From contig CAJINV010000012.1 of NCBI GenBank assembly GCA_905178155.1, positions 2,870,353-2,934,352 of the forward strand: DNA of 64,000 nucleotides. Reading direction: 5' to 3'. Shown piece after piece: positions 1 to 64,000 of the stretch. The stretch's first letter is position 1. Each line of letters starts with the position of its first letter. The position numbers were made by a program, and so were the translations under genes. A model generated the notes under the pieces. It had not been told where the DNA came from. It saw only the letters and a list, made by a program, of their open reading frames with translations, and made no database searches. The stretch is from Amoebophrya sp. A120. Its lineage: Eukaryota; Protista; Dinoflagellata.

Positions 1-1439
1 GTCGCCTTGTATCAAATGCAAAAATGTCTGGGTCTGGAAGAATGCAAGATTTGCCTTGCATATTTCGCATGCCCCATGATTGTCTGTGATGTATGCCCTA
101 GCATCACAGGTTTTTAGAACCCTTCCTGATGCACCTTCCGCATGAGAAATGCCCTGTCCGTGTAGCACAAATTGTACCCCTCTTGCTGCTCATGCAATAC
201 AAATTTTGCTAGAATCCAAAAGCAGCGTGACAAGTTGCAATCTTCCAGACCCAGACATTTTTGCAGTTGATACCCTGCCAAATGCGCAATCCGCGGACGG
301 TCGCGAGGGTCCAGCCGTTGTCGCGGAGAGTGATCAGTTGGGGTTTGAACCTAGTGTGTAATCCAATCCGGAGGATCAACGAATTGATCCCCCCATCCGA
401 CTCGTCACCCATCGGCCGGTAGAACGTGCTCGTATCGTTGTCAAAAGCGTTCCGGATCGGTTGTTGCGCCCGTCGCATCGCCAAATCGTGCTCGAAGGGT
501 TCGCCGTAGAGTGGTAACGTGCACCCCGTGTCCCAGAACATTTCCAGCTCAAACACCCGCCACTCCTCGACCACCGCGGCGAGATTCGAGACTGCGAAGG
601 ATTTCCCGCAGTCCGGCTTCAAAGGACCGTCGTACGCGCTGCAGCCCTCGTGAATGCGGTAGGACTTGGAGTCGAGAAGGGTTTCCTCAGTAAAAACGCC
701 CCCACCCCAATGCTGTCATGCAAATCTGCATGCTCAAAATGTTTCTCATGCGAAGCCCCATGAGAGCCCTTTGCTAGTCGTATTTTGGAACTTGTCCTTG
801 TGATGCTCCAATCAGCATGACGCGCTAGATCTGTCACACTGCTGAACTAGCTAAGTAAGTCGAGGACTACACTACGCGGCCAAACTTGTCATGCACGACA
901 ACCCATAAGCTGGTTGATTTGCGTAGCAAATTTCCCATCTTGACTATGGGGTGGGGATGTTTTTACTCAGGATAAAGGGTTTCCTGGGATACACCCGGGG
1001 CGTCCGGGTCGGTAGAGAGGGGCGTGGCTTGTTGTTGTTGGAGGGCGCGCTTATTTCGTTCGGAGGTGGAGGTCTGGGTGTTTTTTTTGAATTTCTTCGG
1101 AGGTTTCGGTGGCATTTCTGAACTGTGCTCCTCCGACGAGTAGTCGTTGACCTCTGGATCGTGCGGGATGGTCGGAATTTCGGCGTGGAGGGCTTGCTGC
1201 GCCGGGAGAGCAAGAGTTCCACCAGAGGAAGATCTCTCGGAGAAGAGGTCGACATTTTCGCCGCAGACGGGCTGCAGAGAAGCGAAGCTCGCGAACAGCA
1301 CAACGGCGAGATGAGCAACGAATACGCGCTTTGTCTGGGTGTTCGGGCAGCTGGTGGCATGATCTTCACTAGGTGGCCGGGATTTGCGACGTCGCCACCT
1401 GATCCACTTCCAGATGAAATAATGGCCTGGCTTCGTCAT
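1..1439 (-). CDS. Hypothetical secreted/membrane protein with possible galactose-binding (F5/8 C-like) domain; 3' end runs off the window
   Basis: ORFs 963-1460 and 209-622 join in frame (VSQETL-LDSKSYRIHEGC...KPDCGKSF) once element 682-974 plus one DR is removed; hydrophobic segment AHLAVVLFASFASL; NAFDNDTSTFY motif; start uncertain. Confidence 0.6.
10..272. mobile_element. Introner family A (TIR core TGCAAAAATGTCTGGGTCTGGAA), 263 bp
   Basis: TIRs; DR CCTTG/CCCTG; can be read as GT-AG. Confidence 0.9.
682..974. mobile_element. Introner family B (TIR TATCCTGAGTAAAAACG), 293 bp
   Basis: DR AAGGG; left terminus TTT; no GT-AG register. Confidence 0.9.
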
Positions 1440-2084
1440 CAGGATGAATGGCGTTAGCACATCGTTTCTTTTGAAGGTGCGTGCCTGGCTAGTCGTTCTT
1501 ACGCCACCATCAGGGTCAGTGTGGAGACCGCTTTGTAAGGGCCCATCCTAGAGAGACCCGAATCGCACGGCGGATCCAGCGGTCGCCATTGCGCCAAACA
1601 ACCATTGACGACGGACCCGCGGAGGACCAGAGAAAGCCAAAGGAAGCGCTACACGGAACCGGAAGTCAGCTCGCCGGCATCTGCATTTGCGTCGCGATTC
1701 TCAGTGATTCTAGGTGAACGAATCGCGACTAAAAATTGAAGTATAGTATTTGGAATTGGCTGCCCTCACATGAAGGAAACTCTCGCTAGACTTCTCTCGA
1801 AAAAGATGACTCATTGCTACGCTCTCGTATGGTAAAAAGGGCTTCTCGCTTCCTCTCGCCGTCACCACCGCATTAAGCGCTCTTTTCCTTTTTCATACTC
1901 GTGGCCCTCGTGTGCAACTCAGACTCCTGACGCAAAGTAGAGTAAGACAGAGGGCCCGTCCCTCCGAGTTTGCGAGCGGACCACATACGTCGGCCACGAC
2001 ATCAACGAACACCTCGTCCCCGCCCCATCGTTTATCGTTTCTTATTATTTCACAATAACAATTGCGGCGACCACATAGATAGAG

Positions 2085-3585
2085 ACAGATAGGCCAGAAG
2101 CGAAGTAACGCAGCGCGTGGGGCAGGACCAATGCGGTCGGCCGCCCGCGCGCCGGCCGGGCCCCGCGGCGCCGAGGCCTGCGCCCTCGCCCCCGGGCTGC
2201 TCTGGGTCAGACAGGCGGATGCGTGCGAAAGGAATGCGCCGGCCGAGCGCAATACAGAACAGTGAGTGGCTGGGAGCGAGGGCAGGGCGGGCCGGCTGCC
2301 GGCGGGGTGTAAAAGATAAGAACCAACCTACCGCCGCCGAGTCCATCGATACATATGGGGAAAGAGCAAGGCTGTCCGTCCGCGCTCCGCCCCCTCCGTC
2401 CTGGACCGCACCACAGAAGGATGGAGCCAAACCCTTCAGGCGGGGGGCAGAAACAACAAAAAACCCGAACAGAGCAACCGGGGCCCGCCTCGCTCCCACC
2501 CCAGCTCTTCCTTGGTCGGGCCCGATGTCCGGCCATTTTTACGGCACGCGCGCGCTGACGTCCTTGTCACGGTACACGAAGCAAGCGCGTGGAGTTCCTG
2601 GCGTGGTTCTCGTCGCGCCCTTGCATTCCGGCCCAGGGCGAGAAGGGGGGCACCTCTGCACCAAAGCGGGAGCGACGTATTTCTTACAGAAGGGGGGCAC
2701 CTCTGCACCAAAGCGGGGCGAGAAGGGGGGCTCCTCTTACATTTTATCCTTATCCTGAGCAAAGACGCAGGTCTTGCAGGGTGTAGCGACTAAAGGGCAC
2801 TTTGCCACGGTGGAGGAACAACATGTGCACAACAGCGCTCTACTGGGCTGCGCAACGCAATGCGCCGGCGGAGTCTGGCGTCGGACACCGTAGAGGAAAA
2901 ACGCCGCGCCCAGGGAGTGCGGATAGCGTGGAGCGCGACCCTACTGTGGTGGCGCCCCCGAGCCTGATTGGCCCGATGTCCGGCCCATGTGTTTCCCCTG
3001 TGCCAAAGAAGCGCCCGCGCGCGGCGTTGCGGAGCGGCCACGACAGCGACCCAGGCGACCGGCAGGCGCCGCCGCGCTTCCCCCGGTGGGGGGCGGCGTC
3101 GGTCCGTGCACCGGCCTCGGCCGCCCGCCCGAGCGCTATAGGCAACACCAGGGCCAGGCCAAGGGGAAACCGTGGCGCCCTCGCACGCCTCCGCTGACGA
3201 CCGGCACGGCGTTCCCCCTGCGGCTGTTGCCCCCGCCGCGCTTTTCCTTCGCGCGGCCGGGCCGGCGCGGGCGTCGCCTTGCGGTGCTCGGCGAACTTCT
3301 TCCCGCTCCGAACCATTTCCGCGCGCGCGGAGTTGCGCGGGGCGCCCATAACCAGCGGGGGCCCCCCAGCCGTGTCACCCTGCCCCGCTTCCCCGCAAGA
3401 AAGCCGCCGACAATATCTATGCCGGAGCGCGCGGCGTGTGGCGGCGCCTCGCCGGCGGGCTCTAGTGCCCCGCCGGCCGCGGGCGCCCTCCGTCGTTCCC
3501 GATCGTGGGCGCACAGACCGAGCCCCGGGCCCCACACCACGGCGACGCCCGGGCTATCTAGTCACGCCGTACGTGGCCCATCTGT
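2085..3585. repeat. GC-rich non-coding island, possible non-autonomous transposon
   Basis: Sharp GC rise; internal repeats GGGGGCACCTCTGCACCAAAGCGGG x2 and GGCCCGATGTCCGGCC x2; 11/12 inverted repeat ACAGATRGGCCA at the edges; no TSD seen. Confidence 0.35.
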
Positions 3586-4885
3586 GTAAGGGCGCGGAGT
3601 CTAGTCCGCGCATTGACTACACGCGCCGCGCTCGTCGGCAACTCACATCCAGGACCGGGCACCACTACAAGAAGACGCAAAAAATTCAAAAGCGGCAGCG
3701 CGCTCAATCCCTTTGGTCTTGGTCAGCGCAGCGCAGACCTGCAACAAATATTGAGCACAAACTTATCTTCCGACAACACTGCTGGCAGAGTTGGAGTTCT
3801 TTTCGTCCAAGCCCAGGGTAGACCGTATTGAAACGGACAGAGGTTCTATTGATTCTGACCTTGCAGTAGATTCATATACAAAAACTTCATAAAGTAGCTC
3901 GGGAAATAGAATCTTCAATCGGTAGACGACTTCGTTGCCATATTAGAGGTGTATCTTTCAGTGCAACATGACGCAGCGCATGGTTTTTGCCGACTCATGC
4001 ATGCAATGCAAATGCTGTACTTACTGTCGATATTCTCGTAAGTTATCTTCATGAAATTCTTCATACATTCAAGCTAAAAAAGTGAAGCTACAACACTTTT
4101 CGTCCGCAACGAGTGAGATCATAAAGTCCAATAACAGAGTAAATACCACCGGTCAGTCACTAATTAGGGTCGCACACCACCTCCACAGAGGCGTCCTCGT
4201 CGAGATCGGCTACGTAAAATCAGGCCCAGATCGTATGGGGAAAATCAATCTATCACGGCAAGGCGCAGAGCGTAATTCTATCGTCTCTGAAGAAAAACAA
4301 GACCAGTAGCAAAGAGTAAGAGACGAAAAAAAATTCTGGACCAATAAAGCCTTTGGAAATAAAAGGGTAAAAACTAGTGGGTACAGATTCTACATAAAAC
4401 GAAAATCGGGTTCGGGACAATGTAGGTGACGTTTGCCGCTGTTGCACTTGAAGCTACGTACACCTAGTATTTACTCAGCTCTCGCTGGTGTCGCCACGAA
4501 GTTTGTTGCTTCTTCTCGAGAAAAGCTAGCACGTCGTCTCGCCAAAGAAACAAATCCTTTGGACGCGGGAACCGGAAGCCCGAAAAAATTATATCAGGTG
4601 CCAAAACACAGAAACTAGTCGAGAGTAAGTATCTGTGCGACGCCGAAAGAGAAAAAAAATTGTGGAAGCAAACAGTATCTGATGATGCTCCCGTCTTGTA
4701 AAAGGAATTGGGTGAGGTTTCAAGGTGGAATATTAAGCGAGAAGTCACTACGTACTAATGTCATCTGTCGAATAAGTAGCGCGACCAAAAACCGCTTTCC
4801 CCTGCTGAAGATGAAGTACGATACTCATCTTATCGGTGTAGCAAACACAAATTTCGTTCTTTCGCCGAATCATTTCACAGCATCT

Positions 4886-7800
4886 TCACACCATCACAGA
4901 AGTCACCGGCTGATGGACGGGGGTAGACGTAGAGGTAATTTCTTCAGAAGAAGCCACTGTCGTGCCCCCCGGACAATTCTGCTCCTCGTCCTCCGAAGTT
5001 CTTATTGAATGGGAAGATTCACGAGATCCACGTGGTTGTTCCTGCACACAGAACTTCTCATCCGCATTCATCTCCTCCTCTCCGTCAAACTCCTTGGACG
5101 AGAAACAAGCGCCGGTTGGTGACAGCAACACGACACTTTCAGCACTCGGAGCTGCTGCTACTGCTGCTGCCCGCGGTGATATGGTCGTCGTACAACTAAC
5201 TTCCGTTGATGCGGTTAGTTCCTCCTCGCTTGCAACGCTCTCGCGTCTTGGATCCGGCAGAGCGGAGCGCCAATCCTCCTGACCGCCGCACGGCACCTCC
5301 TCATACTCGACGCTCAAGTCACTGCAAAGCGACTCGCGACCGGAGATTCGATCCACGTTCAGTATCGCATGCACATCATATGATCCATCGTTCACACCAC
5401 CTTGATGTTGTTCCGACATCATTTTTGTTTTGATGTTCATCCCCTGCTCGTCCTGCATAGAAGTGGTCTCCCGCTCCTCGCTCGCCGATCTCACTCTTCC
5501 TATCCGGAAGGAAAAATTCTCCGGCTTGTCCTCGCAAGACACGATGATTTGCTTCACTGGTAAGCCTATCAAGTGCAAAAATGTCTGGGTCTGGAAAAGT
5601 GTAAACTTCTCATGCAGATTTTCCATGACCCATGAGGTCTGGAATGCGGGACGTAGCATGACAGACTCTGCGAGGTCTCTGCCATGCCTATCCTGCATGA
5701 GAACCTCCATCCTAACTTGGTCAAATAAAGTGGACAGCTTTTAGGAATCACGCAACACAGATTTTGACATGATTCAGGTTTACCAGGACAAGTTGCCACC
5801 TTCCAGACCCAGACATTTTTGCATTTGATAAAGCCTCTCGCCCGTTTGATCTGAAACATTTCCTTCCAACTGGCCTGGCAGCGGTTGCAGCGCGTCGCGA
5901 CCTATGCATTGCAAAAAATATGTCTGGGTTTGGGACTTGTGATGTTAATGTGCGAATGGTAGGCAACCTTCATTACGGGGCCACGCATGACAAGTTTCTG
6001 AGCGAGGACTACGTCTTGCATCAACCGCATGACAACCTGCATTTTTGCATGACACAAAAGAAGCAGTGTAACTGTTGTAGGGCATCACGCAATACAGCTC
6101 TTTCTCTCCTGTCTGCCAAGCATGACAAACCTTACATTCTTCCCGACCCAGACAAATTCGCGGTTGATACAGGCAACCCGGACCGAAGAATCGGGATGAC
6201 TCGGGCGTGAAACGGACATTGGGAAGAGGAGGAACTTGTTTGTTGCTGTTGGGTTGATGATGATGTTGTTGAAAAGGAATTGGAATTGTTCCCTGGCCCG
6301 GTTTCGGATGATGAATTTATCCTGGGCAAAAGTATCGTAGTCGTAGTAATCTTCGCAGTCATGCAATACAAGTCTTTTTCTTAAAGTAAATCCGCATTAC
6401 AAATTTTATTTCTTATGTAATGCATTTATACGAGTACGATACTTTTGTAATTCATATCGTTGGTTCTTCTACAACTCTCCTCGTACATGCTCCTGTGCCC
6501 CGGGCCGATACAACGGTGGATCTTCTTGTGCTCGAAGGCGTGCTGCAGCTCCTCCACCCGATCCGTGTGGTAGTATTCCAGGTAGGGAAACGCGGGGATG
6601 GTTCTGAAGGGGAAAAAATCCTCGGGTTGGGATGCGCTGGCGAAGGAGAACTGATGCTGGTCTTTATTTCCACCTATTCCTGCGGCTTTATTGATGTCCT
6701 CGCTCTGCTGTCTTTGTCTCTCTATGAATTGCAACAGTATCGTACTGTTATGCATCACAAATCTATCTAGGCGCTAAGGTAAATCCGCATTACAAATTCA
6801 ATTTGCCATGCTGAGCCAATTTGTCATGCTATTTCTACTAGTACGATACTTTTGCAATGCATACTCTCTTTGTTCCGCTCCAATGTTTGCGCTTGGGTGC
6901 GACCATAATTCTCGGCGAGTTCTTCCAAGTGTTATGACAGTGCACAACTTCCCCCCTCATTTCTCATGCAAAATACCAACCCCACCGCTTGCCTCTTGGC
7001 ACGGTTTGCGTGACAAGTTCTGGTAGCCCAAATAGCACTACACTCCAGCGCAAATTTGTCATGCAAAACCGGCATTCTTGCTGATGCTTGTATTGCCGTG
7101 CATGCTATACAAATGAGGGGGAGCGGGAGTTGTGCACTGTCATAAGTGCCGCACGTGATCGAGGAGGTCCTTCACTGGTGCAGCGTCGACGCCTGAAGGT
7201 CATGAGAGGTTTAGTTGTAGAAGTTGTCATGCGGTGTAGTGCATGTGAGTGCGGTGTTGTCATGCTGATCATGAAACGCGAATATTAAACTTTCGCGCTC
7301 GCGTACGATCATTATTAAACAAGCCACATAACTCGTCCTACACCAGGAAATCTACCATACCTTCACTCAACGTTTTGCACCCTAACCGCCCCTGCGTGAG
7401 CATGACTTTCTGGCCCACCATGAAAAACTCGTGCTCGACGAATTGCGGGAAGCCGTAGAAAGGAAGCGACGTCTGCTCCGATGGATCTTGCTTGAAACGG
7501 GCGACCGGAGGCTTGAGGGATTCGAAACCTGGTTTGATGAGATGTGAAGAAGATCCCTCATTGTTGTGAGGCTAATAAAACTTCTGATGCACATGGTTTA
7601 TTTTTTGCACCCTTTCTGTAGACTCTGGATCGAACATTTTGAAGCAGAAAACAATAATCTGCATCCACCGCTGCATGCAAAATCGCAACATAGTCATAGT
7701 AATGTTCTGTAGTACGAAATATCGCCTCGCGGAGCATCTCGTACGCGTCGTCGAGCCACACCGGCATTGAATCAATCTGGCTTCTCAAGTCGTGCTCTTT

Positions 7801-10344
7801 CCGTTCTGCTTCGTCGGCCCTCTTTTGTTCTTGCTCGAACTGGTACTGAAGCCGCAGGCAGAGCTTTTGGTAGAACTCGATGCTGTTCTTCTCTGGAGGG
7901 GAGTTTGAAGAGGAACTTGTTCCTCTCAAGTCCGACGGTGGAGAGGAGATCTTCGCTACAATCGACTGCGTACAACTACCTTGTTGCGATGAAGGAACGG
8001 CAGCTGGATCGCGTGTCGTGCCAGGACTGTTTTTACCTGGGTTGGGAAATGGTCGTCCTCGATAGGGCAAATTTAGAAGAAGAAGTCCTGATTCAATACT
8101 TATGGGCTCCCACCTGGAAAAGGACCGACTCAACATACAACATCTTTGAAAGGAAAGAAAGGATACATGTTGAGAGCCAAAGGTTTCTTTTTTTGGTGAT
8201 GTCAGAAAAGAAAAATAAACACACCTTTCTGTTCCTTTCCGTCACCGTTACTATTTGCTTCCCCCGTTGTAATTATATCACCCGCAGTAGTAGTTCCGGA
8301 TCCTGCCTTGTCCAGCGGCTTCGCGGCTTCCCGCAGCATGGCCATGTCGTCGTGAGACAGAAACGCCACTTTGCTGTCTATCACAGTAAATTTCCCGTAC
8401 ACGTACAAATGTGGTCTCTGCATGACAAACTTTTCTTCCAGTCCTATTCAGCATGACAAGTGGCATGCTCCAACTTGGTAAAATGTGTCATGCATTTTGT
8501 ACACGTATAGGAAATTTGTATTGCATACTGTCACCGGGAAGATTATCCAACGAAGCTGCTGATCTTCCGATCTTAAATTGTGAATTTTCTTCTCGGATGC
8601 TGTCGATATCCCACTTCGCGTCAGTTGCGGTACTACTGGTAGTACTGCCACCGCTGCTAATTGATGTAGTAGTAAAAGAAGTCGCGCCACTCTTGCTCGC
8701 CTCGTCGCTAGCATCCTCGTGATTTTTCCCGACAACTGCCTCAGCAGGCACCAGGCGGAAAGATCCTACCTGCAGAGATGGTGGAGCAACGCAGTTTTTA
8801 TCAACATCTGCAGGATCTTTATTTGATATTTCCTCCTTCGGACTTCTCCGATTTTCATTTTCGGGCGTTGAACTCGGACTCGCGTTTTTAGAAGAATTTC
8901 CGCTCGCCGGACTGCTGGACTTGTTGTTAAGAAAACCGATGCCGTTCAACATCTTCGCGGCCCCGACGTTAGTAGAACCAGTACTGCTACTAGCATTGTT
9001 CCCCACTACACCACCCGGCTGCACAACCACATGCACGGGTGAGCCGCTCGGTGTACTTCCATTGCTGTTCCGGGTCCGCCACCTGCCGCTCGGCACGCAC
9101 CCACCTCTACCCGATCTTCTGCCGCCCTGGGATGTGCTCGAGGTATTGGACAATTGCCCGCTCGATTGCTGCGACTGTTGCGAGAAATTCGACTTTTCAG
9201 TGTCTGTTGGGGAAGCTACATTGCTCCTGGTCGTCGTCGGGTTAGCTTCGATAGAAGAGGAGGTTTTTGATAGATTCTGACATATTTCTCTTTGTTCACT
9301 TGCAGAAGAAGAAGAGGAAGTGATATCTGGTGCAGCACCTCCAGACGCGGCTGCTAAACCAAGAACAGAGTGGTATTCCGAGCGCTCCTGCTGTTTGTTC
9401 GTGATTCGGTAGTTCGGTTTTGAATTCGGACTGCTCTGCTTGTTCATCGGTATGTTGGAATAGAGATGTTGCTGACCTGGCCCAGGCACGGCAGCTCCTA
9501 CATTTCCTCCTCCACCTGCTGCACTGGAAGTGCTACTCGAGCTCGACGCGGGTGCTGTGGACGTTTTACTGGAGATTGTTGCTCCATCGCCTACAACTCC
9601 ACCTCCTGTGTCTAGCCGGAAGCTCCGAAACGGGTTGTTTATCTGCAGCTTCGAAATATCTACGTCCCGAAGGTTCGTGAAAAAAGAGGGGATAGTTGTA
9701 GCAGTACTAGGAGCTCCTTCTTTATTTTCTTCTGATTGAAACAAGAAGTCGGCTACTTTATTTGCTGTCGGGTTTGTATTGTTCGTCGTCAAGTGTTGTT
9801 TAATATTATGGGTTTCAAAATCGGTAGTATGAGATGTTGTCGACGTCTCAGGTGTTGTAGAATTGGTGGAAGGGTTCTCGTGCAGCGGAGATGGATTCTT
9901 TTCAAGATCTCCGTCACGGATCGATGGGGGGCTACTTTCGCGCACAATCGTATCCTCGGTGTGGAAGAAGTCGCCTTGCTTTATTTCCGAAGGAATATTT
10001 GTACCAAGAGCGTCCGTCTGTGCAAATATGTAGTCCTTGGAGCTGCTCGTCATCGTTATGTTTTGTACTAGGGTTCCTGAAGGTCCTGCTCGTAGTTGTA
10101 ATACTCCTCCTCCTGCTGCACAAGAATTATTTCCAGTCGTAATATCGTCATCCAGAGCGGGCGCTACTACACACGAACCGCCACCGCGGTTCAAGGTCGT
10201 GGTACTATCGTCATCCAGAGCGGGCGCTACTACACACGAACCGCCACCGCCTGCTGTGCTCAGATGCATCGTCGTCTTCGTCGGTTTAATTTTTCCTTGC
10301 TGATCCAACTTGTAGCTTCTTTTTTGTAAAAAAGAAGCACTCAT
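4886..10344 (-). CDS. Large multi-exon hypothetical protein (Ser/Thr/Gly low-complexity N-terminus, coiled coil)
   Basis: One continuous frame can be built from ORFs 8488-10344, 8202-8423, 7558-8136, 6426-6758, 6132-6371 and 4886-5710 by removing 7 introners and 2 GT-AG introns; no family recognised. Confidence 0.55.
5567..5830. mobile_element. Introner family A, 264 bp
   Basis: TIRs; DR AAGCC; GC-AG register possible. Confidence 0.9.
5903..6169. mobile_element. Introner family A (diverged), 267 bp
   Basis: Degenerate TIRs and DR; flanking Gs give a GT-AG register. Confidence 0.75.
6318..6456. mobile_element. Introner family C (TIR core TGCAAAAGTATCGTACT), 139 bp
   Basis: TIRs; DR degenerate; removing element plus 5 bp keeps frame. 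Confidence 0.7.
6723..6863. mobile_element. Introner family C, 141 bp
   Basis: TIRs; DR CTCTC. Confidence 0.9.
6933..7144. mobile_element. Introner family D (TIR TATGACAGTGCACAACT), 212 bp
   Basis: TIRs; DR AGTGT/AGTGC. Confidence 0.9.
7562..7692. mobile_element. Degenerate introner, 131 bp
   Basis: Short IR TGTTGYGA; DR CTCAT/GTCAT; removal restores frame. Confidence 0.5.
8379..8527. mobile_element. Introner (family J), 149 bp
   Basis: TAT...ATA with IR AAATTTCC; DR CTGTC; joins LPGD-SKVAF. Confidence 0.85.
10143..10250. repeat. Intragenic tandem duplication (about 45 bp, period 63)
   Basis: Encodes GGGSCVVAPALDDD twice. Confidence 0.85.
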
Positions 10345-11768
10345 AACTTGATCTAAACACTGATACTGTAGGTTGTATCACTGCTCTGCTGGATTATCCC
10401 TTTAATTGGCGTAAGTGTGATTATCCTTTTACTTAATATTCGCAAGGGAAAAAAGTATCTTCTTCGGATGTGGTCTGGTCGTGTGGTGTTCTCAGGCTTC
10501 GAAAAGCACCGCGGCGAAGATTCCTTGGTCAGTAATAGCTCAGCAAAAATGTCGAAGTTGGAAAGCTTGTTTTCCCGCCCAATGAAATAACCGCAACTGC
10601 TGGTAGACGCGACGGTGCCCGCCGAGAAGAGCGTGAAGATGACGCAGCTTTGTCACAGTGACAGTTGTTTTTTCCCTGCAGCTTCGGTTTCGGAAATAAA
10701 TGTGGTTTGCTTTAGCTTTTGTCAGTCAACAGAATGTAAGTTCATTGTATGAAAGTACTAACTGTCTTAGTTTAATTTTGTTGCAGCTCATGCTTAAAGT
10801 TACAAACTCTCCACCTTTTTTAGGCGTAGCATTCGAAGACTTTTCCGTTCTTTTATCGCAAGTTTTACACGTCGTTCCTAAAGAGTAAGACAGAACAATT
10901 GTTGCCTCGCAAGAATTTATGAAGCATTCCATGTGAGTTCCAAGCCGAAACTCGAATAAAACAAGGAATTTCCGCAGTACTAGCAAAAAGGTCCTTAGGC
11001 TTACTACTGTTTTTCCTCGTAAAGTCGCCTTTCTAAAAATTATCGACGCCGCTGAAAGGCTTTCGTAATCGTAGTTCCCGCTCGTTTTTATGCTCATGCT
11101 GACAAAAAAACAAGTATGCGTGGTCATGTGCTCTGCTGCAGGGACAGAAATTGCCTAGGCTTGAGCAAAGCTCGACTGCGAAGATCAAAGACAGTCGCAA
11201 ATCAATCTGCACCAGATTGTCCAGAGGTGAAACGCAACGCGCAGATCAGACATCGGCAGCGCGATCGCCCTAGCTGCTCGTCGCAACAGACTACACTACG
11301 CGTTGAAGGAACACAATAAAATCAGCATACTTACTGAAGCTTCCACATTGATGCGACTCCGTGGCAAACGAAAACGATGAACCACGTGCGTTTCATTTTT
11401 CGTGCGCGGGTAAAAATTTGCACATGGGAGAGGAATAGCAATCTCAAGGCTTTGTGGTTTCACATAGAATTTTGCGAGGGACAACTGCAGCCGGGGAAGA
11501 GAGACTACAGGATCAACATCATATCACAGGTGTATACATCAAAAACAAAAGTAAACTTTGTTTATTCCAAACGGCAATCACGGTAGAATCTGCTGCTGCG
11601 GTGATGTGATCTAGAATCTTTTGTCTGAGATGGATCGCAGGTTATGTGAGGGGACACATTTGGTTGTATTTTTCGATTGCAGTAGTAAAAATGGTGAAAC
11701 TGCTGCTTGCTGCAACATGAGAAGCGCGAGAAAAAGCAAATCGGTCGTGAACAAGGCAGAAACCCACT

Positions 11769-13777
11769 TCACTTTTCCTTCTTCACGTCCTCCTCCGCCG
11801 TTGTGGTTTTGTCGTCATCCTTTTTGTCCTTCATTTCCACCTATGCGCTGCAAACATGTCTGGGTCTGAAAGATTGCGAGATCTGTCATGCTAGCCTGGC
11901 ATGACTCTGAACTCTGTGTTGCGTGGCCACAAACAGCCTCTCTCGGCTGTCATGCAAAAACGCAGCTTCTCATGCGAAATACGCAGCACAGAAGCAGAAA
12001 AAGTTTTGGCATGCTTCGCGGCGCATTACAGTGTGCTATATTATTGACTGACTTGCATCACAAGGTTCCAGACCTAGACCTACTTGCACTGGATACCACC
12101 TCTCCAGCGTCATTTTTCGACGGCGACGCTGTCTCGTCGTCGTCTGCACCAGATGCCGAGGAATCTTTCCCCTCCTTCTCCTTCTTCTCTTTTTTTTCCT
12201 TCTTTTTTTCCTTTTTCTCCTCCTTGTATCCTAAGTAAAAACGTCCCCGCCCGACGCGTGTCATCCTACAATCAGGATGGGCTGATCGATTTGTCATGCG
12301 ACCACACTACCTAAACACGATGATACTACGATGCCAGACTTGTCATGCGCAACACACAAACCCTTTTTGATTTGTGTAGCCATCAAGTCCCCATCTTTAA
12401 TACTCCGCAGCGCGGACGTTTTTACCAAGGATACCTTGCGCTTCTTTTTCTCCTCCTTTGTCAGTCGCTTTTTATCGTCGTAGTCCTCCTCGTCCTCTTC
12501 CGGATCGGGCCTGACGCCAAACACGTAGTACCGGATCACGTCCCAGCCCAACCCGACTAAACAGCAAACCCCGAGGAGATACAGGAAAATCCTCACCCGC
12601 GGGCTCTTCGTCTGCTCGCAGTCACAGCCCATCGCCCAGCTATGAACTGCAAAAGTATCGTACTACTATAAATTGCATGACAAATTCCCTCAGCATGACA
12701 AATGCAATTTGTCATGCTGATTTGCCTTGGGAACGAGATTTGTAATGCGTGTCTGCAATTAGTACGAGTACGATACTTTTGCACAGGATACCAGCAGTTC
12801 TTCGCTGACTCCCACTTGTCCTTCGTCACGTTCACCATCAGTCCCTCCGGATGCTGGTCCGTATGGAGTGCAAATATCCCTGGATGTCTGGAAAGGTCGA
12901 ACTTGTAATGCGTGTCTTGCATTCGTGGAGAATTTGTGTTGCATCAACAGCAAATGGGACGCTTCCCTTGCCATGTAAAAACGCTGTTTGTCATGCGTGT
13001 TTAGGCATCAGAAGGCGCTTCGAAAGCTTGTCATGCTTGGCTGCCATTGCAAGCGTTGCAATGATGCGCAATTCAGCATCACAGACTTCCAGACCCAGAC
13101 ATTTTTGCATTTGATAGTCCGTTTCGATATACAACTCCTCCCCCTCGCCACTGACCCAATCCAGCCCGCCGGTGAACATGGGGATTGACCAGGACTCCGC
13201 GATGCGCCGCTTGTACTCCCCCACCGGGCCGCACCGCTTCGCGAATTCGATCATTTTTTCCGCCTCCACCGCCGTCTCGGCGTTGGACCCGATTTTTTTC
13301 AACACCTGGCATTGCGGCGAACTATCCGTCTCGTTCACCCGCACTAAAATCTGGGAATCCGCGAAGGCAATGCCGGAGAAGGGGGACAGTTCGTCGGCGC
13401 GGGGGCACTCCTTCACCTTCACGCCTGGACCGGCTTTAGGACCCTGATTTGTAGTTTTTGCGATTTTCATTTCAATCAATTTCGGCTGGTTCTTCTTCTT
13501 GCCATGCAGCGATCATGCGCAAGAAATAAAGCAGAACCGATTTGATGCTGTGCAAAAAAGCTCGAAGATGATTGAAACAAAGGAGAAGTCAAAGTAGTAC
13601 CGTATTGAACTTGTCATAGTTGTTAAACAAGATCTTCGATCGCCCTCCATCGTATTCGAATGCCGCGTGCACTGGTACTGGCTCCGTCGTCAGGTGCACA
13701 CCAGCGGCAGTCAGGGTAATGGCTGCTTTTCGCATGGTTCTCAATTCTTCTATTATTTCAGGTGCTGTCTTACACAA
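11769..13777 (-). CDS. Hypothetical single-pass membrane protein with Lys/Glu-rich tail; start uncertain
   Basis: In-frame joins IETD-QHPEG, KNCW-AMGCDC, KKRK-EEKKE and GEV-EMKDK; TM segment IFLYLLGVCCLVGLGW; stop TGA at 11769. Confidence 0.7.
11842..12095. mobile_element. Introner family A, 254 bp
   Basis: DR CCACC; GT-AG register possible. Confidence 0.9.
12227..12433. mobile_element. Introner family B, 207 bp
   Basis: DR CCTTG; GT-AG register possible. Confidence 0.9.
12641..12790. mobile_element. Introner family C, 150 bp
   Basis: DR CCAGC. Confidence 0.9.
12862..13116. mobile_element. Introner family A, 255 bp
   Basis: DR GTCCG; no GT or AG in any register. Confidence 0.9.
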
Positions 13778-14960
13778 CCTTAGTTGCAGCCCGTCGTGGT
13801 GCTGTGTGCGGTATCTAATAGACTGCCTAACCCTAAAATGAGGTACTTTAGAGTAAATGACGATAAATTTTGTCGCTTTACAAAATTTTTTTTTTTTTTA
13901 CAAAATATTAGGGAAACACACGTTTTTGTGCAGGAAAGGGACAGCAATGCACTAATTTTGGATTACAAAAAAGCATGCATGTTTCCAACACGTGCTACAA
14001 CTAACAACAAAAATACACGTTTTGTCTGGCCTGCATGAAAACTGTTGGTCGAAAACAGCCTACTAGTAGTCGCACATAAAGAGTCGTGACTTCCAAACTC
14101 AGTATAAAGTTCCTTTGCTTGCGCGCTTCTCTTCTTCTACCAGGGATCTGATTCTCGTCTTCTTAGAATAGTCATAGTGGCACAGCACTTCACTTCATCT
14201 AGTCTTTACCGACTCTGCTCTGATCTGCTTTCTTTAGAAAGATTTCGATCGTCAGTGTTTTTTCTGCGCTTCTGAGAGAAATTCGCAGTGCTTTGATATT
14301 CAGCCTGTTCTCTTCATCCTAGTAGGAACACAGCGGGGTCATATGAAATGCTCTTGCCATTCTAGCCGATACCCGGTCAGTACGAACTACTTGTGCTCTT
14401 CTTTTTAATTGAAAAACTTTTACTCAACTCTGCTGTGATAAGTTTAGGAAAATAAGCAGCAGAAAGCGCTTTTTCTTGCTCTGTGAATTATTTGTCGAGG
14501 AAAGTGATACTCCGCCTCAAATGTTGATGACAGGTCGCTGAGCTAGAAAACGAAAATTTTTCTTCGAATGAACGGCGCGACTTGATATTTCTTGCCGCGG
14601 CGAAGTTGTACTGATATACTTTCAAACTAAACACCTTTTGATGCTGACTCTGAAAGCGAGCCTGTTGTAAATATTTCTAGGACGATATCGGCTGCGTCTT
14701 AGGTACCGAACTGCTTTATATCGATAAGTTTTACTAGATTGGGACTTTCAATACTTGTCGCTATTTTTTGGGGAAAATGTACCAAATCGACAGCACAACA
14801 GCAGCATCACAACAGAGCACGTGCCTTTGGTGCTATTGATGACATCAAATCATCTTCTGCTGGTGTGCAAGATTTTTCTTTTTGTGACGTCGTATGTCGT
14901 AGTCGCTACCTCCTACACAATGATACTTTTCCCTTTTTGATGGACAAACCGGAACCTCTT

Positions 14961-17900
14961 CTATCTTGGCGTCGTCCCGTCCATGTTGACATCCCCATCC
15001 TCTGTTACTTCCGGCGGTGCCATTTTGTAGCCGTGCTCCACCTATCAAGTGCAAAAATGTCTGGGTCTGGGAAAGTGCAAACTTGTCATGCAGATTTTTC
15101 ATGACCCACGAGGTGTGGAGTGCGGGACTTAGCATGACAGACTCTGCGAGGTCTCCGTCTCTCCCATGCCTATCCTGCATGAGAAACTGCCTTCCATCTT
15201 GGTCAAAAGTGGACAGCTTTTGGCACTCCTGCAACACAGATTTTTGCATGCTTCAGATTTACCATGACAAGTTGCAACCTCCCAGACCCAGACACTTTTG
15301 CATTTGATACCACCGTGAAAAACTGGTAGATTTTCTTCCGGAGCTCGTGTGCTGGTTTCAAGTCCTTCTTCGTGAACGAAGCTTTTGTGAAGGGGTCCAT
15401 ACCGTCGCCCATGGCGATTCGCTCCGCCGTGTCTCTGTTGACGATGTTGCCGGAAGGGAGCTCCACGGGATCGTTCATTACGATGTCCCTGATAGAGTAA
15501 CAGTTTTGGGTTTTTGCATGACAGATTCTTTTCCTCATTCGAGACCTGCATGCGAAATTTTCATTTTGGAAAACAAAAAAAAAACTTCAAAAAGTCGTAC
15601 ATTAACGGATCCATGTATTCCTCTGGTAGCGAGCCCACTTTCTGCTCGATCGCCGCCAGCTGGTCTTCCGCAGACCCCGTCTGCTCTAGTAATGCTTTGA
15701 CAAAGCTTGCGAACTCCTCAGACAAGTCTTTGCTTATCATGCCGTCGCGGCGGGAAATGCGGACAGCCTTTTCGAAGGTGTTGATGTTCCCCGCTCGAGC
15801 GTCGTTGATCACGTGGTGGATTACCTGTTTTAATATTTGATGTACGGGACAATAAATACGGTTGGATGTTGCGACGTCGTTCGTGCTGATTTTTCCAATG
15901 CGAAAACACATTGAGTTTGAGATAGCAAAACCTGCATCATTCAACATGGTAGTAGAACTTTCTGTACCTTATCCCTTTCTGTCCTTGCTATGACGACGAG
16001 CATCTCGATGATGAAAGTGAGCAGTTCCACCGGCTTGAAATGAAACTCGGCGTAATCTTTCTGCCCGCCTTGCTGCTTCAAATTCATGGACTTGGGGCCG
16101 ACAAGCCTGTGAGAGTTGTTGTGTCCTCGTTCATGCAATAATCATAATGTCCAATCCTGCATGACAGAAGCTATTTCTCATGCGCAGCGCTGCAACAGAA
16201 AAAATGTATCAAATACCTGTCCATGCAGGCATTCAAACAGTTCTGGACCATCTGCTGCAGAACCACGGATATCCTGTGCAAAAGTATCGCACTCGTAGTA
16301 ATTGCAGTCATGCATTACAAATATTTTTATCAAGGCAAATCCGCATTACAAATTCCATTTCTCATGTTTAGGAAATTTGTATTGCAATTCATACTAGTAC
16401 GATACTTTTGCAATGCATAACGGATTTTTTCGTCACGATATTACAGTGAAAAATGCCACCACCCCGGAATTTACAAAAGTTTCTCATGCAAAGTTTCCAA
16501 GTGAAAGCTTTTTGTCTTGCATGAGAGGACTACGAGCGTTTCTGATGCAGAATCTAGGTGCGCGAGCTATCTTTTGCATAACAGATCCGGCTACTGGTGG
16601 GCTCCTTTGCAACACAGATTCAAGCTATTCAGCATGGAAAATTTGTGATGCTGATACATGCAAGACGGGGAATGTTTCTATTGGAAAGGTTTGCAATATA
16701 AAGGGTGCCAAGCTTGGGGTAGGGGCATTTCTCATTGTGATACACGATTTCCGGTGTTTCTTTCACGATGGAGTGCAGGGTCTTAATCGTCCGGAACCCT
16801 AATTTCATGTAGGTGACGCAGTGCTCCTTGGGGTCTCTTCTGGATCTTCTGTACAAATCCTCGCCCTGCTCGTTCCTTTCGTCGTCCTCCATGCCACCGC
16901 GGTCGACGCCGACGCCTTTTATTTAGTGGAATTAGTGATGCAAAAACTACACGAAGACAGTGTCAAAGAAAATGAAAAATGCAGTTTATGCATGACAGAC
17001 ACAGAATCAATGATCACGTTCTTGAAAACACGCTCTATACCAGCCGCCGCCGTTTCCATCAACTCCTCGTCATTGATCTGCTCCCCTCTGGCTCTTCTCT
17101 CGGCCAACACTTTCCGTTTTCTTATCGATGCCAACGTGTCCATGCCCTCATCCAATTGCACCGTCGCATCCGACATCAGCAAGTTCAGGAACTTCAAAAA
17201 ATCGTCCTCCTGTTCGGATGCGAAATTTCTCAAATTTTTCCGGTGTAGCTCACTGGACTGGTTCCCAGAAATCAACAACCCGAAGAGTTCCATGATGGGC
17301 ACGCGGAGCTGGTATTTCAGCTGCATCCTGATATCGTAATAACTTTGTTTTGTTTTCTCCACCGCGTTGAAAACGAGCAAGCACGAGGGGATGATGTTCT
17401 GGACCACCGGCTTGAATTCCTGGAGTCTCGTCGCCCACCGCTGGGACTTGATCAAAAAGCTAATAATGTTCACCACTTTCCCCCGGGTACTCGGGTTCTT
17501 CACGTGGTCGCCCGCGCCGAGGAAGAAGACGAGCAAGAGTAAGAGACTGTCCACATCTACCCTTTGGTAAAACGGGTGCTGGGTCGTTGGTGGGTACTGC
17601 ACGTCGCGGAAATATTCCAAAATCGCGACGAGATTCTCCACCAAGCACGCCGGCAGGACCGACCACTCGGGGGAAACCTGCTTCGGGGGGATCGTCACAT
17701 TCGTGAACGCCGCTGCTGGTCTATCCGGGTTGTCGGCGAACTTCGGCTTGCATTCCGGGTAAGCGGCGGCGAGTAAGTACAGTTATGGGACTGTCAGGAT
17801 CGAAATCGACAAAGTCGAAAAATTTGTAATGCATAAAATGTAGAGCACGTATGGCCTGTGTTGGGGAGCAAGCAAATGAGACCGGTGGCAGGCCTGTTTA

Positions 17901-20900
17901 GGGGAAGGCGTTGTGCTGCCAGAGTACCATGACAAGAGCAGTCTTCTTTGCCCAAACAGCATGACAGACTGGATTTTAGTGCTTCCGAAATTTGTCATGC
18001 GCCACTTGGAAACTGAGGCTCCGACTGGTGTCGATTTTATGCATCACAGGTTTTTCGATTTTGTCAATTTCGATTCTGACACTCCCATAACAATGCGAGT
18101 AGATTTATGCCGTGGATCAACCCGGACAGGAATCCCTCCTGCTCCAACACCGTGCTGATGCACAAATGCTCTATTCAGGAACAAAAGTGTGTAAGTGTAA
18201 CTTTCTTTGAGGAACAGCATCACAAATATGCTCTACATGACAGAGAAACCTTGTCATGCATGGTTTGTATAGGGAAAACACCCATGAAAAGAGGACTTGA
18301 TGGCTGTCTGGCATGACAGGTGTAACTCTGTTGCATCTTCTGCAGCACAAATTTACACTTACACAGTTTTTTTCTTGCATATGCTCCCCGAAGCACTTGT
18401 CCGCTTTCTCCGGCGCTTTGTTCCACAGAGAAGAAAACGCCGCGACGTAGCACATGTCCTCCTTCAACACCGGGCAGGCGAGGCAGTTGAAGGATTTGAG
18501 TAACAGCGTGAAGATCTGCGTCGCGAACTTAAATTTCTGCTTCTGGTTCCCGTTCTCATCCAGCAAAGCCATCTTCAAACCGCTCTTCGCAAGCTTCACC
18601 TGTTCCTCGTCGCCCATTTTTGTTTCGGAGGAAAAATCGCCGAGTAACTTTTTCACTTCCTCGTCCACGGCGAAAATGCTGGAGTCTAACAACTGCCCCA
18701 CCGCGGAAATTTTCACGGGTCGATTCAACTCCAGTAACAGCCAGAACACGTTCAACCCGCACCCGGGCGTGGAATACCCGACTGTCCTCGCTTGCTGGAT
18801 CTGCATGGTTAACCGGGCGTCTAAGTTCTGGTGGAAGGGGATGTCCGAGTTGGACAAGGTGTCGATGAAGTGGTTTATCAGATACAAAAATGTCTGGGTC
18901 TGGAAACTTGTGATGCTAAAAGTGAATCGTAGACGGACTGCAATACGCAGCTATGCATGACAAATTTTTTGGCTCCCATGTCTTACGTATTCCGCATGGC
19001 AAACTGCGTTTTTGCATGACAGGTAAGAGGGCCTTTTCGTGCTTATGCAACACAGATTCTCGAGTCATGCCAGGCAAGCATGACAAACTTGCATTCTTCT
19101 AGTAGACCCAGACACTTTTGCATTTGATATGGTTCTCCTGCCCGCCCTCGTGAATCTGGTTCGCGCCCTTTGCGCGGTCGTCATTTCCCTTCAACATCTC
19201 GGCGAGCCAGTGAACGACCGCTTCCCGGCAGTCCTCGCCGGAACGCAGCTATCAACTGCAAAAGCATCGTACTTGTCCTAAAGTTGCAAACATGCATGAC
19301 AAATCTTCTTCCTAAGGGAAAAGAGCATTGGAGATTCCTTTTCTACTAATGCTGAGGGAATTTGTGATGCTATTTCTACTAGTACGTTAGACTTTTGCAC
19401 TTCATAGTAGCAGCGGATTCACCACGTTCAGGGTTTGCTCCATGACCTAGTAAATAAATTGGGTTTCGTTTCACTTTCGTTTCAAGATTATGCATGACAA
19501 AACACACTTCCACTCCACGTCTCAGCAACACAAGTTCACATTAGAATTATACCTGTCCCATGGTCCCTTGCAACGTTTTTTTCGACGCCTCCACGGTTTT
19601 CTGGGATTTTTTGGTCGCGTTTTCGAAGTGCATCGACCTCACGTCCGCTTTCACCGAGCGGTACAGCATGGTGTCCATGGTGGTTGGACAGAGTAGTGTT
19701 CCGAAAAGCGATTCCATTTGCAAATTGAACCCGTTAGATTTTTCCTGTCCAGCTTTCGTCCCGAACATAATCTTCTGTGCGTCGGGTTGGAACTGCTTGC
19801 TGCAGGTGGTGACGATTTTGTTCAGCAACTGCGATTTTCTGCTGATCAGACTGGTCAAAAACCCAACATCCTGCATTTTGTGGTCCGTGAAACACCTGCC
19901 CTTGATCCTCTGCATTAGTTGGTCCAACGCCGGTTGGAAGAGAATTTGTATCGCGGTGAGCTGGTCATCTGCCGGGTCTAGTTCATCACAAATCGTGGTC
20001 ACCAGTAAGTGGACGAAGTTTAGCGTTAATATCCGGTTCGGCACGGGTCCGCCGGGGGTTAGTGGCGTTGGGCAAAATAATTGGACCAGCAAATCCGCAC
20101 CGGCGACTTATCCTGAGTAAAAACGCCCCCACACCAGAGTCAAGATGGGGAATCTGCTAGACAAAATCAGCCAGCTTTGGTTGTTTCGCATGACAAGTTT
20201 GTCCGCGTAGTGTGATCCTGTTTAGGTAGTTCAGCAGCATCAGAGATATATCTTATCATGCTGATTATAGCATCACAAATCCCAAAACACGGCCAGAAAA
20301 TGCTTCTCATGGGGCTCCGCATGAGAAACTCTTTTGGCGTGCTGATTTGCATGACAACTCTGGGGCGAGGACGTTTTTGCTCGGAATACGACTGTGCTCA
20401 TGTTCATGTTACCGTCCGGGTCGCTGAACATTTCCGGCATATGGATTGCAAATATGTCTGGGTCTGGAAGGTTGGAACTTGTAATGCTAGCTTTCCATAC
20501 CTAAAAAAAAATCTGTATTGCATAACCAACAGAAGTCGCTGCAGCCTCTTTTGTGCATGCAAATACGCAGTTTCTCATGTGGATTGCGTATGAGAAAGCG
20601 TTCTCGAAAGTTGTCATGCTGGGTTGCATTCGGAGCTGTTTCCATCATCCACATTTCAGCATCACAAGTTTCCAGACTTGTGATGTTTGCATTTCATAAG
20701 GCATGGTCAAGACCAAATTCGCGTATCTGGCGAGCAAGCGCATCAAGTCCGGGATTTTGTCCTTCAGCTCTTGCTGGAGTTTGTCCTTCCTTGCGAAGTC
20801 CTCACAGCGGAGGAAGCACCCATGTAAATACTGGATCTGTTTGATCTGGTCCGCGTACAGTATGCCCAGTTTCGCCTCCACGATCAAGTCTGCGCGGTTG

Positions 20901-21013
20901 AAGGAAGGTGACTCGGCTTCCTTTAGCTGGTCAACCACGGCCTTCACAAAATTCGCAGACTGCGCATCGTAGCTGCATTCCAGAATGCGCTCGATGATTT
21001 TGGACTCGTCCAT
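14961..21013 (-). CDS. UFD2: Ubiquitin conjugation factor E4 (UFD2/UBE4, U-box ligase)
   Basis: Ufd2 core motifs VKNPSTRGKVV, FLNLLMSDATVQLDEG and LVGPKSMNLK..FHFKPVELL; C-terminal U-box [27 protein letters not shown]..DPFTK; 9 introners plus about 5 GT-AG introns. Confidence 0.93.
15043..15309. mobile_element. Introner family A, 267 bp
   Basis: DR CCACC; GT-AG register possible. Confidence 0.9.
16270..16419. mobile_element. Introner family C, 150 bp
   Basis: DR ACGGA. Confidence 0.9.
16439..16742. mobile_element. Introner family E (TIR TATYACARTGARAAATGCC), 304 bp
   Basis: DR CACGA; closely similar to 40319-40623. Confidence 0.9.
17784..18089. mobile_element. Introner family F (TIR TATGGGA..GTCAG.ATCGAAAT), 306 bp
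   Basis: DR ACAGT/ACAAT; inverted relative of 62422-62731. Confidence 0.9.
18172..18381. mobile_element. Introner family G (TIR TATGCAAGAAAAAAA), 210 bp
   Basis: DR TGCTC. Confidence 0.85.
18876..19129. mobile_element. Introner family A, 254 bp
   Basis: DR TGGTT. Confidence 0.9.
19250..19406. mobile_element. Introner family C, 157 bp
   Basis: DR GCAGC/GTAGC. Confidence 0.85.
20109..20388. mobile_element. Introner family B, 280 bp
   Basis: DR CGACT; opposite orientation to 682-974. Confidence 0.9.
20440..20698. mobile_element. Introner family A, 259 bp
   Basis: DR CGGCA/AGGCA; same subfamily as 50891 and 61836. Confidence 0.9.
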
Positions 21014-21756
21014 TTTGTTACGGGTTTTTTCGCGTAGTGAAAATCAATGTGGACGGTCTTTATTAAAAGGTATTATAAACAACCAATTAGTGGGCGGGGT
21101 TAGAGCGCGACATGTGTGACACGGTGGACACATCGACGGTGATCAAGACGTGGCTGTTTTTATAGATACGCAAATTATTGTCTACGGTTTCTATTGGACT
21201 TGCGGCTGAGGAAAAATCAGTTGCTGTGTCGAAAAATCACAAACCAAGGAACAGGAAATGATTTGACACAGTACAACTACGTAGAGGTCCTGAAATAAAT
21301 CGATGAGTGGGAAAAGCAATTGACCTTATGTGCTGCAACAACTTTGAAGATGGCCAGATTTGCTTTGAAGCAGAAAAACCGCCGGCGTCATATTTGAGAA
21401 CTGATCATGAAGATCGATCGGAGAAAATACAGAACAGCAGGAGCTCGCTCCTTGAAAAGTGCAAAAGAGCCGACAGGCTCGTACCGCCAAGCACATTCTT
21501 GCCGGTGGACTCGCTTGCTTTTATTGCACCAGAGATTCAGCTGCATTGCTTTCATCTCGAGGACAGTGAAACGGAAAATACATCAGTGACAATGACTACT
21601 TGCCTTGTAGGAGCCGTAGTATCCAAATTCAGGGTCCACCAGCGGAAATAACTTCTGTTTTTGCCTTAGGTAATCTTACATTCGAAAGTTCTTTCCTGGG
21701 AAGTAGATTCATTTTTGTTATAAATGCGACGCTGCTCGAAGCTGCATCCAAAAATC

Positions 21757-24700
21757 TTACAAGCACAAATTCGCCCCCGCCAAACTTCCCCCGCGTTTCA
21801 GCTTTGGCTTGTTGGCGCTCGACGCGGTGCTCTCCTGCCGGCGAAATTTTGGTTTCTCCGAGGACACCGCAGAAGCGAGTGAGGGTTGCGGCTGAGGAGG
21901 TAGGGCGGGTGGCACCCCTGGAACTAAAGACCCGCGTTGGTGGTCTTGCTGGAGTTGCTGTTGCGACGGCTGAAATTGGGGTGGAGCTGCTGCAGTTACA
22001 GGAGCTGGAGCCTGCATCTGTGGTGGCGGCATTTCTTCTACAGCCTGCATGAGTTGTTGTGAATGTGATGGTGGTGCTGGGTGTTGTTGTTGGTACGGCA
22101 TCGATGGGGGAGCAGGGTGGTGTGGTTGAAGGCCGGTGTTGTACACTGCTGGGGGCAGTGGAGGAGGTGCGGGGGACTGCATGTGCATTTGCGGCATCTG
22201 TGATGATGCTGCACCTACACCGGTATAGCTGCTAGTCGCGCCGTACACTTGCGGGTCGTACCTCGGCGTCACTTGCTGCTGCACTTGTTGCGATTGGCCG
22301 TGTGCAGGCAAAACTCCATTAGCGTTAAAACCACCTCCTGCACCATACGCAGGTGCAGCTTGTAGTCGGGTTGGTTGCTGCTCCGCCGCGCCGTACCGTG
22401 CGTGGTCGTAACGGTTGGATATTTGCTGTGGTCCCAAGTGCAGTTGTTGTCCCTGCGAAGAAGAACTACTCATCGTCATACCAGTCGGATCGACGAGGTT
22501 CACGGCTGGCGGAGCAGCAGTGACCGACATCGGCGTCTCTTGCAGGTGGTAATTATTCGTCGCGCCGTAGTGCTGCTTTTCCCCCGACTGAACAAAATAC
22601 GTTTTACTCGGCGTACGATTAGTAGTAGCTGGTGTGGAAAACTGCAGCTGCTGTGGGTCTGGCTGTGCGAGGTGCTGGTTCAGATTTCCTGGTTGCGTTT
22701 GCGGTGTTTGCAGCATGAAGTTCATTTGCGAAGAAGAAGCTGAAGCAGCGCCGACAGAAGCAGCCCCGACAGAAGCAGCGCCGAAGCTGTGGCGGCGAGA
22801 AGCGTCGTTGTGCGGCTCCACTGTCTGTTCAGCTGCACCTGCTGTGCCACCCCGAGTCTTGCTTTCGTTTCGCGAAGAGCCATTGCTTTGTAGTTGATTT
22901 TGCAGATTTTCATCCCCGCGCGGAAAATTCATTTTGTGCAGCTCCGCCGTGTTCATAGAGGACGCAACAGAGAAGTTCTGAAGATAATTTTCGTCGTACT
23001 TGTAGTAGTCGTATTCCTGTTCTTCCTCATCCTCTTCAAATTTGTGGTAGATTTTCTCCCGCAAAAATTTCTTCCCGTCGAACACATTCTCCGCCCCGTT
23101 CTCCCTCAAGTAGTCTTCAAACTCGTCATTCCAATCTGCGGCAATCCGCATGATTTCCGAATGAATCAACCGGAACGATCTCGCGTCAAGTAAGATCATG
23201 TCTTCGAAAAATCGCGAAGCTCCTGGTGGTGGAGTTTCACTTCGCTCACCACCGCCCTGCAGGACAGAATTCTTGTTCGCTGCAACCACGTCGAGCAAAG
23301 GATTCTTCGTGAACAGTGGCGGCTTGAGTAGTCTCTTCTTAAACGCCATCACACTGCTGTTCTGCGACTTTCCCGGGCTACTCCCATTTCCCGTTCCATT
23401 CGTGGGTAAAGAGCTGCTGATGTGGTTCATCAGGTCAATGCTGTTCCCGTCCATGACTTTTTCCCCCTTTTTCAAATTCAACCTCTTTTCCGCTTCCACA
23501 TTGGCCGCAATAAATTCGGGGATCACGATTTCGTTCTGGATGGTCTTCAAAAACTGAAACGCCTGCATCGCCAGCTGATCCGCCGTTTCATTCTTCGGTA
23601 AATCCACGCCGAACATCTTCTTGCACTTCCGTTCGAAGAACTGTCGCGTCCACACCGCAGGTAGTGGCCCGGGGGCAATCGCCCGACACAGATCCGTTTG
23701 GGCGAATTGCTGCAGCGCTTTCCCTAAATGCTCCACTTGCAGTGTTTCGATCGGGGAGCAAAAGTGGCGGGCGTTGGACCAGCGAAGGGGGGATTTTTTC
23801 ATGTTGTTGTTCTCATCACCATCATTGTCATTTCCTGATGCTGAGGACAACACTGCCACTGGGGAAAGCCCGGTCGTTCCCTCCTCTCCGTTCCAATCGG
23901 GCGGGAGCTGCAAATCCCGACCCTCCCACTTCTTCTCCGTGATAAGCTCCCCCGATGCAGTTCTTGGCTTCAAATTCGAGTGGATGAAGTAGTAGGGCGG
24001 GGGAAGCAGTAGGTCCTCTTCGTCCAGCGCAGCTTCTTTTCCCTGCTCCTTTTCCCCTACTTCCGATAGTACCGGTTTCTTCGCCAAATCCAGCCCTGGT
24101 AATTGCGGCGGAAACCCCACTTTCTCGTAGGGGTAGATGAACGCCAACGCACCACTACAGACGTTCAGGATCGCGAGAATAACGACATCGTCTAAGGACA
24201 TGCGGTTGCCGTAGAGCCACAGAGAAGTTTTATCCTTCCGGTTCTCGTACTCCTTATCGATGGAACTCCAAAGGTCGAGGAGCTTTTTGATGAAGGTCGG
24301 GATCTCCGTTTTCCGCATCGTGTCCATCTGCTCAAGGGTTTTCAACAACTCCTGCTTTCTTTCCTGTAATTCGCTCAGCTTCGCTTCACACTCGCTTTCC
24401 GCAGTACCATACTGGGCTTGTTCCTGCTCTCCTTGTTCGTTGGGTCGTTCTTTCTGCTGTGAAGACCACGAAGAGGGTCTGCTCTTGCTACTCCTGCTGT
24501 TATTCGCATTCACCGCCTTGTTACGGGAGTTCCGCAAGCTCGTCAGTTCCTCTTCCAATTGTGAAATCTCACTTTCCACCTCGTGGTACTCGGTCAGCGC
24601 TTTCTATCCTGTGTAAAACCATCCCCGCACCATAGTTGTCATGCAGATCTGCATGCTCAAAATGTTTGTCATGCGGAGCCCCAACATGAGAAGCGCCCTC

Positions 24701-27700
24701 TACTCGTGCTTTGGATTTTCTAACGCTCCAATCAGCATCAGAGGCTAGATCTCTCATGCTGCTGAACGAGCTAAACAGGAGCGCACTGACTACGAGACCA
24801 AACCTGTCATGCGCAACAACCAAAGCCTTTTGATTTGTCTAGCAGATTCCCCATCGTGACTATGGGGTGGGGACGTTTTTGCACAGGATACTTCCGTCGT
24901 GTTTTTCAAGCACACGTTTACTTTCACTACCGTCATTAAAATGTTTACCAGCCCGCCCATCACAAATTTCGGGAGCGGCATCCCCTCGGGGCAGAGGTTG
25001 TGGAGGTAGCGGTGCTTGTCGCGAAAGTTGTTCTCGTCGTATGGAGGAAGCTCGGAGTCGTCGATTACGATGTCTTCGTCTTGCTCCTCGATTTGGGAAT
25101 CTTTATCCGGAACTAGTACAGAATCCGGAGCCTCCTCTTTGTGCTCTCCCTCCTTGCTGACAGCTCCACCCACTCCTACCGCCGGCGCCACGACCTCTCC
25201 GCTCGTCCCGCGCTTCGGCGTCGCTGCACCAGAACCGGGTAGTAGTTCTTTGGAAGTCTTCTTTTTGTTCGGAACTGCCCAGGGAGAGGTGGGGCGCTTC
25301 GGTAATCCGCAGGACTTCGGGGAGTCGTCGTCGTCGTCATGCGCTGCAGTGATTGGAGGTTTTGGAGTCGAGGGGACCGAAACAGGAGGTTTGCTTGCTT
25401 GATGTCCCACCGATGGCTCGTTTCCCGTTTCTTTCGAAATCGGACTGGAACCGACATCCCCGTTTGTCGCGTTGTCCACGGGCATCGTTTTGAGGCTTGT
25501 CATGCCGCTGCTGGATGACTGCTTCTCGATGGTGTTCATCTTTCCGTCTGTAGTTTTTGTTGTACCAGCCGCGTTCTCTTCTCCACTGTCGACTCCCAAA
25601 ACAAGCGGGACAGGTTCTGTTGCCTGAAGTTGTTGTGCCTGATCAGCACTACTAGCTTTATTTTTCTTGTTCCTCTTTTCCCTTGCAATCTTCCTTTCCT
25701 CCAACTTTTTTTTCCGCAACTTTTCCCTTTCGTCATTCAAAAACTTCTCTTTCCGTTTTTCAAACTCCCGCTCTACTACTTCCTTGTCCGGCTTTTCCAG
25801 AAATTTCGCGAAATGCGACTCCCCGAACTCCTCACAGAGCAACTCCAGGATGTCCGAGGACTCTTCCAAATACCTACCGTTGTAGATAATCGCGGGCGTG
25901 GTGCAATTTTTCCCGACTTTCACCACCCAATCCGGCTTGTCCTCCATGTCCGACACGATAATTTGGTGCGGGATCTTCGCCGCTTTCAACAGCGCATCCA
26001 CAGCGGAAGACACCGAACAGGACTTCGCCAAGAGACCGCCGACCTCCTGACCTAACAGCCACAAATGGTCGTGATCTTGCGCACTACTAGTTGTACCCGC
26101 AGATGAGCCTGCCGCTGTCATCGGAATCGATTTTCCCCGGATATCTCCTCCACAGAACAAGTACACCACGTTTGGCTCCGGATTGTCAATGCAGGTCGGC
26201 GTGAAATCCACGTTCGTGCCGTGCAAGCAGTACTGGTCGGGGGCGATCTGTCCGAACGCGATTTCAATGTCGTAGGGGCGGATCTGGTAGTTATGCACTT
26301 TATTCGTCGTTATCAAATGTAAAAATGTCTGGGTCTGGAAGGATGCGAACTTGTAATGCGTGTTGCGGATCTTACAAAAATCTGTGTTGCATGACTTGCA
26401 AAAGATCCCCATTTCTAGCCATGCCGAGGGGGCATTTGTCATGCAGAATAGGCATCACCAAGGGGCTGCAGAACCTGTGATGCTCGGCCCTGCATTCGAG
26501 ACTTGGCGGAGCTTGGAAAAACTGCATGACAAATCTCAGAAGCTTCCAGACCCAGACACTTTTGCAATTCATAGTCGTCCCCATCACCGTGTGTCTTTGC
26601 CCACCGAGCGACCGGTCGCACTTGTTCTTGATCACGGTGGAAAAAATGGAGGACGTCGTCGTGGACAGGTTCGCCGCCCGCTTGGAATGAAATTCGTTTT
26701 CCTTACTTAGCTTTCCCGATTTTGATAGTCCAGGGTGCAGCTGCTGGTCATGGTTTGTTTGTTGAATATGATTGTCAGAAAGCTGCACATAACTCTCGAC
26801 CGCCACCGGCTGTTGCTGCTGCTGCTGTTGTTGTTTCATCACCGCGGAAGTGGAATTCATCAACAGATCTTGTGACAACTTCGCAGAAGAAGTCAGCAGC
26901 TGGTCCTGTTTCTGGTTGTTGTGCAGGACTAACCCGAGGACTTGATTCAACTGCATAGACACCTTCCCCAACGTCTGCTCGATCATCTGCATGAAGTTCT
27001 GAATTTGGCTGTACTGCTGCTGATTCAACTGCAACTGCTGGAGAGAGACATCAGATCCGCTCGTCACCATTAACTGCTGATTAGAGGTGGAAGACGGCGC
27101 AGCTGCCTCGCCTTCGTATGTCATGACCTGCTTGTTCATACTCGGCTGAATGAAATGATCACCGTCCATAGACTTCACCTCCAAGCCCTCACCTCCCAAC
27201 TCCGCCAAGTCGTCATCCCCGATGTCAGAGCCGATCTCCACAAAGTCGCTGATCTTGTTGAAATTCGCAAACACCCGGGCGGGTCGGAAACCGTCGGAGG
27301 ACGCGGGGATCTTCTCCATCGTGTCGCCAAACCGCAGCTTGCCGAAGACGATGTCATCTCGAAAGTACCGGTGGGCGGCGCAAATTTCATCGTGGTACAC
27401 CCCGTCCCGGCCGGTGAAGGTGAGGGAGAGAGCGAAGTCCGTGTTGTTGGCGAGATCCGCCATGTACACTTCCGAGATATCAGCCAATGGAGAATCCTTC
27501 GTAATCACGTGCTCGGCGACGCAGACCGCAGTTACGAGAGGGATTTCGGTGACCTGAAATAAAGTTCATTTCGTCATTCGGGTTTTGCAGTGCAGGTGAA
27601 TTTTCTCATGCGAAATTAGGACTAGAACCAACAAAGTTATCTTGTACCAACAACGGCAGCCATTTCATGTAGGTTTCCCCTTCCAAAGTCTGCTCCATTT

Positions 27701-29243
27701 TCAGCACACTCAACCGCACCTGCGGCACGAAGATGTGATTACAGCGCAAATTCCCTAAGCGGAACAGCAACACGCGCTGGTTGTTCCGGGTGGTCACGAG
27801 GGCTTGATTCGCGAAGACGACCGCGGTATGCATCGCAACTATGTCTCGGTGTGGATGATTGGGGGAATCTGTCATGCAAATTGTACATGACCCGCGACGC
27901 CTGTGATGCATGCTCTACTAACTAGCATCTCAGCTTTATCAACGGAAGCCGAGGCTTGCTCATGCCTACCCCGCATGAGACATGCCCCCTTCGGACGGTA
28001 AAAATCTGCGTACCTTTTGCTGCTCATGCAATATAGGTTTTTGTATGCTCGAAAGTTAGCAACACAAATCCCATTCTTTCTAGACATCCAGAGACACTTG
28101 CAATGCATACGCGGCACTCGGGTGCTGTATTTTCGTGACCATGATGGAAAACGCGAGAACGTTGATCAAGATCCCGGCGTATAGATTGCAAAAATGTCTG
28201 GGTCTGGAAGATTGCAACTTGTCATGCTAAATCCGAAGAATGCGAAAATCTGTGTTGCATGAGGGCCAAAAGCTGTCCACTTTCGACCAAGTTAGTAGTA
28301 GTAGTAGTACCATTTGACTCCTGGCGGGTGGGCGTTAGAACAGATTTAGCCTCTGCCAATACCTGGGCGTCGACCAAGCTGGGAGGGAGTTTCTCATGCA
28401 GGATAGGCATAGCAGAGACCTCACAGACTCCGTCATGCTAGGTCCCGCATTCCAGACCTCATGGGTCATGGAAAACCTGCATGACAAGATTAACACTCTT
28501 CCAGACCCAGACATTTTTACAGTTGATACGGCGAACTGTTGAACCGTCGCGAGAAAAAACAGCCCCATCAGCGGTTCATTCTCCGTATCAAATGTAAAAA
28601 TGTCTGGGTCTGGAAGAATGCAACTTGTGATGCTGCATTTGGATTCCAAAAAAATCTGTATTGCATGAGTACCAAAGGGAATGCAATCCTTGCTACGCTG
28701 AGAAGGCATTTGTCATGCCGAATACGCATCAAGAAGCCCTCAAAAAATCTGTATTGCTAGGGTATGCATCACAGACATCATGGCTCATGCAAAACGTGCA
28801 TGACAAGTGTCAGAATCTTCCAGACCACCCAGACATTTTTACATTTGATACTCCGAAAAGTCGTAGGGTAAAAACTGCCCGTAGCCCATGGTAATGACGT
28901 GCGTGACCGACCAGATCAGCGCGATGCCGAAGTAGCTGGACTCCGTCGCGGGAAAATTCGTCCCGGGCACTTGGATGTTGTCTTTCACGAAGGGGAGAGT
29001 CAAAAGCGCGAAGGAGAGGCAAATGGATCCGTAGAAGGCGATGGCGTACACCGCGAGTCTTTGGTAAGAGGTGTCCAGGATCTTGAAATACCAGGAATCA
29101 AAGGTCCCTAAAAACCGCGGATCGGCTAAAGTGGACTTTGTCTTCGTCGGGCGGACGTACTTCGTCTTCGTTTCCTCCTTGGACTTGTTTTCTGCAATGA
29201 TCTGCGCTTTCAGCGCGGAGGGGAGATAGCGAGCAAGTTGCAT
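21757..29243 (-). CDS. Inward-rectifier K+ channel (Kir) with C-terminal CLIC/DHAR-like GST domain and Q/P-rich tail (about 2000 aa)
   Basis: TM1-pore (SVTHVITMGYG)-TM2; Kir cytoplasmic motifs VVFANQALV, LLFRLGNLR, QTLEGE, HVITKDSPL, YFRDDIVFG; GST-N KIPHQ..DMEDKPDW..TPAIIYNGRYLEESSDILELL; GST-C WLYGNRMSLDDV; joins are in frame. Confidence 0.8.
24605..24890. mobile_element. Introner family B, 286 bp
   Basis: DR CTTTC/CTTCC. Confidence 0.9.
26311..26573. mobile_element. Introner family A, 263 bp
   Basis: DR GTCGT; joins MGTT-NKVH. Confidence 0.9.
27827..28109. mobile_element. Introner family A-like (diverged), 283 bp
   Basis: DR CGCGG. Confidence 0.85.
28180..28528. mobile_element. Introner family A with nested insertion, 349 bp
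   Basis: DR CGGCG; contains a 78-bp insert with a 9-bp duplication. Confidence 0.9.
28292..28369 (-). mobile_element. Nested retroposon-like fragment with (TAC)n tail
   Basis: Flanked by TCGACCAAG at 28283-28291 and 28370-28378; sibling element 56233-56499 has a single copy. Confidence 0.65.
28586..28850. mobile_element. Introner family A, 265 bp
   Basis: DR CTCCG; highly similar to 33543-33804. Confidence 0.9.
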
Positions 29244-31540
29244 GGTTCGACGTTTAATTTTGGGGGTTGACAACTTATTGGGCGACGAAGACGATTTTTG
29301 CTGGTAGAATTAAATCCGAGTACTGTAGCTCAGGCGGCCTCGTGCTCCACCTTCGCTACAAATATGAAATGCAACCACAAGCGCCGCGCATGAAGATTAT
29401 TTCTCGGAAATCTTACTGTTTCTAATTGAAACTGTCACGAATTATAGGTTCAAATTTGCTGCGGGTCGTGTTCGTTCGAAGCTGCGAGGGATCCCCGCGA
29501 AAAGGGGGTCAATCTCAATGCGCAGCTTATGCTGACTGCCAGCCTGTCCACCAAATTCGATTTTTCCGCCTCTGAAAAATGATGCTTCTTTGAAAAAAAA
29601 GATCAATTCTAACGAAAGCCATCAAGCTCCACTCAAAATCTCTTTCTTTCACTCCTACTCTCTCGTCTCCGACTACGAAAAAATTCAAGTGAAAATGTAT
29701 ACTGATTCCGTGATTCGGTAAAAAAACCGTTCCAAAATAAATGTGGTCGAAGCCGCCGCGAGAGTCGAACACGTTTAGCATTGATTTCCCCGATGTGGCG
29801 GCGAGTTGTGCTTAGCAGCCATCTTCCGCCCTCCTGACTTAGTGCCGGTTTACTTCTCGCACCAGTGGTTTTTTTCCTTTAGGGTAGCAGAATGGGTACT
29901 ATCCGATTCGAGATATCGGAAAAAACAGGTGGTTGTTTGTGGAGCACGCATATTAGCCAAGAGAGCAATCGATGTGAAGTTGTTCAAGAGGTTCCGTCTA
30001 TAGAAGATGTTTAAAAGGACCGGTAGACTACAGTTTCATACTCGACGACACTCCCCGCACAGAAAGAGGACCAAAATTATGGCACCTTGTTCTGCTGTCG
30101 AAAAAAAATGTACGAAACTGTACTCTGCCGCTCGTTTCAAATAATATCGGGTACTATTACATGCAGAGTAGCAAGACCCAAAAAACAGTTCGCGTTCTGA
30201 ACTAAACACGGCTTCACAAGGAGGATTTTTATGGGGGATGATATTTGTCGCACTTGGTGATTGTGGTTTAAATCATACGAGAATCATACTCGACTATGGG
30301 TACTAGGAAACTCGCAATGCAAGTGGAAAATTTGATTGGAGCTTCTTCCCCAAGGAAAGTCAAAGTGCATTTATCAAATGGAAAATAGTTCGCAATTTAT
30401 AGAGGATAAGTATCAGATTGCTTTAAACTCTTGGTGGCTAATAAATGTTGACCCAGGTCAAAAGTAGATCGTGATCGCCAGGATCTCTACTATTTTTTGC
30501 ATCTTCCAGCTACAATTCCCGTGGCTAACGGACTGGTTGCTGCATATGCATTCTGAATTCGTCCATAGGTGGTGTTGCTGCATATGCATATGCATCCCAT
30601 TCGCATAGGTGGTGTTTTCAAAATCAAAATCTATATGCTCAAACAAAAGTATATTGTCGTTGGTGTAGTTGTCTTAAAATAAACATTCGTGTTGATAGAT
30701 TCTTCCACATGTCTGACAGCTTCTTGTAGTTGTGTGAAAAACAAAAGCCCGACACGTGGGAAGGATCTGGTGCGTTTTGGTATAGATCTGAATATTGATG
30801 ACGTCTTTCCCATATCAAAAAAATGATACAGTATAATTTTCAGACCCGTATGAAAATACGATGACAAGTAGCCATATGTGTTTCTTTTCCCGGTAAAGCG
30901 ATCTTCTCGCATGCTCGTATAGATAAGTTGAAAATAGTACAGCAGAAGCTATCGTCTCCAGCACTTCTGGTGTACAACTTCTAGGGGTAGTTCGTAGCAG
31001 TAGTACTAGCAATATAGGACATTTAGTACTCATTCGCAATAGGTTTCTTGCAATAGTTGAAAATATCCGAAACAAAAGCTCATCGCGGCAATAGTGGTAA
31101 ATAATCAAAATCTCGTGGTAATAGGTTGTTCTTCGTGTAAAAGTGGTTCGTGGTTCGGTTCCGGAAAAATCGACTTAAAAGTTCTTACAGAACATTTTTG
31201 AGTAGGTTCAAGTTGGTTGTTCTTGTTCCGATTTTTCCGATAAAACATTCTTAGGGTTCCTCCTGTACGGCACAACTTCTCTTATCGTTCTCGATAGAGA
31301 AGCAGCAATAGTAAAGACTCTCTAGCAATGTCATCTCGCATGTTCGATATTTTTATCGCGTGCAATAGTTAGTAAAACCGTAGTATGATGAAATAAACTC
31401 GCATTGTTTAGACTCGACTTGTTTTGACTGTTAGCTTATAGGATTTTAAGGGTTCTTGTAGACTATACTTGAACGTGTCACATTGCTGTGCTGGTCGTCC
31501 ATGTCGTCCAATCTCGACTTCTATACAGCTCGGTCAGTAT

Positions 31541-37598
<6,058 letters not shown>

Positions 37599-38570
37599 TT
37601 TGCTTGATTTGTGATGCAGAAAACACAAGTTACAGTTCTACTAACTCAATTCTTCGTGTTTTTCGATGTTATTTACTCGAACAGAACTCGATAGTATTGA
37701 AGATATCAAACCTTGTCCTACCACTAGAAAGAGAATGAACCTTCAGTTCCGAACAAAAAAAATTGACCTGCTGTGTCGTGGTTTGATTTTCGAAGCAATT
37801 TTTATTGGCAATGTAGTTGTACTAGACAAGAGGATCACAATTCTTGATTGCCCTATTCGAAGTGCAGAAATTATTCGGAGCAAGTCAATTTGAATTTTGA
37901 ATTCAGGGTCGAATTTTTGGTTTGTTTTCGAGCAAAATTTTTGGTAGAAAGATGTTTTTTGTACGCTGTTTCGTGCTTATCGGGAAGAAACTTATTTCCT
38001 TTGCCGCGGAACTGGTTTGTTGATTGGAGTTCGTGATTCTTGATTTCTAGAATTCATTTTGCGTCTAGGAGGATTTTTTTTGGTGCGTCCGGGTAGATGA
38101 ACAGCGTTGCAGTGCCATGAAAACAAATTTTAGGATCCAGTAGGTCAGAAAAAACGACCGAGAGGAAGGGGTATAGTACATTTTGCACGTTCTCTTTTCA
38201 ACGTCAGGTGCTTATGCTTTATTTGTTGCGTACGATTTTCCGTGTCTGTCTCTTCATTCGGACGGCTACGGCTCTATTTTTTGCTTTTCTTTCTCTCACG
38301 ATCAAAAAACACTGTCCAATGGTTCTACGAGGCAGTTCTGTTTCGATTTTTCGCTGTACGTACGGCTTCGTTTACGGATACGGAACACGATTTTTCTCTA
38401 CTACGCAGTAGTACGAATTCAGGAATCAGGCTTGCCTGTCCGCATACAAGAATATCTTACGTCGAGGCACAAGAGCTACAGCAGGCGTGGTTCTTCCTCG
38501 TAATATTGCTTCTCATCAACGATTCCGGTATTTGGTTTTGTTCATGATGACGATCTCTGCACGTTCATTA

Positions 38571-40747
38571 TTACATCGTCAGCAAAAGTATCACGAGCAT
38601 CACGCACAGAAAACCGATGTAACACAGCAGGCACCTGCTCGACTGGGATTTGGTTACTTCCTGCAACCGCTTCCCCACGGAGCTCAATCTGGAGCTTGTG
38701 TTCCCGATATTCTCGTTTAGCTCTTCCAGTAAGTCGTTGTGGTAGTTGATCTCGATCTCGATATCCTGGCCTATCTGTTTTAAATTTGACAACGAAGAGG
38801 ACATGTCAAGTGCAAATATGTCTGGGTCTGGAAACTTGTGATGCTGCGTTGGGAATAGAAGTGAATGCTCTGTCATGCACAGGCAAGCATGAGAAATATC
38901 TGCGCTTCTTTGTGTTGCGTTCTTCGCATGACAAACTGCGTTTTTGCATGACAGGCAAAAGGGTCTCTTCTTGGACACGCATCACAAGCTTCTTGGTCAT
39001 GCCAGACAAGCAAGACAAATGCAGTGCATAGGACATGTCGGTCAAAACCTGCTCCTGTTCCTCGATCAGCAACTTCTGCCGTCGCACCTCCCTATCGCGA
39101 GAAAAAACTGTCTCGGTCTCACGTTGTAATGCGGAACTTCCTTGAGACAGCTTTTTGTCATGCTCACCATGCAAGAAAGCTGCCTCACATACGTGTTTTC
39201 CCTTGTGTTCGACGCATCACAGGTTTTGAGTACTATCATGCTCGGCAAATTTGTATTGCTGAGTCTGCAATAAAGGTTTGAGACTGAGACAGTTTTTTCT
39301 CACGATACTCCCCGGCGTAGGTGTAATCTTCTATGGAGCCTCGGTCGTAGGTGGAGTAGCCGGAAGAGTTTTGTTCGGGCTGGAAAACGGAACCGTCATA
39401 GCTTTGATGTTCCGGGCCGGAGGTGCCTGCTGTCGGCAGTAACCGGTTGCCGTCGCCGACCTACGGTACATAGCAGTTGGAAGTTTTTTTTTCGCTAGAT
39501 TGTTCCCTAATTATATGCAAAACACGCATAGCAGAGTGGGTTCTTTCTGATGCACATCAGCATACAGAGAAACAATACTTACACATACGCAACAAGCACG
39601 ACGAATGAAACTCTACAATCATGCTCTCCAGCTTGCGGACTTCCGCCGACAACACTGCTAGCTCATCTGTTCTCTTCAACAATTGCCGCTTTGCCAGCGT
39701 GACGCCGTTATTAGAAAACGCGGCCGCCGGATTAGTGTTGATCAATGCTGCATTGCTACCCGACGACATTGAACCACCCCCGGCAGTGCCACTACTCCCC
39801 TCTCCGCCAGCCCCGGTGCTGCTCTGCGCACCAGGTGTAGAAGTTCCTTGCGACTGCACAATGGCCTCCTGCAGGTTTTTCTCCAGCAGTGCTAACTCCT
39901 TCAAAATGATCCGCAATTCCCGATACTGTGTGTTGTTTGCCCCGATCTGGCTCGCTTTCAGCTTCAGCTGCTGCACGGACCGCGTGATGCGTTTCACGTC
40001 CGAGTTATGGATTGCAAATATGTCTGGGTCTGGAAGGGTGGAACTTGTAATGCTGTCTGGGGAGTCTAAAACTATCTGTGTTGCATGAGCAGCAAGAGGA
40101 GTCCAGTTCTTGGCGTGCGGAGAGGGCGTTTCTCATGCGTGATAAGCATCAAGAAGCCCTCAAAAAATCTGTGATGCTAGGACCTGCATCACAGACCTCA
40201 CGGGTCATGCAAAATGTGCATGACAAACCCCGACTCTTCCAGACCCAGACATTTTTGCAGTTGATACGAGTCCCACAGCGCTTGGTTCCGCCGATTGGTC
40301 GGAGACTGGGCGAGGAAATATTGCAACGAAAAATGCCCCCACCCCAAAATGTGCAAAACTTTCTGATGCAAAGTTCCCAAATGAAGTCCTTCTGTCTTGC
40401 ATGAAAGGACTACGAGTCTTTCTGATGCAGAATCTAGGGGAGTAAAGCATCTTTTGCATGACAGGCCCGGCTGCAGCTGGGCTCTTGCGCAACACAAATT
40501 CGAGCCATTCAGCATGGCAAATTTGTGATGCTGATATATGCAAGACAGGGAATGTTTCTATTGGACCGGTTTGCAATACAAACGCTACCAAGTTCAGGGG
40601 TGGGGGCATTTTTCATTGTAATAGGAAAGGGATCATGTCCAGCCAGGAGGTGGTGCCGTCATGGGCGGGTTGTCGTGCGGCAGATGCTGCTGTAGCTGGT
40701 GCCCGGTTGGCGGCCGCCGCGCTGGAAGAGGAAGAGGAGGAAGCCAT
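38571..40747 (-). CDS. Qc-SNARE (syntaxin 6/8-like)
   Basis: SNARE motif EQEQVLTDMSSSLSNLKQIGQDIEIEINYHNDLLEELNENI; C-terminal TM anchor; helical N-terminal domain; 4 introners. Confidence 0.85.
38804..39030. mobile_element. Introner family A, 227 bp, truncated right TIR
   Basis: DR GGACA; left terminus TGT. Confidence 0.85.
39093..39307. mobile_element. Introner family H (TIR TATCGYGAGAAAAAACTGTCTC), 215 bp
   Basis: About 29-bp TIR; DR CTCCC. Confidence 0.9.
40006..40266. mobile_element. Introner family A, 261 bp
   Basis: DR CGAGT. Confidence 0.9.
40319..40623. mobile_element. Introner family E, 305 bp
   Basis: DR GGAAA. Confidence 0.9.
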
Positions 40748-41265
40748 TGGTGTTTCGGGGTATTTTACTGCTGATACCAGAATGAAGAAAAGAACTCCAG
40801 GGGTATAGACGCTCAAAGAACTGCAAGTAAACTCACTGTATTCTTGCTAGCATGGAGCATGAGGTGGATAGCATTAGAACAAGAAACAAGTTCGGAAAGT
40901 TCTCTATTCGCGAAAAAGTAAGAACAAGTTGCCCGTACTATAGAAAAACCATGCCCAGCTTCGCTCAGGCGCTGACAAGGTGACGATTGCGGCAACTACG
41001 AACAGCGACGAAAAGTACCAAAATGGGATTTGTGTCACTAAGAAGCGGCTGGGGCTGCGACAATTTACTTATTTTCCGATTATCTCAGTACTTCATCTGT
41101 CGCTTTTTCTGATATCGAGAAAATCCAAATCCTACAAATAAAGCACGCGCTGCTAGTAAAGCAGATGAAGCAAGAAGTGCTTTAGCTTTTCTTTTCATGA
41201 TTACTATCACCAGCCCACTTCAGAAGTTCATCGTCGTTTGGCTCCTCGTCATCGAGTCAGCACTT

Positions 41266-42015
41266 TCATTCCGACGTGGTGGTGCTGTGGCTGTCCTCCG
41301 TCACTGTGAGGTCCTCGGTCTTCACAGATGACACAAGTTTGTCATGCAGTTTCCCTACCTCACGCTCACCACTTGCCGCCATACAACAACCCCCCACCTC
41401 GTCCTCGTCTGCGCTGGACTTGATTTGCAGTTTCACCACCGCTCGATGTGCATCTCGTGTGTGTTTGTGGTTTGCCGCCTGCAAGAGACTAATATGTTGA
41501 TCTGCGTCGGGGAGGATCTCGGCAGGTGGTAGTTCTTCCGTCCCTGGCGAGATATCTTCAGTTCCTTGGTACGACCCTTTGTTCGCACTTTCCGCCGCTC
41601 CGCTGTCGACATGATGAGGATCATCGTCCACGGAAGTTGTGAGTAGAAAATCGCTACCCATCTTCCTCCTCTCCCGCCCCTGCAACTCCAACTCCCTCCG
41701 CAAACTCTTCACTTCGAGCAAACAGTAGTACCCAAGCAAGGAGGAGGTCACTATCCCCACCACCTGCAAAACCGTAGACACGCACCACCCCCGAAAGGCG
41801 TACCTCCCGATGGGTTTCAGCCACTGCTTCAGCGGGTGCAGCAAGTCATTCACCGAGGTCGCCGCCGTTTCCACCGCTTTTAACCGTTGCTGCTCGACTA
41901 ACGTCTGGACCTGTTGGTTCAGTTCGCGCCACTTGAGGGTGAAAAAGGTCAAGGTCGTGGCGGAAAAGGTAGAGAACGCCGTGAAGAGAAGAGGAAACAG
42001 AGCGGGGAAGGCCAT
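41266..42015 (-). CDS. Hypothetical membrane protein
   Basis: Intronless ORF from MAFPALFPLL; two hydrophobic segments. Confidence 0.6.
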   Translation of the reverse strand: MAFPALFPLLFTAFSTFSATTLTFFTLKWRELNQQVQTLVEQQRLKAVETAATSVNDLLHPLKQWLKPIGRYAFRGWCVSTVLQVVGIVTSSLLGYYCLLEVKSLRRELELQGRERRKMGSDFLLTTSVDDDPHHVDSGAAESANKGSYQGTEDISPGTEELPPAEILPDADQHISLLQAANHKHTRDAHRAVVKLQIKSSADEDEVGGCCMAASGEREVGKLHDKLVSSVKTEDLTVTEDSHSTTTSE

Positions 42016-42629
42016 GGTGGTAATTGTGTCGTGACGATTGACTGGTATTGTGTGCAGTGAAAGTCGTGATAGTGCTTGAGTACGAGTGGCACGAGTGAAA
42101 AACAACGGTGGCGGCAAGGTAATGCTAGTTTTCGATTGGATCGACGAGGATCATCGCAGGTCGTTGAGGTATATCCTTAGTGCGCGAACAAACACCTCAA
42201 AACCCCAGGTAGCGTCAAGCCTCGCAGGTCTACTACTTATACATCGCACGACGGGGGGAAGACAGCGCACGTGAGAGAGCACCATGATTTTTCAATGAAT
42301 GATGTAATACACTGCTCCGCTCTCGTCGTTGCTCGACCTCCGACGCGAACAACATACTGTGACCACACGAGAGAGCTCCTTAGCACAATGTCGAACAAAC
42401 AAGGCGTCACGCAAAGATAGTTGTGAACACTTTCCTAATACCACCAGTGACACCAGAGTCAGAAAAGTTTCATCGTCAGATGCTTCGAATTTGATGTGTC
42501 GCTTCGCTTCTGAAGAACAAGAACTGTCGTAAGTATTTGCAATGCTTCGTTCGCGGAAAAAAAGCCGAGTGTGCAACCGGTCCTCGAGTTGTTGTTGATG
42601 CAGGCTGTTCTTGAAAGAAAAACCTAAGC

Positions 42630-43516
42630 CTATGCATCTCCAGTTGTACCCTCTTCCATTCCAAACACGTGCTTCCGGAACTCTTCGACCGAAAAAAACG
42701 CGCCACTCGCGCCGCACTTCTCCAATTCAGACACCAACTTCGCATGCTGCCACGCACAGGCGTACGATTTCACCCCCGCAGCCGTCGCCATCTTGATGCC
42801 CGGGGACAGATCGTCCAACACAATACAGTCCGAGGCCTTCAAGTCGAACTGCTTCATGATCTGCAGGGTCGGCCACGCGTTTGGTTTTCTTTCCGATGGA
42901 TCTTCTCTCCACCCGTAAATCACGTCCGGGAGAAAGGGGTGTGGATTCTTATCCGACTTCTGGTTCTCATAGTGCTGCTTGATCACGTCCGCGGGGGAGT
43001 GGGAAACCACTGCGACGAGGCTGATGTGGGGGTGAATTCATAAAGTAAAAATTTTCTCTACTGCACAGTAATCAAGCGCATCAACAACGTGCGAATTATA
43101 TCAACTTAAAAATGATCTCCACAACTCAACACTTCTATACGGAAAGCACTAAATCATGACATCTTCCTCTTTATTCTATACCCTCCCGCTTCTCTCCATT
43201 CCCGCAGCAACTCCAACATCCCGGGGTAAAAGTCCGGCTGTCTTGCTTTCATGAAATCATGCCAGATTTCCATCTCCCGCTTTATTACCTCCTTATCCTC
43301 GCCGAAAACGGTCTTCAAGTACTCCCCCACGCCCGGATTGTGATTCACGCGAAACCACCCCTCCAGATCTATCGGCTCGTGGCTTGGGAGTAGCTCCCGG
43401 CAGCCCGCGACGTGCGCCGGGTGATGGATAGAGGCGGTACTATCGACACACGTGTCATCGTGGTCCAGAATGAGACACTTGTACGTCCTGCGGGGGAGAG
43501 CAGGTCGTGGGGTCAT
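42630..43516 (-). CDS. HAD-superfamily hydrolase/phosphatase
   Basis: Motif I LILDHDDT, motif II VVSHS, motif III RKP, motif IV VLDDLSPG; one GT-AG intron at about 43021-43180. Confidence 0.88.
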
Positions 43517-44652
43517 GATTTTGTGCTACTGTTCAATGAATGCAGCCAATAATCGCAAATTTGCATGCAGCCTACTACTTATGTATGAATCGTTGAGTTT
43601 GCGATACTGAGATAAATATGAACTACGATACCAAGGTGGAACCCTGCCGTAATTCTGCGAGCTGAAGAACCACGTAATAAAAATCCGGAAGGCACAAAAA
43701 TTGCAAGCAAGCACACGGGACCCAAACTGCAGAAAAACACACTTCCAAGAGTCGAGCAGAACCTCCACGGCAAGTGTTGACAAGAAATCTTTTTCTCAGA
43801 AACCTTGTACAGAAAAGATTTGCGCAGCCAGATCGGTATCGATAATTTCTTGCATGGCAATGATTTCGACTTCATTTTCGATCCACCATCTCCTGACCGA
43901 GGATTCCATTACCGAAAATGCATTTGACTCGCGACAAGATATAAATGGCGATCATCTTCTTCCAAATTCATGATCGTTTTGGATCGAATTTTCGAAGACC
44001 CAACGAAAGAGAACCAAACCGCCTGTGTGGCCCAGCCACTGTCCGCGTCCTTTCAACGTGCTTGATCTTGTTTCCGTACTATCGCTTTGCAAAATAAAAC
44101 TGAGATGAGTACTGAGATGAGTACTTACTTATGTTCTTGTCTTCAAATGAAGCTGCTCAGTGCCGTTTTCTTTCGGTTGAGGAATATCGTGGGCCATGCT
44201 TGGTTTGAGTGCATGGTGCAATTCAGCAGCACAGCCATAGGTCCCCTCACTCAGCTTCTCTTCTTTTCCACCAAGTTCATCATCCCAGATTTAGTGAAGC
44301 AAAAGAAATCGTGTCAGCTAAAGAAAACTTTTTCCAGATTCTCAAGGATCAGCATTAGGATTAGTGTACTAGGTTTTACGATAGTGAGGTTTTTTTGTGC
44401 ACGGGCACAACTCATCATCTGTGACAGTGACGACAAAAATGTAAAAATCAACGCTGTGTAGTTAAGCTTGGAATAAAAAAAATGTGACAATTAGCAGATA
44501 CGTAAATTGACGGTGTAGCACACATGACACCGCCGCGAGGACTGTATGATGTGAGCTGGTAAATGTCAAGACAAGATGAAAAGAAATCGCGCATGAAAAC
44601 CACCGGAACTACAGCTCAACCCATTACCGGTAAAAGAGGAGTAAGTACGGTC

Positions 44653-45945
44653 TTACTCATACTCATCCCCCAGCAACCGCTGCGACTCCGCGTCATTGTC
44701 CTGGCTTCCATATCAAATGCAAATATGTCTGGGTCTGGAAGGTCGCCACTTTTGTCATGCATATTTTGCGTGACCCATGATGTCTGTAATGCATGCCGTA
44801 GCATCACAGATTTTTAGAGGGCTTCCTGATGCCTATTCCGCATGAGAGATACCGTCCCCGCGTAGCACAAACTGGACCTTGCTGGTCATGCAATACAGAT
44901 TTTTTTTGGAATCCAAAAACAGCATCACAAGTTGCAACATTCCGGACCCAGACACTTTTGCATTTGATATCCCAACAGAAGAGGACTGCTTGCCGTTTCT
45001 GCGCTGCTTCAGAGAGGAACTTCCCGGCGTGCTGTTAGGACCCGCGGCACCGTGGTCAGCATCCCCCCCGCCGCTGCCCCCGCCAAACGCCAGCGGCGTG
45101 ATCGCCTCAATTTCGATTTCCCCGGCTTCTTCCGCCTTCACTTTCCTGACCGGCATGTTGACCACAGGAGGTCGCCTCGAGTGCACACCGGTCATTTGCC
45201 GCTGGTAGGCGGAGGTCCCCGTCATGTCCTCCGATTGTAAAAACTCATTCGAGTACGGGTGTCCTTCGTCGTGGATGTAATTCGAATTCCGGACAAAGTG
45301 CGACTCGCCGAACTGGTCCACGAACATCTCCGGTTTGTCTTCCATCTGCGAAACCCGGAAATCCCTCCGGTTGTCCTCCTCCTCCTGCTCCCAAACGTCC
45401 ATGTCTTCGTGCCGTTTTTTCGTGATTTTCCCGCACCCGCAGCCGCCGAACCGGTTAATCAGGCACATCCAAATACTGAAGACGACGAGCAGAAAAACGA
45501 TGTGCACCACCATGAAGAGCCACTGCCACCAGGTATTGCGCCACACGTTGTAGCCGGAATTCCAGTGGTAGACCATCGGCTGCGCCACGTCGCCCACATT
45601 GAGGGTGTTCATGGGATCCGGAAGCACCGGCCCCACAGCTCCTGCCGAGGTAAAAGTACCACCCCCACCCGCCTGGAACTCGATAAAGGAGCCTGCATGT
45701 TGTTGTTGGCCGGAAGAACTATGCTCGTGCAGGAACTGGCCGCTGGAAAACAAGTTTGTTGAAATTCCTTGGTCCGAAGTGGGGGAAGAAGATGCCATCA
45801 ACGCTGTATTCCCGCCGCTTCCAATAACGGCGAGCGTCTGCTGCTGGTGCTCTTGGGCCACAACATCTTGGCTGCCGACCAGGAGCTGCTCCGCAGCGGA
45901 GGCCGCCAGGTTGCGGAGCTTCTTCTCCACTTCTTTGATGATCAT
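44653..45945 (-). CDS. Hypothetical single-TM protein; 5' exons possibly further upstream
   Basis: ORF 44833-45990 with TM segment LFMVVHIVFLLVVFSIWMCL; joins to last exon SQDNDAESQRLLGDEYE*. Confidence 0.65.
44711..44969. mobile_element. Introner family A, 259 bp
   Basis: DR TTCCA/TCCCA. Confidence 0.9.
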
Positions 45946-47015
45946 GATTTTCAATGCGGTTTGGTACTGAAAAATTTGTGCGGAAATCAAACAGTTAGAG
46001 TTATCGCCGTACTACCGAGTCTGTTTATGCGATAGAAAAATCTCTAGGTACCGGTGGAAAAAATTTAGCGCAATAGGAAAAGGTTGGTCCTAGATGTCTA
46101 CTACACATGCAGCTAACGGGAGCTGCGATTGTCAAATCTTAGTCCTGCAGGAGTAAGCAGACTTCGACCTGTAGGTATCATGTATGAACTTTTGGTAGAA
46201 ATGATATGGAGAAGACTTTAGAGGATTCGGTTCCGTAGACCCCCGAATTTGGGTGTAGTTCAAAACATTCATCATAAATCCTTACCACCAAAACCGATCG
46301 CGCTTGCAATTCGCGAGAACCGATACTCACGTGGCCGTCTGGGGCACTGATATCGGCAAACCGAACAAACTGCAAGGATCAAGATGGCACAGAAAAACCG
46401 ACTCAATCAGCATGACGCAGGACACGACCGATCAATCAAATTGAGAGTACCGAAGAAACCGTGAATCATGACGGACCGAGAGGAGAATAGGAATAAGTAA
46501 ATCGAGTAGTACTACACCGAAGATTTCGACACCAACATGCATGCGAGTACAGACACCTCCATCGGACAAATGGGTCATGGTGATAGAAGCAGCATCAATT
46601 TCGTTTCTTTCAGATTTATATTCTGCTTTAATTATTTCAAAAAGTCAAAACTTTTTTTTTGGTACAAGTTCATTCTCCAAGTCTGCGTAAAAGGATCTCA
46701 ATTTTCTCAAACTTCTCCGCTTTGATGTTCCTTTGCGACCGCGAAGGGCGCGCTTTTATTCCCCTCTTCATCATCGGGCTTTCCGCCTTTCCGACGAAAA
46801 AATGCGGACTCTTTGTCAATCTTGAACCTAAAAACTCTGGTATTGAAACTCTGCTTATACCTCAAAGATTGCGTAGAACCTCTGAATATAATAGTATAAA
46901 ACTTTGGTTTTAATTTTGCGTATACTGATCTTGAAAAGTGTTTGGTTAAATTTTGCGTAACAGCGTCGTGAACAGTACTAAACAACGCAATACAGGCGGT
47001 AAGTAAGTAGTTCTC

Positions 47016-49214
47016 CTACTTCTTTTTCCCCTTCTTTCCTTTTTTCTTTTTTCCTCCTCCAAGCGCCTGCTCCAAAGCCTCGTAGGTCGATTGGGAACAC
47101 CTCTCGGGCACCTGGACCTCCTTCAAATGGGACAAACCGATCATGCCGTGAATCAGTTTTTGCGCGCCCACGTCCGATATCTGGTTGCCGACCAACCGGT
47201 AGACTTCGAGAACTGTGATGAAATTTTTTACTCAGTTAGAGTACAGTAGTCGAAGATCCTCGTGATGGTGATGCATGCCATCTGTGCTGTGAGAAAGCCC
47301 TTCACTAGTAGTAAGTAGTGTGTGTAAGTACTAACAACAGAAACACTCCTGCAACGAAAAATGAAAAACAATCAAGATACGCATGTTGTTCTGGAAGCAG
47401 TCCAGCAGGACGTCGAGTATTTCGGGTTTTTCGGAAAATTTGTTGTCCGCTAGGTCGAGAAGTTTCAGCTTTTGATTTCTCCTGACGCCCTTCAACAGCG
47501 CAAGCGCCCCCACTATGCATTGCAAAAATGTCTGGGTCTGGAAGTTTGTCATGCAGGACAGACATGATAGAGACTTCGCAAAACCTCTCATGCTAGGTGC
47601 TGCATTGCAGACCTCGGGGGGCATGAAAAACATGCATGACAAGTTTGCATTCTTCCAGACCCAGACATTTTTGCATTTGATACCCACGTCGCCCAGTTCA
47701 TTACCCCGTAAGAGAAACTGCTCCATTTCTGACTTCTGGTACATCAGTATCGTCGCTAGCGGAGCAGTATCCATTGTAAATATGTATCTGGGTCTGGGAG
47801 ATGATTGCGACAAGGTTTGTCATGTTACTCTAGCATGAGAACTCTGAGCTCTGTATATTTGTGTGGCCGCGCAAAGCTCATCTTGCCTGTCATGCAGCAA
47901 AAACGCCATTTCTCACGCGGAGTACACAACTCGAAACCACGTCATGCTTGGCAGCGCATTACAGTCGTGTGCTCCCTCGTTATTCCCTTCCTTGCATCAC
48001 AAGTTAATATTTCCAGACGCAAACAAATATTTGCAAGGCATAAGCGCCACCCTGCGGCCCGATTGCGCAGTATTGGACGGACAGGGCACGGAGGAACTGA
48101 ATTTTTGGTTTTGCTTTTTGTCATGCAGCCCCCGCAACACGAACACGAACGCATTCTGTCATGCCGGCACACATAAAAAATCAATGATTTGCATTTCTAC
48201 TTATACGTGATTCTGTGCCAGCCCGACCGCTAGCTTCTCTACGCCCTTTGCTCCTATGTGGTTGTAGTCTAGCCTCAAGTAGCTTACTGGCGGTACTAAC
48301 GCTAATTTTCCCGCTACTCTCTCGCGCCCGCCGAGGGCCATACCTGGTTAATATTTTTCTTCGGTTTTGAAATGAATGTCGCGGCCGTGATTTCACGACA
48401 TAAACGGCATAGAGTACTTTTCTTTCATAGGTCAAGGTCGTTTCTGCTGTGCATGATAAACAAAAGCAACAGTAGCTACTACCGATGAATTCGCAGCCTA
48501 GGTCTGTGACATTATTGTCCGTAAACTGCAGATCCTCCACCACTACGCCGTTTGGTGACTCTAGGTAGTCGCAAACCGCCCGCACAGATTCATCGCCCTT
48601 AGGGTCGCACTTCCACAGACGCACATTCGAAATTTTCTTGTACCTGTATGAAATTCACTTGTGGTTTGAACCTCCATGCGGTTGTTGCAATAATGACATT
48701 TATCATATGAGAGATGCAAAAAATGATAGATTTAGACTCTGTCTTGCAGCAGGATGATAGCATAACTACAAAAAAGTAGCGGTTCTCACTGAAGATGACT
48801 TTACTCTGCTTCCCTCAGACTGTGCATGAGTATGTTGAAGCCCATGGAGTCTAGTGGCTCGGTGAAGTTCCATCTTATCTGCATGGGGTCCATGCCCTCG
48901 TCAAAAAAGCCTAATATCTTCTCCACGTCCGGTGCAGGTTTTAGGCCGTACCTGTGGTTCGCAAAAATGAAACAAATCATGGCCGTGACTAAAGGGTTTG
49001 GTGTAGAATGGTGCAGCATGTGCATCATTGTAGTATCAGTATGTCACAACCAAAAGTGCCAGGTCGGTGTTCTGCAAAATAAATGACATCATTCAGAAGC
49101 ACCAGTATATGATCAATACTGCTTCATGGCCTTCTGGTATATCCTCTGAAAGGCCTCCCATGTCTCATCCTCTCCGCCGGCTGCTGCGGCCTTTGGCTTC
49201 GCTTTCGGTGGCAT
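47016..49214 (-). CDS. RNI-like leucine-rich repeat protein
   Basis: Starts MPPKAKPK; LRRs LQFTDNNVTDLG, LRLDYNHIGAKG, LLRGNELGDVG and LDLADNKF; basic C-terminus. Confidence 0.8.
47514..47682. mobile_element. Introner family A, internally deleted, 169 bp
   Basis: Full TIRs; DR CCCAC. Confidence 0.9.
47768..48042. mobile_element. Introner family A (diverged), 275 bp
   Basis: DR AGCAG/AGCGC. Confidence 0.8.
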
Positions 49215-50135
49215 GTTCTACGAACTTGGCCGCTTTGTGTAGGAACTTCTTCTACAACAGGAGGTCTACAACCGCCGCCCGTTCTTCCGGGTATTGGAAC
49301 TGCTCAACAACCAGCAGCACGTCCTCACTTCTGCACCGGTCGTGGTGGCTGCTTTTGTTCCTGACCTACACTGCGCAGTTCGTTGTGCTTGGAAGAAACT
49401 TATCAGCTGATGGACTCATTGTTTTTTAAAATTCTTCTTGCCACGGCCGCACAAGCCGTGCGGCGGACAAAAGTGTATTATAAAACCTGTTTGTCTTTTT
49501 CGCAGCACTGCAAAATTTCTTTCTGTTGATAGTTGGAGTAGTACTCACATATGATGTATCAGGTGAAGGACCTGGTCGTGCCTGTGGACCTAAAAACGAT
49601 GTTTTTGCTTTATCTCGAGCGGAAGCAGTAGCGAAAGACACAACTACGACGAGAAACAAGCTCGTGAAATCCAAATCTTCCCTCGGTGAATAAATTCAAA
49701 ATCAGCGCTCAGATGTACTAAGGTCCTTGCTCGTGGAGTTCGAAAATTTTTTCCTCTGTAATCATCGATCCTCTCCCTCGACGACCTCGGATTTTTTCAA
49801 CTACGCCGATGAACTACTAGAACACAATAATGAGAAGTATTTAGTCCGCGTCTGCCACTGAAAAATGGTTATCGTCACGGCCGTACTCTTTTCGAAGATA
49901 ATCGCACCAGCTCTAGTGTTGTACTAGACCGTATGAGTTGATATTGTCGCTTGAATTGTTAGGGATAGGAGAATAATCGGGAAACGCTGTCGCTTTGCCA
50001 ATCAGCCGGTGTTTTGCTGCTCGAGTGCAACATCATGAGGCGCAGCACGGCTTTGCATTTGAAGCTGCAAAGACCTCCTCGTCGTTTCGTTGCTTGAAGG
50101 AAGAATAAACTATCACTTTTTGTCGCTTCGAGAAC

Positions 50136-52802
50136 TTACGCTCCGCCCTTCCTCCCCTTCTTCTTCTTGCGTGAAGAGGACACAGTCGGGCTTATTTTGG
50201 GCTCCTTGACCTTCTGTTTCTCTTCGTTTTTTCCCGCCACCTCCTGCTTATCATCATCACAGTACGCAGGATCCGGCTTTGCCCCCGGGTATCGAAACCC
50301 AGGACAGAAATTCGTCTCGCCGCAGATGGCGAACGGGACCGAGCGCCCGATAGAAGCTGCTGTGGGTTCATCTTTTATCTCGGAATTATGAATACCCGAT
50401 GGTCCATCAACTGTCGTTTCATCCTCAACTACTGGAAGAACCTCGTTTACCTGCAGGTGCAAGTGCGGCGTCGGCGTGAACCCCGCTTGCCCCGACGTGC
50501 CAATCTTCTGCCCAATCGAAACTTTGTCACCGACTTTGACGAAAATTTTGTCCAAGTGCACGTACTCAATGCGGTACTGTTTATTGGATAAAAATTTCGG
50601 AGAAGAAGGTGCTGGCGACAATTCGACAGATGTAGTTTTTGAGCATGTAGGATTTGCATTTTTGCCAGGACCTGCAGAACAGCTCCTCCTGGACGTCTGC
50701 TCATCTACACAGCCAAAACTATAATTCTTGCTATCATTCCCCGTGGCACCGCCGTCAAACTGGATTGCGATCTCGTTCCATTTCCACAGGTTCCGCACGT
50801 GTGGCCCGCAGAACTTTTCGTTTCCTCCCCGGACCTCCACAATTGTTCCGTTTACCAGGGAAACCACCTCCGTCCCAACTTCGGCGTCGATATGCATTGC
50901 AAATATGTCTGGGTCTGGAAGGTTGGAACTTGTAAAAATGCTAACTTTCCATACCTAGGAATTCTGTATTGCATAGCAAACAAAAGTCGCGGCCTCTTTT
51001 GTACATGCAAGAACGCAGTTTCTCATGCGGATTGCCTATGAGAAAGCGTTCTGGAAAGTTGTCATGCTGGGTTGCATTCGGAACTGTTTCTATCATCCAC
51101 ATTTTAGCATCACAAGTTTCCATACCCAGACACTTTTGCATTTGATAGTCGAAGTCCACCGCATAAAAGGTCGACGGGTCCTGGCCGTGGGTCAGGGTTC
51201 CGCCGAAACCCTGGCTGCACGGGAATCGCTCTACTTCTTTTGCTTGTATGCATTGCAAATATGTCTGGGTCTGGAAGGTTGCAACTTGTGATGCTGGCTT
51301 TGGATTCTAAAAAAGATTTGTATTGCATGAACAGCAACAGAGGTGCAATTTTTGCTACGCGGAGAGGGCTTCCCTCATGCGGTACGAGCATCAGAAAGCC
51401 CTCGCAGAATCTCTGATGCTACAGCATGCATCACAGACCTCATGGGTCATGCACAATCTGCATGACAAACTCCTGCACTCTTCCAGACCCAGACATTTTT
51501 GCATTTGATAGCTTGCGCAGGAGTGCTATTTGATGAGCGGCGGTCAACTACATTGCCTTCCTGCAATTCCACCGCCTGGAGGGAATCGGAATGACAATGA
51601 AGATCTTCTGGAGAACTACTACCTCTCCGTCTCAGCGGAAAGACCGGAAAATCAAATCGGCAGTCGGTGAGAACTCGTTTCGGAGTTGTGTTGTACTGGC
51701 TTTTGTCGATTTGTTTCTGAAAGGAAATGTTGGTTTCGATTTGGACATCCGGTGCAAGGGTGTAAGGCGGAGGGGAAAACTCATCCTCGTCAGACTCCAC
51801 CTCCTCCTCCTCTTCCTCCGGAACTGAGGCCGGACTTCCAACAACCTTTGCCCCAAACGGCACCTTCCCGGTTTCTGCGAACGCTTCCAGCAAGTTTTCG
51901 TAGCGACCCGCAGGAGTGTTGGGAATGAAACCCGGGAACGCACAAACCTCGCAAATTGAAAACGGGGGCAGGTAGAGCACGAGGGTGATCACGGTGGAGG
52001 CTTTTATTTTTTTGGTCGATGTCATGATCATGTGCTCTGGCTTCCCCTCGACGTGGTCGATGTCAGGCCTGTCGTGCTCCCTCTCCTTCTCTACACCGGT
52101 ATGATTTTCGTTTTCCTTGTCATTTTCTCCCTCTCCAGCAAGCAGAGCATCATCCTCTTCCTCAACCTGTGCGGGGCAGGACTCTAACAGGACATAGCCG
52201 CCGTCGAGCAGGTGTAAATTCTTATGACTTTCGCCCCCGAAAGAACTCTTTTCCGTTCTCCTTTTTGGCGGTCTTAACACCGCCGGCCAGTTGATAGGAA
52301 AATAGTTCTTGTCCTGCTGTTTCTCTCCAAAGAAGATCTCGTCGTCGTCCACATCTTTAGATACAAGAACGTCGGTACTACGGGAGGTGCCACCACTGCT
52401 GCACCTCCTAAAAATCTTCTCCCCCTTCTCGTCTGCTTGTCCACGAGCTCCGGGGAGTTGAAACGTGACGTGGAAGCAGACGTTCCTAGCGTGTTTGTTC
52501 ACCACGTTGAAAATCCCGTCTTGAAACGCGTAATCAGGTAAAAGATCTGCGTAGTACCGTTCCTTTATTTCCGCAGCAGAAAAAGTAGTTCTACTTGGGT
52601 AGTTCCTCGTATCTTCTTCTTCCAGGAGGTCCACCTCTTCAATGGGGTACACTTCCTCCAGTCTTTCCGGGCGGCTGAGCGCCCAAGACGGATCTTTGTC
52701 GAAACAGAACCGCTCGATGTGCACCCCGGGCCAGCAGTGATTGGTTTTCAGAAACCGCGCGGGAGGAGGAGGAGTATTTCGGCTCGAACTTGAAGACGTC
52801 AT
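50136..52802 (-). CDS. M23 family metallopeptidase domain protein
   Basis: SQGFGGTLTH..YAVDFD; YVHL..VKVGDKV..GQKIGTSG..G..PHLH; 2 introners. Confidence 0.85.
50891..51147. mobile_element. Introner family A, 257 bp
   Basis: DR GTCGA. Confidence 0.9.
51247..51510. mobile_element. Introner family A, 264 bp
   Basis: DR GCTTG. Confidence 0.9.
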
Positions 52803-53716
52803 TTTTTTTTGTGGGACGACAGGTTGTGATCAACTACAGGGTCCACCTGTACGTAGGTATGTTATGTTCATTTATCTGTGAATGAGCCCGGCGATAGATC
52901 ATACCACCAAACCAAAAGCCGAAAGAACAAGCCTGTGCAAGAACAAAAGAATTTCACGTCGTTGGCATTAACACTAACATCTGCAACAAAATTTTGCTCT
53001 TGGATCTTTTTGAAAGTGCTACTTCGGCGTCGAGAGATTTTTTTCATCTGTGAAGATCCTCATGAAGAGCCATTTTCTTGATCCCAAATTTTCTAGGCGT
53101 TTTGCGTTTTTCGAGATACAGGTCCGGCAAGAACTGTAGGGGACCTACGCGGCTGATCAACGCAAAAATCGCAACAACAACACTGATCCTCAACCCTGAT
53201 CTTACGAGCTGGCACGAAAAAAGGCATATCAATTGCCCAGGCTCGCTTAGTAGGCTATTGCTACTTCTTGCAGGTGGTGTCATGCAAGTTCTTCATACCA
53301 GAAAAAAGTTAAATGACAGAAGCAATTAATCTTTTCTTACCTGTTTTTCTCCCCGTCGGCGTCGAGACGCAACCACACATTGAACACTTTCTCTTGTAAC
53401 ACAGCAGACTACGACTCTCTCACTCAGACTACTTACACCAGTTTTTCTTTTTTATGACAATACTCTCTCATAATAATAATATGATTTGAATATAAGAGAC
53501 TGAAGTGCCTCGGTATCAGTACAGCAAAACGGGAATAGTCAAAACCCCTGGTAGTGGTATAGTACAGCAAAACGGAATTGTCAAAACGGGAATAGTGCAG
53601 TGCAATAATCAAAACCCCTGGTAGGTCAGATAAAACAGATTTCGATCTGTGCGTTGCATAGTTTACGGAGAAAGGATCTATAAGGATAATCTATAAGGAG
53701 GCCACTTTGCCTCTTT

Positions 53717-54172
53717 GACTGCTTTTGAGTTTGAACTTTGTTTCCAAAAACAACTATACAGTACTTCTTTATCAAATTGTGGAAACAAGATAATCTTGTT
53801 TCCACCAGAACCGTAGCGATACACATGAAGATTCTTGCCACGCTGTGATAAAAGATTAGATCATACACGTAGAGACGTTTCGCGGGCGGCATTGCATTTG
53901 TGTGTGGCTTGGCTCGACTGCTTTTGAGTTTGAACTTTGTTTCCAAAAACAACTATACAGTACTTCTTTATCAAATTGTGGAAACAAGATAATCTTGTTT
54001 CCACCAGAACCGTAGCGATACACATGAAGATTCTTGCCACGCTGTGATAAAAGATTAGATCATACACGTAGAGACGTTTCGCGGGCGGCATTGCATTTGT
54101 GTGTGGCTTGGCTCGACTGCTTTTGAGTTTGAACTTTGTTTCCAAAAACAACTATACAGTACTTCTTTATCA
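53717..54172. repeat. Tandem repeat, period 199 bp, about 2.3 copies
   Basis: Units start at 53717, 53916 and 54115; apparently identical. Confidence 0.9.
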
Positions 54173-54279
54173 GGTTGTGGACATAACTACGAGGTGTACA
54201 ACAACAAATCAGGTTGTGGACAAGACTACGACGTGTTATCAGGTTGTGGACATAAGCAAAATCTATCCTCATACGATCA

Positions 54280-55131
54280 CTACTCTATGCTCTCAACTTT
54301 CAACGTGAGAGTCCAGCCATTCCGATCCTCCCTGAAGATGGTTCCGCACACAATGAGGCTCGGTGCCTGGGGCAGAAACACTTGCTTCTCAACCTCGTCA
54401 AACCAGACACCCCCCAGCTTGTCCTTGTCGGCGTCCGAAAGCTCCACGCCCCCGGTCTCCACTACGAACGCGCTGTAAGAAATATGGCGCTCGCCCAGAA
54501 GGTAGATCCTCACTAAGGTTCCGAACGGGGCGCTCTCCGGATAGACGGCGGAAGTGGCCCGCAATGGCTCGCGCACCAGCGCCTTTTCCAAGAGATGCAG
54601 AAAATGCCGAAAGCTGTCATCTAAGGGTGGGGAGGCCGCCGCGACTCCAGCGTTACTTCCTCCTGTTTCGACATCATTGCTAGTCTCCATGGAGCGGCTC
54701 CTCTCCGTGGTCGCTCTGAGGACCGCACCGGGCTCGACGTAAGACAACAGCTGCGTCGCGAAACCACGAGGGGGCGCCACATTTCGGAAGAGGCGACTAG
54801 CACGGCGAAGCTCCACAGGGTGCAGCAGCAGCTGGTAAAACGGTTTCCAGGAGTGTTCCTCGAGATGCCTAATCCTGTTAGGTTTTCTGGAGCTTCCCTG
54901 GTTCTCGTACTCATCCTCGCCGTCATCGTAAATACTCTGCGGTCGTCCTCCGGGCACCAGGGTGTCAAAAATGGCGTGCAGCGGAAACTCGAGATAAGAA
55001 CAAACATGGGCCACTATAGAGTCACAATCTGGAAGAGAGACGCCGGGTTCGCGGCCAGGATCCCGCACCGTGGCGAGGCACGGACCTGCGAAACAGAAAA
55101 TGCTGAAGAGCAACGGTCGGAAAGACATCAT
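54280..55131 (-). CDS. Hypothetical protein with signal peptide
   Basis: Intronless 283-aa ORF; N-terminal hydrophobic leader. Confidence 0.65.
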   Translation of the reverse strand: MMSFRPLLFSIFCFAGPCLATVRDPGREPGVSLPDCDSIVAHVCSYLEFPLHAIFDTLVPGGRPQSIYDDGEDEYENQGSSRKPNRIRHLEEHSWKPFYQLLLHPVELRRASRLFRNVAPPRGFATQLLSYVEPGAVLRATTERSRSMETSNDVETGGSNAGVAAASPPLDDSFRHFLHLLEKALVREPLRATSAVYPESAPFGTLVRIYLLGERHISYSAFVVETGGVELSDADKDKLGGVWFDEVEKQVFLPQAPSLIVCGTIFREDRNGWTLTLKVESIE

Positions 55132-55930
55132 TGCGCGCGCTTTGATGCTAGAATGAAAGGTTGCTGATGGTGTGTCTCCTCAAGAAAAATACTTACCTGC
55201 ACCAATCACGAAAAGTGAATGATTGCGAAAATTTTTACTAAAATCACGCGAACTCTTTTAGTAGGATTGTGATATAGATTCATGCTCTTTGATCTCTTTG
55301 AAAGTGCTCTTTCATCTGCAACAAGATCAGGCTCTTTGATCTCTTTGAAAGTGCTACTCCGGCGTCACGAGATTTGATGTTTCTGTGAAGATCATCACGA
55401 AGGTCCATTTTGATCTCCATCTTTGCTACAACCGTTTTCGATCCTAAATCCTTTTTGCTAAAATTTTCATCCAGTCATCCGTCTTTTGAGCACCAGTATG
55501 GCTTCAGCAGAAAAAGGACTTCGCTGCGACTCAACAAAGGATTTAAGATCAATCTCCATCGGCTCCTGTGGCGTAAAAATCCATATCGGGTTTCGATCCA
55601 GAAGATCAAGATCCTGCTTTCGGATGGGAAAGAACTTGGCGGGGGGGCACTGCTGCAGTGACCGACTTTTTCTTCACTAAAAATGAAGGATACTATACAA
55701 CACGATGTCAGTTGCACAAGAACCCCGATGCAGCTGTGCAGCACAGTAGAAAGGAAATTATTTCTCTCTGCGGATCATGTGTTAATCTCCTCGCAGGTCC
55801 GACGACGATGCTGTAGTTGTCGAGACAGCACCTTGTTTCTTTGGAAAATAAAGCAGTTCTTTGAGCTTTTGGTTAAGTACTCGGCACCACCGCAGGCTAG
55901 ACCTGTTTATGTTTTACTATTTCGACATGA

Positions 55931-56860
55931 TCAAAGCGGCTTTCCCATGAGCATGGCAAACCCCATGGCGATGCCGCCGTACACCACGAACCCCGCGTGC
56001 ACCGGCTTCACCCACTGTGGCAGTTGCCGATACGTGGTCTGCGTCAGGAACGGCACTCCCAGCTGATTGTAATGCACGCCCACCGCTCCGAGTAACCCCC
56101 CGGCGTAGAAGTTGTGGGACGCAGACCGTCGGTTCGTCAGCGCTTCCAATGGACACTGCAACGCTTGGTAGAGGTAGCAGCCCCCGAAAAAAACGCCGGC
56201 GCGGCGGGCCGTTATTGGCGTCTGGTTCTGGGTATCAAATGTAAAAATGTCTGGGTCTCGAAGATTGCAACTTGTCATGCCAAATCCGAATCATGCAGAA
56301 ATCTGTGTTGCATCAGTGCCAAAAGCTGTCCACTTTCGACCAAGTTTCTTTGGAGGGAGTTTCTCATGCAGGATTGGCATGACAGAGACTTCGCAAAACC
56401 TGTCATGCTAGGTCGTGCATTCCAGACCTCATGGGGCATGGAAAATATGCATGACAAGTTCGCATCCTTCCAGACATCCAGGGATTTTTACATTTGATAC
56501 TGGGAGTAATCGAGCAGGAGGAGCAGCCCCGCATTATCAAATGCAAAAATCCCTGGATGTCTGGAAACTTGTGATGCTGGGGGGCGTATCATGAAGAGGC
56601 CACAAGTGCTGGCTCAGCATGACAAGTTACTGAGCTTATAGGTGTTGCCTATTCTGCATGACAAACTGCGTTTCTGCATCACAGAAAAATGGAGCTCTTG
56701 GGTAACGTGCATGACAGGTTTAAGAGTCATGCCAGACAAGCATGACAAACATGCATTTTTACATCTCATACGCATTGACCAAACCCGATTTCCCCGCCTC
56801 GAAAGAACAGGCGACATAGTCGAAGCTGGAGCCGCTGGAAGATCTACTTAAAACGGTCAT
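55931..56860 (-). CDS. Tim17/Tim22/Tim23-family-like membrane protein
   Basis: Spliced MTVLSRSS...GVFFGGCYLYQALQCPLEALTNRRSASHNFYAGGLLGAVG; pattern resembles Tim17/22; 2 introners. Confidence 0.6.
56233..56499. mobile_element. Introner family A, 267 bp
   Basis: DR CTGGG. Confidence 0.9.
56535..56770. mobile_element. Introner family A, 236 bp, truncated right TIR
   Basis: DR CGCAT; inverted near-copy of 62788-63039. Confidence 0.9.
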
Positions 56861-57164
56861 TTTTATCCTCTAGCAAACATGATTCAACACCTGCACGATT
56901 GCAAATAATAATAAACACCCAAGACAAGAAGAAATAAATATGCAGTCCAGCTTAAACTTACCAATTTTAAGAGGGCGATTGTAGTGAAAGCGAGGAATAA
57001 AGCAAGCGTCTCCTAAAGCGTGATTGTCTGGCATACTGAACTTCAGGCGGGCGCGCATTGAAAAAAAAATCCAAATAAGGAAGTGAAGTAGTCACTTATG
57101 TAAAAACAGATTGAGAAGCCTCAGGCACAAGCACGAGAAGCACAGGGAAGTACATTCTCCAGAA

Positions 57165-59330
57165 CGGTACGCGCTGAGGCCTAGAATTATTCGTAGTAGC
57201 ATCGTGATTGGGGTCAGACCTTGCGCATGTGCCCGGGCGTGGTGCCCTCGTGGAACGGCTTTTTTCACACTGCGGGAATATAAGTATTTTATTGGCCTAC
57301 GCGCGCCATACCATGCGGGTTGGCCCTTCGGAGTCTTCTGGTTTTTGCTTTTGTCTTTTACTAACATCTTTCCGGAATCCCGGGATTTCCGGAATCCCGG
57401 GATTTCTCGTGAAACTGGTGAAAATGTGAAAAAGTTGCATTCTTTTGACTGCTAATCACGACGGTGTGCACTCTTTTTCACGAGTATTTTCACCGTGAAA
57501 AAAATCGTGAAAAAACCTACGGACTGCGTCGCGAAACGCGATGCTACGGGCCTTGTTTTCGGAATTGGTTTGTCCTGCTTTTCCGCGATATTTCGCGAAA
57601 GCCGCGCAGCCGAATCACGACGGCATGGCCCTTTTTTCACGATGTGTCTCGCCGTGACACAAATCGGATCAAACGCTGCGACTTTATGTCGAATCCCAAT
57701 GGTATAGCGCCTGCGCCCGGAATTGGTTTCCGTGGTTTTTCGCGACCGCCGCGCCTGGGAGTCGCGACGGTGCGGCCCCTGTTTCACGGCGCGCCCCCCC
57801 TTGCAACGCTTCGCGCCAGGCTTGTGGCTTGCATCGATCGCGCTAACCCGCACCACGGCGCATGTCGGCAGTCTTTCCGTTGCGCGCCCGGGCGCGTGTC
57901 TACTTTTTCCGTGGTGGCCCTTGCCGGCGCGGGCCAGGGTCCGCACGCTCTAACAGCACGGCTTCGACTGTTCGGCGCGCGCACTGCGTGCCCTGGCACA
58001 TGTGGGCGCCAGCGCTTGGGGGCAATATTTTTCCGCGCGCGTAGTACGTGCGCCGGCGCATGTGGGCAGTATTCCCCACCACAGTGTTGGGCTTTGCCTG
58101 TCGCGTGGAATGCCTCTCAGGTTCTTGCGTGTGCCTTCGCCTTTCGCTTGGGTTCTGGTTGGCTGTCAGTGCGCCGCCCTGGCGTATTGACAACCAACCA
58201 GAAAAGGTTGTCGCTCTGGCGTATTGACAACCAACGAACACAAAAGTCAAGCGGTCTCCCTAACCAACATGGACACCAGTGACAGCCCAACAGGGCCGCT
58301 GCCCCTAATTCTTGCAGAGGCCCCCCGCCCGCGCAGGCCGCCCCCGCCGATCACCTCGGCACGGACGCGCGGGCAGCATTTCCACGTCGGCGGCCGCAGG
58401 CAGCGTGTCCAACTCTGTGCCCGCCGTCCCGCGTCACCGTCGCCGTGTGTTCAGGCGTTATGCGCGGGCCTTTGCGTACGTCTGCGCGCCGTGCTCCAGC
58501 CGCGTATTTGCGGTTGTTTGACCCCGCGCAGAGGCCGCGGCGGCGCTACTGGTTGCGCCAGCCGCGTATTTGCGGTTGACCCCGCGCAGAGGCCTCGGCG
58601 GCGCTACTGGTTTACTTCAGCCGCACGGGGCCGACCCATGAATGTGCTGCCACTTGGGAGGGGCAGGGCAGGGCGCCAGCGCGAGCTCCCTGCCTGCGGC
58701 AGTGGGGGTGAATGCGGGGCGGGCCCCCGCGGCGTTTCCCCTGTTGCGGGCGCGGGGCGATGTACGCGACAGGAGCCCTTGCGAGTGGGAAAGGAAGTCG
58801 AGGGACCCCCTCGAGCGCCAGGAGTGAGGGGCGGGGGCCCCCTGCGGGCAGGAGAGAAAGGTGGGGGGGCCCCTTGGGCACCAGAGGTGGGTTCCAGGAG
58901 TCCGGGGCGGGGGCCCCCTGCGCGCGGGAGAGAAAGGCGGGGGGCCCCCTTGGGCAGCAAAGGTGGAGGCTGGGGGCCCCCTGCGGGCGGGAGAGACTTA
59001 CCGCGGAGAAGGACGGGGGCCCCCTTTGACCTCCGGCGGGCGACCCGGGAGAGGAGCGGGGGCCCCCTGCGGAGGCGGGATGCCCAGCGGGCGAGAGGGC
59101 GGGGGGCGGGGGCCCCCTGTTTCACCAGGAGGGCGGCCCGGGTGAGGAGCGGGGCCCCCCTGCGGAGGCGGCAGGCGGAAGGGCGGGGGCCCCCTGCGGA
59201 CGCGGGGTACGCAGCGGGTGAGAGGGCGGGAGGCGGGGGCCCCCTGCTTTCCCCGACGGTATGGCCGACGCAAAAATAGTAACCCTCATCGTAGCATCGT
59301 GATTAAAACTCTAGGCCTCAGCGCGTACCG
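57165..59330. mobile_element. 2.17-kb GC-rich non-autonomous TIR element
   Basis: Perfect 21-bp TIR CGGTACGCGCTGAGGCCTAGA (57165-57185 and 59310-59330); internal GGGGCCCCCT arrays; no credible ORF; TSD not identified. Confidence 0.7.
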
Positions 59331-60454
59331 GTCTCTCTTGTGTCGTGAAAAGTCCGGCTAATGACGTAGCCTCACGATCTTTACTATTTCGCCATGCATT
59401 CCATCGCACGGAAAAAAAATGGTGTTTTCCTTCTCCTTTTCCAGCTGTTCGTTGAGCGATTGAATTGAACGAGAAACGGGAATACAGCAGTGCTAATTTT
59501 TCTTTTTGTCAACAAGAATGCTCATTGAACAAAACTGCAAGAAACACAGTTCGACATCGATCTTCCCCGAGACCTGCGCCGTCGGAGCAATCATTCTTTT
59601 ATTTCTTCCGCTCGCGTAGTTGTAACGAATATATTGCAATAAAGTCATTCTACTTCCACCAGCGTACGAGCGCATTGTCATAGTGCTTCTATGTTCATCG
59701 GGAAACAACAAGTGACTTTTGTTCATCACAATCGAAACGCCCTCCAGCAAATCATCACACAGAGAGAAAACGAGAAGCAATAATTTCCGATTCACATTCA
59801 ATCATTTTTTCCGACATTGAAAAAACAAACAATACAGTAGGTTGAAAACAAACAAAGAAACGCCGTCCCTAGTACCCAGGTACATCTGGCGCCGGAGTGG
59901 TGCGCTTTACCTTTGTTCCTTGCCCTTTGAGAAGTGAATTTCCTAAAACTACACGTAGCACTTACCTCCTTCATGCTCCTCAAGAAGAGGACGAGGACCT
60001 GATCCCTTTTGATATTGCGAAGACATCTAAGTAAGTACATGTGAAAAAACAGACTTTCTACTTTTTCTACGTCGTATGATAGATAGACTGCAAAGGCATC
60101 AATCGCGGACGCTGAAGCCGCGCCGTGATGCGAAATACGGCACAGAAGAGAAAACTTCTATGGTTGTGGGTGATAACATAAATTCGGTAGAGTTCAGTAC
60201 AGCAGTAAAATTTTCAACCTATTTCACCTTGGGTAGTTCGACCCCGCCGTCCCTGGCACGAAGTCGAAACTACGGTGTAGATAACCAATCCAATTTAGTA
60301 CAACCATGCCTTTAATTTTACCGGCCTCCAATCAGTATCAGATTTCGATTTGTAAAAACGCAACCACGCATAACAATCAGCGGCGACAATTTGTAGTCTT
60401 GCTCCTAGTACTTACTTACTTCACCCGCTATCTATGGTCGCTTTTATTCCCCCG

Positions 60455-63400
60455 CTACTTGTAATACCGTGGCTCTTTCACCACCAGCATCTCCTCCGGT
60501 AGGATCGACCGCAGAAAGATCGTGACGTCCTTGTGCGCCGAGGTGACAAACCTCTATGCAAGAAAAAAACGTTGTTAGTATAAATCTGTGATGCGCAATG
60601 TGCCAATTGATTGCGCCTGTCATGCTGGGCCTGCATAGCGGGGCCCATTCAAGGGCGTTTTCCCGTACTATCCGCGCATGACAGGTTTTTGCTGTGATGC
60701 GAGAGATATTTGTCATGCTAATCCTCCAAGAAAGTTACACATACAATGTTTTTTTCTTGGATAACCTCCTCTCCGTGTTTAGTAACGCTACCATGGTGTT
60801 CAGAACGTCCTTTGCCTTGTCCGTGTGCAAGACGTTCTGATCCAGCAACGGTTTCCCCGCCTCCTCCGGGTCTTCAAGGGGTAATCCCGTGTAGGTGTCG
60901 ATTTTTTGCTGATAGGTGATCGCGTCAAGCAGGATACTGACGGCTAATTCCAGCTTCTTCTCAAAAATCTCCTTCACTTGCTCCGCGGTCTTCTTTTTGG
61001 GCTTGCGCTTAGGAGGCGGCGGGGGCTCCGGGTTTTCGTCGCGCTCTGGCAAGTCCTCGAAATGATCTTGGACAACGTCAGACCTTTTTGTTTTTGTTTT
61101 TGATTTTCAAAAAATGCATGATGAACATCAACATGAGGCGACCAGAATCAAATACAAATATCATGCGCGGACAAAACAGGAGCTATTTTTATTTGAGTAG
61201 GTGTAAAAACTCTGGTCAACATCATGTGTACTTTTCAAAAAATAAGTCCTCTCATCAAGAAGAACATACCGTTCCTTAAACCCCTTGGCTTCCTGACGTG
61301 CGATTTCCGCGGCTTCTATCAAGATGAAAAATCCCCCCACCCCATATCGAAAAGGAGATCTGTGATGCTGATCGGATTTGTCTTGCAGCGAAGGACTGCA
61401 GGCAGATATAAAGTCTGAGCATGGTGTTTTCGTGTAGGCGCCTAGCAAGGCAGGCGTGTCCTCTGTAGGCCATACAGCATTACAAATTGCCTGCAAAGTG
61501 CGGCGATGCGTCTGGATTTGGCTTCTTGCAATACAGAGACGATTTGTGGTCACTAATCAGCATCACAAATCTTCAGAAGTGCCCCTTTTTGGTATGGGGA
61601 GGGGAGATTTTTCCTCTCAATAGCTTCGTTGCTGACCCCCGACTGCGGTTTTTCGGGCAGCAGCGCCTCCAGGTTGAGGAGTCTGTCGTCGAAGAACAGC
61701 CGGCCAAACGCTTTCAGACAGGTCGTAAAGCAGCTCCGCGTGAACCCCTCCAACACCGTGCTGGTGGCGTTCTTCTGCAGTTTCGCCCACAAATCGTAGC
61801 AGGACCGGACGACTTTTCGGTCCACAAAGCCGCGCTATCAAATGCAAATATGTCTGGGTCTGGAAGGTTGGAACTTGTAATGCTGGTTGTCCATTATACC
61901 TCGGGAATCTGTATTGCATAGCCAACAAAAGTCGCAGCCTCTTTTGTACATGCAAAAACGCAGTTTCTCATGCGGATTGCCTATGAGAAAGCGTTCTGAA
62001 AAGTTGTCATGCTGTGTTGCATTCGGAACTGTTTATTCCATCATCCACATTTTAGCATCACAAGTCTTCAGACGTCCAGGGATATTTGCAACGCATACGC
62101 GCACTTTATAGACGACGGAGAAGTCGCGGAGGAGAATGACCGCGGAGCAGCCGTTATGCAATGCAAAAGAAGTATTTTTGCACTCGTACTTCTAATCGCA
62201 GTCATGCAAGACAAAAAATATTTTTCAAGCTCAAGCAGCATGACAAATTCCGTTTGTCATGCTGAGCTAATTTGTATTGCAAAAATATTACGAGTACGAT
62301 TTATACTTTTGCAATGCATAGCCGTTGTCGCAGTAGTCCACCACGTTGCTCTCCTCAACCTTGTGGCTCCAAAAGAAGCAGATCTCGCCCTCCTGGGCGT
62401 TCAGCGAGCCAAATGGGGTGTTATGGATGTGTCAGAGTTGAAATCGACAAAGTTGAATAAATAATCTGTCATGCATAAAATGGATGCCAGTTGGAACCCA
62501 GTTTCCAAGTGGCGCATGACAAATTTCGGTGGTCCCTAAATCCAGTTTGTCATGCTGTTTAGGCAAAGAAGGGCGATTTTCTCATGCTACTTTAGCAGCT
62601 CGAGCTGTAACCCCAAACAGGCTTACAATCGGCCTCACTTGCCTGCTCTGCAACACACGTGCCTCGGGTCATGCATTCTATGCATCACAAATTATTTCAC
62701 CTTTGACGATTTCAAACCTGACGCACCCATAGGTGTTCATCACATCGTAGATCGGCACGTCCTCGATTTTCGTCCGGGTCGCCTCGTTATCAACTGCAAA
62801 TATGTCTGGGTCTGGAAGAGTGCGCGTTTGTCATGCTTGTCTGGCATGACTCTTAAATCTGTCATGCACGTTACTCAAGAGCCCCATTGTTCTGTCATGC
62901 AGAAACGCAGTTTGTCATGCAGAATAGGCAACACCTACAAGCTCAGGAACTTGTCATGCTGAGCCAGCACTTGTGGCCTCCTCATGATACGCCCCCCAGC
63001 ATCACAAGTTTCCAGACCCAGACATGTTTGCATTTGATACTCGTCGGCGTCATTGGTGACCGCGTCGGTCTTGTAGTGCGAAAGCACTTGCTATTAAGAG
63101 GAAAAATCCCCCCTCCCCATATCGAAAAGATACGCTTCCGAAAATTTGCGTTGCTGATTTGAGACCACAAATCACGCCTGTCTTGCAAGAAGGCAACTCC
63201 ACAAGCTCCGCAGCATTGCGCAGGCGGTTTGTGATGCTGATAGGCCTACAGCACGGACGTTCCTCATGCTAGACGCCTAGGCCAAAACCTCTCTACTTAG
63301 GCTTAGTATGGGCATGCATTTCTCTCCAGCAAGACAGATCTGATTTGTGTACGCAAATCCTGCATCAGAAACTTCGTTTTGATATGGGGAGGGGGGATTT

Positions 63401-63760
63401 TTCCTTTTGATACTTGCGTTGTGTCCACAAAGGGGTCGAGGGCTGCAGTAGATGAAGATCATGATGGGTTTTTGGATTTGTAATTCACGGATGCACTACT
63501 CCTTGAATATGAATTTGAGCCATCCAACAACGAAAACATAGCACGCTTAGAGTGTTCTTACACTGAACTCTGAGGCTATCCTGTTCACCCAAAAGCATTA
63601 GCATTACAACACAGCAGTGCTATACCAGCCAGCCGATCTATGGTTGCTTTCGCGAGGACGTTTTGTTCGTAGTTTGGCAGGTACTTTGCCAGCATCAAGT
63701 GCAGCCCATCCGCCAGCTGCACCGTGTTCTCATCGAATGATATCCGACAGAAAAAAAGTG
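60455..63760 (-). CDS. Hypothetical multi-exon protein; start uncertain
   Basis: Continuous frame DPFVDTTQVLSHYKTDAV..YDVMNTPFG..DRKVVRSCYDLWAKL..EPRYYK* after removing 7 introners and GT-AG introns. Confidence 0.65.
60555..60763. mobile_element. Introner family G, 209 bp
   Basis: DR ACCTC; GT-AG register possible. Confidence 0.88.
61317..61622. mobile_element. Introner family I (TIR TAT..AGA.GAAAAATCCCCC), 306 bp
   Basis: DR GCTTC. Confidence 0.9.
61836..62097. mobile_element. Introner family A, 262 bp
   Basis: DR CGCGC. Confidence 0.9.
62155..62320. mobile_element. Introner family C, 166 bp
   Basis: DR GCCGT. Confidence 0.9.
62422..62731. mobile_element. Introner family F, 310 bp
   Basis: DR GGTGT. 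Confidence 0.9.
62788..63039. mobile_element. Introner family A, 252 bp
   Basis: DR CTCGT. Confidence 0.9.
63092..63412. mobile_element. Introner family I, 321 bp
   Basis: DR CTTGC. Confidence 0.9.
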
Positions 63761-63929
63761 TATTACAGTGACTTACATAATTTGCGGCCGTGATTTCAGC
63801 AACACAAGATTGCACTGCATGTTGGCAGAAGAAAATTTGCAATGCAGCGATCTTAATATATATAGACCCGGGAAAGGTAGAAATTGCCCGAAAGTACTGA
63901 AATCGTGAAGCACTTTATCACTCCCCGCG

Positions 63930-64000
63930 TACCCTTACCCGAAACCACTCCAGCGATACCCTTACCCGAAACCACTCCAGGGTTTCCCGGTTTCCCGGCT
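63930..64000. repeat. Short tandem repeats at the window edge
   Basis: TACCCTTACCCGAAACCACTCCAG twice, then GGTTTCCC twice. Confidence 0.6.

Follow-up and report, generated by a model that had tools for sequence, protein, structure and literature searches.

The 50 terminal-inverted-repeat (TIR) elements found in the window, i.e. the whole 64,000-nt stretch of DNA analysed here, belong to the introner elements already described for the marine parasite Amoebophrya sp. A120 (Farhat 2021, PMC7789003). Chance-level GT/AG registers, the use of both orientations and end-to-end folding support the view that GT and AG do not set their boundaries. The phenomenon, the 5-bp direct repeat (DR) and the hairpin idea were all published previously in PMC7789003. 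The identification follows from three rebuilt window proteins, which are identical to deposited A120 models:

4889..10344, minus strand, gene without Pfam family; deposited A120 model P0044, 1237 aa; 6 elements
14964..21013, minus strand, UFD2 (E4 ubiquitin ligase), 1074 aa; 9 elements and 5 GT-AG introns; CAD7965456.1 / GSA120T00007367001
31544..35404, minus strand, DBP2/DDX5, aa 29-540 of deposited A120 model P0045; 6 elements and 5 GT-AG introns

After element removal UFD2 is identical to the A120 model over 1074/1074 aa, and the DBP2 and P0044 rebuilds match theirs. Deletion of the element plus 5 bp reproduces the deposited proteins at 21/21 sites in these genes, which confirms the preliminary description on this point, as well as on the insertions in the DBP2 TPGR (33543) and GDGP (34186) motifs and throughout UFD2. 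Its count of 51 elements of 131-349 bp was nearly right (the recount gives 50, of 139-349 bp), and the TAT...ATA termini that it reported are present in 47/50, the others (682, 32890, 38804) being one-end variants. The elements are listed below, without strand and with the end dinucleotides of the inferred register (see below).

10..272, introner, ~263-bp family, DR 4/5, GT-AG
682..974, introner, ~280-bp family, DR 5/5, acceptor-side terminus variant, TT-CT
5567..5830, introner, DR 5/5, TT-CT, model P0044
5903..6169, introner, decayed DR 2/5, GT-TC, P0044 permits cut positions 3-5
6318..6456, introner, decayed DR 2/5, AT-TT, P0044 permits cut position 4 only
6723..6863, introner, ~150-bp family, DR 5/5, GT-GA
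6933..7144, introner, DR 4/5, TT-AC
8379..8527, degenerate introner, DR 5/5, GT-CA
11842..12095, introner, DR 5/5, GT-TG, GT-AG available in another register
12227..12433, introner, DR 5/5, GT-AG
12641..12790, introner, ~150-bp family, DR 5/5, GT-TG
12862..13116, introner, DR 5/5, CT-GA, no GT, GC or AG in any register
15043..15309, UFD2 introner, DR 5/5, GT-TG
16270..16419, UFD2 introner, removed with one DR copy in RNA, TT-CG, no AG in any register
16439..16742, UFD2 introner, 14-nt micro-exon remaining after its removal in RNA, GT-GT, no AG in any register
17784..18089, UFD2 introner, DR 4/5, TT-TG, contig end consistent with cut position of at least 2
18172..18381, UFD2 introner, DR 5/5, AT-GC
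18876..19129, UFD2 introner, DR 5/5, AT-CC, no GT, GC or AG in any register
19250..19406, UFD2 introner, DR 4/5, CT-TG
20109..20388, UFD2 introner, DR 5/5, GT-TC
20440..20698, UFD2 introner, DR 4/5, TT-CC
24605..24890, introner, DR 4/5, GT-AA, contig end consistent with cut position of at least 2
26311..26573, introner, DR 5/5, CT-GA
27827..28109, introner, DR 5/5, GT-GC
28180..28528, introner, ~87-nt internal insert, DR 5/5, GT-CC
28586..28850, introner, DR 5/5, GT-GA
32034..32183, DBP2 introner (DVKDIK), DR 4/5, GT-TT, conserved Lys requires cut position of at most 4
32682..32833, DBP2 introner, DR 4/5, AT-TG, model requires position of at least 1, orthologs have the position-0 residue
32890..33154, DBP2 introner, acceptor-side terminus variant, GT-GC
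33543..33804, DBP2 introner, TPGR motif, GT-CG
34186..34462, DBP2 introner, GDGP, CT-GA, no GT, GC or AG in any register
35081..35342, DBP2 introner, AT-TA, GT-AG available in another register
38804..39030, introner, acceptor-side terminus variant, CT-TC
39093..39307, introner, GT-GA
40006..40266, introner, GT-TC
40319..40623, introner, ~305-bp family, CT-TC, no GT, GC or AG in any register
44711..44969, introner, DR 4/5, AT-GA
47514..47682, introner, short copy, GT-GG
47768..48042, introner, DR 3/5, TT-GC
50891..51147, introner, CT-GA, no GT, GC or AG in any register
51247..51510, introner, CT-AG
56233..56499, introner, GT-CA
56535..56770, introner, GT-GC
60555..60763, introner, TT-GG, GT-AG available in another register
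61317..61622, introner, CT-AG
61836..62097, introner, GT-GC
62155..62320, introner, ~150-bp family, CT-GG
62422..62731, introner, ~310-bp family, CT-AC, no GT, GC or AG in any register
62788..63039, introner, GT-GA
63092..63412, introner, ~321-bp family, GT-AA

The window elements share with the published A120 introners (PMC7789003, PMC12130899) the organism, the TAT-N7-AAA inverted-repeat signature, 5-bp DRs, families of ~150-320 bp, and RNA-supported removal with a hairpin model, the mechanism being left open there; no difference in kind from those of PMC7789003 was found. Their terminus matrix, TAT-N7-AAAA, agrees with section 11 of PMC7789003 (TAT, seven weaker bases and at least three As), their 5-bp DRs lie within the 3-5 nt given for direct repeats at the exon/intron borders, and 13 multi-member clusters were obtained from 200 elements; element depth in run X5 is thousands-fold over that of the flanks. 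The 5-bp DRs are given in the Fig. S19 legend and the border is called 'unknown' or 'variable' in the Fig. 3 legend (PMC7789003), while Gozashti et al. 2025 list A120 'TIR DNA' families in a table that mixes registers (PMC12130899). In the portions of these two descriptions considered here, there is no mention of the fixed register, the chance-level GT/AG, the insertion in both orientations or the 8-mer box described below.

All 50 elements lie in coding sequence, as first described; coding sequence makes up 49% of the non-element DNA (gene spans come partly from our own ORF calls). The DR is perfect at 38 of them, has a single mismatch at nine and is decayed at three (5903, 6318, 47768). A finder that ignored the flanks gave perfect 5-bp DRs for 31/38 window elements and 175/220 elements from 128 outside loci; the latter had one perfect 4-bp and no perfect 6-bp DR, which places the 5-bp repeat far beyond chance. 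No transposase or autonomous copy was detected within the window.

RNA directly shows the removal of 2/50 elements (16270, 16439), a partial answer to the RNA check proposed earlier. The joint 16270 -> 16743, containing the exact predicted micro-exon, was found in X9 reads (320 + 312) and in one X3 contig, and had depth 0 in X5. The X9 reads, possibly copies of a single cDNA, terminate at 17335 in what we take to be a template-switch adaptor; X3 is regarded as RNA by guess and X5 as DNA from its depth pattern. Among the joints listed, the back-joints came from the DNA-like run, and neither lariats nor circles turned up.

GT/GC-AG registers occur at the chance rate (13/200 elements against a null of 12.0), and within the window such ends are available in any register for 7/50. 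The eight GT/GC-AG cases proposed previously stand except for 5903, where the deposited model needs the element plus 5 nt, leaving GT..TC. Of the seven cases said to offer neither GT nor AG, six hold; for 682, GA-AG is available if the register is extended. Neither +1G nor a terminal AG was seen to be under selection in the 200 elements: the +1G excess in the window (24/47) was not replicated outside (42/153). Nor was there a strand bias for a TATG donor (34 vs 46), and yUnAy at -7, a branch-point-like motif present on both ends in 73/200, shows no excess of sense over antisense (27 vs 38).

The intron probably includes the 1 nt that precedes TAT and the 4 nt that follow ATA (cut position 4), a register in which only 2/50 elements are GT-AG. 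This reading of the sequence comes from about ten sites with imperfect DRs, two of which (6318 and outside locus L067) give the lower bound of 4. Position 4 is the only one at which both decayed DRs of P0044 (5903, 6318) reproduce the model. Lys437 of DBP2, conserved in all 6 other aligned sequences with residues there, requires a position of at most 4, and the ETF-beta PLAV motif at L067 (PDB 1EFP) one of at least 4; a kinase F/Y match at L070 requires at least 1, and stops would arise at position 0 at L018 and L061. At 32682 the closest orthologs have D, the position-0 residue, and the A120 model has E. As the deposited model lacks exactly the element and 5 nt at both 5903 and 6318 despite DR matches of 2/5, a perfect DR is not needed for removal.

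Element ends fold onto each other (z < -2 in 47/49, median z -5.6), and families are inserted both ways at about equal frequency. Pairing at the extreme ends is nevertheless loose: TIR position 4 is complementary in only 109/200 elements and position 7 in only 82/200, and G-U pairs in the sense stem are not favoured over A-C (110 vs 150). The earlier proposal that TIR pairing plus the DR, rather than dinucleotides, set the boundaries is therefore supported for the dinucleotides and the folding ends, but neither for a perfect DR nor for tight end pairing. The internal 8-mer box, which mutates at half the rate of the element interior, is present in all elements tested and in 11/18 window GT-AG introns.

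The donor side of the elements retains a spliceosome-like U-A at +2/+3, so a non-spliceosomal reading of the excision system suggested in the preliminary description is not supported. Among 184 oriented elements, variants at TIR positions 1-2 number 0 on the donor and 5 on the acceptor side; 16/18 window GT-AG introns start with GTA, and the published Table S4 gives T at +2 in nine/nine leading A120 and nine/nine leading A25 non-canonical donors. We consider there to be an even chance that the elements are removed by a relaxed U2-type spliceosome positioned by element ends instead of GT-AG. Judging by the 5-bp DRs, the TIRs and the two-way orientation, a DDE transposase/integrase encoded elsewhere would insert elements by a 5-bp staggered cut, mostly in exons. 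Removal of the element with 5 nt, shown by RNA for 2 elements and by deposited models for 21, restores the target site, and the few imperfect DRs suggest a fixed cut, with introns reading N-U-A-U ... A-U-A-N-N-N-N. TIR pairing might draw the two ends close, along with a protein that recognizes both the TIR and the 8-mer boxes inside, and this end recognition would substitute for U1/U2AF dinucleotide reading, with the ordinary +2U/+3A donor contacts kept. Core spliceosome proteins and U2, U4, U5 and U6 have been reported in A120, U1 snRNA not having been found, and tunicates provide a precedent, with introns lacking GT/AG that undergo U2 splicing (PMC11282704).

Several observations count against a U2 spliceosome. 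Besides the lack of selection for +1G or terminal AG and of strand bias in the TATG and yUnAy counts given above, TIR positions 4-26 are equally mutated on the donor and acceptor sides, and the donor/acceptor asymmetry at positions 1-2 is just 0 vs 5. Canonical second-step docking requires +1G with the terminal G, a pair missing in these elements.

The main rival to the spliceosome reading is removal by nuclease and ligase: a dedicated endonuclease would cut the TIR stem (overhangs of 1 nt at 5' and 4 nt at 3'), after which the exons would be sealed by a ligase of RtcB or tRNA-ligase type, perhaps with release of circles as for euglenid nonconventional introns. We regard this as possible but rather doubtful. 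Unselected boundary dinucleotides, equal use of both orientations, strong end-to-end folding and the undetected U1 would all suit it, as would the euglenid introns, which, in the parts of PMC12501133, PMC12621601 and PMC11282704 consulted, likewise have asymmetric overhangs and leave as circles without lariats. Against it stand an invariant donor +2/+3 agreeing with the GTA of ordinary introns, the imperfect terminal pairing, and the box shared with GT-AG introns, which suggests a continuum between these and the elements. Alternatively, TIR pairing and homology between DR copies might set the boundary, e.g. by DR-guided strand exchange or slippage. Prevalent perfect DRs (38/50 in the window, 175/220 outside) and a product that is always the element plus 5 nt fit this, but so would a fixed offset without any homology, and with the exact loss of the decayed-DR elements and single mismatches at all five DR positions (8, 7, 3, 6, 7) we consider it unlikely.

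DNA excision at some life stage, as for ciliate IESs or by precise transposase action, with transcripts from element-free alleles, would fit the symmetry of the termini, TIRs and subterminal boxes, all of them signals of a DNA type. We hold it to be quite improbable, since X5 contigs (about 24-33x), which bear on the earlier call for an empty-site check, pass from exon into element and, among the joints listed, include no joined form at 16270/16743, although this is weak as contigs drop rare variants and X5 is DNA by inference. A hairpin with a short DR is a known signature of 'falsitrons', reverse-transcriptase template-switch artefacts, and the elements carry it; moreover, the RNA evidence here is cDNA-based or from a library of unstated type. 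Such artefacts, with proteins supplied by intact paralogs, are nonetheless highly improbable: in 45/50 elements every one of the three sense frames contains a stop, decayed-DR elements are removed too, the X3 contig pieces match the UFD2 locus with 0 other letters, and the searches with UFD2 and DBP2 gave one A120-named protein each (1/43 matches each), which speaks against the intact element-free paralogs named earlier as an alternative source.

We tentatively suggest, as a guess we would not favour, an orientation-blind intron code inherited from the transposon: TAT-N7-AAAA and paired 8-mer boxes ~41 and ~72 nt from the ends might be read by a dedicated, possibly transposase-derived protein measuring the fixed 1-nt/4-nt offset in place of U1/U2AF dinucleotide reading, many GT-AG introns being aged elements still using the code. 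If so, an element newly landing in an exon would do no harm from the start, whichever way round it lay, and the genome-wide invasion would be explained.

Similar systems are known elsewhere. According to the parts of PMC11282704 and PMC13326754 consulted, Fritillaria borealis introns share the TIR/TSD transposon origin, non-GT/AG ends and efficient removal, but prefer AG-AC/AG-AT ends, whereas A120 elements have no end preference beyond +2U; U2-spliceosome use and divergent U2AF paralogs are reported for Fritillaria. Euglenid and hemistasiid diplonemid nonconventional introns have, in the partial accounts used (PMC12501133, PMC12621601, PMC11282704), paired ends, variable borders, TSD-like repeats and set-offset cuts outside the stem in common with the elements. 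Euglena, however, has a CAG/CTG core at +4/-6 (CAG at +4..6 paired with CTG near -6..-8) and a purine following the 3' end, and its introns are released as circles; the A120 core is TAT/ATA at +2/-5 (N-TAT ... ATA-NNNN). IS3EU/GingerRoot DNA transposons, as far as the excerpt of PMC10045372 goes, share the TA..TA termini but usually have a 6-bp TSD, compared with strictly 5 bp in A120 (perfect 6-bp DRs 0/220, 5-bp 175); their integrase-related DDE family would suit the Copia/Gypsy-like ORFs of the TIR-flanked A120 family 38.

Nine elements, each with 5 bp, and five GT-AG introns were removed from the UFD2 gene, and the rebuilt 1074-aa protein has the same sequence as the Amoebophrya sp. A120 protein CAD7965456.1 (GSA120T00007367001). 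DBP2 and a protein of 1237 aa that has no Pfam family, each freed of six elements, also match the A120 models; overall, the deposited models agree with removal of the element plus 5 bp at all 21 sites that could be tested. Farhat et al. 2021 (PMC7789003) reported 66,565 RNA-supported introns in A120, 65% of them non-canonical, and described introners whose inverted repeat starts with TAT, followed by seven weaker bases and then As, with direct repeats of 3-5 nt and hairpins. The 50 TIR elements of the window (139-349 bp) have the same terminus, i.e. TAT, seven weaker bases and an A run, and their 5-bp DRs are perfect in 38, carry one mismatch in nine and are decayed in three. Based on the identity of the deposited proteins and on this definition, the window elements are a rediscovery, and the finding adds no new system to the one already known. 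The same authors did not find U1 snRNA in A120 and regard the mechanism by which tens of thousands of non-GT-AG introns are removed in Amoebophrya as open (PMC7789003), and our search of open-text literature found no paper on the removal mechanism of the A120 introners.

A 30-base terminus pattern was also run against a metagenome collection. It gave 128 loci with no overlap with the window's unique DNA (all of the 80 listed belong to assembly JACKZZ01), in which a flank-blind finder located 220 further copies, with a perfect 5-bp DR in 175, a 4-bp DR in one and a 6-bp DR in none. All 50 window elements lie in coding sequence, which constitutes 49% of the non-element DNA, a figure for which some gene spans were taken from our own ORFs; every window gene traced is on the minus strand. 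Enrichment of introners in genes is described as general (PMC9860276). As the intergenic stretch 2000-3700, with 64% GC and short repeats, is devoid of introners, GC content alone is insufficient to explain exon targeting. Insertions are clustered within genes, 18 of the 49 gaps between neighbours being shorter than 100 nt, many of 46-67 nt and one of 14 nt. The element at 28180-28528 carries an insert of about 87 nt (28293-28379), absent from other copies of its family, whose joint is present in the read set X5. The best reading is that insertion would proceed by DNA transposition, using an enzyme encoded elsewhere. The TA..TA termini resemble those of IS3EU/GingerRoot, which differ in having 6-bp duplications (PMC10045372) instead of the 5-bp ones seen here. 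No Rfam family was matched in the window.

Read evidence covers positions 15620-35600. In the raw RNA run X9, the joint between 16270 and 16743 is carried by 320 and 312 reads, and the eight letters within it are exactly the predicted micro-exon; hence the elements at 16270 and 16439 are each removed with one DR copy; AG is absent from every register of both. The same joint was found in one contig of X3, a set guessed to be RNA, and is missing among the joints listed for X5. In X5 the flanks are covered about 30x and the elements at least 10,000x, with contigs continuing from exon into element, and the set behaves like DNA. X10 contributed 18 reads. As coverage of X9 is mainly one 2-kb stretch (15620-17620), ending at what we take to be a template-switch adaptor, a single cDNA may be the source of all its reads. 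A C>T change at 17056, carried by all X9 reads and found neither in X3 nor in X5, reflects either variation between strains or an error carried by a single amplified cDNA. Loose ends of X9 and X3 at DBP2 do not continue into the next exons of the window; they likely derive from other DEAD-box genes and were left out of the evidence.

When the cut is slid through the DR, GT/GC-AG can be reached in 7 of the 50 window elements, while in 10 none of GT, GC and AG occurs in any register. Outside elements were oriented with a codon model, correct for 48/50 window elements, with which its training partly overlapped; 163 of the 220 could be oriented and 57 could not. After exclusion of 13 elements with a DR under 4/5, window and outside elements gave a set of 200 with near-perfect DRs, in which 13 GT/GC-AG registers were counted, where the null gives 12.0. 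A G directly precedes TAT in 24/47 window elements (p = 0.001) and in 42/153 independent outside ones; selection for a GT donor formed from the last DR base was rejected, as the window excess was not replicated. The six largest families occur in both orientations (23/17, 18/18, 10/16, 13/12, 9/12 and 7/5), and neither a branch-point-like 3' end nor a TATG donor shows sense-strand bias in the 200 elements. It follows that GT/AG does not determine the boundaries, in line with the inference of the preliminary description.

A perfect DR leaves placement of the cut ambiguous, so the register, expressed as the number of bases of the upstream DR copy kept in the exon (0-5), is readable only at mismatched DRs. 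The deposited models require a cut position of exactly 4 at element 6318 and of 3-5 at 5903; in DBP2, position 4 or lower is required at 32034 and at least 1 at 32682, although at the latter, contrary by conservation, the position-0 residue is present in the closest orthologs. Contigs of X3 that end at 17778 and 24602 are compatible, by an indirect reading, with at least 2. Among outside loci, an ETF-beta gene retains the PLAV of PDB 1EFP at position 4 or higher, a kinase gene favours at least 1, and at two loci stops would arise at position 0. The comparisons also took in an SNF2 locus (L004) and an aldo-keto reductase locus (L076), from which no bound was drawn. Of 37 exon pieces compared with Pfam, 31 had no match. 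Position 4 is the sole value that agrees with every model and RNA constraint, and it is probably general across elements. At this position introns read N-U-A-U ... A-U-A-NNNN, with GT-AG in 2/50, which agrees with Table S4 of PMC7789003, where T is second in all nine leading donor classes of each strain. In the A120 table of Gozashti (PMC12130899), registers are mixed between families across the 21 of its 58 rows compared.

The preliminary description had proposed that TIR pairing together with the DR sets the boundary. The element ends do fold together (z < -2 in 47/49), albeit with stem positions 4 and 7 complementary in just 109/200 and 82/200 elements; G-U wobble is not preferred over A-C in the stem (110 vs 150). 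Two elements with 2/5 DR matches are still removed in the deposited model, so DR homology is dispensable for removal. TIR positions 1-2 vary in 0/184 donor ends versus 5/184 acceptor ends, and 38804 carries a further variant on the acceptor side; at positions 4-26 no such asymmetry was found (1.70% vs 1.77%). Of the 18 window GT-AG introns (ten model-confirmed, the rest selected by us), 16 start with GTA.

We propose that removal could be carried out by a putative relaxed U2 spliceosome, positioned by paired, protein-bound element ends. This route is favoured, at roughly even odds, by the retention of donor +2U/+3A, by the core spliceosome machinery reported in A120 (PMC7789003) and by the precedent of relaxed U2 splicing in tunicates. 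Its main rival, removal by a nuclease and a ligase as suspected in euglenids, is possible but clearly less probable. Repeat-guided removal fits poorly next to the two elements excised with 2/5 DRs, and is unlikely. DNA excision fits poorly too and seems still less likely. An RT artefact with intact paralogs also fits poorly and is the least credible.

Every element tested also contains an 8-mer box, GCA[TA][GCT]A[CG]A, present in 50/50 window and 163/163 outside elements. Its density is 24 per kb in element interiors and 6.6 per kb in GT-AG introns, of which 11 of 18 carry it, but only 0.4 per kb in exons and 0.3 per kb in intergenic DNA; the pattern was picked by eye from the same elements, and the outside set confirms it. 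Distances of about 41 and about 72 nt between the box and an element end are frequent. Private changes affect 94/6464 box positions versus 434/15320 of the other interior, i.e. about half the rate and similar to the TIR, a gap possibly inflated by alignment anchoring and rarely sampled subfamilies. Selection for mobility explains this low rate as well as selection for splicing does. The RNA-confirmed GT-AG intron 16107-16216 has a perfect 5-bp DR whose register matches that of the elements, starts with TAT after a G and contains three boxes; it is likely an aged element turned canonical.

The available sections of PMC7789003, PMC12130899, PMC11282704 and PMC12787238 contain no mention of a fixed register or of an internal box. 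A fixed register would predict exact intron ends and so make reporter tests, the mapping of branches and assays for lariats versus circles straightforward; gene models, in which ambiguous DRs make some elements look falsely canonical, could be corrected with it as well. The conserved box might serve as bait for the protein involved.

Three further features were observed in the window:
57161-59334: GC-rich intergenic stretch of 2.2 kb, which has a 28-bp inverted repeat (93%) at its two borders and numerous direct repeats inside; it resembles a non-autonomous TIR element of a second, unrelated type.
53717-54186: 199-bp tandem units, two identical and a partial third, with a 27-bp palindrome in each.
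52978-53076 and 55313-55411: two copies, with 82% identity, of a 99-bp sequence that precedes each of two adjacent ORFs on the minus strand; they may represent an upstream element common to both or the trace of an old duplication.

Follow-up and report, generated by a model that had tools for sequence, protein, structure and literature searches.

The window, that is, the whole 64-kb stretch of DNA analyzed here, belongs to Amoebophrya sp. A120: a window exon matched an A120 protein over 247 amino acids with 100% identity, compared with 67% for the A25 orthologue. All of the long host frames in the window lie on the minus strand. The gene and the element under study, with its flanking repeats, are as follows.

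21757..29243, minus strand: host gene, with a single 1973-codon open frame once introns are removed in silico
28586..28850, no strand assigned: introner element of family f0 (the commonest), 265 bp, with TAT...ATA ends, interrupting the coding sequence of the minus-strand gene
28581..28585, plus strand: left copy, CTCCG, of the 5-bp target-site duplication
28851..28855, plus strand: right copy, CTCCG, of the 5-bp target-site duplication

The 1973-codon frame was obtained by removing five elements, each together with one copy of its duplication, and one predicted GT-AG intron. When element 28586..28850 was left in, a stop was reached at codon 134, and none of the six possible registers of the element was GT-AG. 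From the reading frame, which needs exact removal, we infer that the element is probably spliced. Read coverage of the host gene was zero in three raw-read runs; the RNA read evidence given below came from runs X14, X6, and X12, with run X13 yielding 18 reads. The N-terminal part of the host gene (window 27648-29243, minus strand) resembles what we take to be a potassium-channel pore with the signature TMGYG, and the element sits ∼10 codons after this signature. A Pfam search with two exon pieces of the gene gave no match. The gene model was trained on the window and recovered five of the eight GT-AG introns shown by RNA.

Elements of this kind number 51 in the window, where they span 12,298 nt, or 19% of the sequence. 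A larger loci set combined the window with 147 partly overlapping loci (602 kb) from one other assembly, JACKZZ01; these were fetched by the commonest terminal repeat from the approximately one-quarter of the metagenome collection that was scanned, which biases the set toward family f0. The JACKZZ01 loci carry the same element families as the window, with best hits mostly 79-95% identical. A search blind to element interiors returned 391 distinct elements, as opposed to 0 in five shuffled windows, and these fell into 26 clusters whose interiors do not align. The criterion of this search was TAT...ATA ends with a 5-bp duplication, so the sharing of both is partly built in. The target duplications are 5 bp long and random in sequence, showing no target preference, and the 782 ends start with TAT(C/G) and carry A at 0.88-0.93 at positions 11-13. 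Because TAT...ATA ends and the 5-bp duplication are found in all families, the elements form one superfamily, and the families, described as unrelated in the initial annotation, are probably related. At positions 4-8 of the ends, change across all families was faster than in spacers on tip branches (0.124 versus 0.084), and the two ends of a given copy are often unlike at these positions despite the invariant TAT and A-run flanks.

The elements are the published introner introns of Amoebophrya sp. A120 (PMC7789003). The organism is the same, and the TAT ends, border repeat, and removal without GT-AG are common to both descriptions; in the text of that report, the TAT start is followed by ∼seven variable bases and an A run, the border repeat is short (3-5 nt), a transposase is not reported, and U1 snRNA was not detected. 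The ends of A25 introners are of another kind. Removal could be followed in RNA at a second gene of the window.

32034..35342, minus strand: DEAD-box helicase gene with six elements of three families, starting at 32034, 32682, 32890, 33543, 34186, and 35081
34186..34462, no strand assigned: family f3 element; in the family consensus, six of seven motif sites are on one strand

All six helicase-gene elements are skipped exactly, together with one copy of the duplication, in RNA (joints in run X14 and X6 contigs). The six junctions showed 4-6 nt of joint ambiguity, as expected of a border repeat, and removal of the elements leaves a 517-residue stop-free frame. A GT/GC-AG register is present in only 6 of 50 window elements. 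Predicted exons are interrupted by 272 of 306 elements in the window and loci. At window 16270-16742, two elements of different families are separated by 19 nt; both are skipped in RNA, which retains eight letters between the joints as a micro-exon (626 reads, run X12).

Several further features were noted alongside the elements. Swollen elements of 0.5-1.1 kb (L071:7016-7987, L025:632-1465, L051:3862-4492, L050:571-1051, and L019:505-1608) contain motif-free inserts and keep their ends and duplication. That in L019 has a terminal repeat outside the 26 clusters, yet its motif sites at 43, 75, 144, 177, and 211 are placed as in family f6. Long TAT...ATA candidates were considered as coding elements and discarded, being nested inserts or chance pairings with no coding frame of note. 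In the helicase gene, a 38-nt segment (window 33437-33474) is matched with two differences by ∼600 X12 and 200 X14 reads, which then diverge and probably represent a paralogue. Window 2000-3800 and 57450-59300 have a G+C content of 61-64%, look non-coding, contain internal repeats, and are almost devoid of motif sites, and window 53779-54260 holds a local duplication with a short palindrome and tandem copies.

The octamer TGTSATGC, to which the initial annotation had drawn attention, was found as 151 exact copies on the two strands of the window, compared with 5.40 ± 2.31 in 100 dinucleotide shuffles (maximum 12), which bears out its enrichment over a shuffled control. The 51 elements contain 133 of these copies, with at least one in 47 elements; the remaining 18 comprise 9 in GT-AG introns supported by RNA or annotated protein, 2 in exons, and 7 in predicted introns or unassigned non-coding DNA. 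A search without a prior over the 391 elements returned the motif as the 8-mer shared most widely, in 21 of the 26 clusters. Family-weighted expectation maximization, from which the terminal 22 nt of the elements were excluded, extended the octamer to a 12-mer, aAYYTGTVWTGC(W); the octamer is real, and the full motif is longer, at ∼12 bp, with an A/YY lead-in. Octamer positions 1, 2, 3, 6, 7, and 8 each carry 1.1-1.8 bits. Among 463 full element copies in the window and JACKZZ01 loci, 461 have at least one motif site and 424 at least three, and an introner holds about five copies. The density of sites scored with a position weight matrix (PWM) was 19/kb in elements, a value with some circularity, the training set of the matrix having been element interiors (the count of exact octamers is free of this), 1.4/kb in predicted GT-AG introns, 0.45/kb in intergenic DNA (43 in 95 kb), and 0.26/kb in predicted exons (46 in 177.5 kb). 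The impression, first gained by eye, that the motif is rare in exons and intergenic DNA was therefore correct. The sites in predicted exons were slightly skewed by strand (13 versus 33).

The sites in element 28586..28850 are arranged as follows.

28626..28633, plus strand: motif core (PWM score 15.8 bits); first site pointing inward, 41 nt in from the left end
28657..28664, plus strand: motif core TGTATTGC, 31 bp downstream of the 28626 site as its direct partner (15.1 bits)
28711..28733, no strand assigned: motif core (13.6 bits) with the degenerate inverted partner GCATCAAG, spacer 7 (28711/28726)
28750..28773, no strand assigned: inverted pair, both strong (14.0 and 14.4 bits), spacer 8 (28750/28766), with an arm mismatch at positions 4 and 5
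28783..28805, no strand assigned: degenerate arm GCTCATGC with the strong site 28798 (16.5 bits), spacer 7 (28783/28798)

The three inverted pairs are those picked out in the initial annotation, and all were recovered in place with spacers of 7, 8, and 7; the direct partner at 28657 was absent from its list. Four further strings that it quoted from elsewhere in the window are likewise present, one of them 1 nt away from the position given (34329, not 34328). Site 28798 lies 32 bp from the 28766 site and is the first inward site from the right end, at 46 nt.

Across 19 family consensuses, 24 direct pairs were 31-33 bp apart, compared with 2.5 expected (maximum 9 in 2000 nulls), and a direct pair at 30-33 bp was present in 16 of the 19. 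Strong head-to-head pairs at 15-16 bp numbered 7, compared with 1.5 expected, and occurred in 5 of 19 families. When weak partners were counted, GCA followed the consensus site (n = 88) at a spacer of 6 in 6 cases, 7 in 24 cases, and 8 in 7 cases, and at other offsets from 0 to 21 in only 0-4 cases each. The inverted arrangement with a spacer of 7 or 8 that had been proposed as the organizing unit does exist, with a spacer of 7 dominant (24 of 88), but the main rule is one of direct repeats at 31-33 bp on one face of the helix, near 10.4 bp per turn. Of the same-direction spacings proposed earlier, that of 31-33 bp is general and the spacing by helical turns holds, whereas those of 39-40 and 54 bp come mostly from one family.

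Scanning of periods from 7 to 16 bp in the 19 consensuses gave peaks at 10.4 bp for direct, 10.5 bp for convergent, and 10.4 bp for divergent pairs, with 0, 0, and 4 of 300 nulls, respectively, as high. The peak remained at 10.3-10.6 bp in a subset of 11 families picked by eye as less related. With direct pairs at 30-33 bp treated as rigid, 0 of 1000 nulls reached the one-face statistic; when dyads were also made rigid, it was reached by 4 of 1000 (18 families) and 7 of 1000 (11 families). It was weaker for single orientation classes with both pair types rigid (19 to 264 of 1000 nulls). The one-face curve peaked at 10.4 bp and was near zero at 11, and one helical face is kept over about 100 bp in the elements. 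The sites are also phased to the element end. The first inward site was placed 33-35, 41-45, or 53-56 nt from the end, as charted in a histogram of 926 ends, and the phasing statistic R for inward sites, 0.77, was reached by 0 of 5000 nulls; outward-pointing first sites were less clearly phased (R 0.22).

The motif bases are constrained. Trees built for 12 families (405 copies) gave a tip rate of change of 0.035 and an inner-branch rate of 0.012 at fixed motif positions, compared with 0.084 and 0.040 in spacers, i.e. 2.4-3.4-fold slower, whereas the degenerate position 4 changed at the spacer rate (0.081 and 0.045). A mutational cold spot matching the motif is unlikely given the tolerance of position 4. 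Constraint did not relax with tip length: the ratio of motif to spacer rates was 0.36-0.39 in each of the four quartiles. These data support the earlier proposal of a cis-code shared among families, here under purifying selection and across families whose interiors do not align. That the motif is functionless and was simply inherited from one ancestral repeat unit is highly improbable. In line with common descent, the ends are common to all families, which are probably related, and some families share stretches (f4/f10/f11, f7/f8, and f1/f13). Common descent does not account for the excess conservation, for which position 4 serves as an internal control, or for site order and orientation, which vary among families while phase is kept. 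Moreover, the spacers between direct sites have an identity of 0.30 against a background of 0.25; being barely alike, they indicate that the direct pairs are not fresh tandem duplications.

Two readings place the activity of the sites in RNA, either as arms of the strand-symmetric hairpins suggested in the initial annotation or, following its remark on the RBFOX element UGCAUG, as targets that an RBFOX-like protein would bind in single-stranded form. Such a role has some points in its favor: element 28586..28850 folds end to end (-105.8 kcal/mol, z -7.95), although this fold is set by the terminal repeats, and position 5 shows co-change in 2 of 25 dyads (family f2, AT 21 and TA 9; family f7, AT 5 and TA 2), each possibly one inherited event. 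The complementarity of the arms over the 25 dyads (878 copies), on the other hand, was equal to that of shuffled pairs at seven of eight positions, including position 4 (0.409 versus 0.415 shuffled), with 0.732 versus 0.711 at position 5. Motif orientation showed no preference relative to the gene, with 650 sense and 609 antisense sites in 272 exon-interrupting elements. Families insert both ways, as illustrated by f3 (9 versus 12), which has six of its seven consensus sites on one strand; in f9, both strong sites are on one strand. TGCATG overlaps only a minority of sites, 180 of 2196 on the motif strand and 399 of 2196 on the other, and the period is 10.4, not 11. With neither strand preference nor covariation of the arms, both the hairpin and the RBFOX readings fail; action in RNA is largely refuted and, in our estimation, very unlikely. 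A search of Rfam gave 0 matches.

The 10.4-bp period, the indifference to strand, and the independent drift of the arms point instead to a protein on double-stranded DNA. It might be supposed that the motif, rather than being recognized by a protein, is an intrinsic DNA-shape or nucleosome-type signal, with an A/T lead-in and then G/C at each helical turn. The period and the AAWTT lead-in would suit such a signal, and introners of other species are related to nucleosome linkers in the text of PMC9860276. The information profile of 1.1-1.8 bits at six positions of the octamer is, however, that of base-specific recognition, and the sites recur each three to five turns rather than at every turn, making a pure shape signal quite unlikely.

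An array of sites for a DNA-binding protein, another suggestion of the initial annotation, is the best reading of the constraint and helical spacing, but the tyrosine-recombinase geometry attached to it is not supported. Tyrosine-recombinase core sites consist of inverted arms flanking a spacer of 6-8 bp, within which exchange takes place, and they leave no target duplication. In the consensus sites, GCA at a spacer of 6-8 was found in 37 of 88 cases, usually with a weak partner, and a strong pair was found in 5 of 19 families. The 5-bp duplications of random sequence argue against core sites of this kind, as does cutting at a distance of some 30 bp or more from the closest usual site; cryptons lack target duplications according to the text of PMC12130899.

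With somewhat better than even confidence, we interpret the array from its sequence features as a set of sites for a sequence-specific DNA-binding protein needed in transposition. On one helical face, neighboring copies of the protein would be separated by three turns, with some pairs facing head to head over 7 bp; bending or scaffolding of the 110-320-bp element by these copies would bring both TAT ends to an integrase-type transposase, the enzyme that would generate the 5-bp duplication. Both the phasing of sites to the element end and the sharing of the motif by families with one end chemistry support a role in transposition, for which transposases that bind internal repeats set a precedent (PMC1636448). 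A need to load one and the same protein would explain why the motif is common to families with different terminal repeats. The binder might be an extra domain of the transposase, or a separate protein encoded by an element or borrowed from the host; since motif and terminal repeat are dissimilar, the end-binding domain is a less likely candidate than a second domain or protein. The idea that the element end is itself a degenerate copy of the motif looked good when weighted by copies and failed on permutation (696 of 2000 permuted matrices fitted as well), and 3 of 38 consensus ends scored above 9 bits with the motif matrix. Pfam detected no transposase or integrase domain in the 117 of 155 long open reading frames scanned, those on the predicted gene strand, and no integrase-like DDE transposase was detected in the 0.67 Mb of window and loci. 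Under the transposition interpretation, the ends and duplication would guide splicing, with no part for the motif, and GT-AG introns that bear the motif would be eroded elements.

Such introns are common in two window genes, where 8 of 10 GT-AG introns (eight shown by RNA joints and two by a contig end and annotated protein) contain the motif, without terminal repeats, at 17 sites compared with 0.9 by shuffling. Their spacings (direct at 32-33 bp; inverted at 16, 17, and 48 bp) are element-like. Four of them are listed here.

15489..15600, minus strand: GT-AG intron lacking terminal repeats, two direct sites 32 bp apart (contig-end evidence)
16107..16216, minus strand: GT-AG intron, three sites at 16, 17, and 33 bp, G|TAT start and a 5-nt boundary repeat
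19447..19552, minus strand: GT-AG intron lacking terminal repeats, two direct sites 33 bp apart
34711..34892, minus strand: GT-AG intron lacking terminal repeats, three sites (14, 18, and 14 bits)

By its element-like site spacing, start, and boundary repeat, intron 16107..16216 is the best candidate for an eroded element. A GTAT start was found in 12 of 16 motif-bearing GT-AG introns versus 23 of 58 motif-free ones. The duplication signature of the motif-bearing introns was small (2.5 versus 2.1 of 5), their inward sites were unphased to the ends (R 0.11), and comparison with the element families revealed no family-level relic in them beyond the motif. Among predicted GT-AG introns in JACKZZ01, 11 of 58 had sites, 14 in number compared with 4.5 expected, with mild clustering by locus (147 of 5000 permutations). 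Motif-bearing GT-AG introns may be eroded elements, or they may mean that the binder belongs to the host and acts after an element has inserted.

The presence of the motif in 8 of 10 ordinary GT-AG introns would also fit a host role in intron marking. A host DNA-binding or chromatin protein would read the motif after insertion and mark the stretch as an intron for co-transcriptional removal; the phased arrays would let elements be spliced either way round, and some ordinary introns would share the mark. We regard this reading, the main rival, as unlikely. It gains from the element-like spacings in window introns that have neither terminal repeats nor family homology, from the unrelaxed constraint on long tip branches, and from the strand blindness observed, which a mark at the DNA level would have. 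Furthermore, with a GT/GC-AG register in so few window elements (6 of 50) and U1 snRNA not detected in the account given in the text of PMC7789003, some unrecognized splicing signal must exist on this reading. It loses from the 47 of 58 good predicted GT-AG introns in JACKZZ01 that have no site, and from the phasing to the transposon end, which is simpler for an enzyme acting there. Because the sites are at least 30 bp from the junctions, they cannot alone set these to the base. Older copies also gain motif changes: among 69 copies whose duplication is mismatched, the motif had an extra change of 0.0085 (95% interval, -0.001 to 0.019) and spacers one of 0.0129 (0.001 to 0.025), a point estimate of two-thirds of the spacer value that fits both neutral decay and continued constraint. 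In its strongest form, which we consider more doubtful still, the phased 12-bp code would be read on chromatin by a host protein as a strand-blind definition of introns in DNA geometry, a license to enter any exon in either orientation that some ordinary introns have kept or gained. If true, marking by the host would be a new way of defining introns.

Protein copies on one helical face that would scaffold the ends for a transposase remain our preferred interpretation. Introner elements were already known (PMC7789003); the conserved, helically phased internal array of sites appears to be new. The text of PMC7789003 describes terminal and direct repeats only, and contains no internal motif, spacing rule, or binding site (the logos of Figs. 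3, S19, and S25 lie outside this scope). Twelve of the 14 supplementary files of PMC12130899 contain no sequences and gave 0 matches to four spellings of the motif, and the available text of PMC12501133, 10.1101/2020.10.14.339549, PMC9860276, and PMC11282704 yielded no mention of it. The sole literature match in an Amoebophrya paper proved to be an oligo-dT adapter in the part of PMC6482013 concerned. Within the text of the open-access literature, as distinct from figures and subscription papers, no description of an internal motif of Amoebophrya introners was found. Viral contigs gave 0 matches to the terminal-repeat pattern, and eight loci to the paired-motif pattern, none with an element-like array, which were taken as chance; two IMG/VR contigs (L148:600-645 and L150:600-645) have in common a cluster of TGTCATG copies inside 45 nt.

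A120 has tens of thousands of such introns. A phased and constrained site is a defined bait for its protein and a first handle on the introner machinery; a shared site shows how a single machine could serve families whose terminal repeats differ; and motif spacing and motif loss offer a way to separate a role in transposition from one in splicing.

Several known systems can be compared with the elements. In the text of PMC12130899, A120 introner family 38 is given homology to an integrase-like TIR transposon, with "5-bp TSD, TA/TA Termini," and all families here show the 5-bp TSD and TA/TA termini. Among the 40 of 58 A120 rows covered there, the family lengths 106, 149, 209, 252-260, 278, 305, and 319 match elements described here. 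Ginger1 and Ginger2-Tdd, as presented in the text of PMC2836005, are similarly TIR elements with an integrase-like enzyme, and the TDD-4 and TDD-5 duplications are 5 bp; they differ in having TGTNR ends and mostly 4-bp duplications with a target preference, whereas the A120 elements have TAT ends and no preference. For a host binder, the apicomplexan AP2 sites TGCATGCA and GCATGC (PMC13734140, in the text seen) are a lead only, by analogy. These are alveolate DNA-binding sites that have the letters CATGC in common with the A120 motif, but they are palindromic promoter elements, whereas the A120 motif is a non-palindromic 12-mer that is rare intergenically (0.45/kb).

A functional parallel is provided by other MITEs, in which the transposase binds repeated internal motifs, e.g. 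Emigrant/Lemi1, with CACTA, hAT, Sleeping Beauty, and pogo cited too in the text of PMC1636448. Emigrant resembles the A120 elements in being a non-autonomous TIR element with repeated internal motifs in both orientations and a proposed role for these in the transposition complex. In Emigrant (PMC1636448), the motif corresponds to one half of a terminal repeat and is found close to the ends, whereas that of A120 is unlike the ends and fills the interior. Unlike Emigrant, moreover, the A120 motif is common to families with different terminal repeats, keeps to one helical face, and is also present in ordinary introns.

Follow-up and report, generated by a model that had tools for sequence, protein, structure and literature searches.

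Introners, repeat families that lie inside genes and are removed as non-canonical introns, have been described in Amoebophrya sp. A120 by Farhat et al. 2021 (PMC7789003), and Gozashti et al. 2025 report 58 introner families in this genome (PMC12130899). Non-canonical introns make up more than 60% of those in A120, and the route of their removal has been a question since 2021. According to PMC7789003, A120 retains U2, U4, U5 and U6 along with 83 out of 89 spliceosome proteins, but neither U1 nor snRNP27 was detected. In yeasts, loss of SNRNP27K accompanies a +4U preference, according to the available part of PMC10581693. The Fig. 3 legend of PMC7789003 calls the splice sites variable and the border position unknown; the text, figures aside, mentions no element orientation, fixed cut register or internal motif and uses "orientation" for genes only. 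Elements with terminal inverted repeats (TIRs) that form introns in either orientation are described for Polarella glacialis and Aureococcus in the available part of Roy et al. (10.1101/2020.10.14.339549).

The window analyzed here, a 64,000-nt stretch of A120 contig CAJINV010000012.1, contains 50 elements, 139–349 bp long, whose inverted ends read TAT...ATA and which are flanked by 5-bp target-site duplications (TSDs). They are the introners of Farhat et al. Among the 100 element ends, positions 1–3 are T, A and T in 98, 98 and 99 cases and positions 11–13 are A in 91, 93 and 91, in line with the introner signature of TAT, seven looser nucleotides and at least AAA. The TSD is exactly 5 bp in 37 of the 50 window elements and in 251 of the 325 found on other contigs (none of the latter has 4 bp and one has 6 bp), within the 3–5 nt border direct repeats of A120 introners, and the 11 families found are repeats inside genes, removed as non-canonical introns. 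The resemblance to the published elements (PMC7789003) extends to a length of ~240 nt, non-canonical borders, short direct repeats (5 bp in the Fig. S19 legend), co-oriented genes and genomic share (17% of the assembly there, 19% of this window), with no difference seen. Host proteins match A120 proteins at 98–100%, on one contig. The same end-profile search found no elements in three shuffled windows; the 111 translated window segments scanned contained no transposase family, Rfam gave no matches, and none of 138 loci compared overlapped the unique sequence of the window. A120 introners are MITE-like elements, and their TIRs and TSDs suggest spread by a DNA transposase.

An earlier sequence-only reading had placed all host genes on the minus strand. 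This stands for the genes with evidence (Pfam, mapped proteins) but is not proof for every gene. Pfam matches occurred in 9 of 65 minus-strand and 0 of 46 plus-strand segments scanned (each at least 70 aa, out of 135 minus and 171 plus segments listed), three annotated A120 proteins map to the minus strand, and removal of the element favored that strand for 40 of 50 elements. Host genes on the minus strand are P0161 (1237 aa; 4889–10377), with 6 introners and 3 GT-AG introns, UBE4B/Ufd2 (P0121; 14964–21013), with 9 and 5, and the helicase DDX5/DBP2 (P0001; 31544–35342), with 6 and 5. The coding start of the DDX5 gene lies slightly above 35342. Among 72 candidates for a homologue of the gene holding the element at 62788, none was significant.

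Within these genes, close copies lie in both orientations. The family 2 (~254 bp) elements at 56535–56770 (reverse; TSD CGCAT, stem z −2.6) and 62788–63039 (forward; TSD CTCGT, stem z −6.1) are 85.8% identical when one is inverted and 57.2% on the same strand, and both coordinate sets are exact. Removing the former plus 5 nt opens an ORF at 55934–56869; the latter lies in a restored ORF at 61164–63458. The inverted copies claimed earlier are borne out: 16 of 16 named pairs align better inverted (0.65–0.86) than direct (0.56–0.65), the weakest being those with 28180–28528, a relative of family 0 identified by pair alignment and bearing an internal insertion. Family 0 (~263 bp) is forward at 10–272 (family orientation and pair alignment) and at 5567–5830 and 15043–15309 (both removed in gene models), and reverse at 28586–28850 (family orientation and pair alignment). 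Family 4 is forward at 682–974 (family orientation and pair alignment) and 24605–24890 (in a restored 1749-aa ORF), and reverse at 20109–20388 (removed in a gene model). The element at 62422–62731 is the inverse partner of 17784–18089 in the UBE4B-like gene (family F of the earlier reading; 77.6% inverted vs 61.3% direct), that at 60555–60763 (family 3, reverse) is the inverse of 18172, and that at 51247–51510 (family 0, reverse) is an 82% inverse of 44711–44969 (forward). Two family 5 elements, forward at 61317–61622 and reverse at 63092–63412, share one restored ORF, and family clustering assigns 61836–62097 to family 7 and 62155–62320 to family 1 (~150 bp). A further 20 elements within 6723–47682 start at 6723, 6933, 8379, 11842, 12227, 12641, 12862, 16270, 16439, 18172, 18876, 19250, 20440, 26311, 27827, 38801, 39093, 40006, 40319 and 47514.

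Orientation called from element interiors alone, with 32 nt trimmed per end, produced no conflicts among all family edges; hence, the inverted signal is not an artefact of the TIRs. Same-family pairs in the window number 64 in the same orientation and 57 inverted. Across 234 strand-called elements in 11 families the two orientations are close to 50:50, with a minor-orientation total of 92 against an expectation of 99.6 (95% range 90–107) and 1007 same vs 967 inverted pairs. Strand in the other contigs was called by a coding model, which was confident at 60 of 81 loci (L042 and L059, on one contig, gave conflicting calls), and errors in these calls push the counts toward 50:50. Pairs within a locus, which need no strand call, split 56 same to 43 inverted. 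Family 1 departs from parity, at 25:11 (uncorrected p=0.029). GTAAG-type counts did not discriminate the strands (19 vs 18).

In the three gene models, which were built from transcript alignments (PMC7789003), 21 of 21 elements are removed with exactly one copy of the duplication (length+5), 19 resolved by gene-model mapping and the other two by a junction peptide. The element at 17784 is removed in this way in P0121. Inside the single DDX5 gene, family 0 is removed in both orientations, forward at 35081–35342 (length+5 in P0001) and reverse at 32890–33154 and 33543–33804; the gene also holds 34186–34462 (family 4, reverse, removed in the gene model), 32034–32183 and 32682–32833 (both family 1). 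Five of the six DDX5 junctions, including that of 33543, which splits the ATPGRL motif, align with the A25 orthologue without a gap at +5 only.

Contigs from two further runs, X3 and X6, which are one sample and whose RNA status is a guess backed by contig behavior, skip the elements at 50891–51147 (family 7; X3 record 12, X6 record 19) and 51247 (X3 record 12: 980+94+453=1527 nt) by exact arithmetic, and end at the edge of three more. X6 record 16 begins at 44970 with 0 mismatches, X3 record 14 ends at 56227, just ahead of the TSD of 56233–56499 (family 0, reverse), and X3 record 15 and X6 record 22 end at 60548, ahead of 60555, and then carry on as longer records. The DNA-like contigs of run X1, possibly the source of the assembly itself and informative for its own life stage only, retain all five; their depth is ~25–33 in unique parts, the long ones run into elements, and record 2 crosses the element at 47768 unbroken. 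Junctions were read from contig pieces because the X1 joint table was taken up by cross-matches between the ends of elements; none of the 15 X1 joints listed (505 more were unlisted) skips a single element. The raw RNA run X9 yielded 5 reads, too few for use. As the RNA-like contigs skip what the DNA-like contigs keep, removal appears to take place at the RNA level, and both orientations are removed, neither being the one retained in the transcripts checked. The elements at 56535 and 62788, which are outside the set directly seen spliced, would be removed likewise.

Five decayed duplications concur on one cut register, N-TAT...ATA-NNNN. The element at 6318–6456 (family 1; TSD match 2/5) fits its annotated protein in register 4 only, 5903–6169 allows registers 3–5, 32034 allows 4 or less, 32682 allows 1–5, and the imperfect TSD of 44711 requires 4 or more; four of these junctions come from gene models and not reads, one alone fixes the register, and each family is present among them in one orientation only. 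Three imperfect TSDs in UBE4B and 6933 set no constraint, and the base direction of 45 single-mismatch TSDs was uninformative on register. In register 4 the +1 position shows a weak preference for G, present in 99 of 252 elements against a background of 29.8% (p=0.0015), by orientation in 44/121 and 43/100. Terminal AG is not enriched (17 vs 19.3 expected); 61% of elements have no +1 G and 93% no AG. A G-start donor and an AG acceptor coincide in 6/252 elements at register 4 and in 16/197 at any exact register. Of 13 mapped GT-AG introns, 12 start with GTA and 7 with GTAT. Their homology to a third of the element set is slight (scores 27–38 vs 22–34 for shuffles) beyond an 8-nt motif that, in either orientation, is common to elements and many GT-AG introns and may be a splicing mark.

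Recognition had been proposed to be symmetric and structure-based. The symmetry is supported: with transcription as the reference, 5' and 3' ends are indistinguishable across the 34 positions compared (n=253, lowest p 0.057), and elements of either orientation are removed. It would be incomplete, given a cut that is offset by 1 nt from the 5' end but by 4 nt from the 3' end, together with a +1 G favored whichever way the element lies. The structural part is plausible, though unproven. A terminal stem forms on either strand in 98–99% of 252 elements, with positions 4, 5 and 7 paired in only 42–58%. The transcribed strand has no excess of G.U over A.C (189 vs 209; p 0.34), so selection on RNA pairing is not demonstrated, and folding energy does not differ between sense and antisense (p 0.21).

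From the observed anatomy, two-way insertion, exact restoration of coding sequence and presence in DNA-like but absence from RNA-like contigs, we lean towards the following explanation. A120 introners, about equally frequent in both orientations and lost with one TSD copy, would be spliced through interchangeable ends at a fixed offset set by transcription. The intron would begin 1 nt ahead of the 5' element end and finish 4 nt past the 3' end, as the five junctions suggest. Either end would supply U-A-U at +2 to +4, as A120 GT-AG donors often do, so that a spliceosome without U1 would accept the element with a relaxed +1, and the position of the 3' cut would be set by its distance from the paired end, not by an AG. 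The enzyme would be a divergent spliceosome or separate machinery.

The last point leads to a possible but less favored alternative, in which the same symmetric, fixed-offset removal from RNA is the work of a non-spliceosomal machine that recognizes the hairpin formed by the ends, a mechanism proposed for the nonconventional introns of Euglena. The absence of dinucleotide borders common to both systems suits such a machine, but the ends look like the local donor (preferred G at +1, UAU at +2 to +4), the motif is common to elements and GT-AG introns, and the 4+1 split of the TSD matches the proto-splice geometry of Polarella class 12 in the available part of that source. Excision from DNA, as for ciliate IESs, or from a DNA copy before transcription, would make orientation irrelevant and would agree with the symmetric transposon-like ends, the precise loss with one TSD copy and the lack of any sign of RNA-specific wobble selection. 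The sequence-only reading had offered DNA-level removal as an option; we consider it very improbable, since X1 carries the elements, an RNA-like run contains a retained form of one (47768–48042, family 2, decayed TSD; X3 record 10, 47736–48072, depth 10.7), and G at +1 tracks transcription in both orientations.

Near-conventional donors, branch points and acceptors on each strand, as in the two-way introners of Aureococcus and Polarella, are improbable as well. The sense strand does have slightly more in-frame GY-AG pairs no further than 9 nt from the ends (60 vs 43 of 162 elements; 14 vs 9 of 35 in the window), and families 0 and 2 carry, whichever way they lie, a GCATGAC-type motif 41–50 nt from the 3' end. 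However, exact restoration can be read as GT-AG/GC-AG in only 6/35 window and 10/162 other elements (antisense control: 1 and 9), the elements at 50891, 51247 and 56233 have no such register, and the 3'-near motif of families 1, 3 and 4 is confined to one orientation (0/11, 0/18 and 0/12 in the other). YTRAY near the 3' ends is depleted (36 and 45 of 252 elements vs ~109 in shuffles); this branch-point test is weak because A120 GT-AG introns also do without the usual consensus (YTRAY in only 2 of 10 local ones). For the dinucleotides, the conventional reading is largely refuted; conventional sites on each strand were not seen, the branch-point part of this being the weak one. A bolder form of the fixed-offset explanation, which we regard as speculative and rather doubtful, is that any hairpin-ended TAT...ATA insert, in either orientation, is removed by one cut 1 nt ahead of the stem and another 4 nt past it, splice-site dinucleotides playing no part, while an orientation-free GCATnAsA, read on DNA or duplex RNA, would mark both intron classes in place of U1. 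Transposons bearing the mark would then act as perfect introns from the moment of insertion, wherever they land.

Splicing through interchangeable ends at a fixed offset would also explain how a compact genome cheaply carries a transposon load of 17–19% within conserved genes. Because removal is independent of orientation, a signal within the family-specific interior is ruled out; with a fixed register, each intron with ambiguous borders would have a single predicted junction, a testable splicing rule. The elements themselves are known; we saw no mention of their orientation symmetry, the fixed register or the shared motif in the literature searched.

Several described systems share parts of this behavior, as far as the available portions of the respective papers go. 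Fritillaria borealis has MITE-derived, TIR-bearing, non-GT-AG introns, but with preferred AG-AC/AG-AT borders, none of which are seen in A120 elements (PMC11282704). Euglena nonconventional introns likewise lack GT-AG, place their paired end motifs at offsets that are fixed but unequal, carry direct repeats that are slidable and are suspected of a MITE origin (PMC12501133). Their offsets are 3 and 5–6 nt, compared with the probable 1 and 4 in A120, and the motifs differ too: A120 elements end in TAT...ATA and do not fit the Euglena signature N3CDG...CH'GN5-6. Furthermore, the repeat families formed by A120 elements are young, and their TSD is strictly 5 bp long. Polarella and Aureococcus elements create introns in both orientations, as is also the case here, and the 5-nt TSD of Polarella class 12 is split NNAG/G, the same 4+1 geometry that our junctions suggest (10.1101/2020.10.14.339549). 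They differ in having an orientation bias and G(T/C/A) donors and AG acceptors that derive from TIR or TSD, whereas A120 elements have a TSD of almost random sequence and no enrichment of AG.

Self-comparison and a de novo search for element ends identified 50 introners of 139-349 bp in the window, which together occupy 12,159 bp (19%). Nearly all of them start with TAT and finish with ATA, and their ends form an imperfect inverted repeat of about 30 nt. In exon searches, the window matched Amoebophrya sp. A120 proteins at 98-100% identity and orthologues of the related strain A25 at 61-78%, and one A120 contig carries all three of the minus-strand gene models used here (DDX5, 31544-35342; UBE4B, 14964-21013; P0161, 4889-10377). 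The accessible text of Farhat et al. 2021 (PMC7789003) describes A120 introner repeats that open with TAT, followed by seven less strict positions and then three or more A, flanked by direct repeats of 3-5 nt. The ends in the window agree with this description, and the elements therefore belong to an already known class. One of them, 28180-28528, is interrupted internally by roughly 85 inserted bp, which open with a short trinucleotide run.

The sequence-only reading had claimed that close copies lie inverted relative to each other within minus-strand genes. This was true for all 16 pairs it named; the focal family 2 pair, 56535-56770 (reverse) and 62788-63039 (forward), is 85.8% identical when inverted vs 57.2% when direct. 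Supporting evidence for the minus strand came from Pfam matches in 9 of 65 minus segments vs 0 of 46 plus segments submitted, and element removal favored this strand for 40 of the 50 elements. In a larger sample, an end-pattern scan gave at least 138 loci, all of one public contig series. The loci listed contain 325 distinct elements according to an end profile that ignores the flanks and that regained 40 of the 50 window elements; an exact direct repeat of 5 bp was present in 251, of 4 bp in none and of 6 bp in one. Strand was confidently called in 60 of the 81 listed loci of sufficient length. Among 234 strand-called members of 11 families (42 elements that were singletons or in pairs being left out), the minor orientations totaled 92 vs 99.6 expected at 50:50, and same-family pairs numbered 1007 same vs 967 inverted with no orientation conflicts. 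The same:inverted ratio was 56:43 within the listed loci and 64:57 in the window. In family 1 (e.g. 6318, 12641, 16270), one orientation prevails by 25:11 (p=0.029 without correction), and by 7:1 within the window.

The elements are removed from RNA. In the three transcript-based gene models, the element plus one copy of its 5-bp target duplication (TSD) is absent for 21 of 21 elements, and DDX5 contains family 0 in both orientations (forward 35081; reverse 33543 and 32890). Compared with 119 other homologues, removal of length+5 in DDX5 scored best and aligned without gaps to A25 at five of six junctions, the sixth falling within a glycine-rich stretch; it was also best-scoring at 5 of 9 UBE4B junctions. 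Retention would put stops in all three minus frames for 45 of the 50 elements. Four read runs were compared over 44400-64000, of which X3 and X6 are only guessed to be RNA and come from one sample. Both have zero depth at 57480-59441 and skip introns. In an X3 contig of 980+94+453 nt, precisely two elements are missing, together with one TSD copy apiece, and further RNA-like contigs end at the borders of 44711, 56233 and 60555; 44711 and 51247 form an inverted pair with 82% identity. Another X3 contig keeps 47768. Splicing of the focal pair was not directly seen in these runs, and both members sit in reading frames opened by removal. Excision from DNA, the other route proposed from the sequence, is highly improbable, as run X1, which behaves as DNA, keeps the elements that X3 and X6 skip. 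Hence, removal is real, occurs at the RNA level and is a property of the known element class.

Conventional signals on each strand are an improbable explanation of this removal. GT-AG or GC-AG could be read at some register of exact restoration in 6 of 35 window elements and 10 of 162 other listed elements with perfect TSDs, vs 1 and 9, respectively, in the antisense control. YTRAY near the 3' ends was below shuffles on both strands, but this test is weak since local GT-AG introns have it in only 2 of 10 cases. The symmetry of recognition suggested by the sequence-only reading fared better: relative to transcription, the two ends are alike at 34 of 34 positions tested. A structural basis is plausible: among 252 elements, 98-99% have 10 or more of their first 22 nt paired to the 3' end on either strand (folding z of -2.6 for 56535 and -6.1 for 62788). 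Against a purely structural reading stand the lack of surplus G.U pairs on the transcribed strand, the poor pairing at stem positions 4, 5 and 7, and the conservation of TAT and AAA as sequence, which suits transposase binding as well. A separate RNA machinery is a possible but less probable agent than a divergent spliceosome with cuts measured from the element ends, which we moderately favor.

The cut register can be read where TSD copies differ, as the mature sequence shows which bases stayed. Element 6318 is compatible with register 4 alone, 5903 with 3-5, 32034 with at most 4, 32682 with 1-5 and 44711 with at least 4; four more imperfect TSDs in the three genes gave no register information. 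The single register satisfying all five junctions is N-TAT...ATA-NNNN. In 6318 and 5903 the repeats are decayed, with 2 of 5 TSD bases still matching, and from this we infer that the cut is measured from the element ends rather than by repeat identity. At 32682-32833, a TSD base in the gene model encodes E where A25 has D, and the ancestral base remains in the copy assigned to the intron. Under register 4, G is found at +1 in 99 of 252 elements vs a 29.8% background (p=0.0015, both orientations), and AG at the intron end is at chance level. GTAT opens 7 of 13 local GT-AG introns, and thus either element end offers a donor-like U-A-U, which U6 might read. U1 and snRNP27 are reported to be absent from A120 (accessible text of PMC7789003), and the available part of PMC10581693 describes a +4U link; both are consistent with such a role for U6.

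A motif noticed post hoc, GCATnAsA or its complement, is found 15.5 times per kb in elements vs 0.12 and 0.27 times per kb in coding and unassigned DNA, respectively. The mapped GT-AG introns contain 14 occurrences in 2,066 bp (10 of 13 introns; 0.66 in shuffles); their positions vary, and eight point one way and six the opposite way. A simple gene parser, which found 11 of the 13 known introns, predicted 114 in the other listed contigs. Of these, 35 have detectable element homology and may be missed elements or intermediates in the conversion of introners into canonical introns; the remaining 79 carry the motif in 24 cases vs 2.3 when shuffled. Evidence against such sharing is that, of 29 additional introns predicted in the window, just 4 have it; many of these predictions are probably false, lying in repetitive intergenic DNA. 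The motif in GT-AG introns may reflect either decayed elements or a true intron mark.

Other features accompany the introners. At 57161-59334, 28-nt inverted arms (93%) surround 2.1 kb of GC-rich repeats. Most of this stretch has zero depth in the RNA-like runs, and the DNA-like run shows elevated depth there; it may be another kind of multi-copy TIR element, located between genes. The minus strand at 21760-29309 perhaps encodes one large fused protein: an inward-rectifier K channel C-terminal domain is followed by a predicted intron (27554-27647) and then by a GST N-terminal-like domain within a 1749-aa frame. A restored minus-strand frame of 720 aa at 50139-52829 contains a Peptidase M23 domain, a mostly bacterial family. 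Local direct duplications lie outside the elements at 53717-54181 and 52978/55313.

The literature searched, with figures and subscription journals outside its scope, contained nothing on Amoebophrya orientation, register or the GCATnAsA motif; Fig. S21-S23 of Farhat et al. may concern register. In the portions available, two-way introners with G donors and AG acceptors are described for Aureococcus and Polarella (10.1101/2020.10.14.339549), matches in opposite orientation are permitted by Gozashti 2022 (PMC9860276), and the expected orientation is required by Gozashti 2025 (PMC12130899), where the A120 families, to judge from 19 of the 58 supplementary rows, are mostly TIR DNA of unknown superfamily. 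The accessible parts of PMC11282704 and PMC12005148 provide further context. Judged by the available text, the Euglena intron code (PMC12501133) is the nearest working analogue to the A120 elements.
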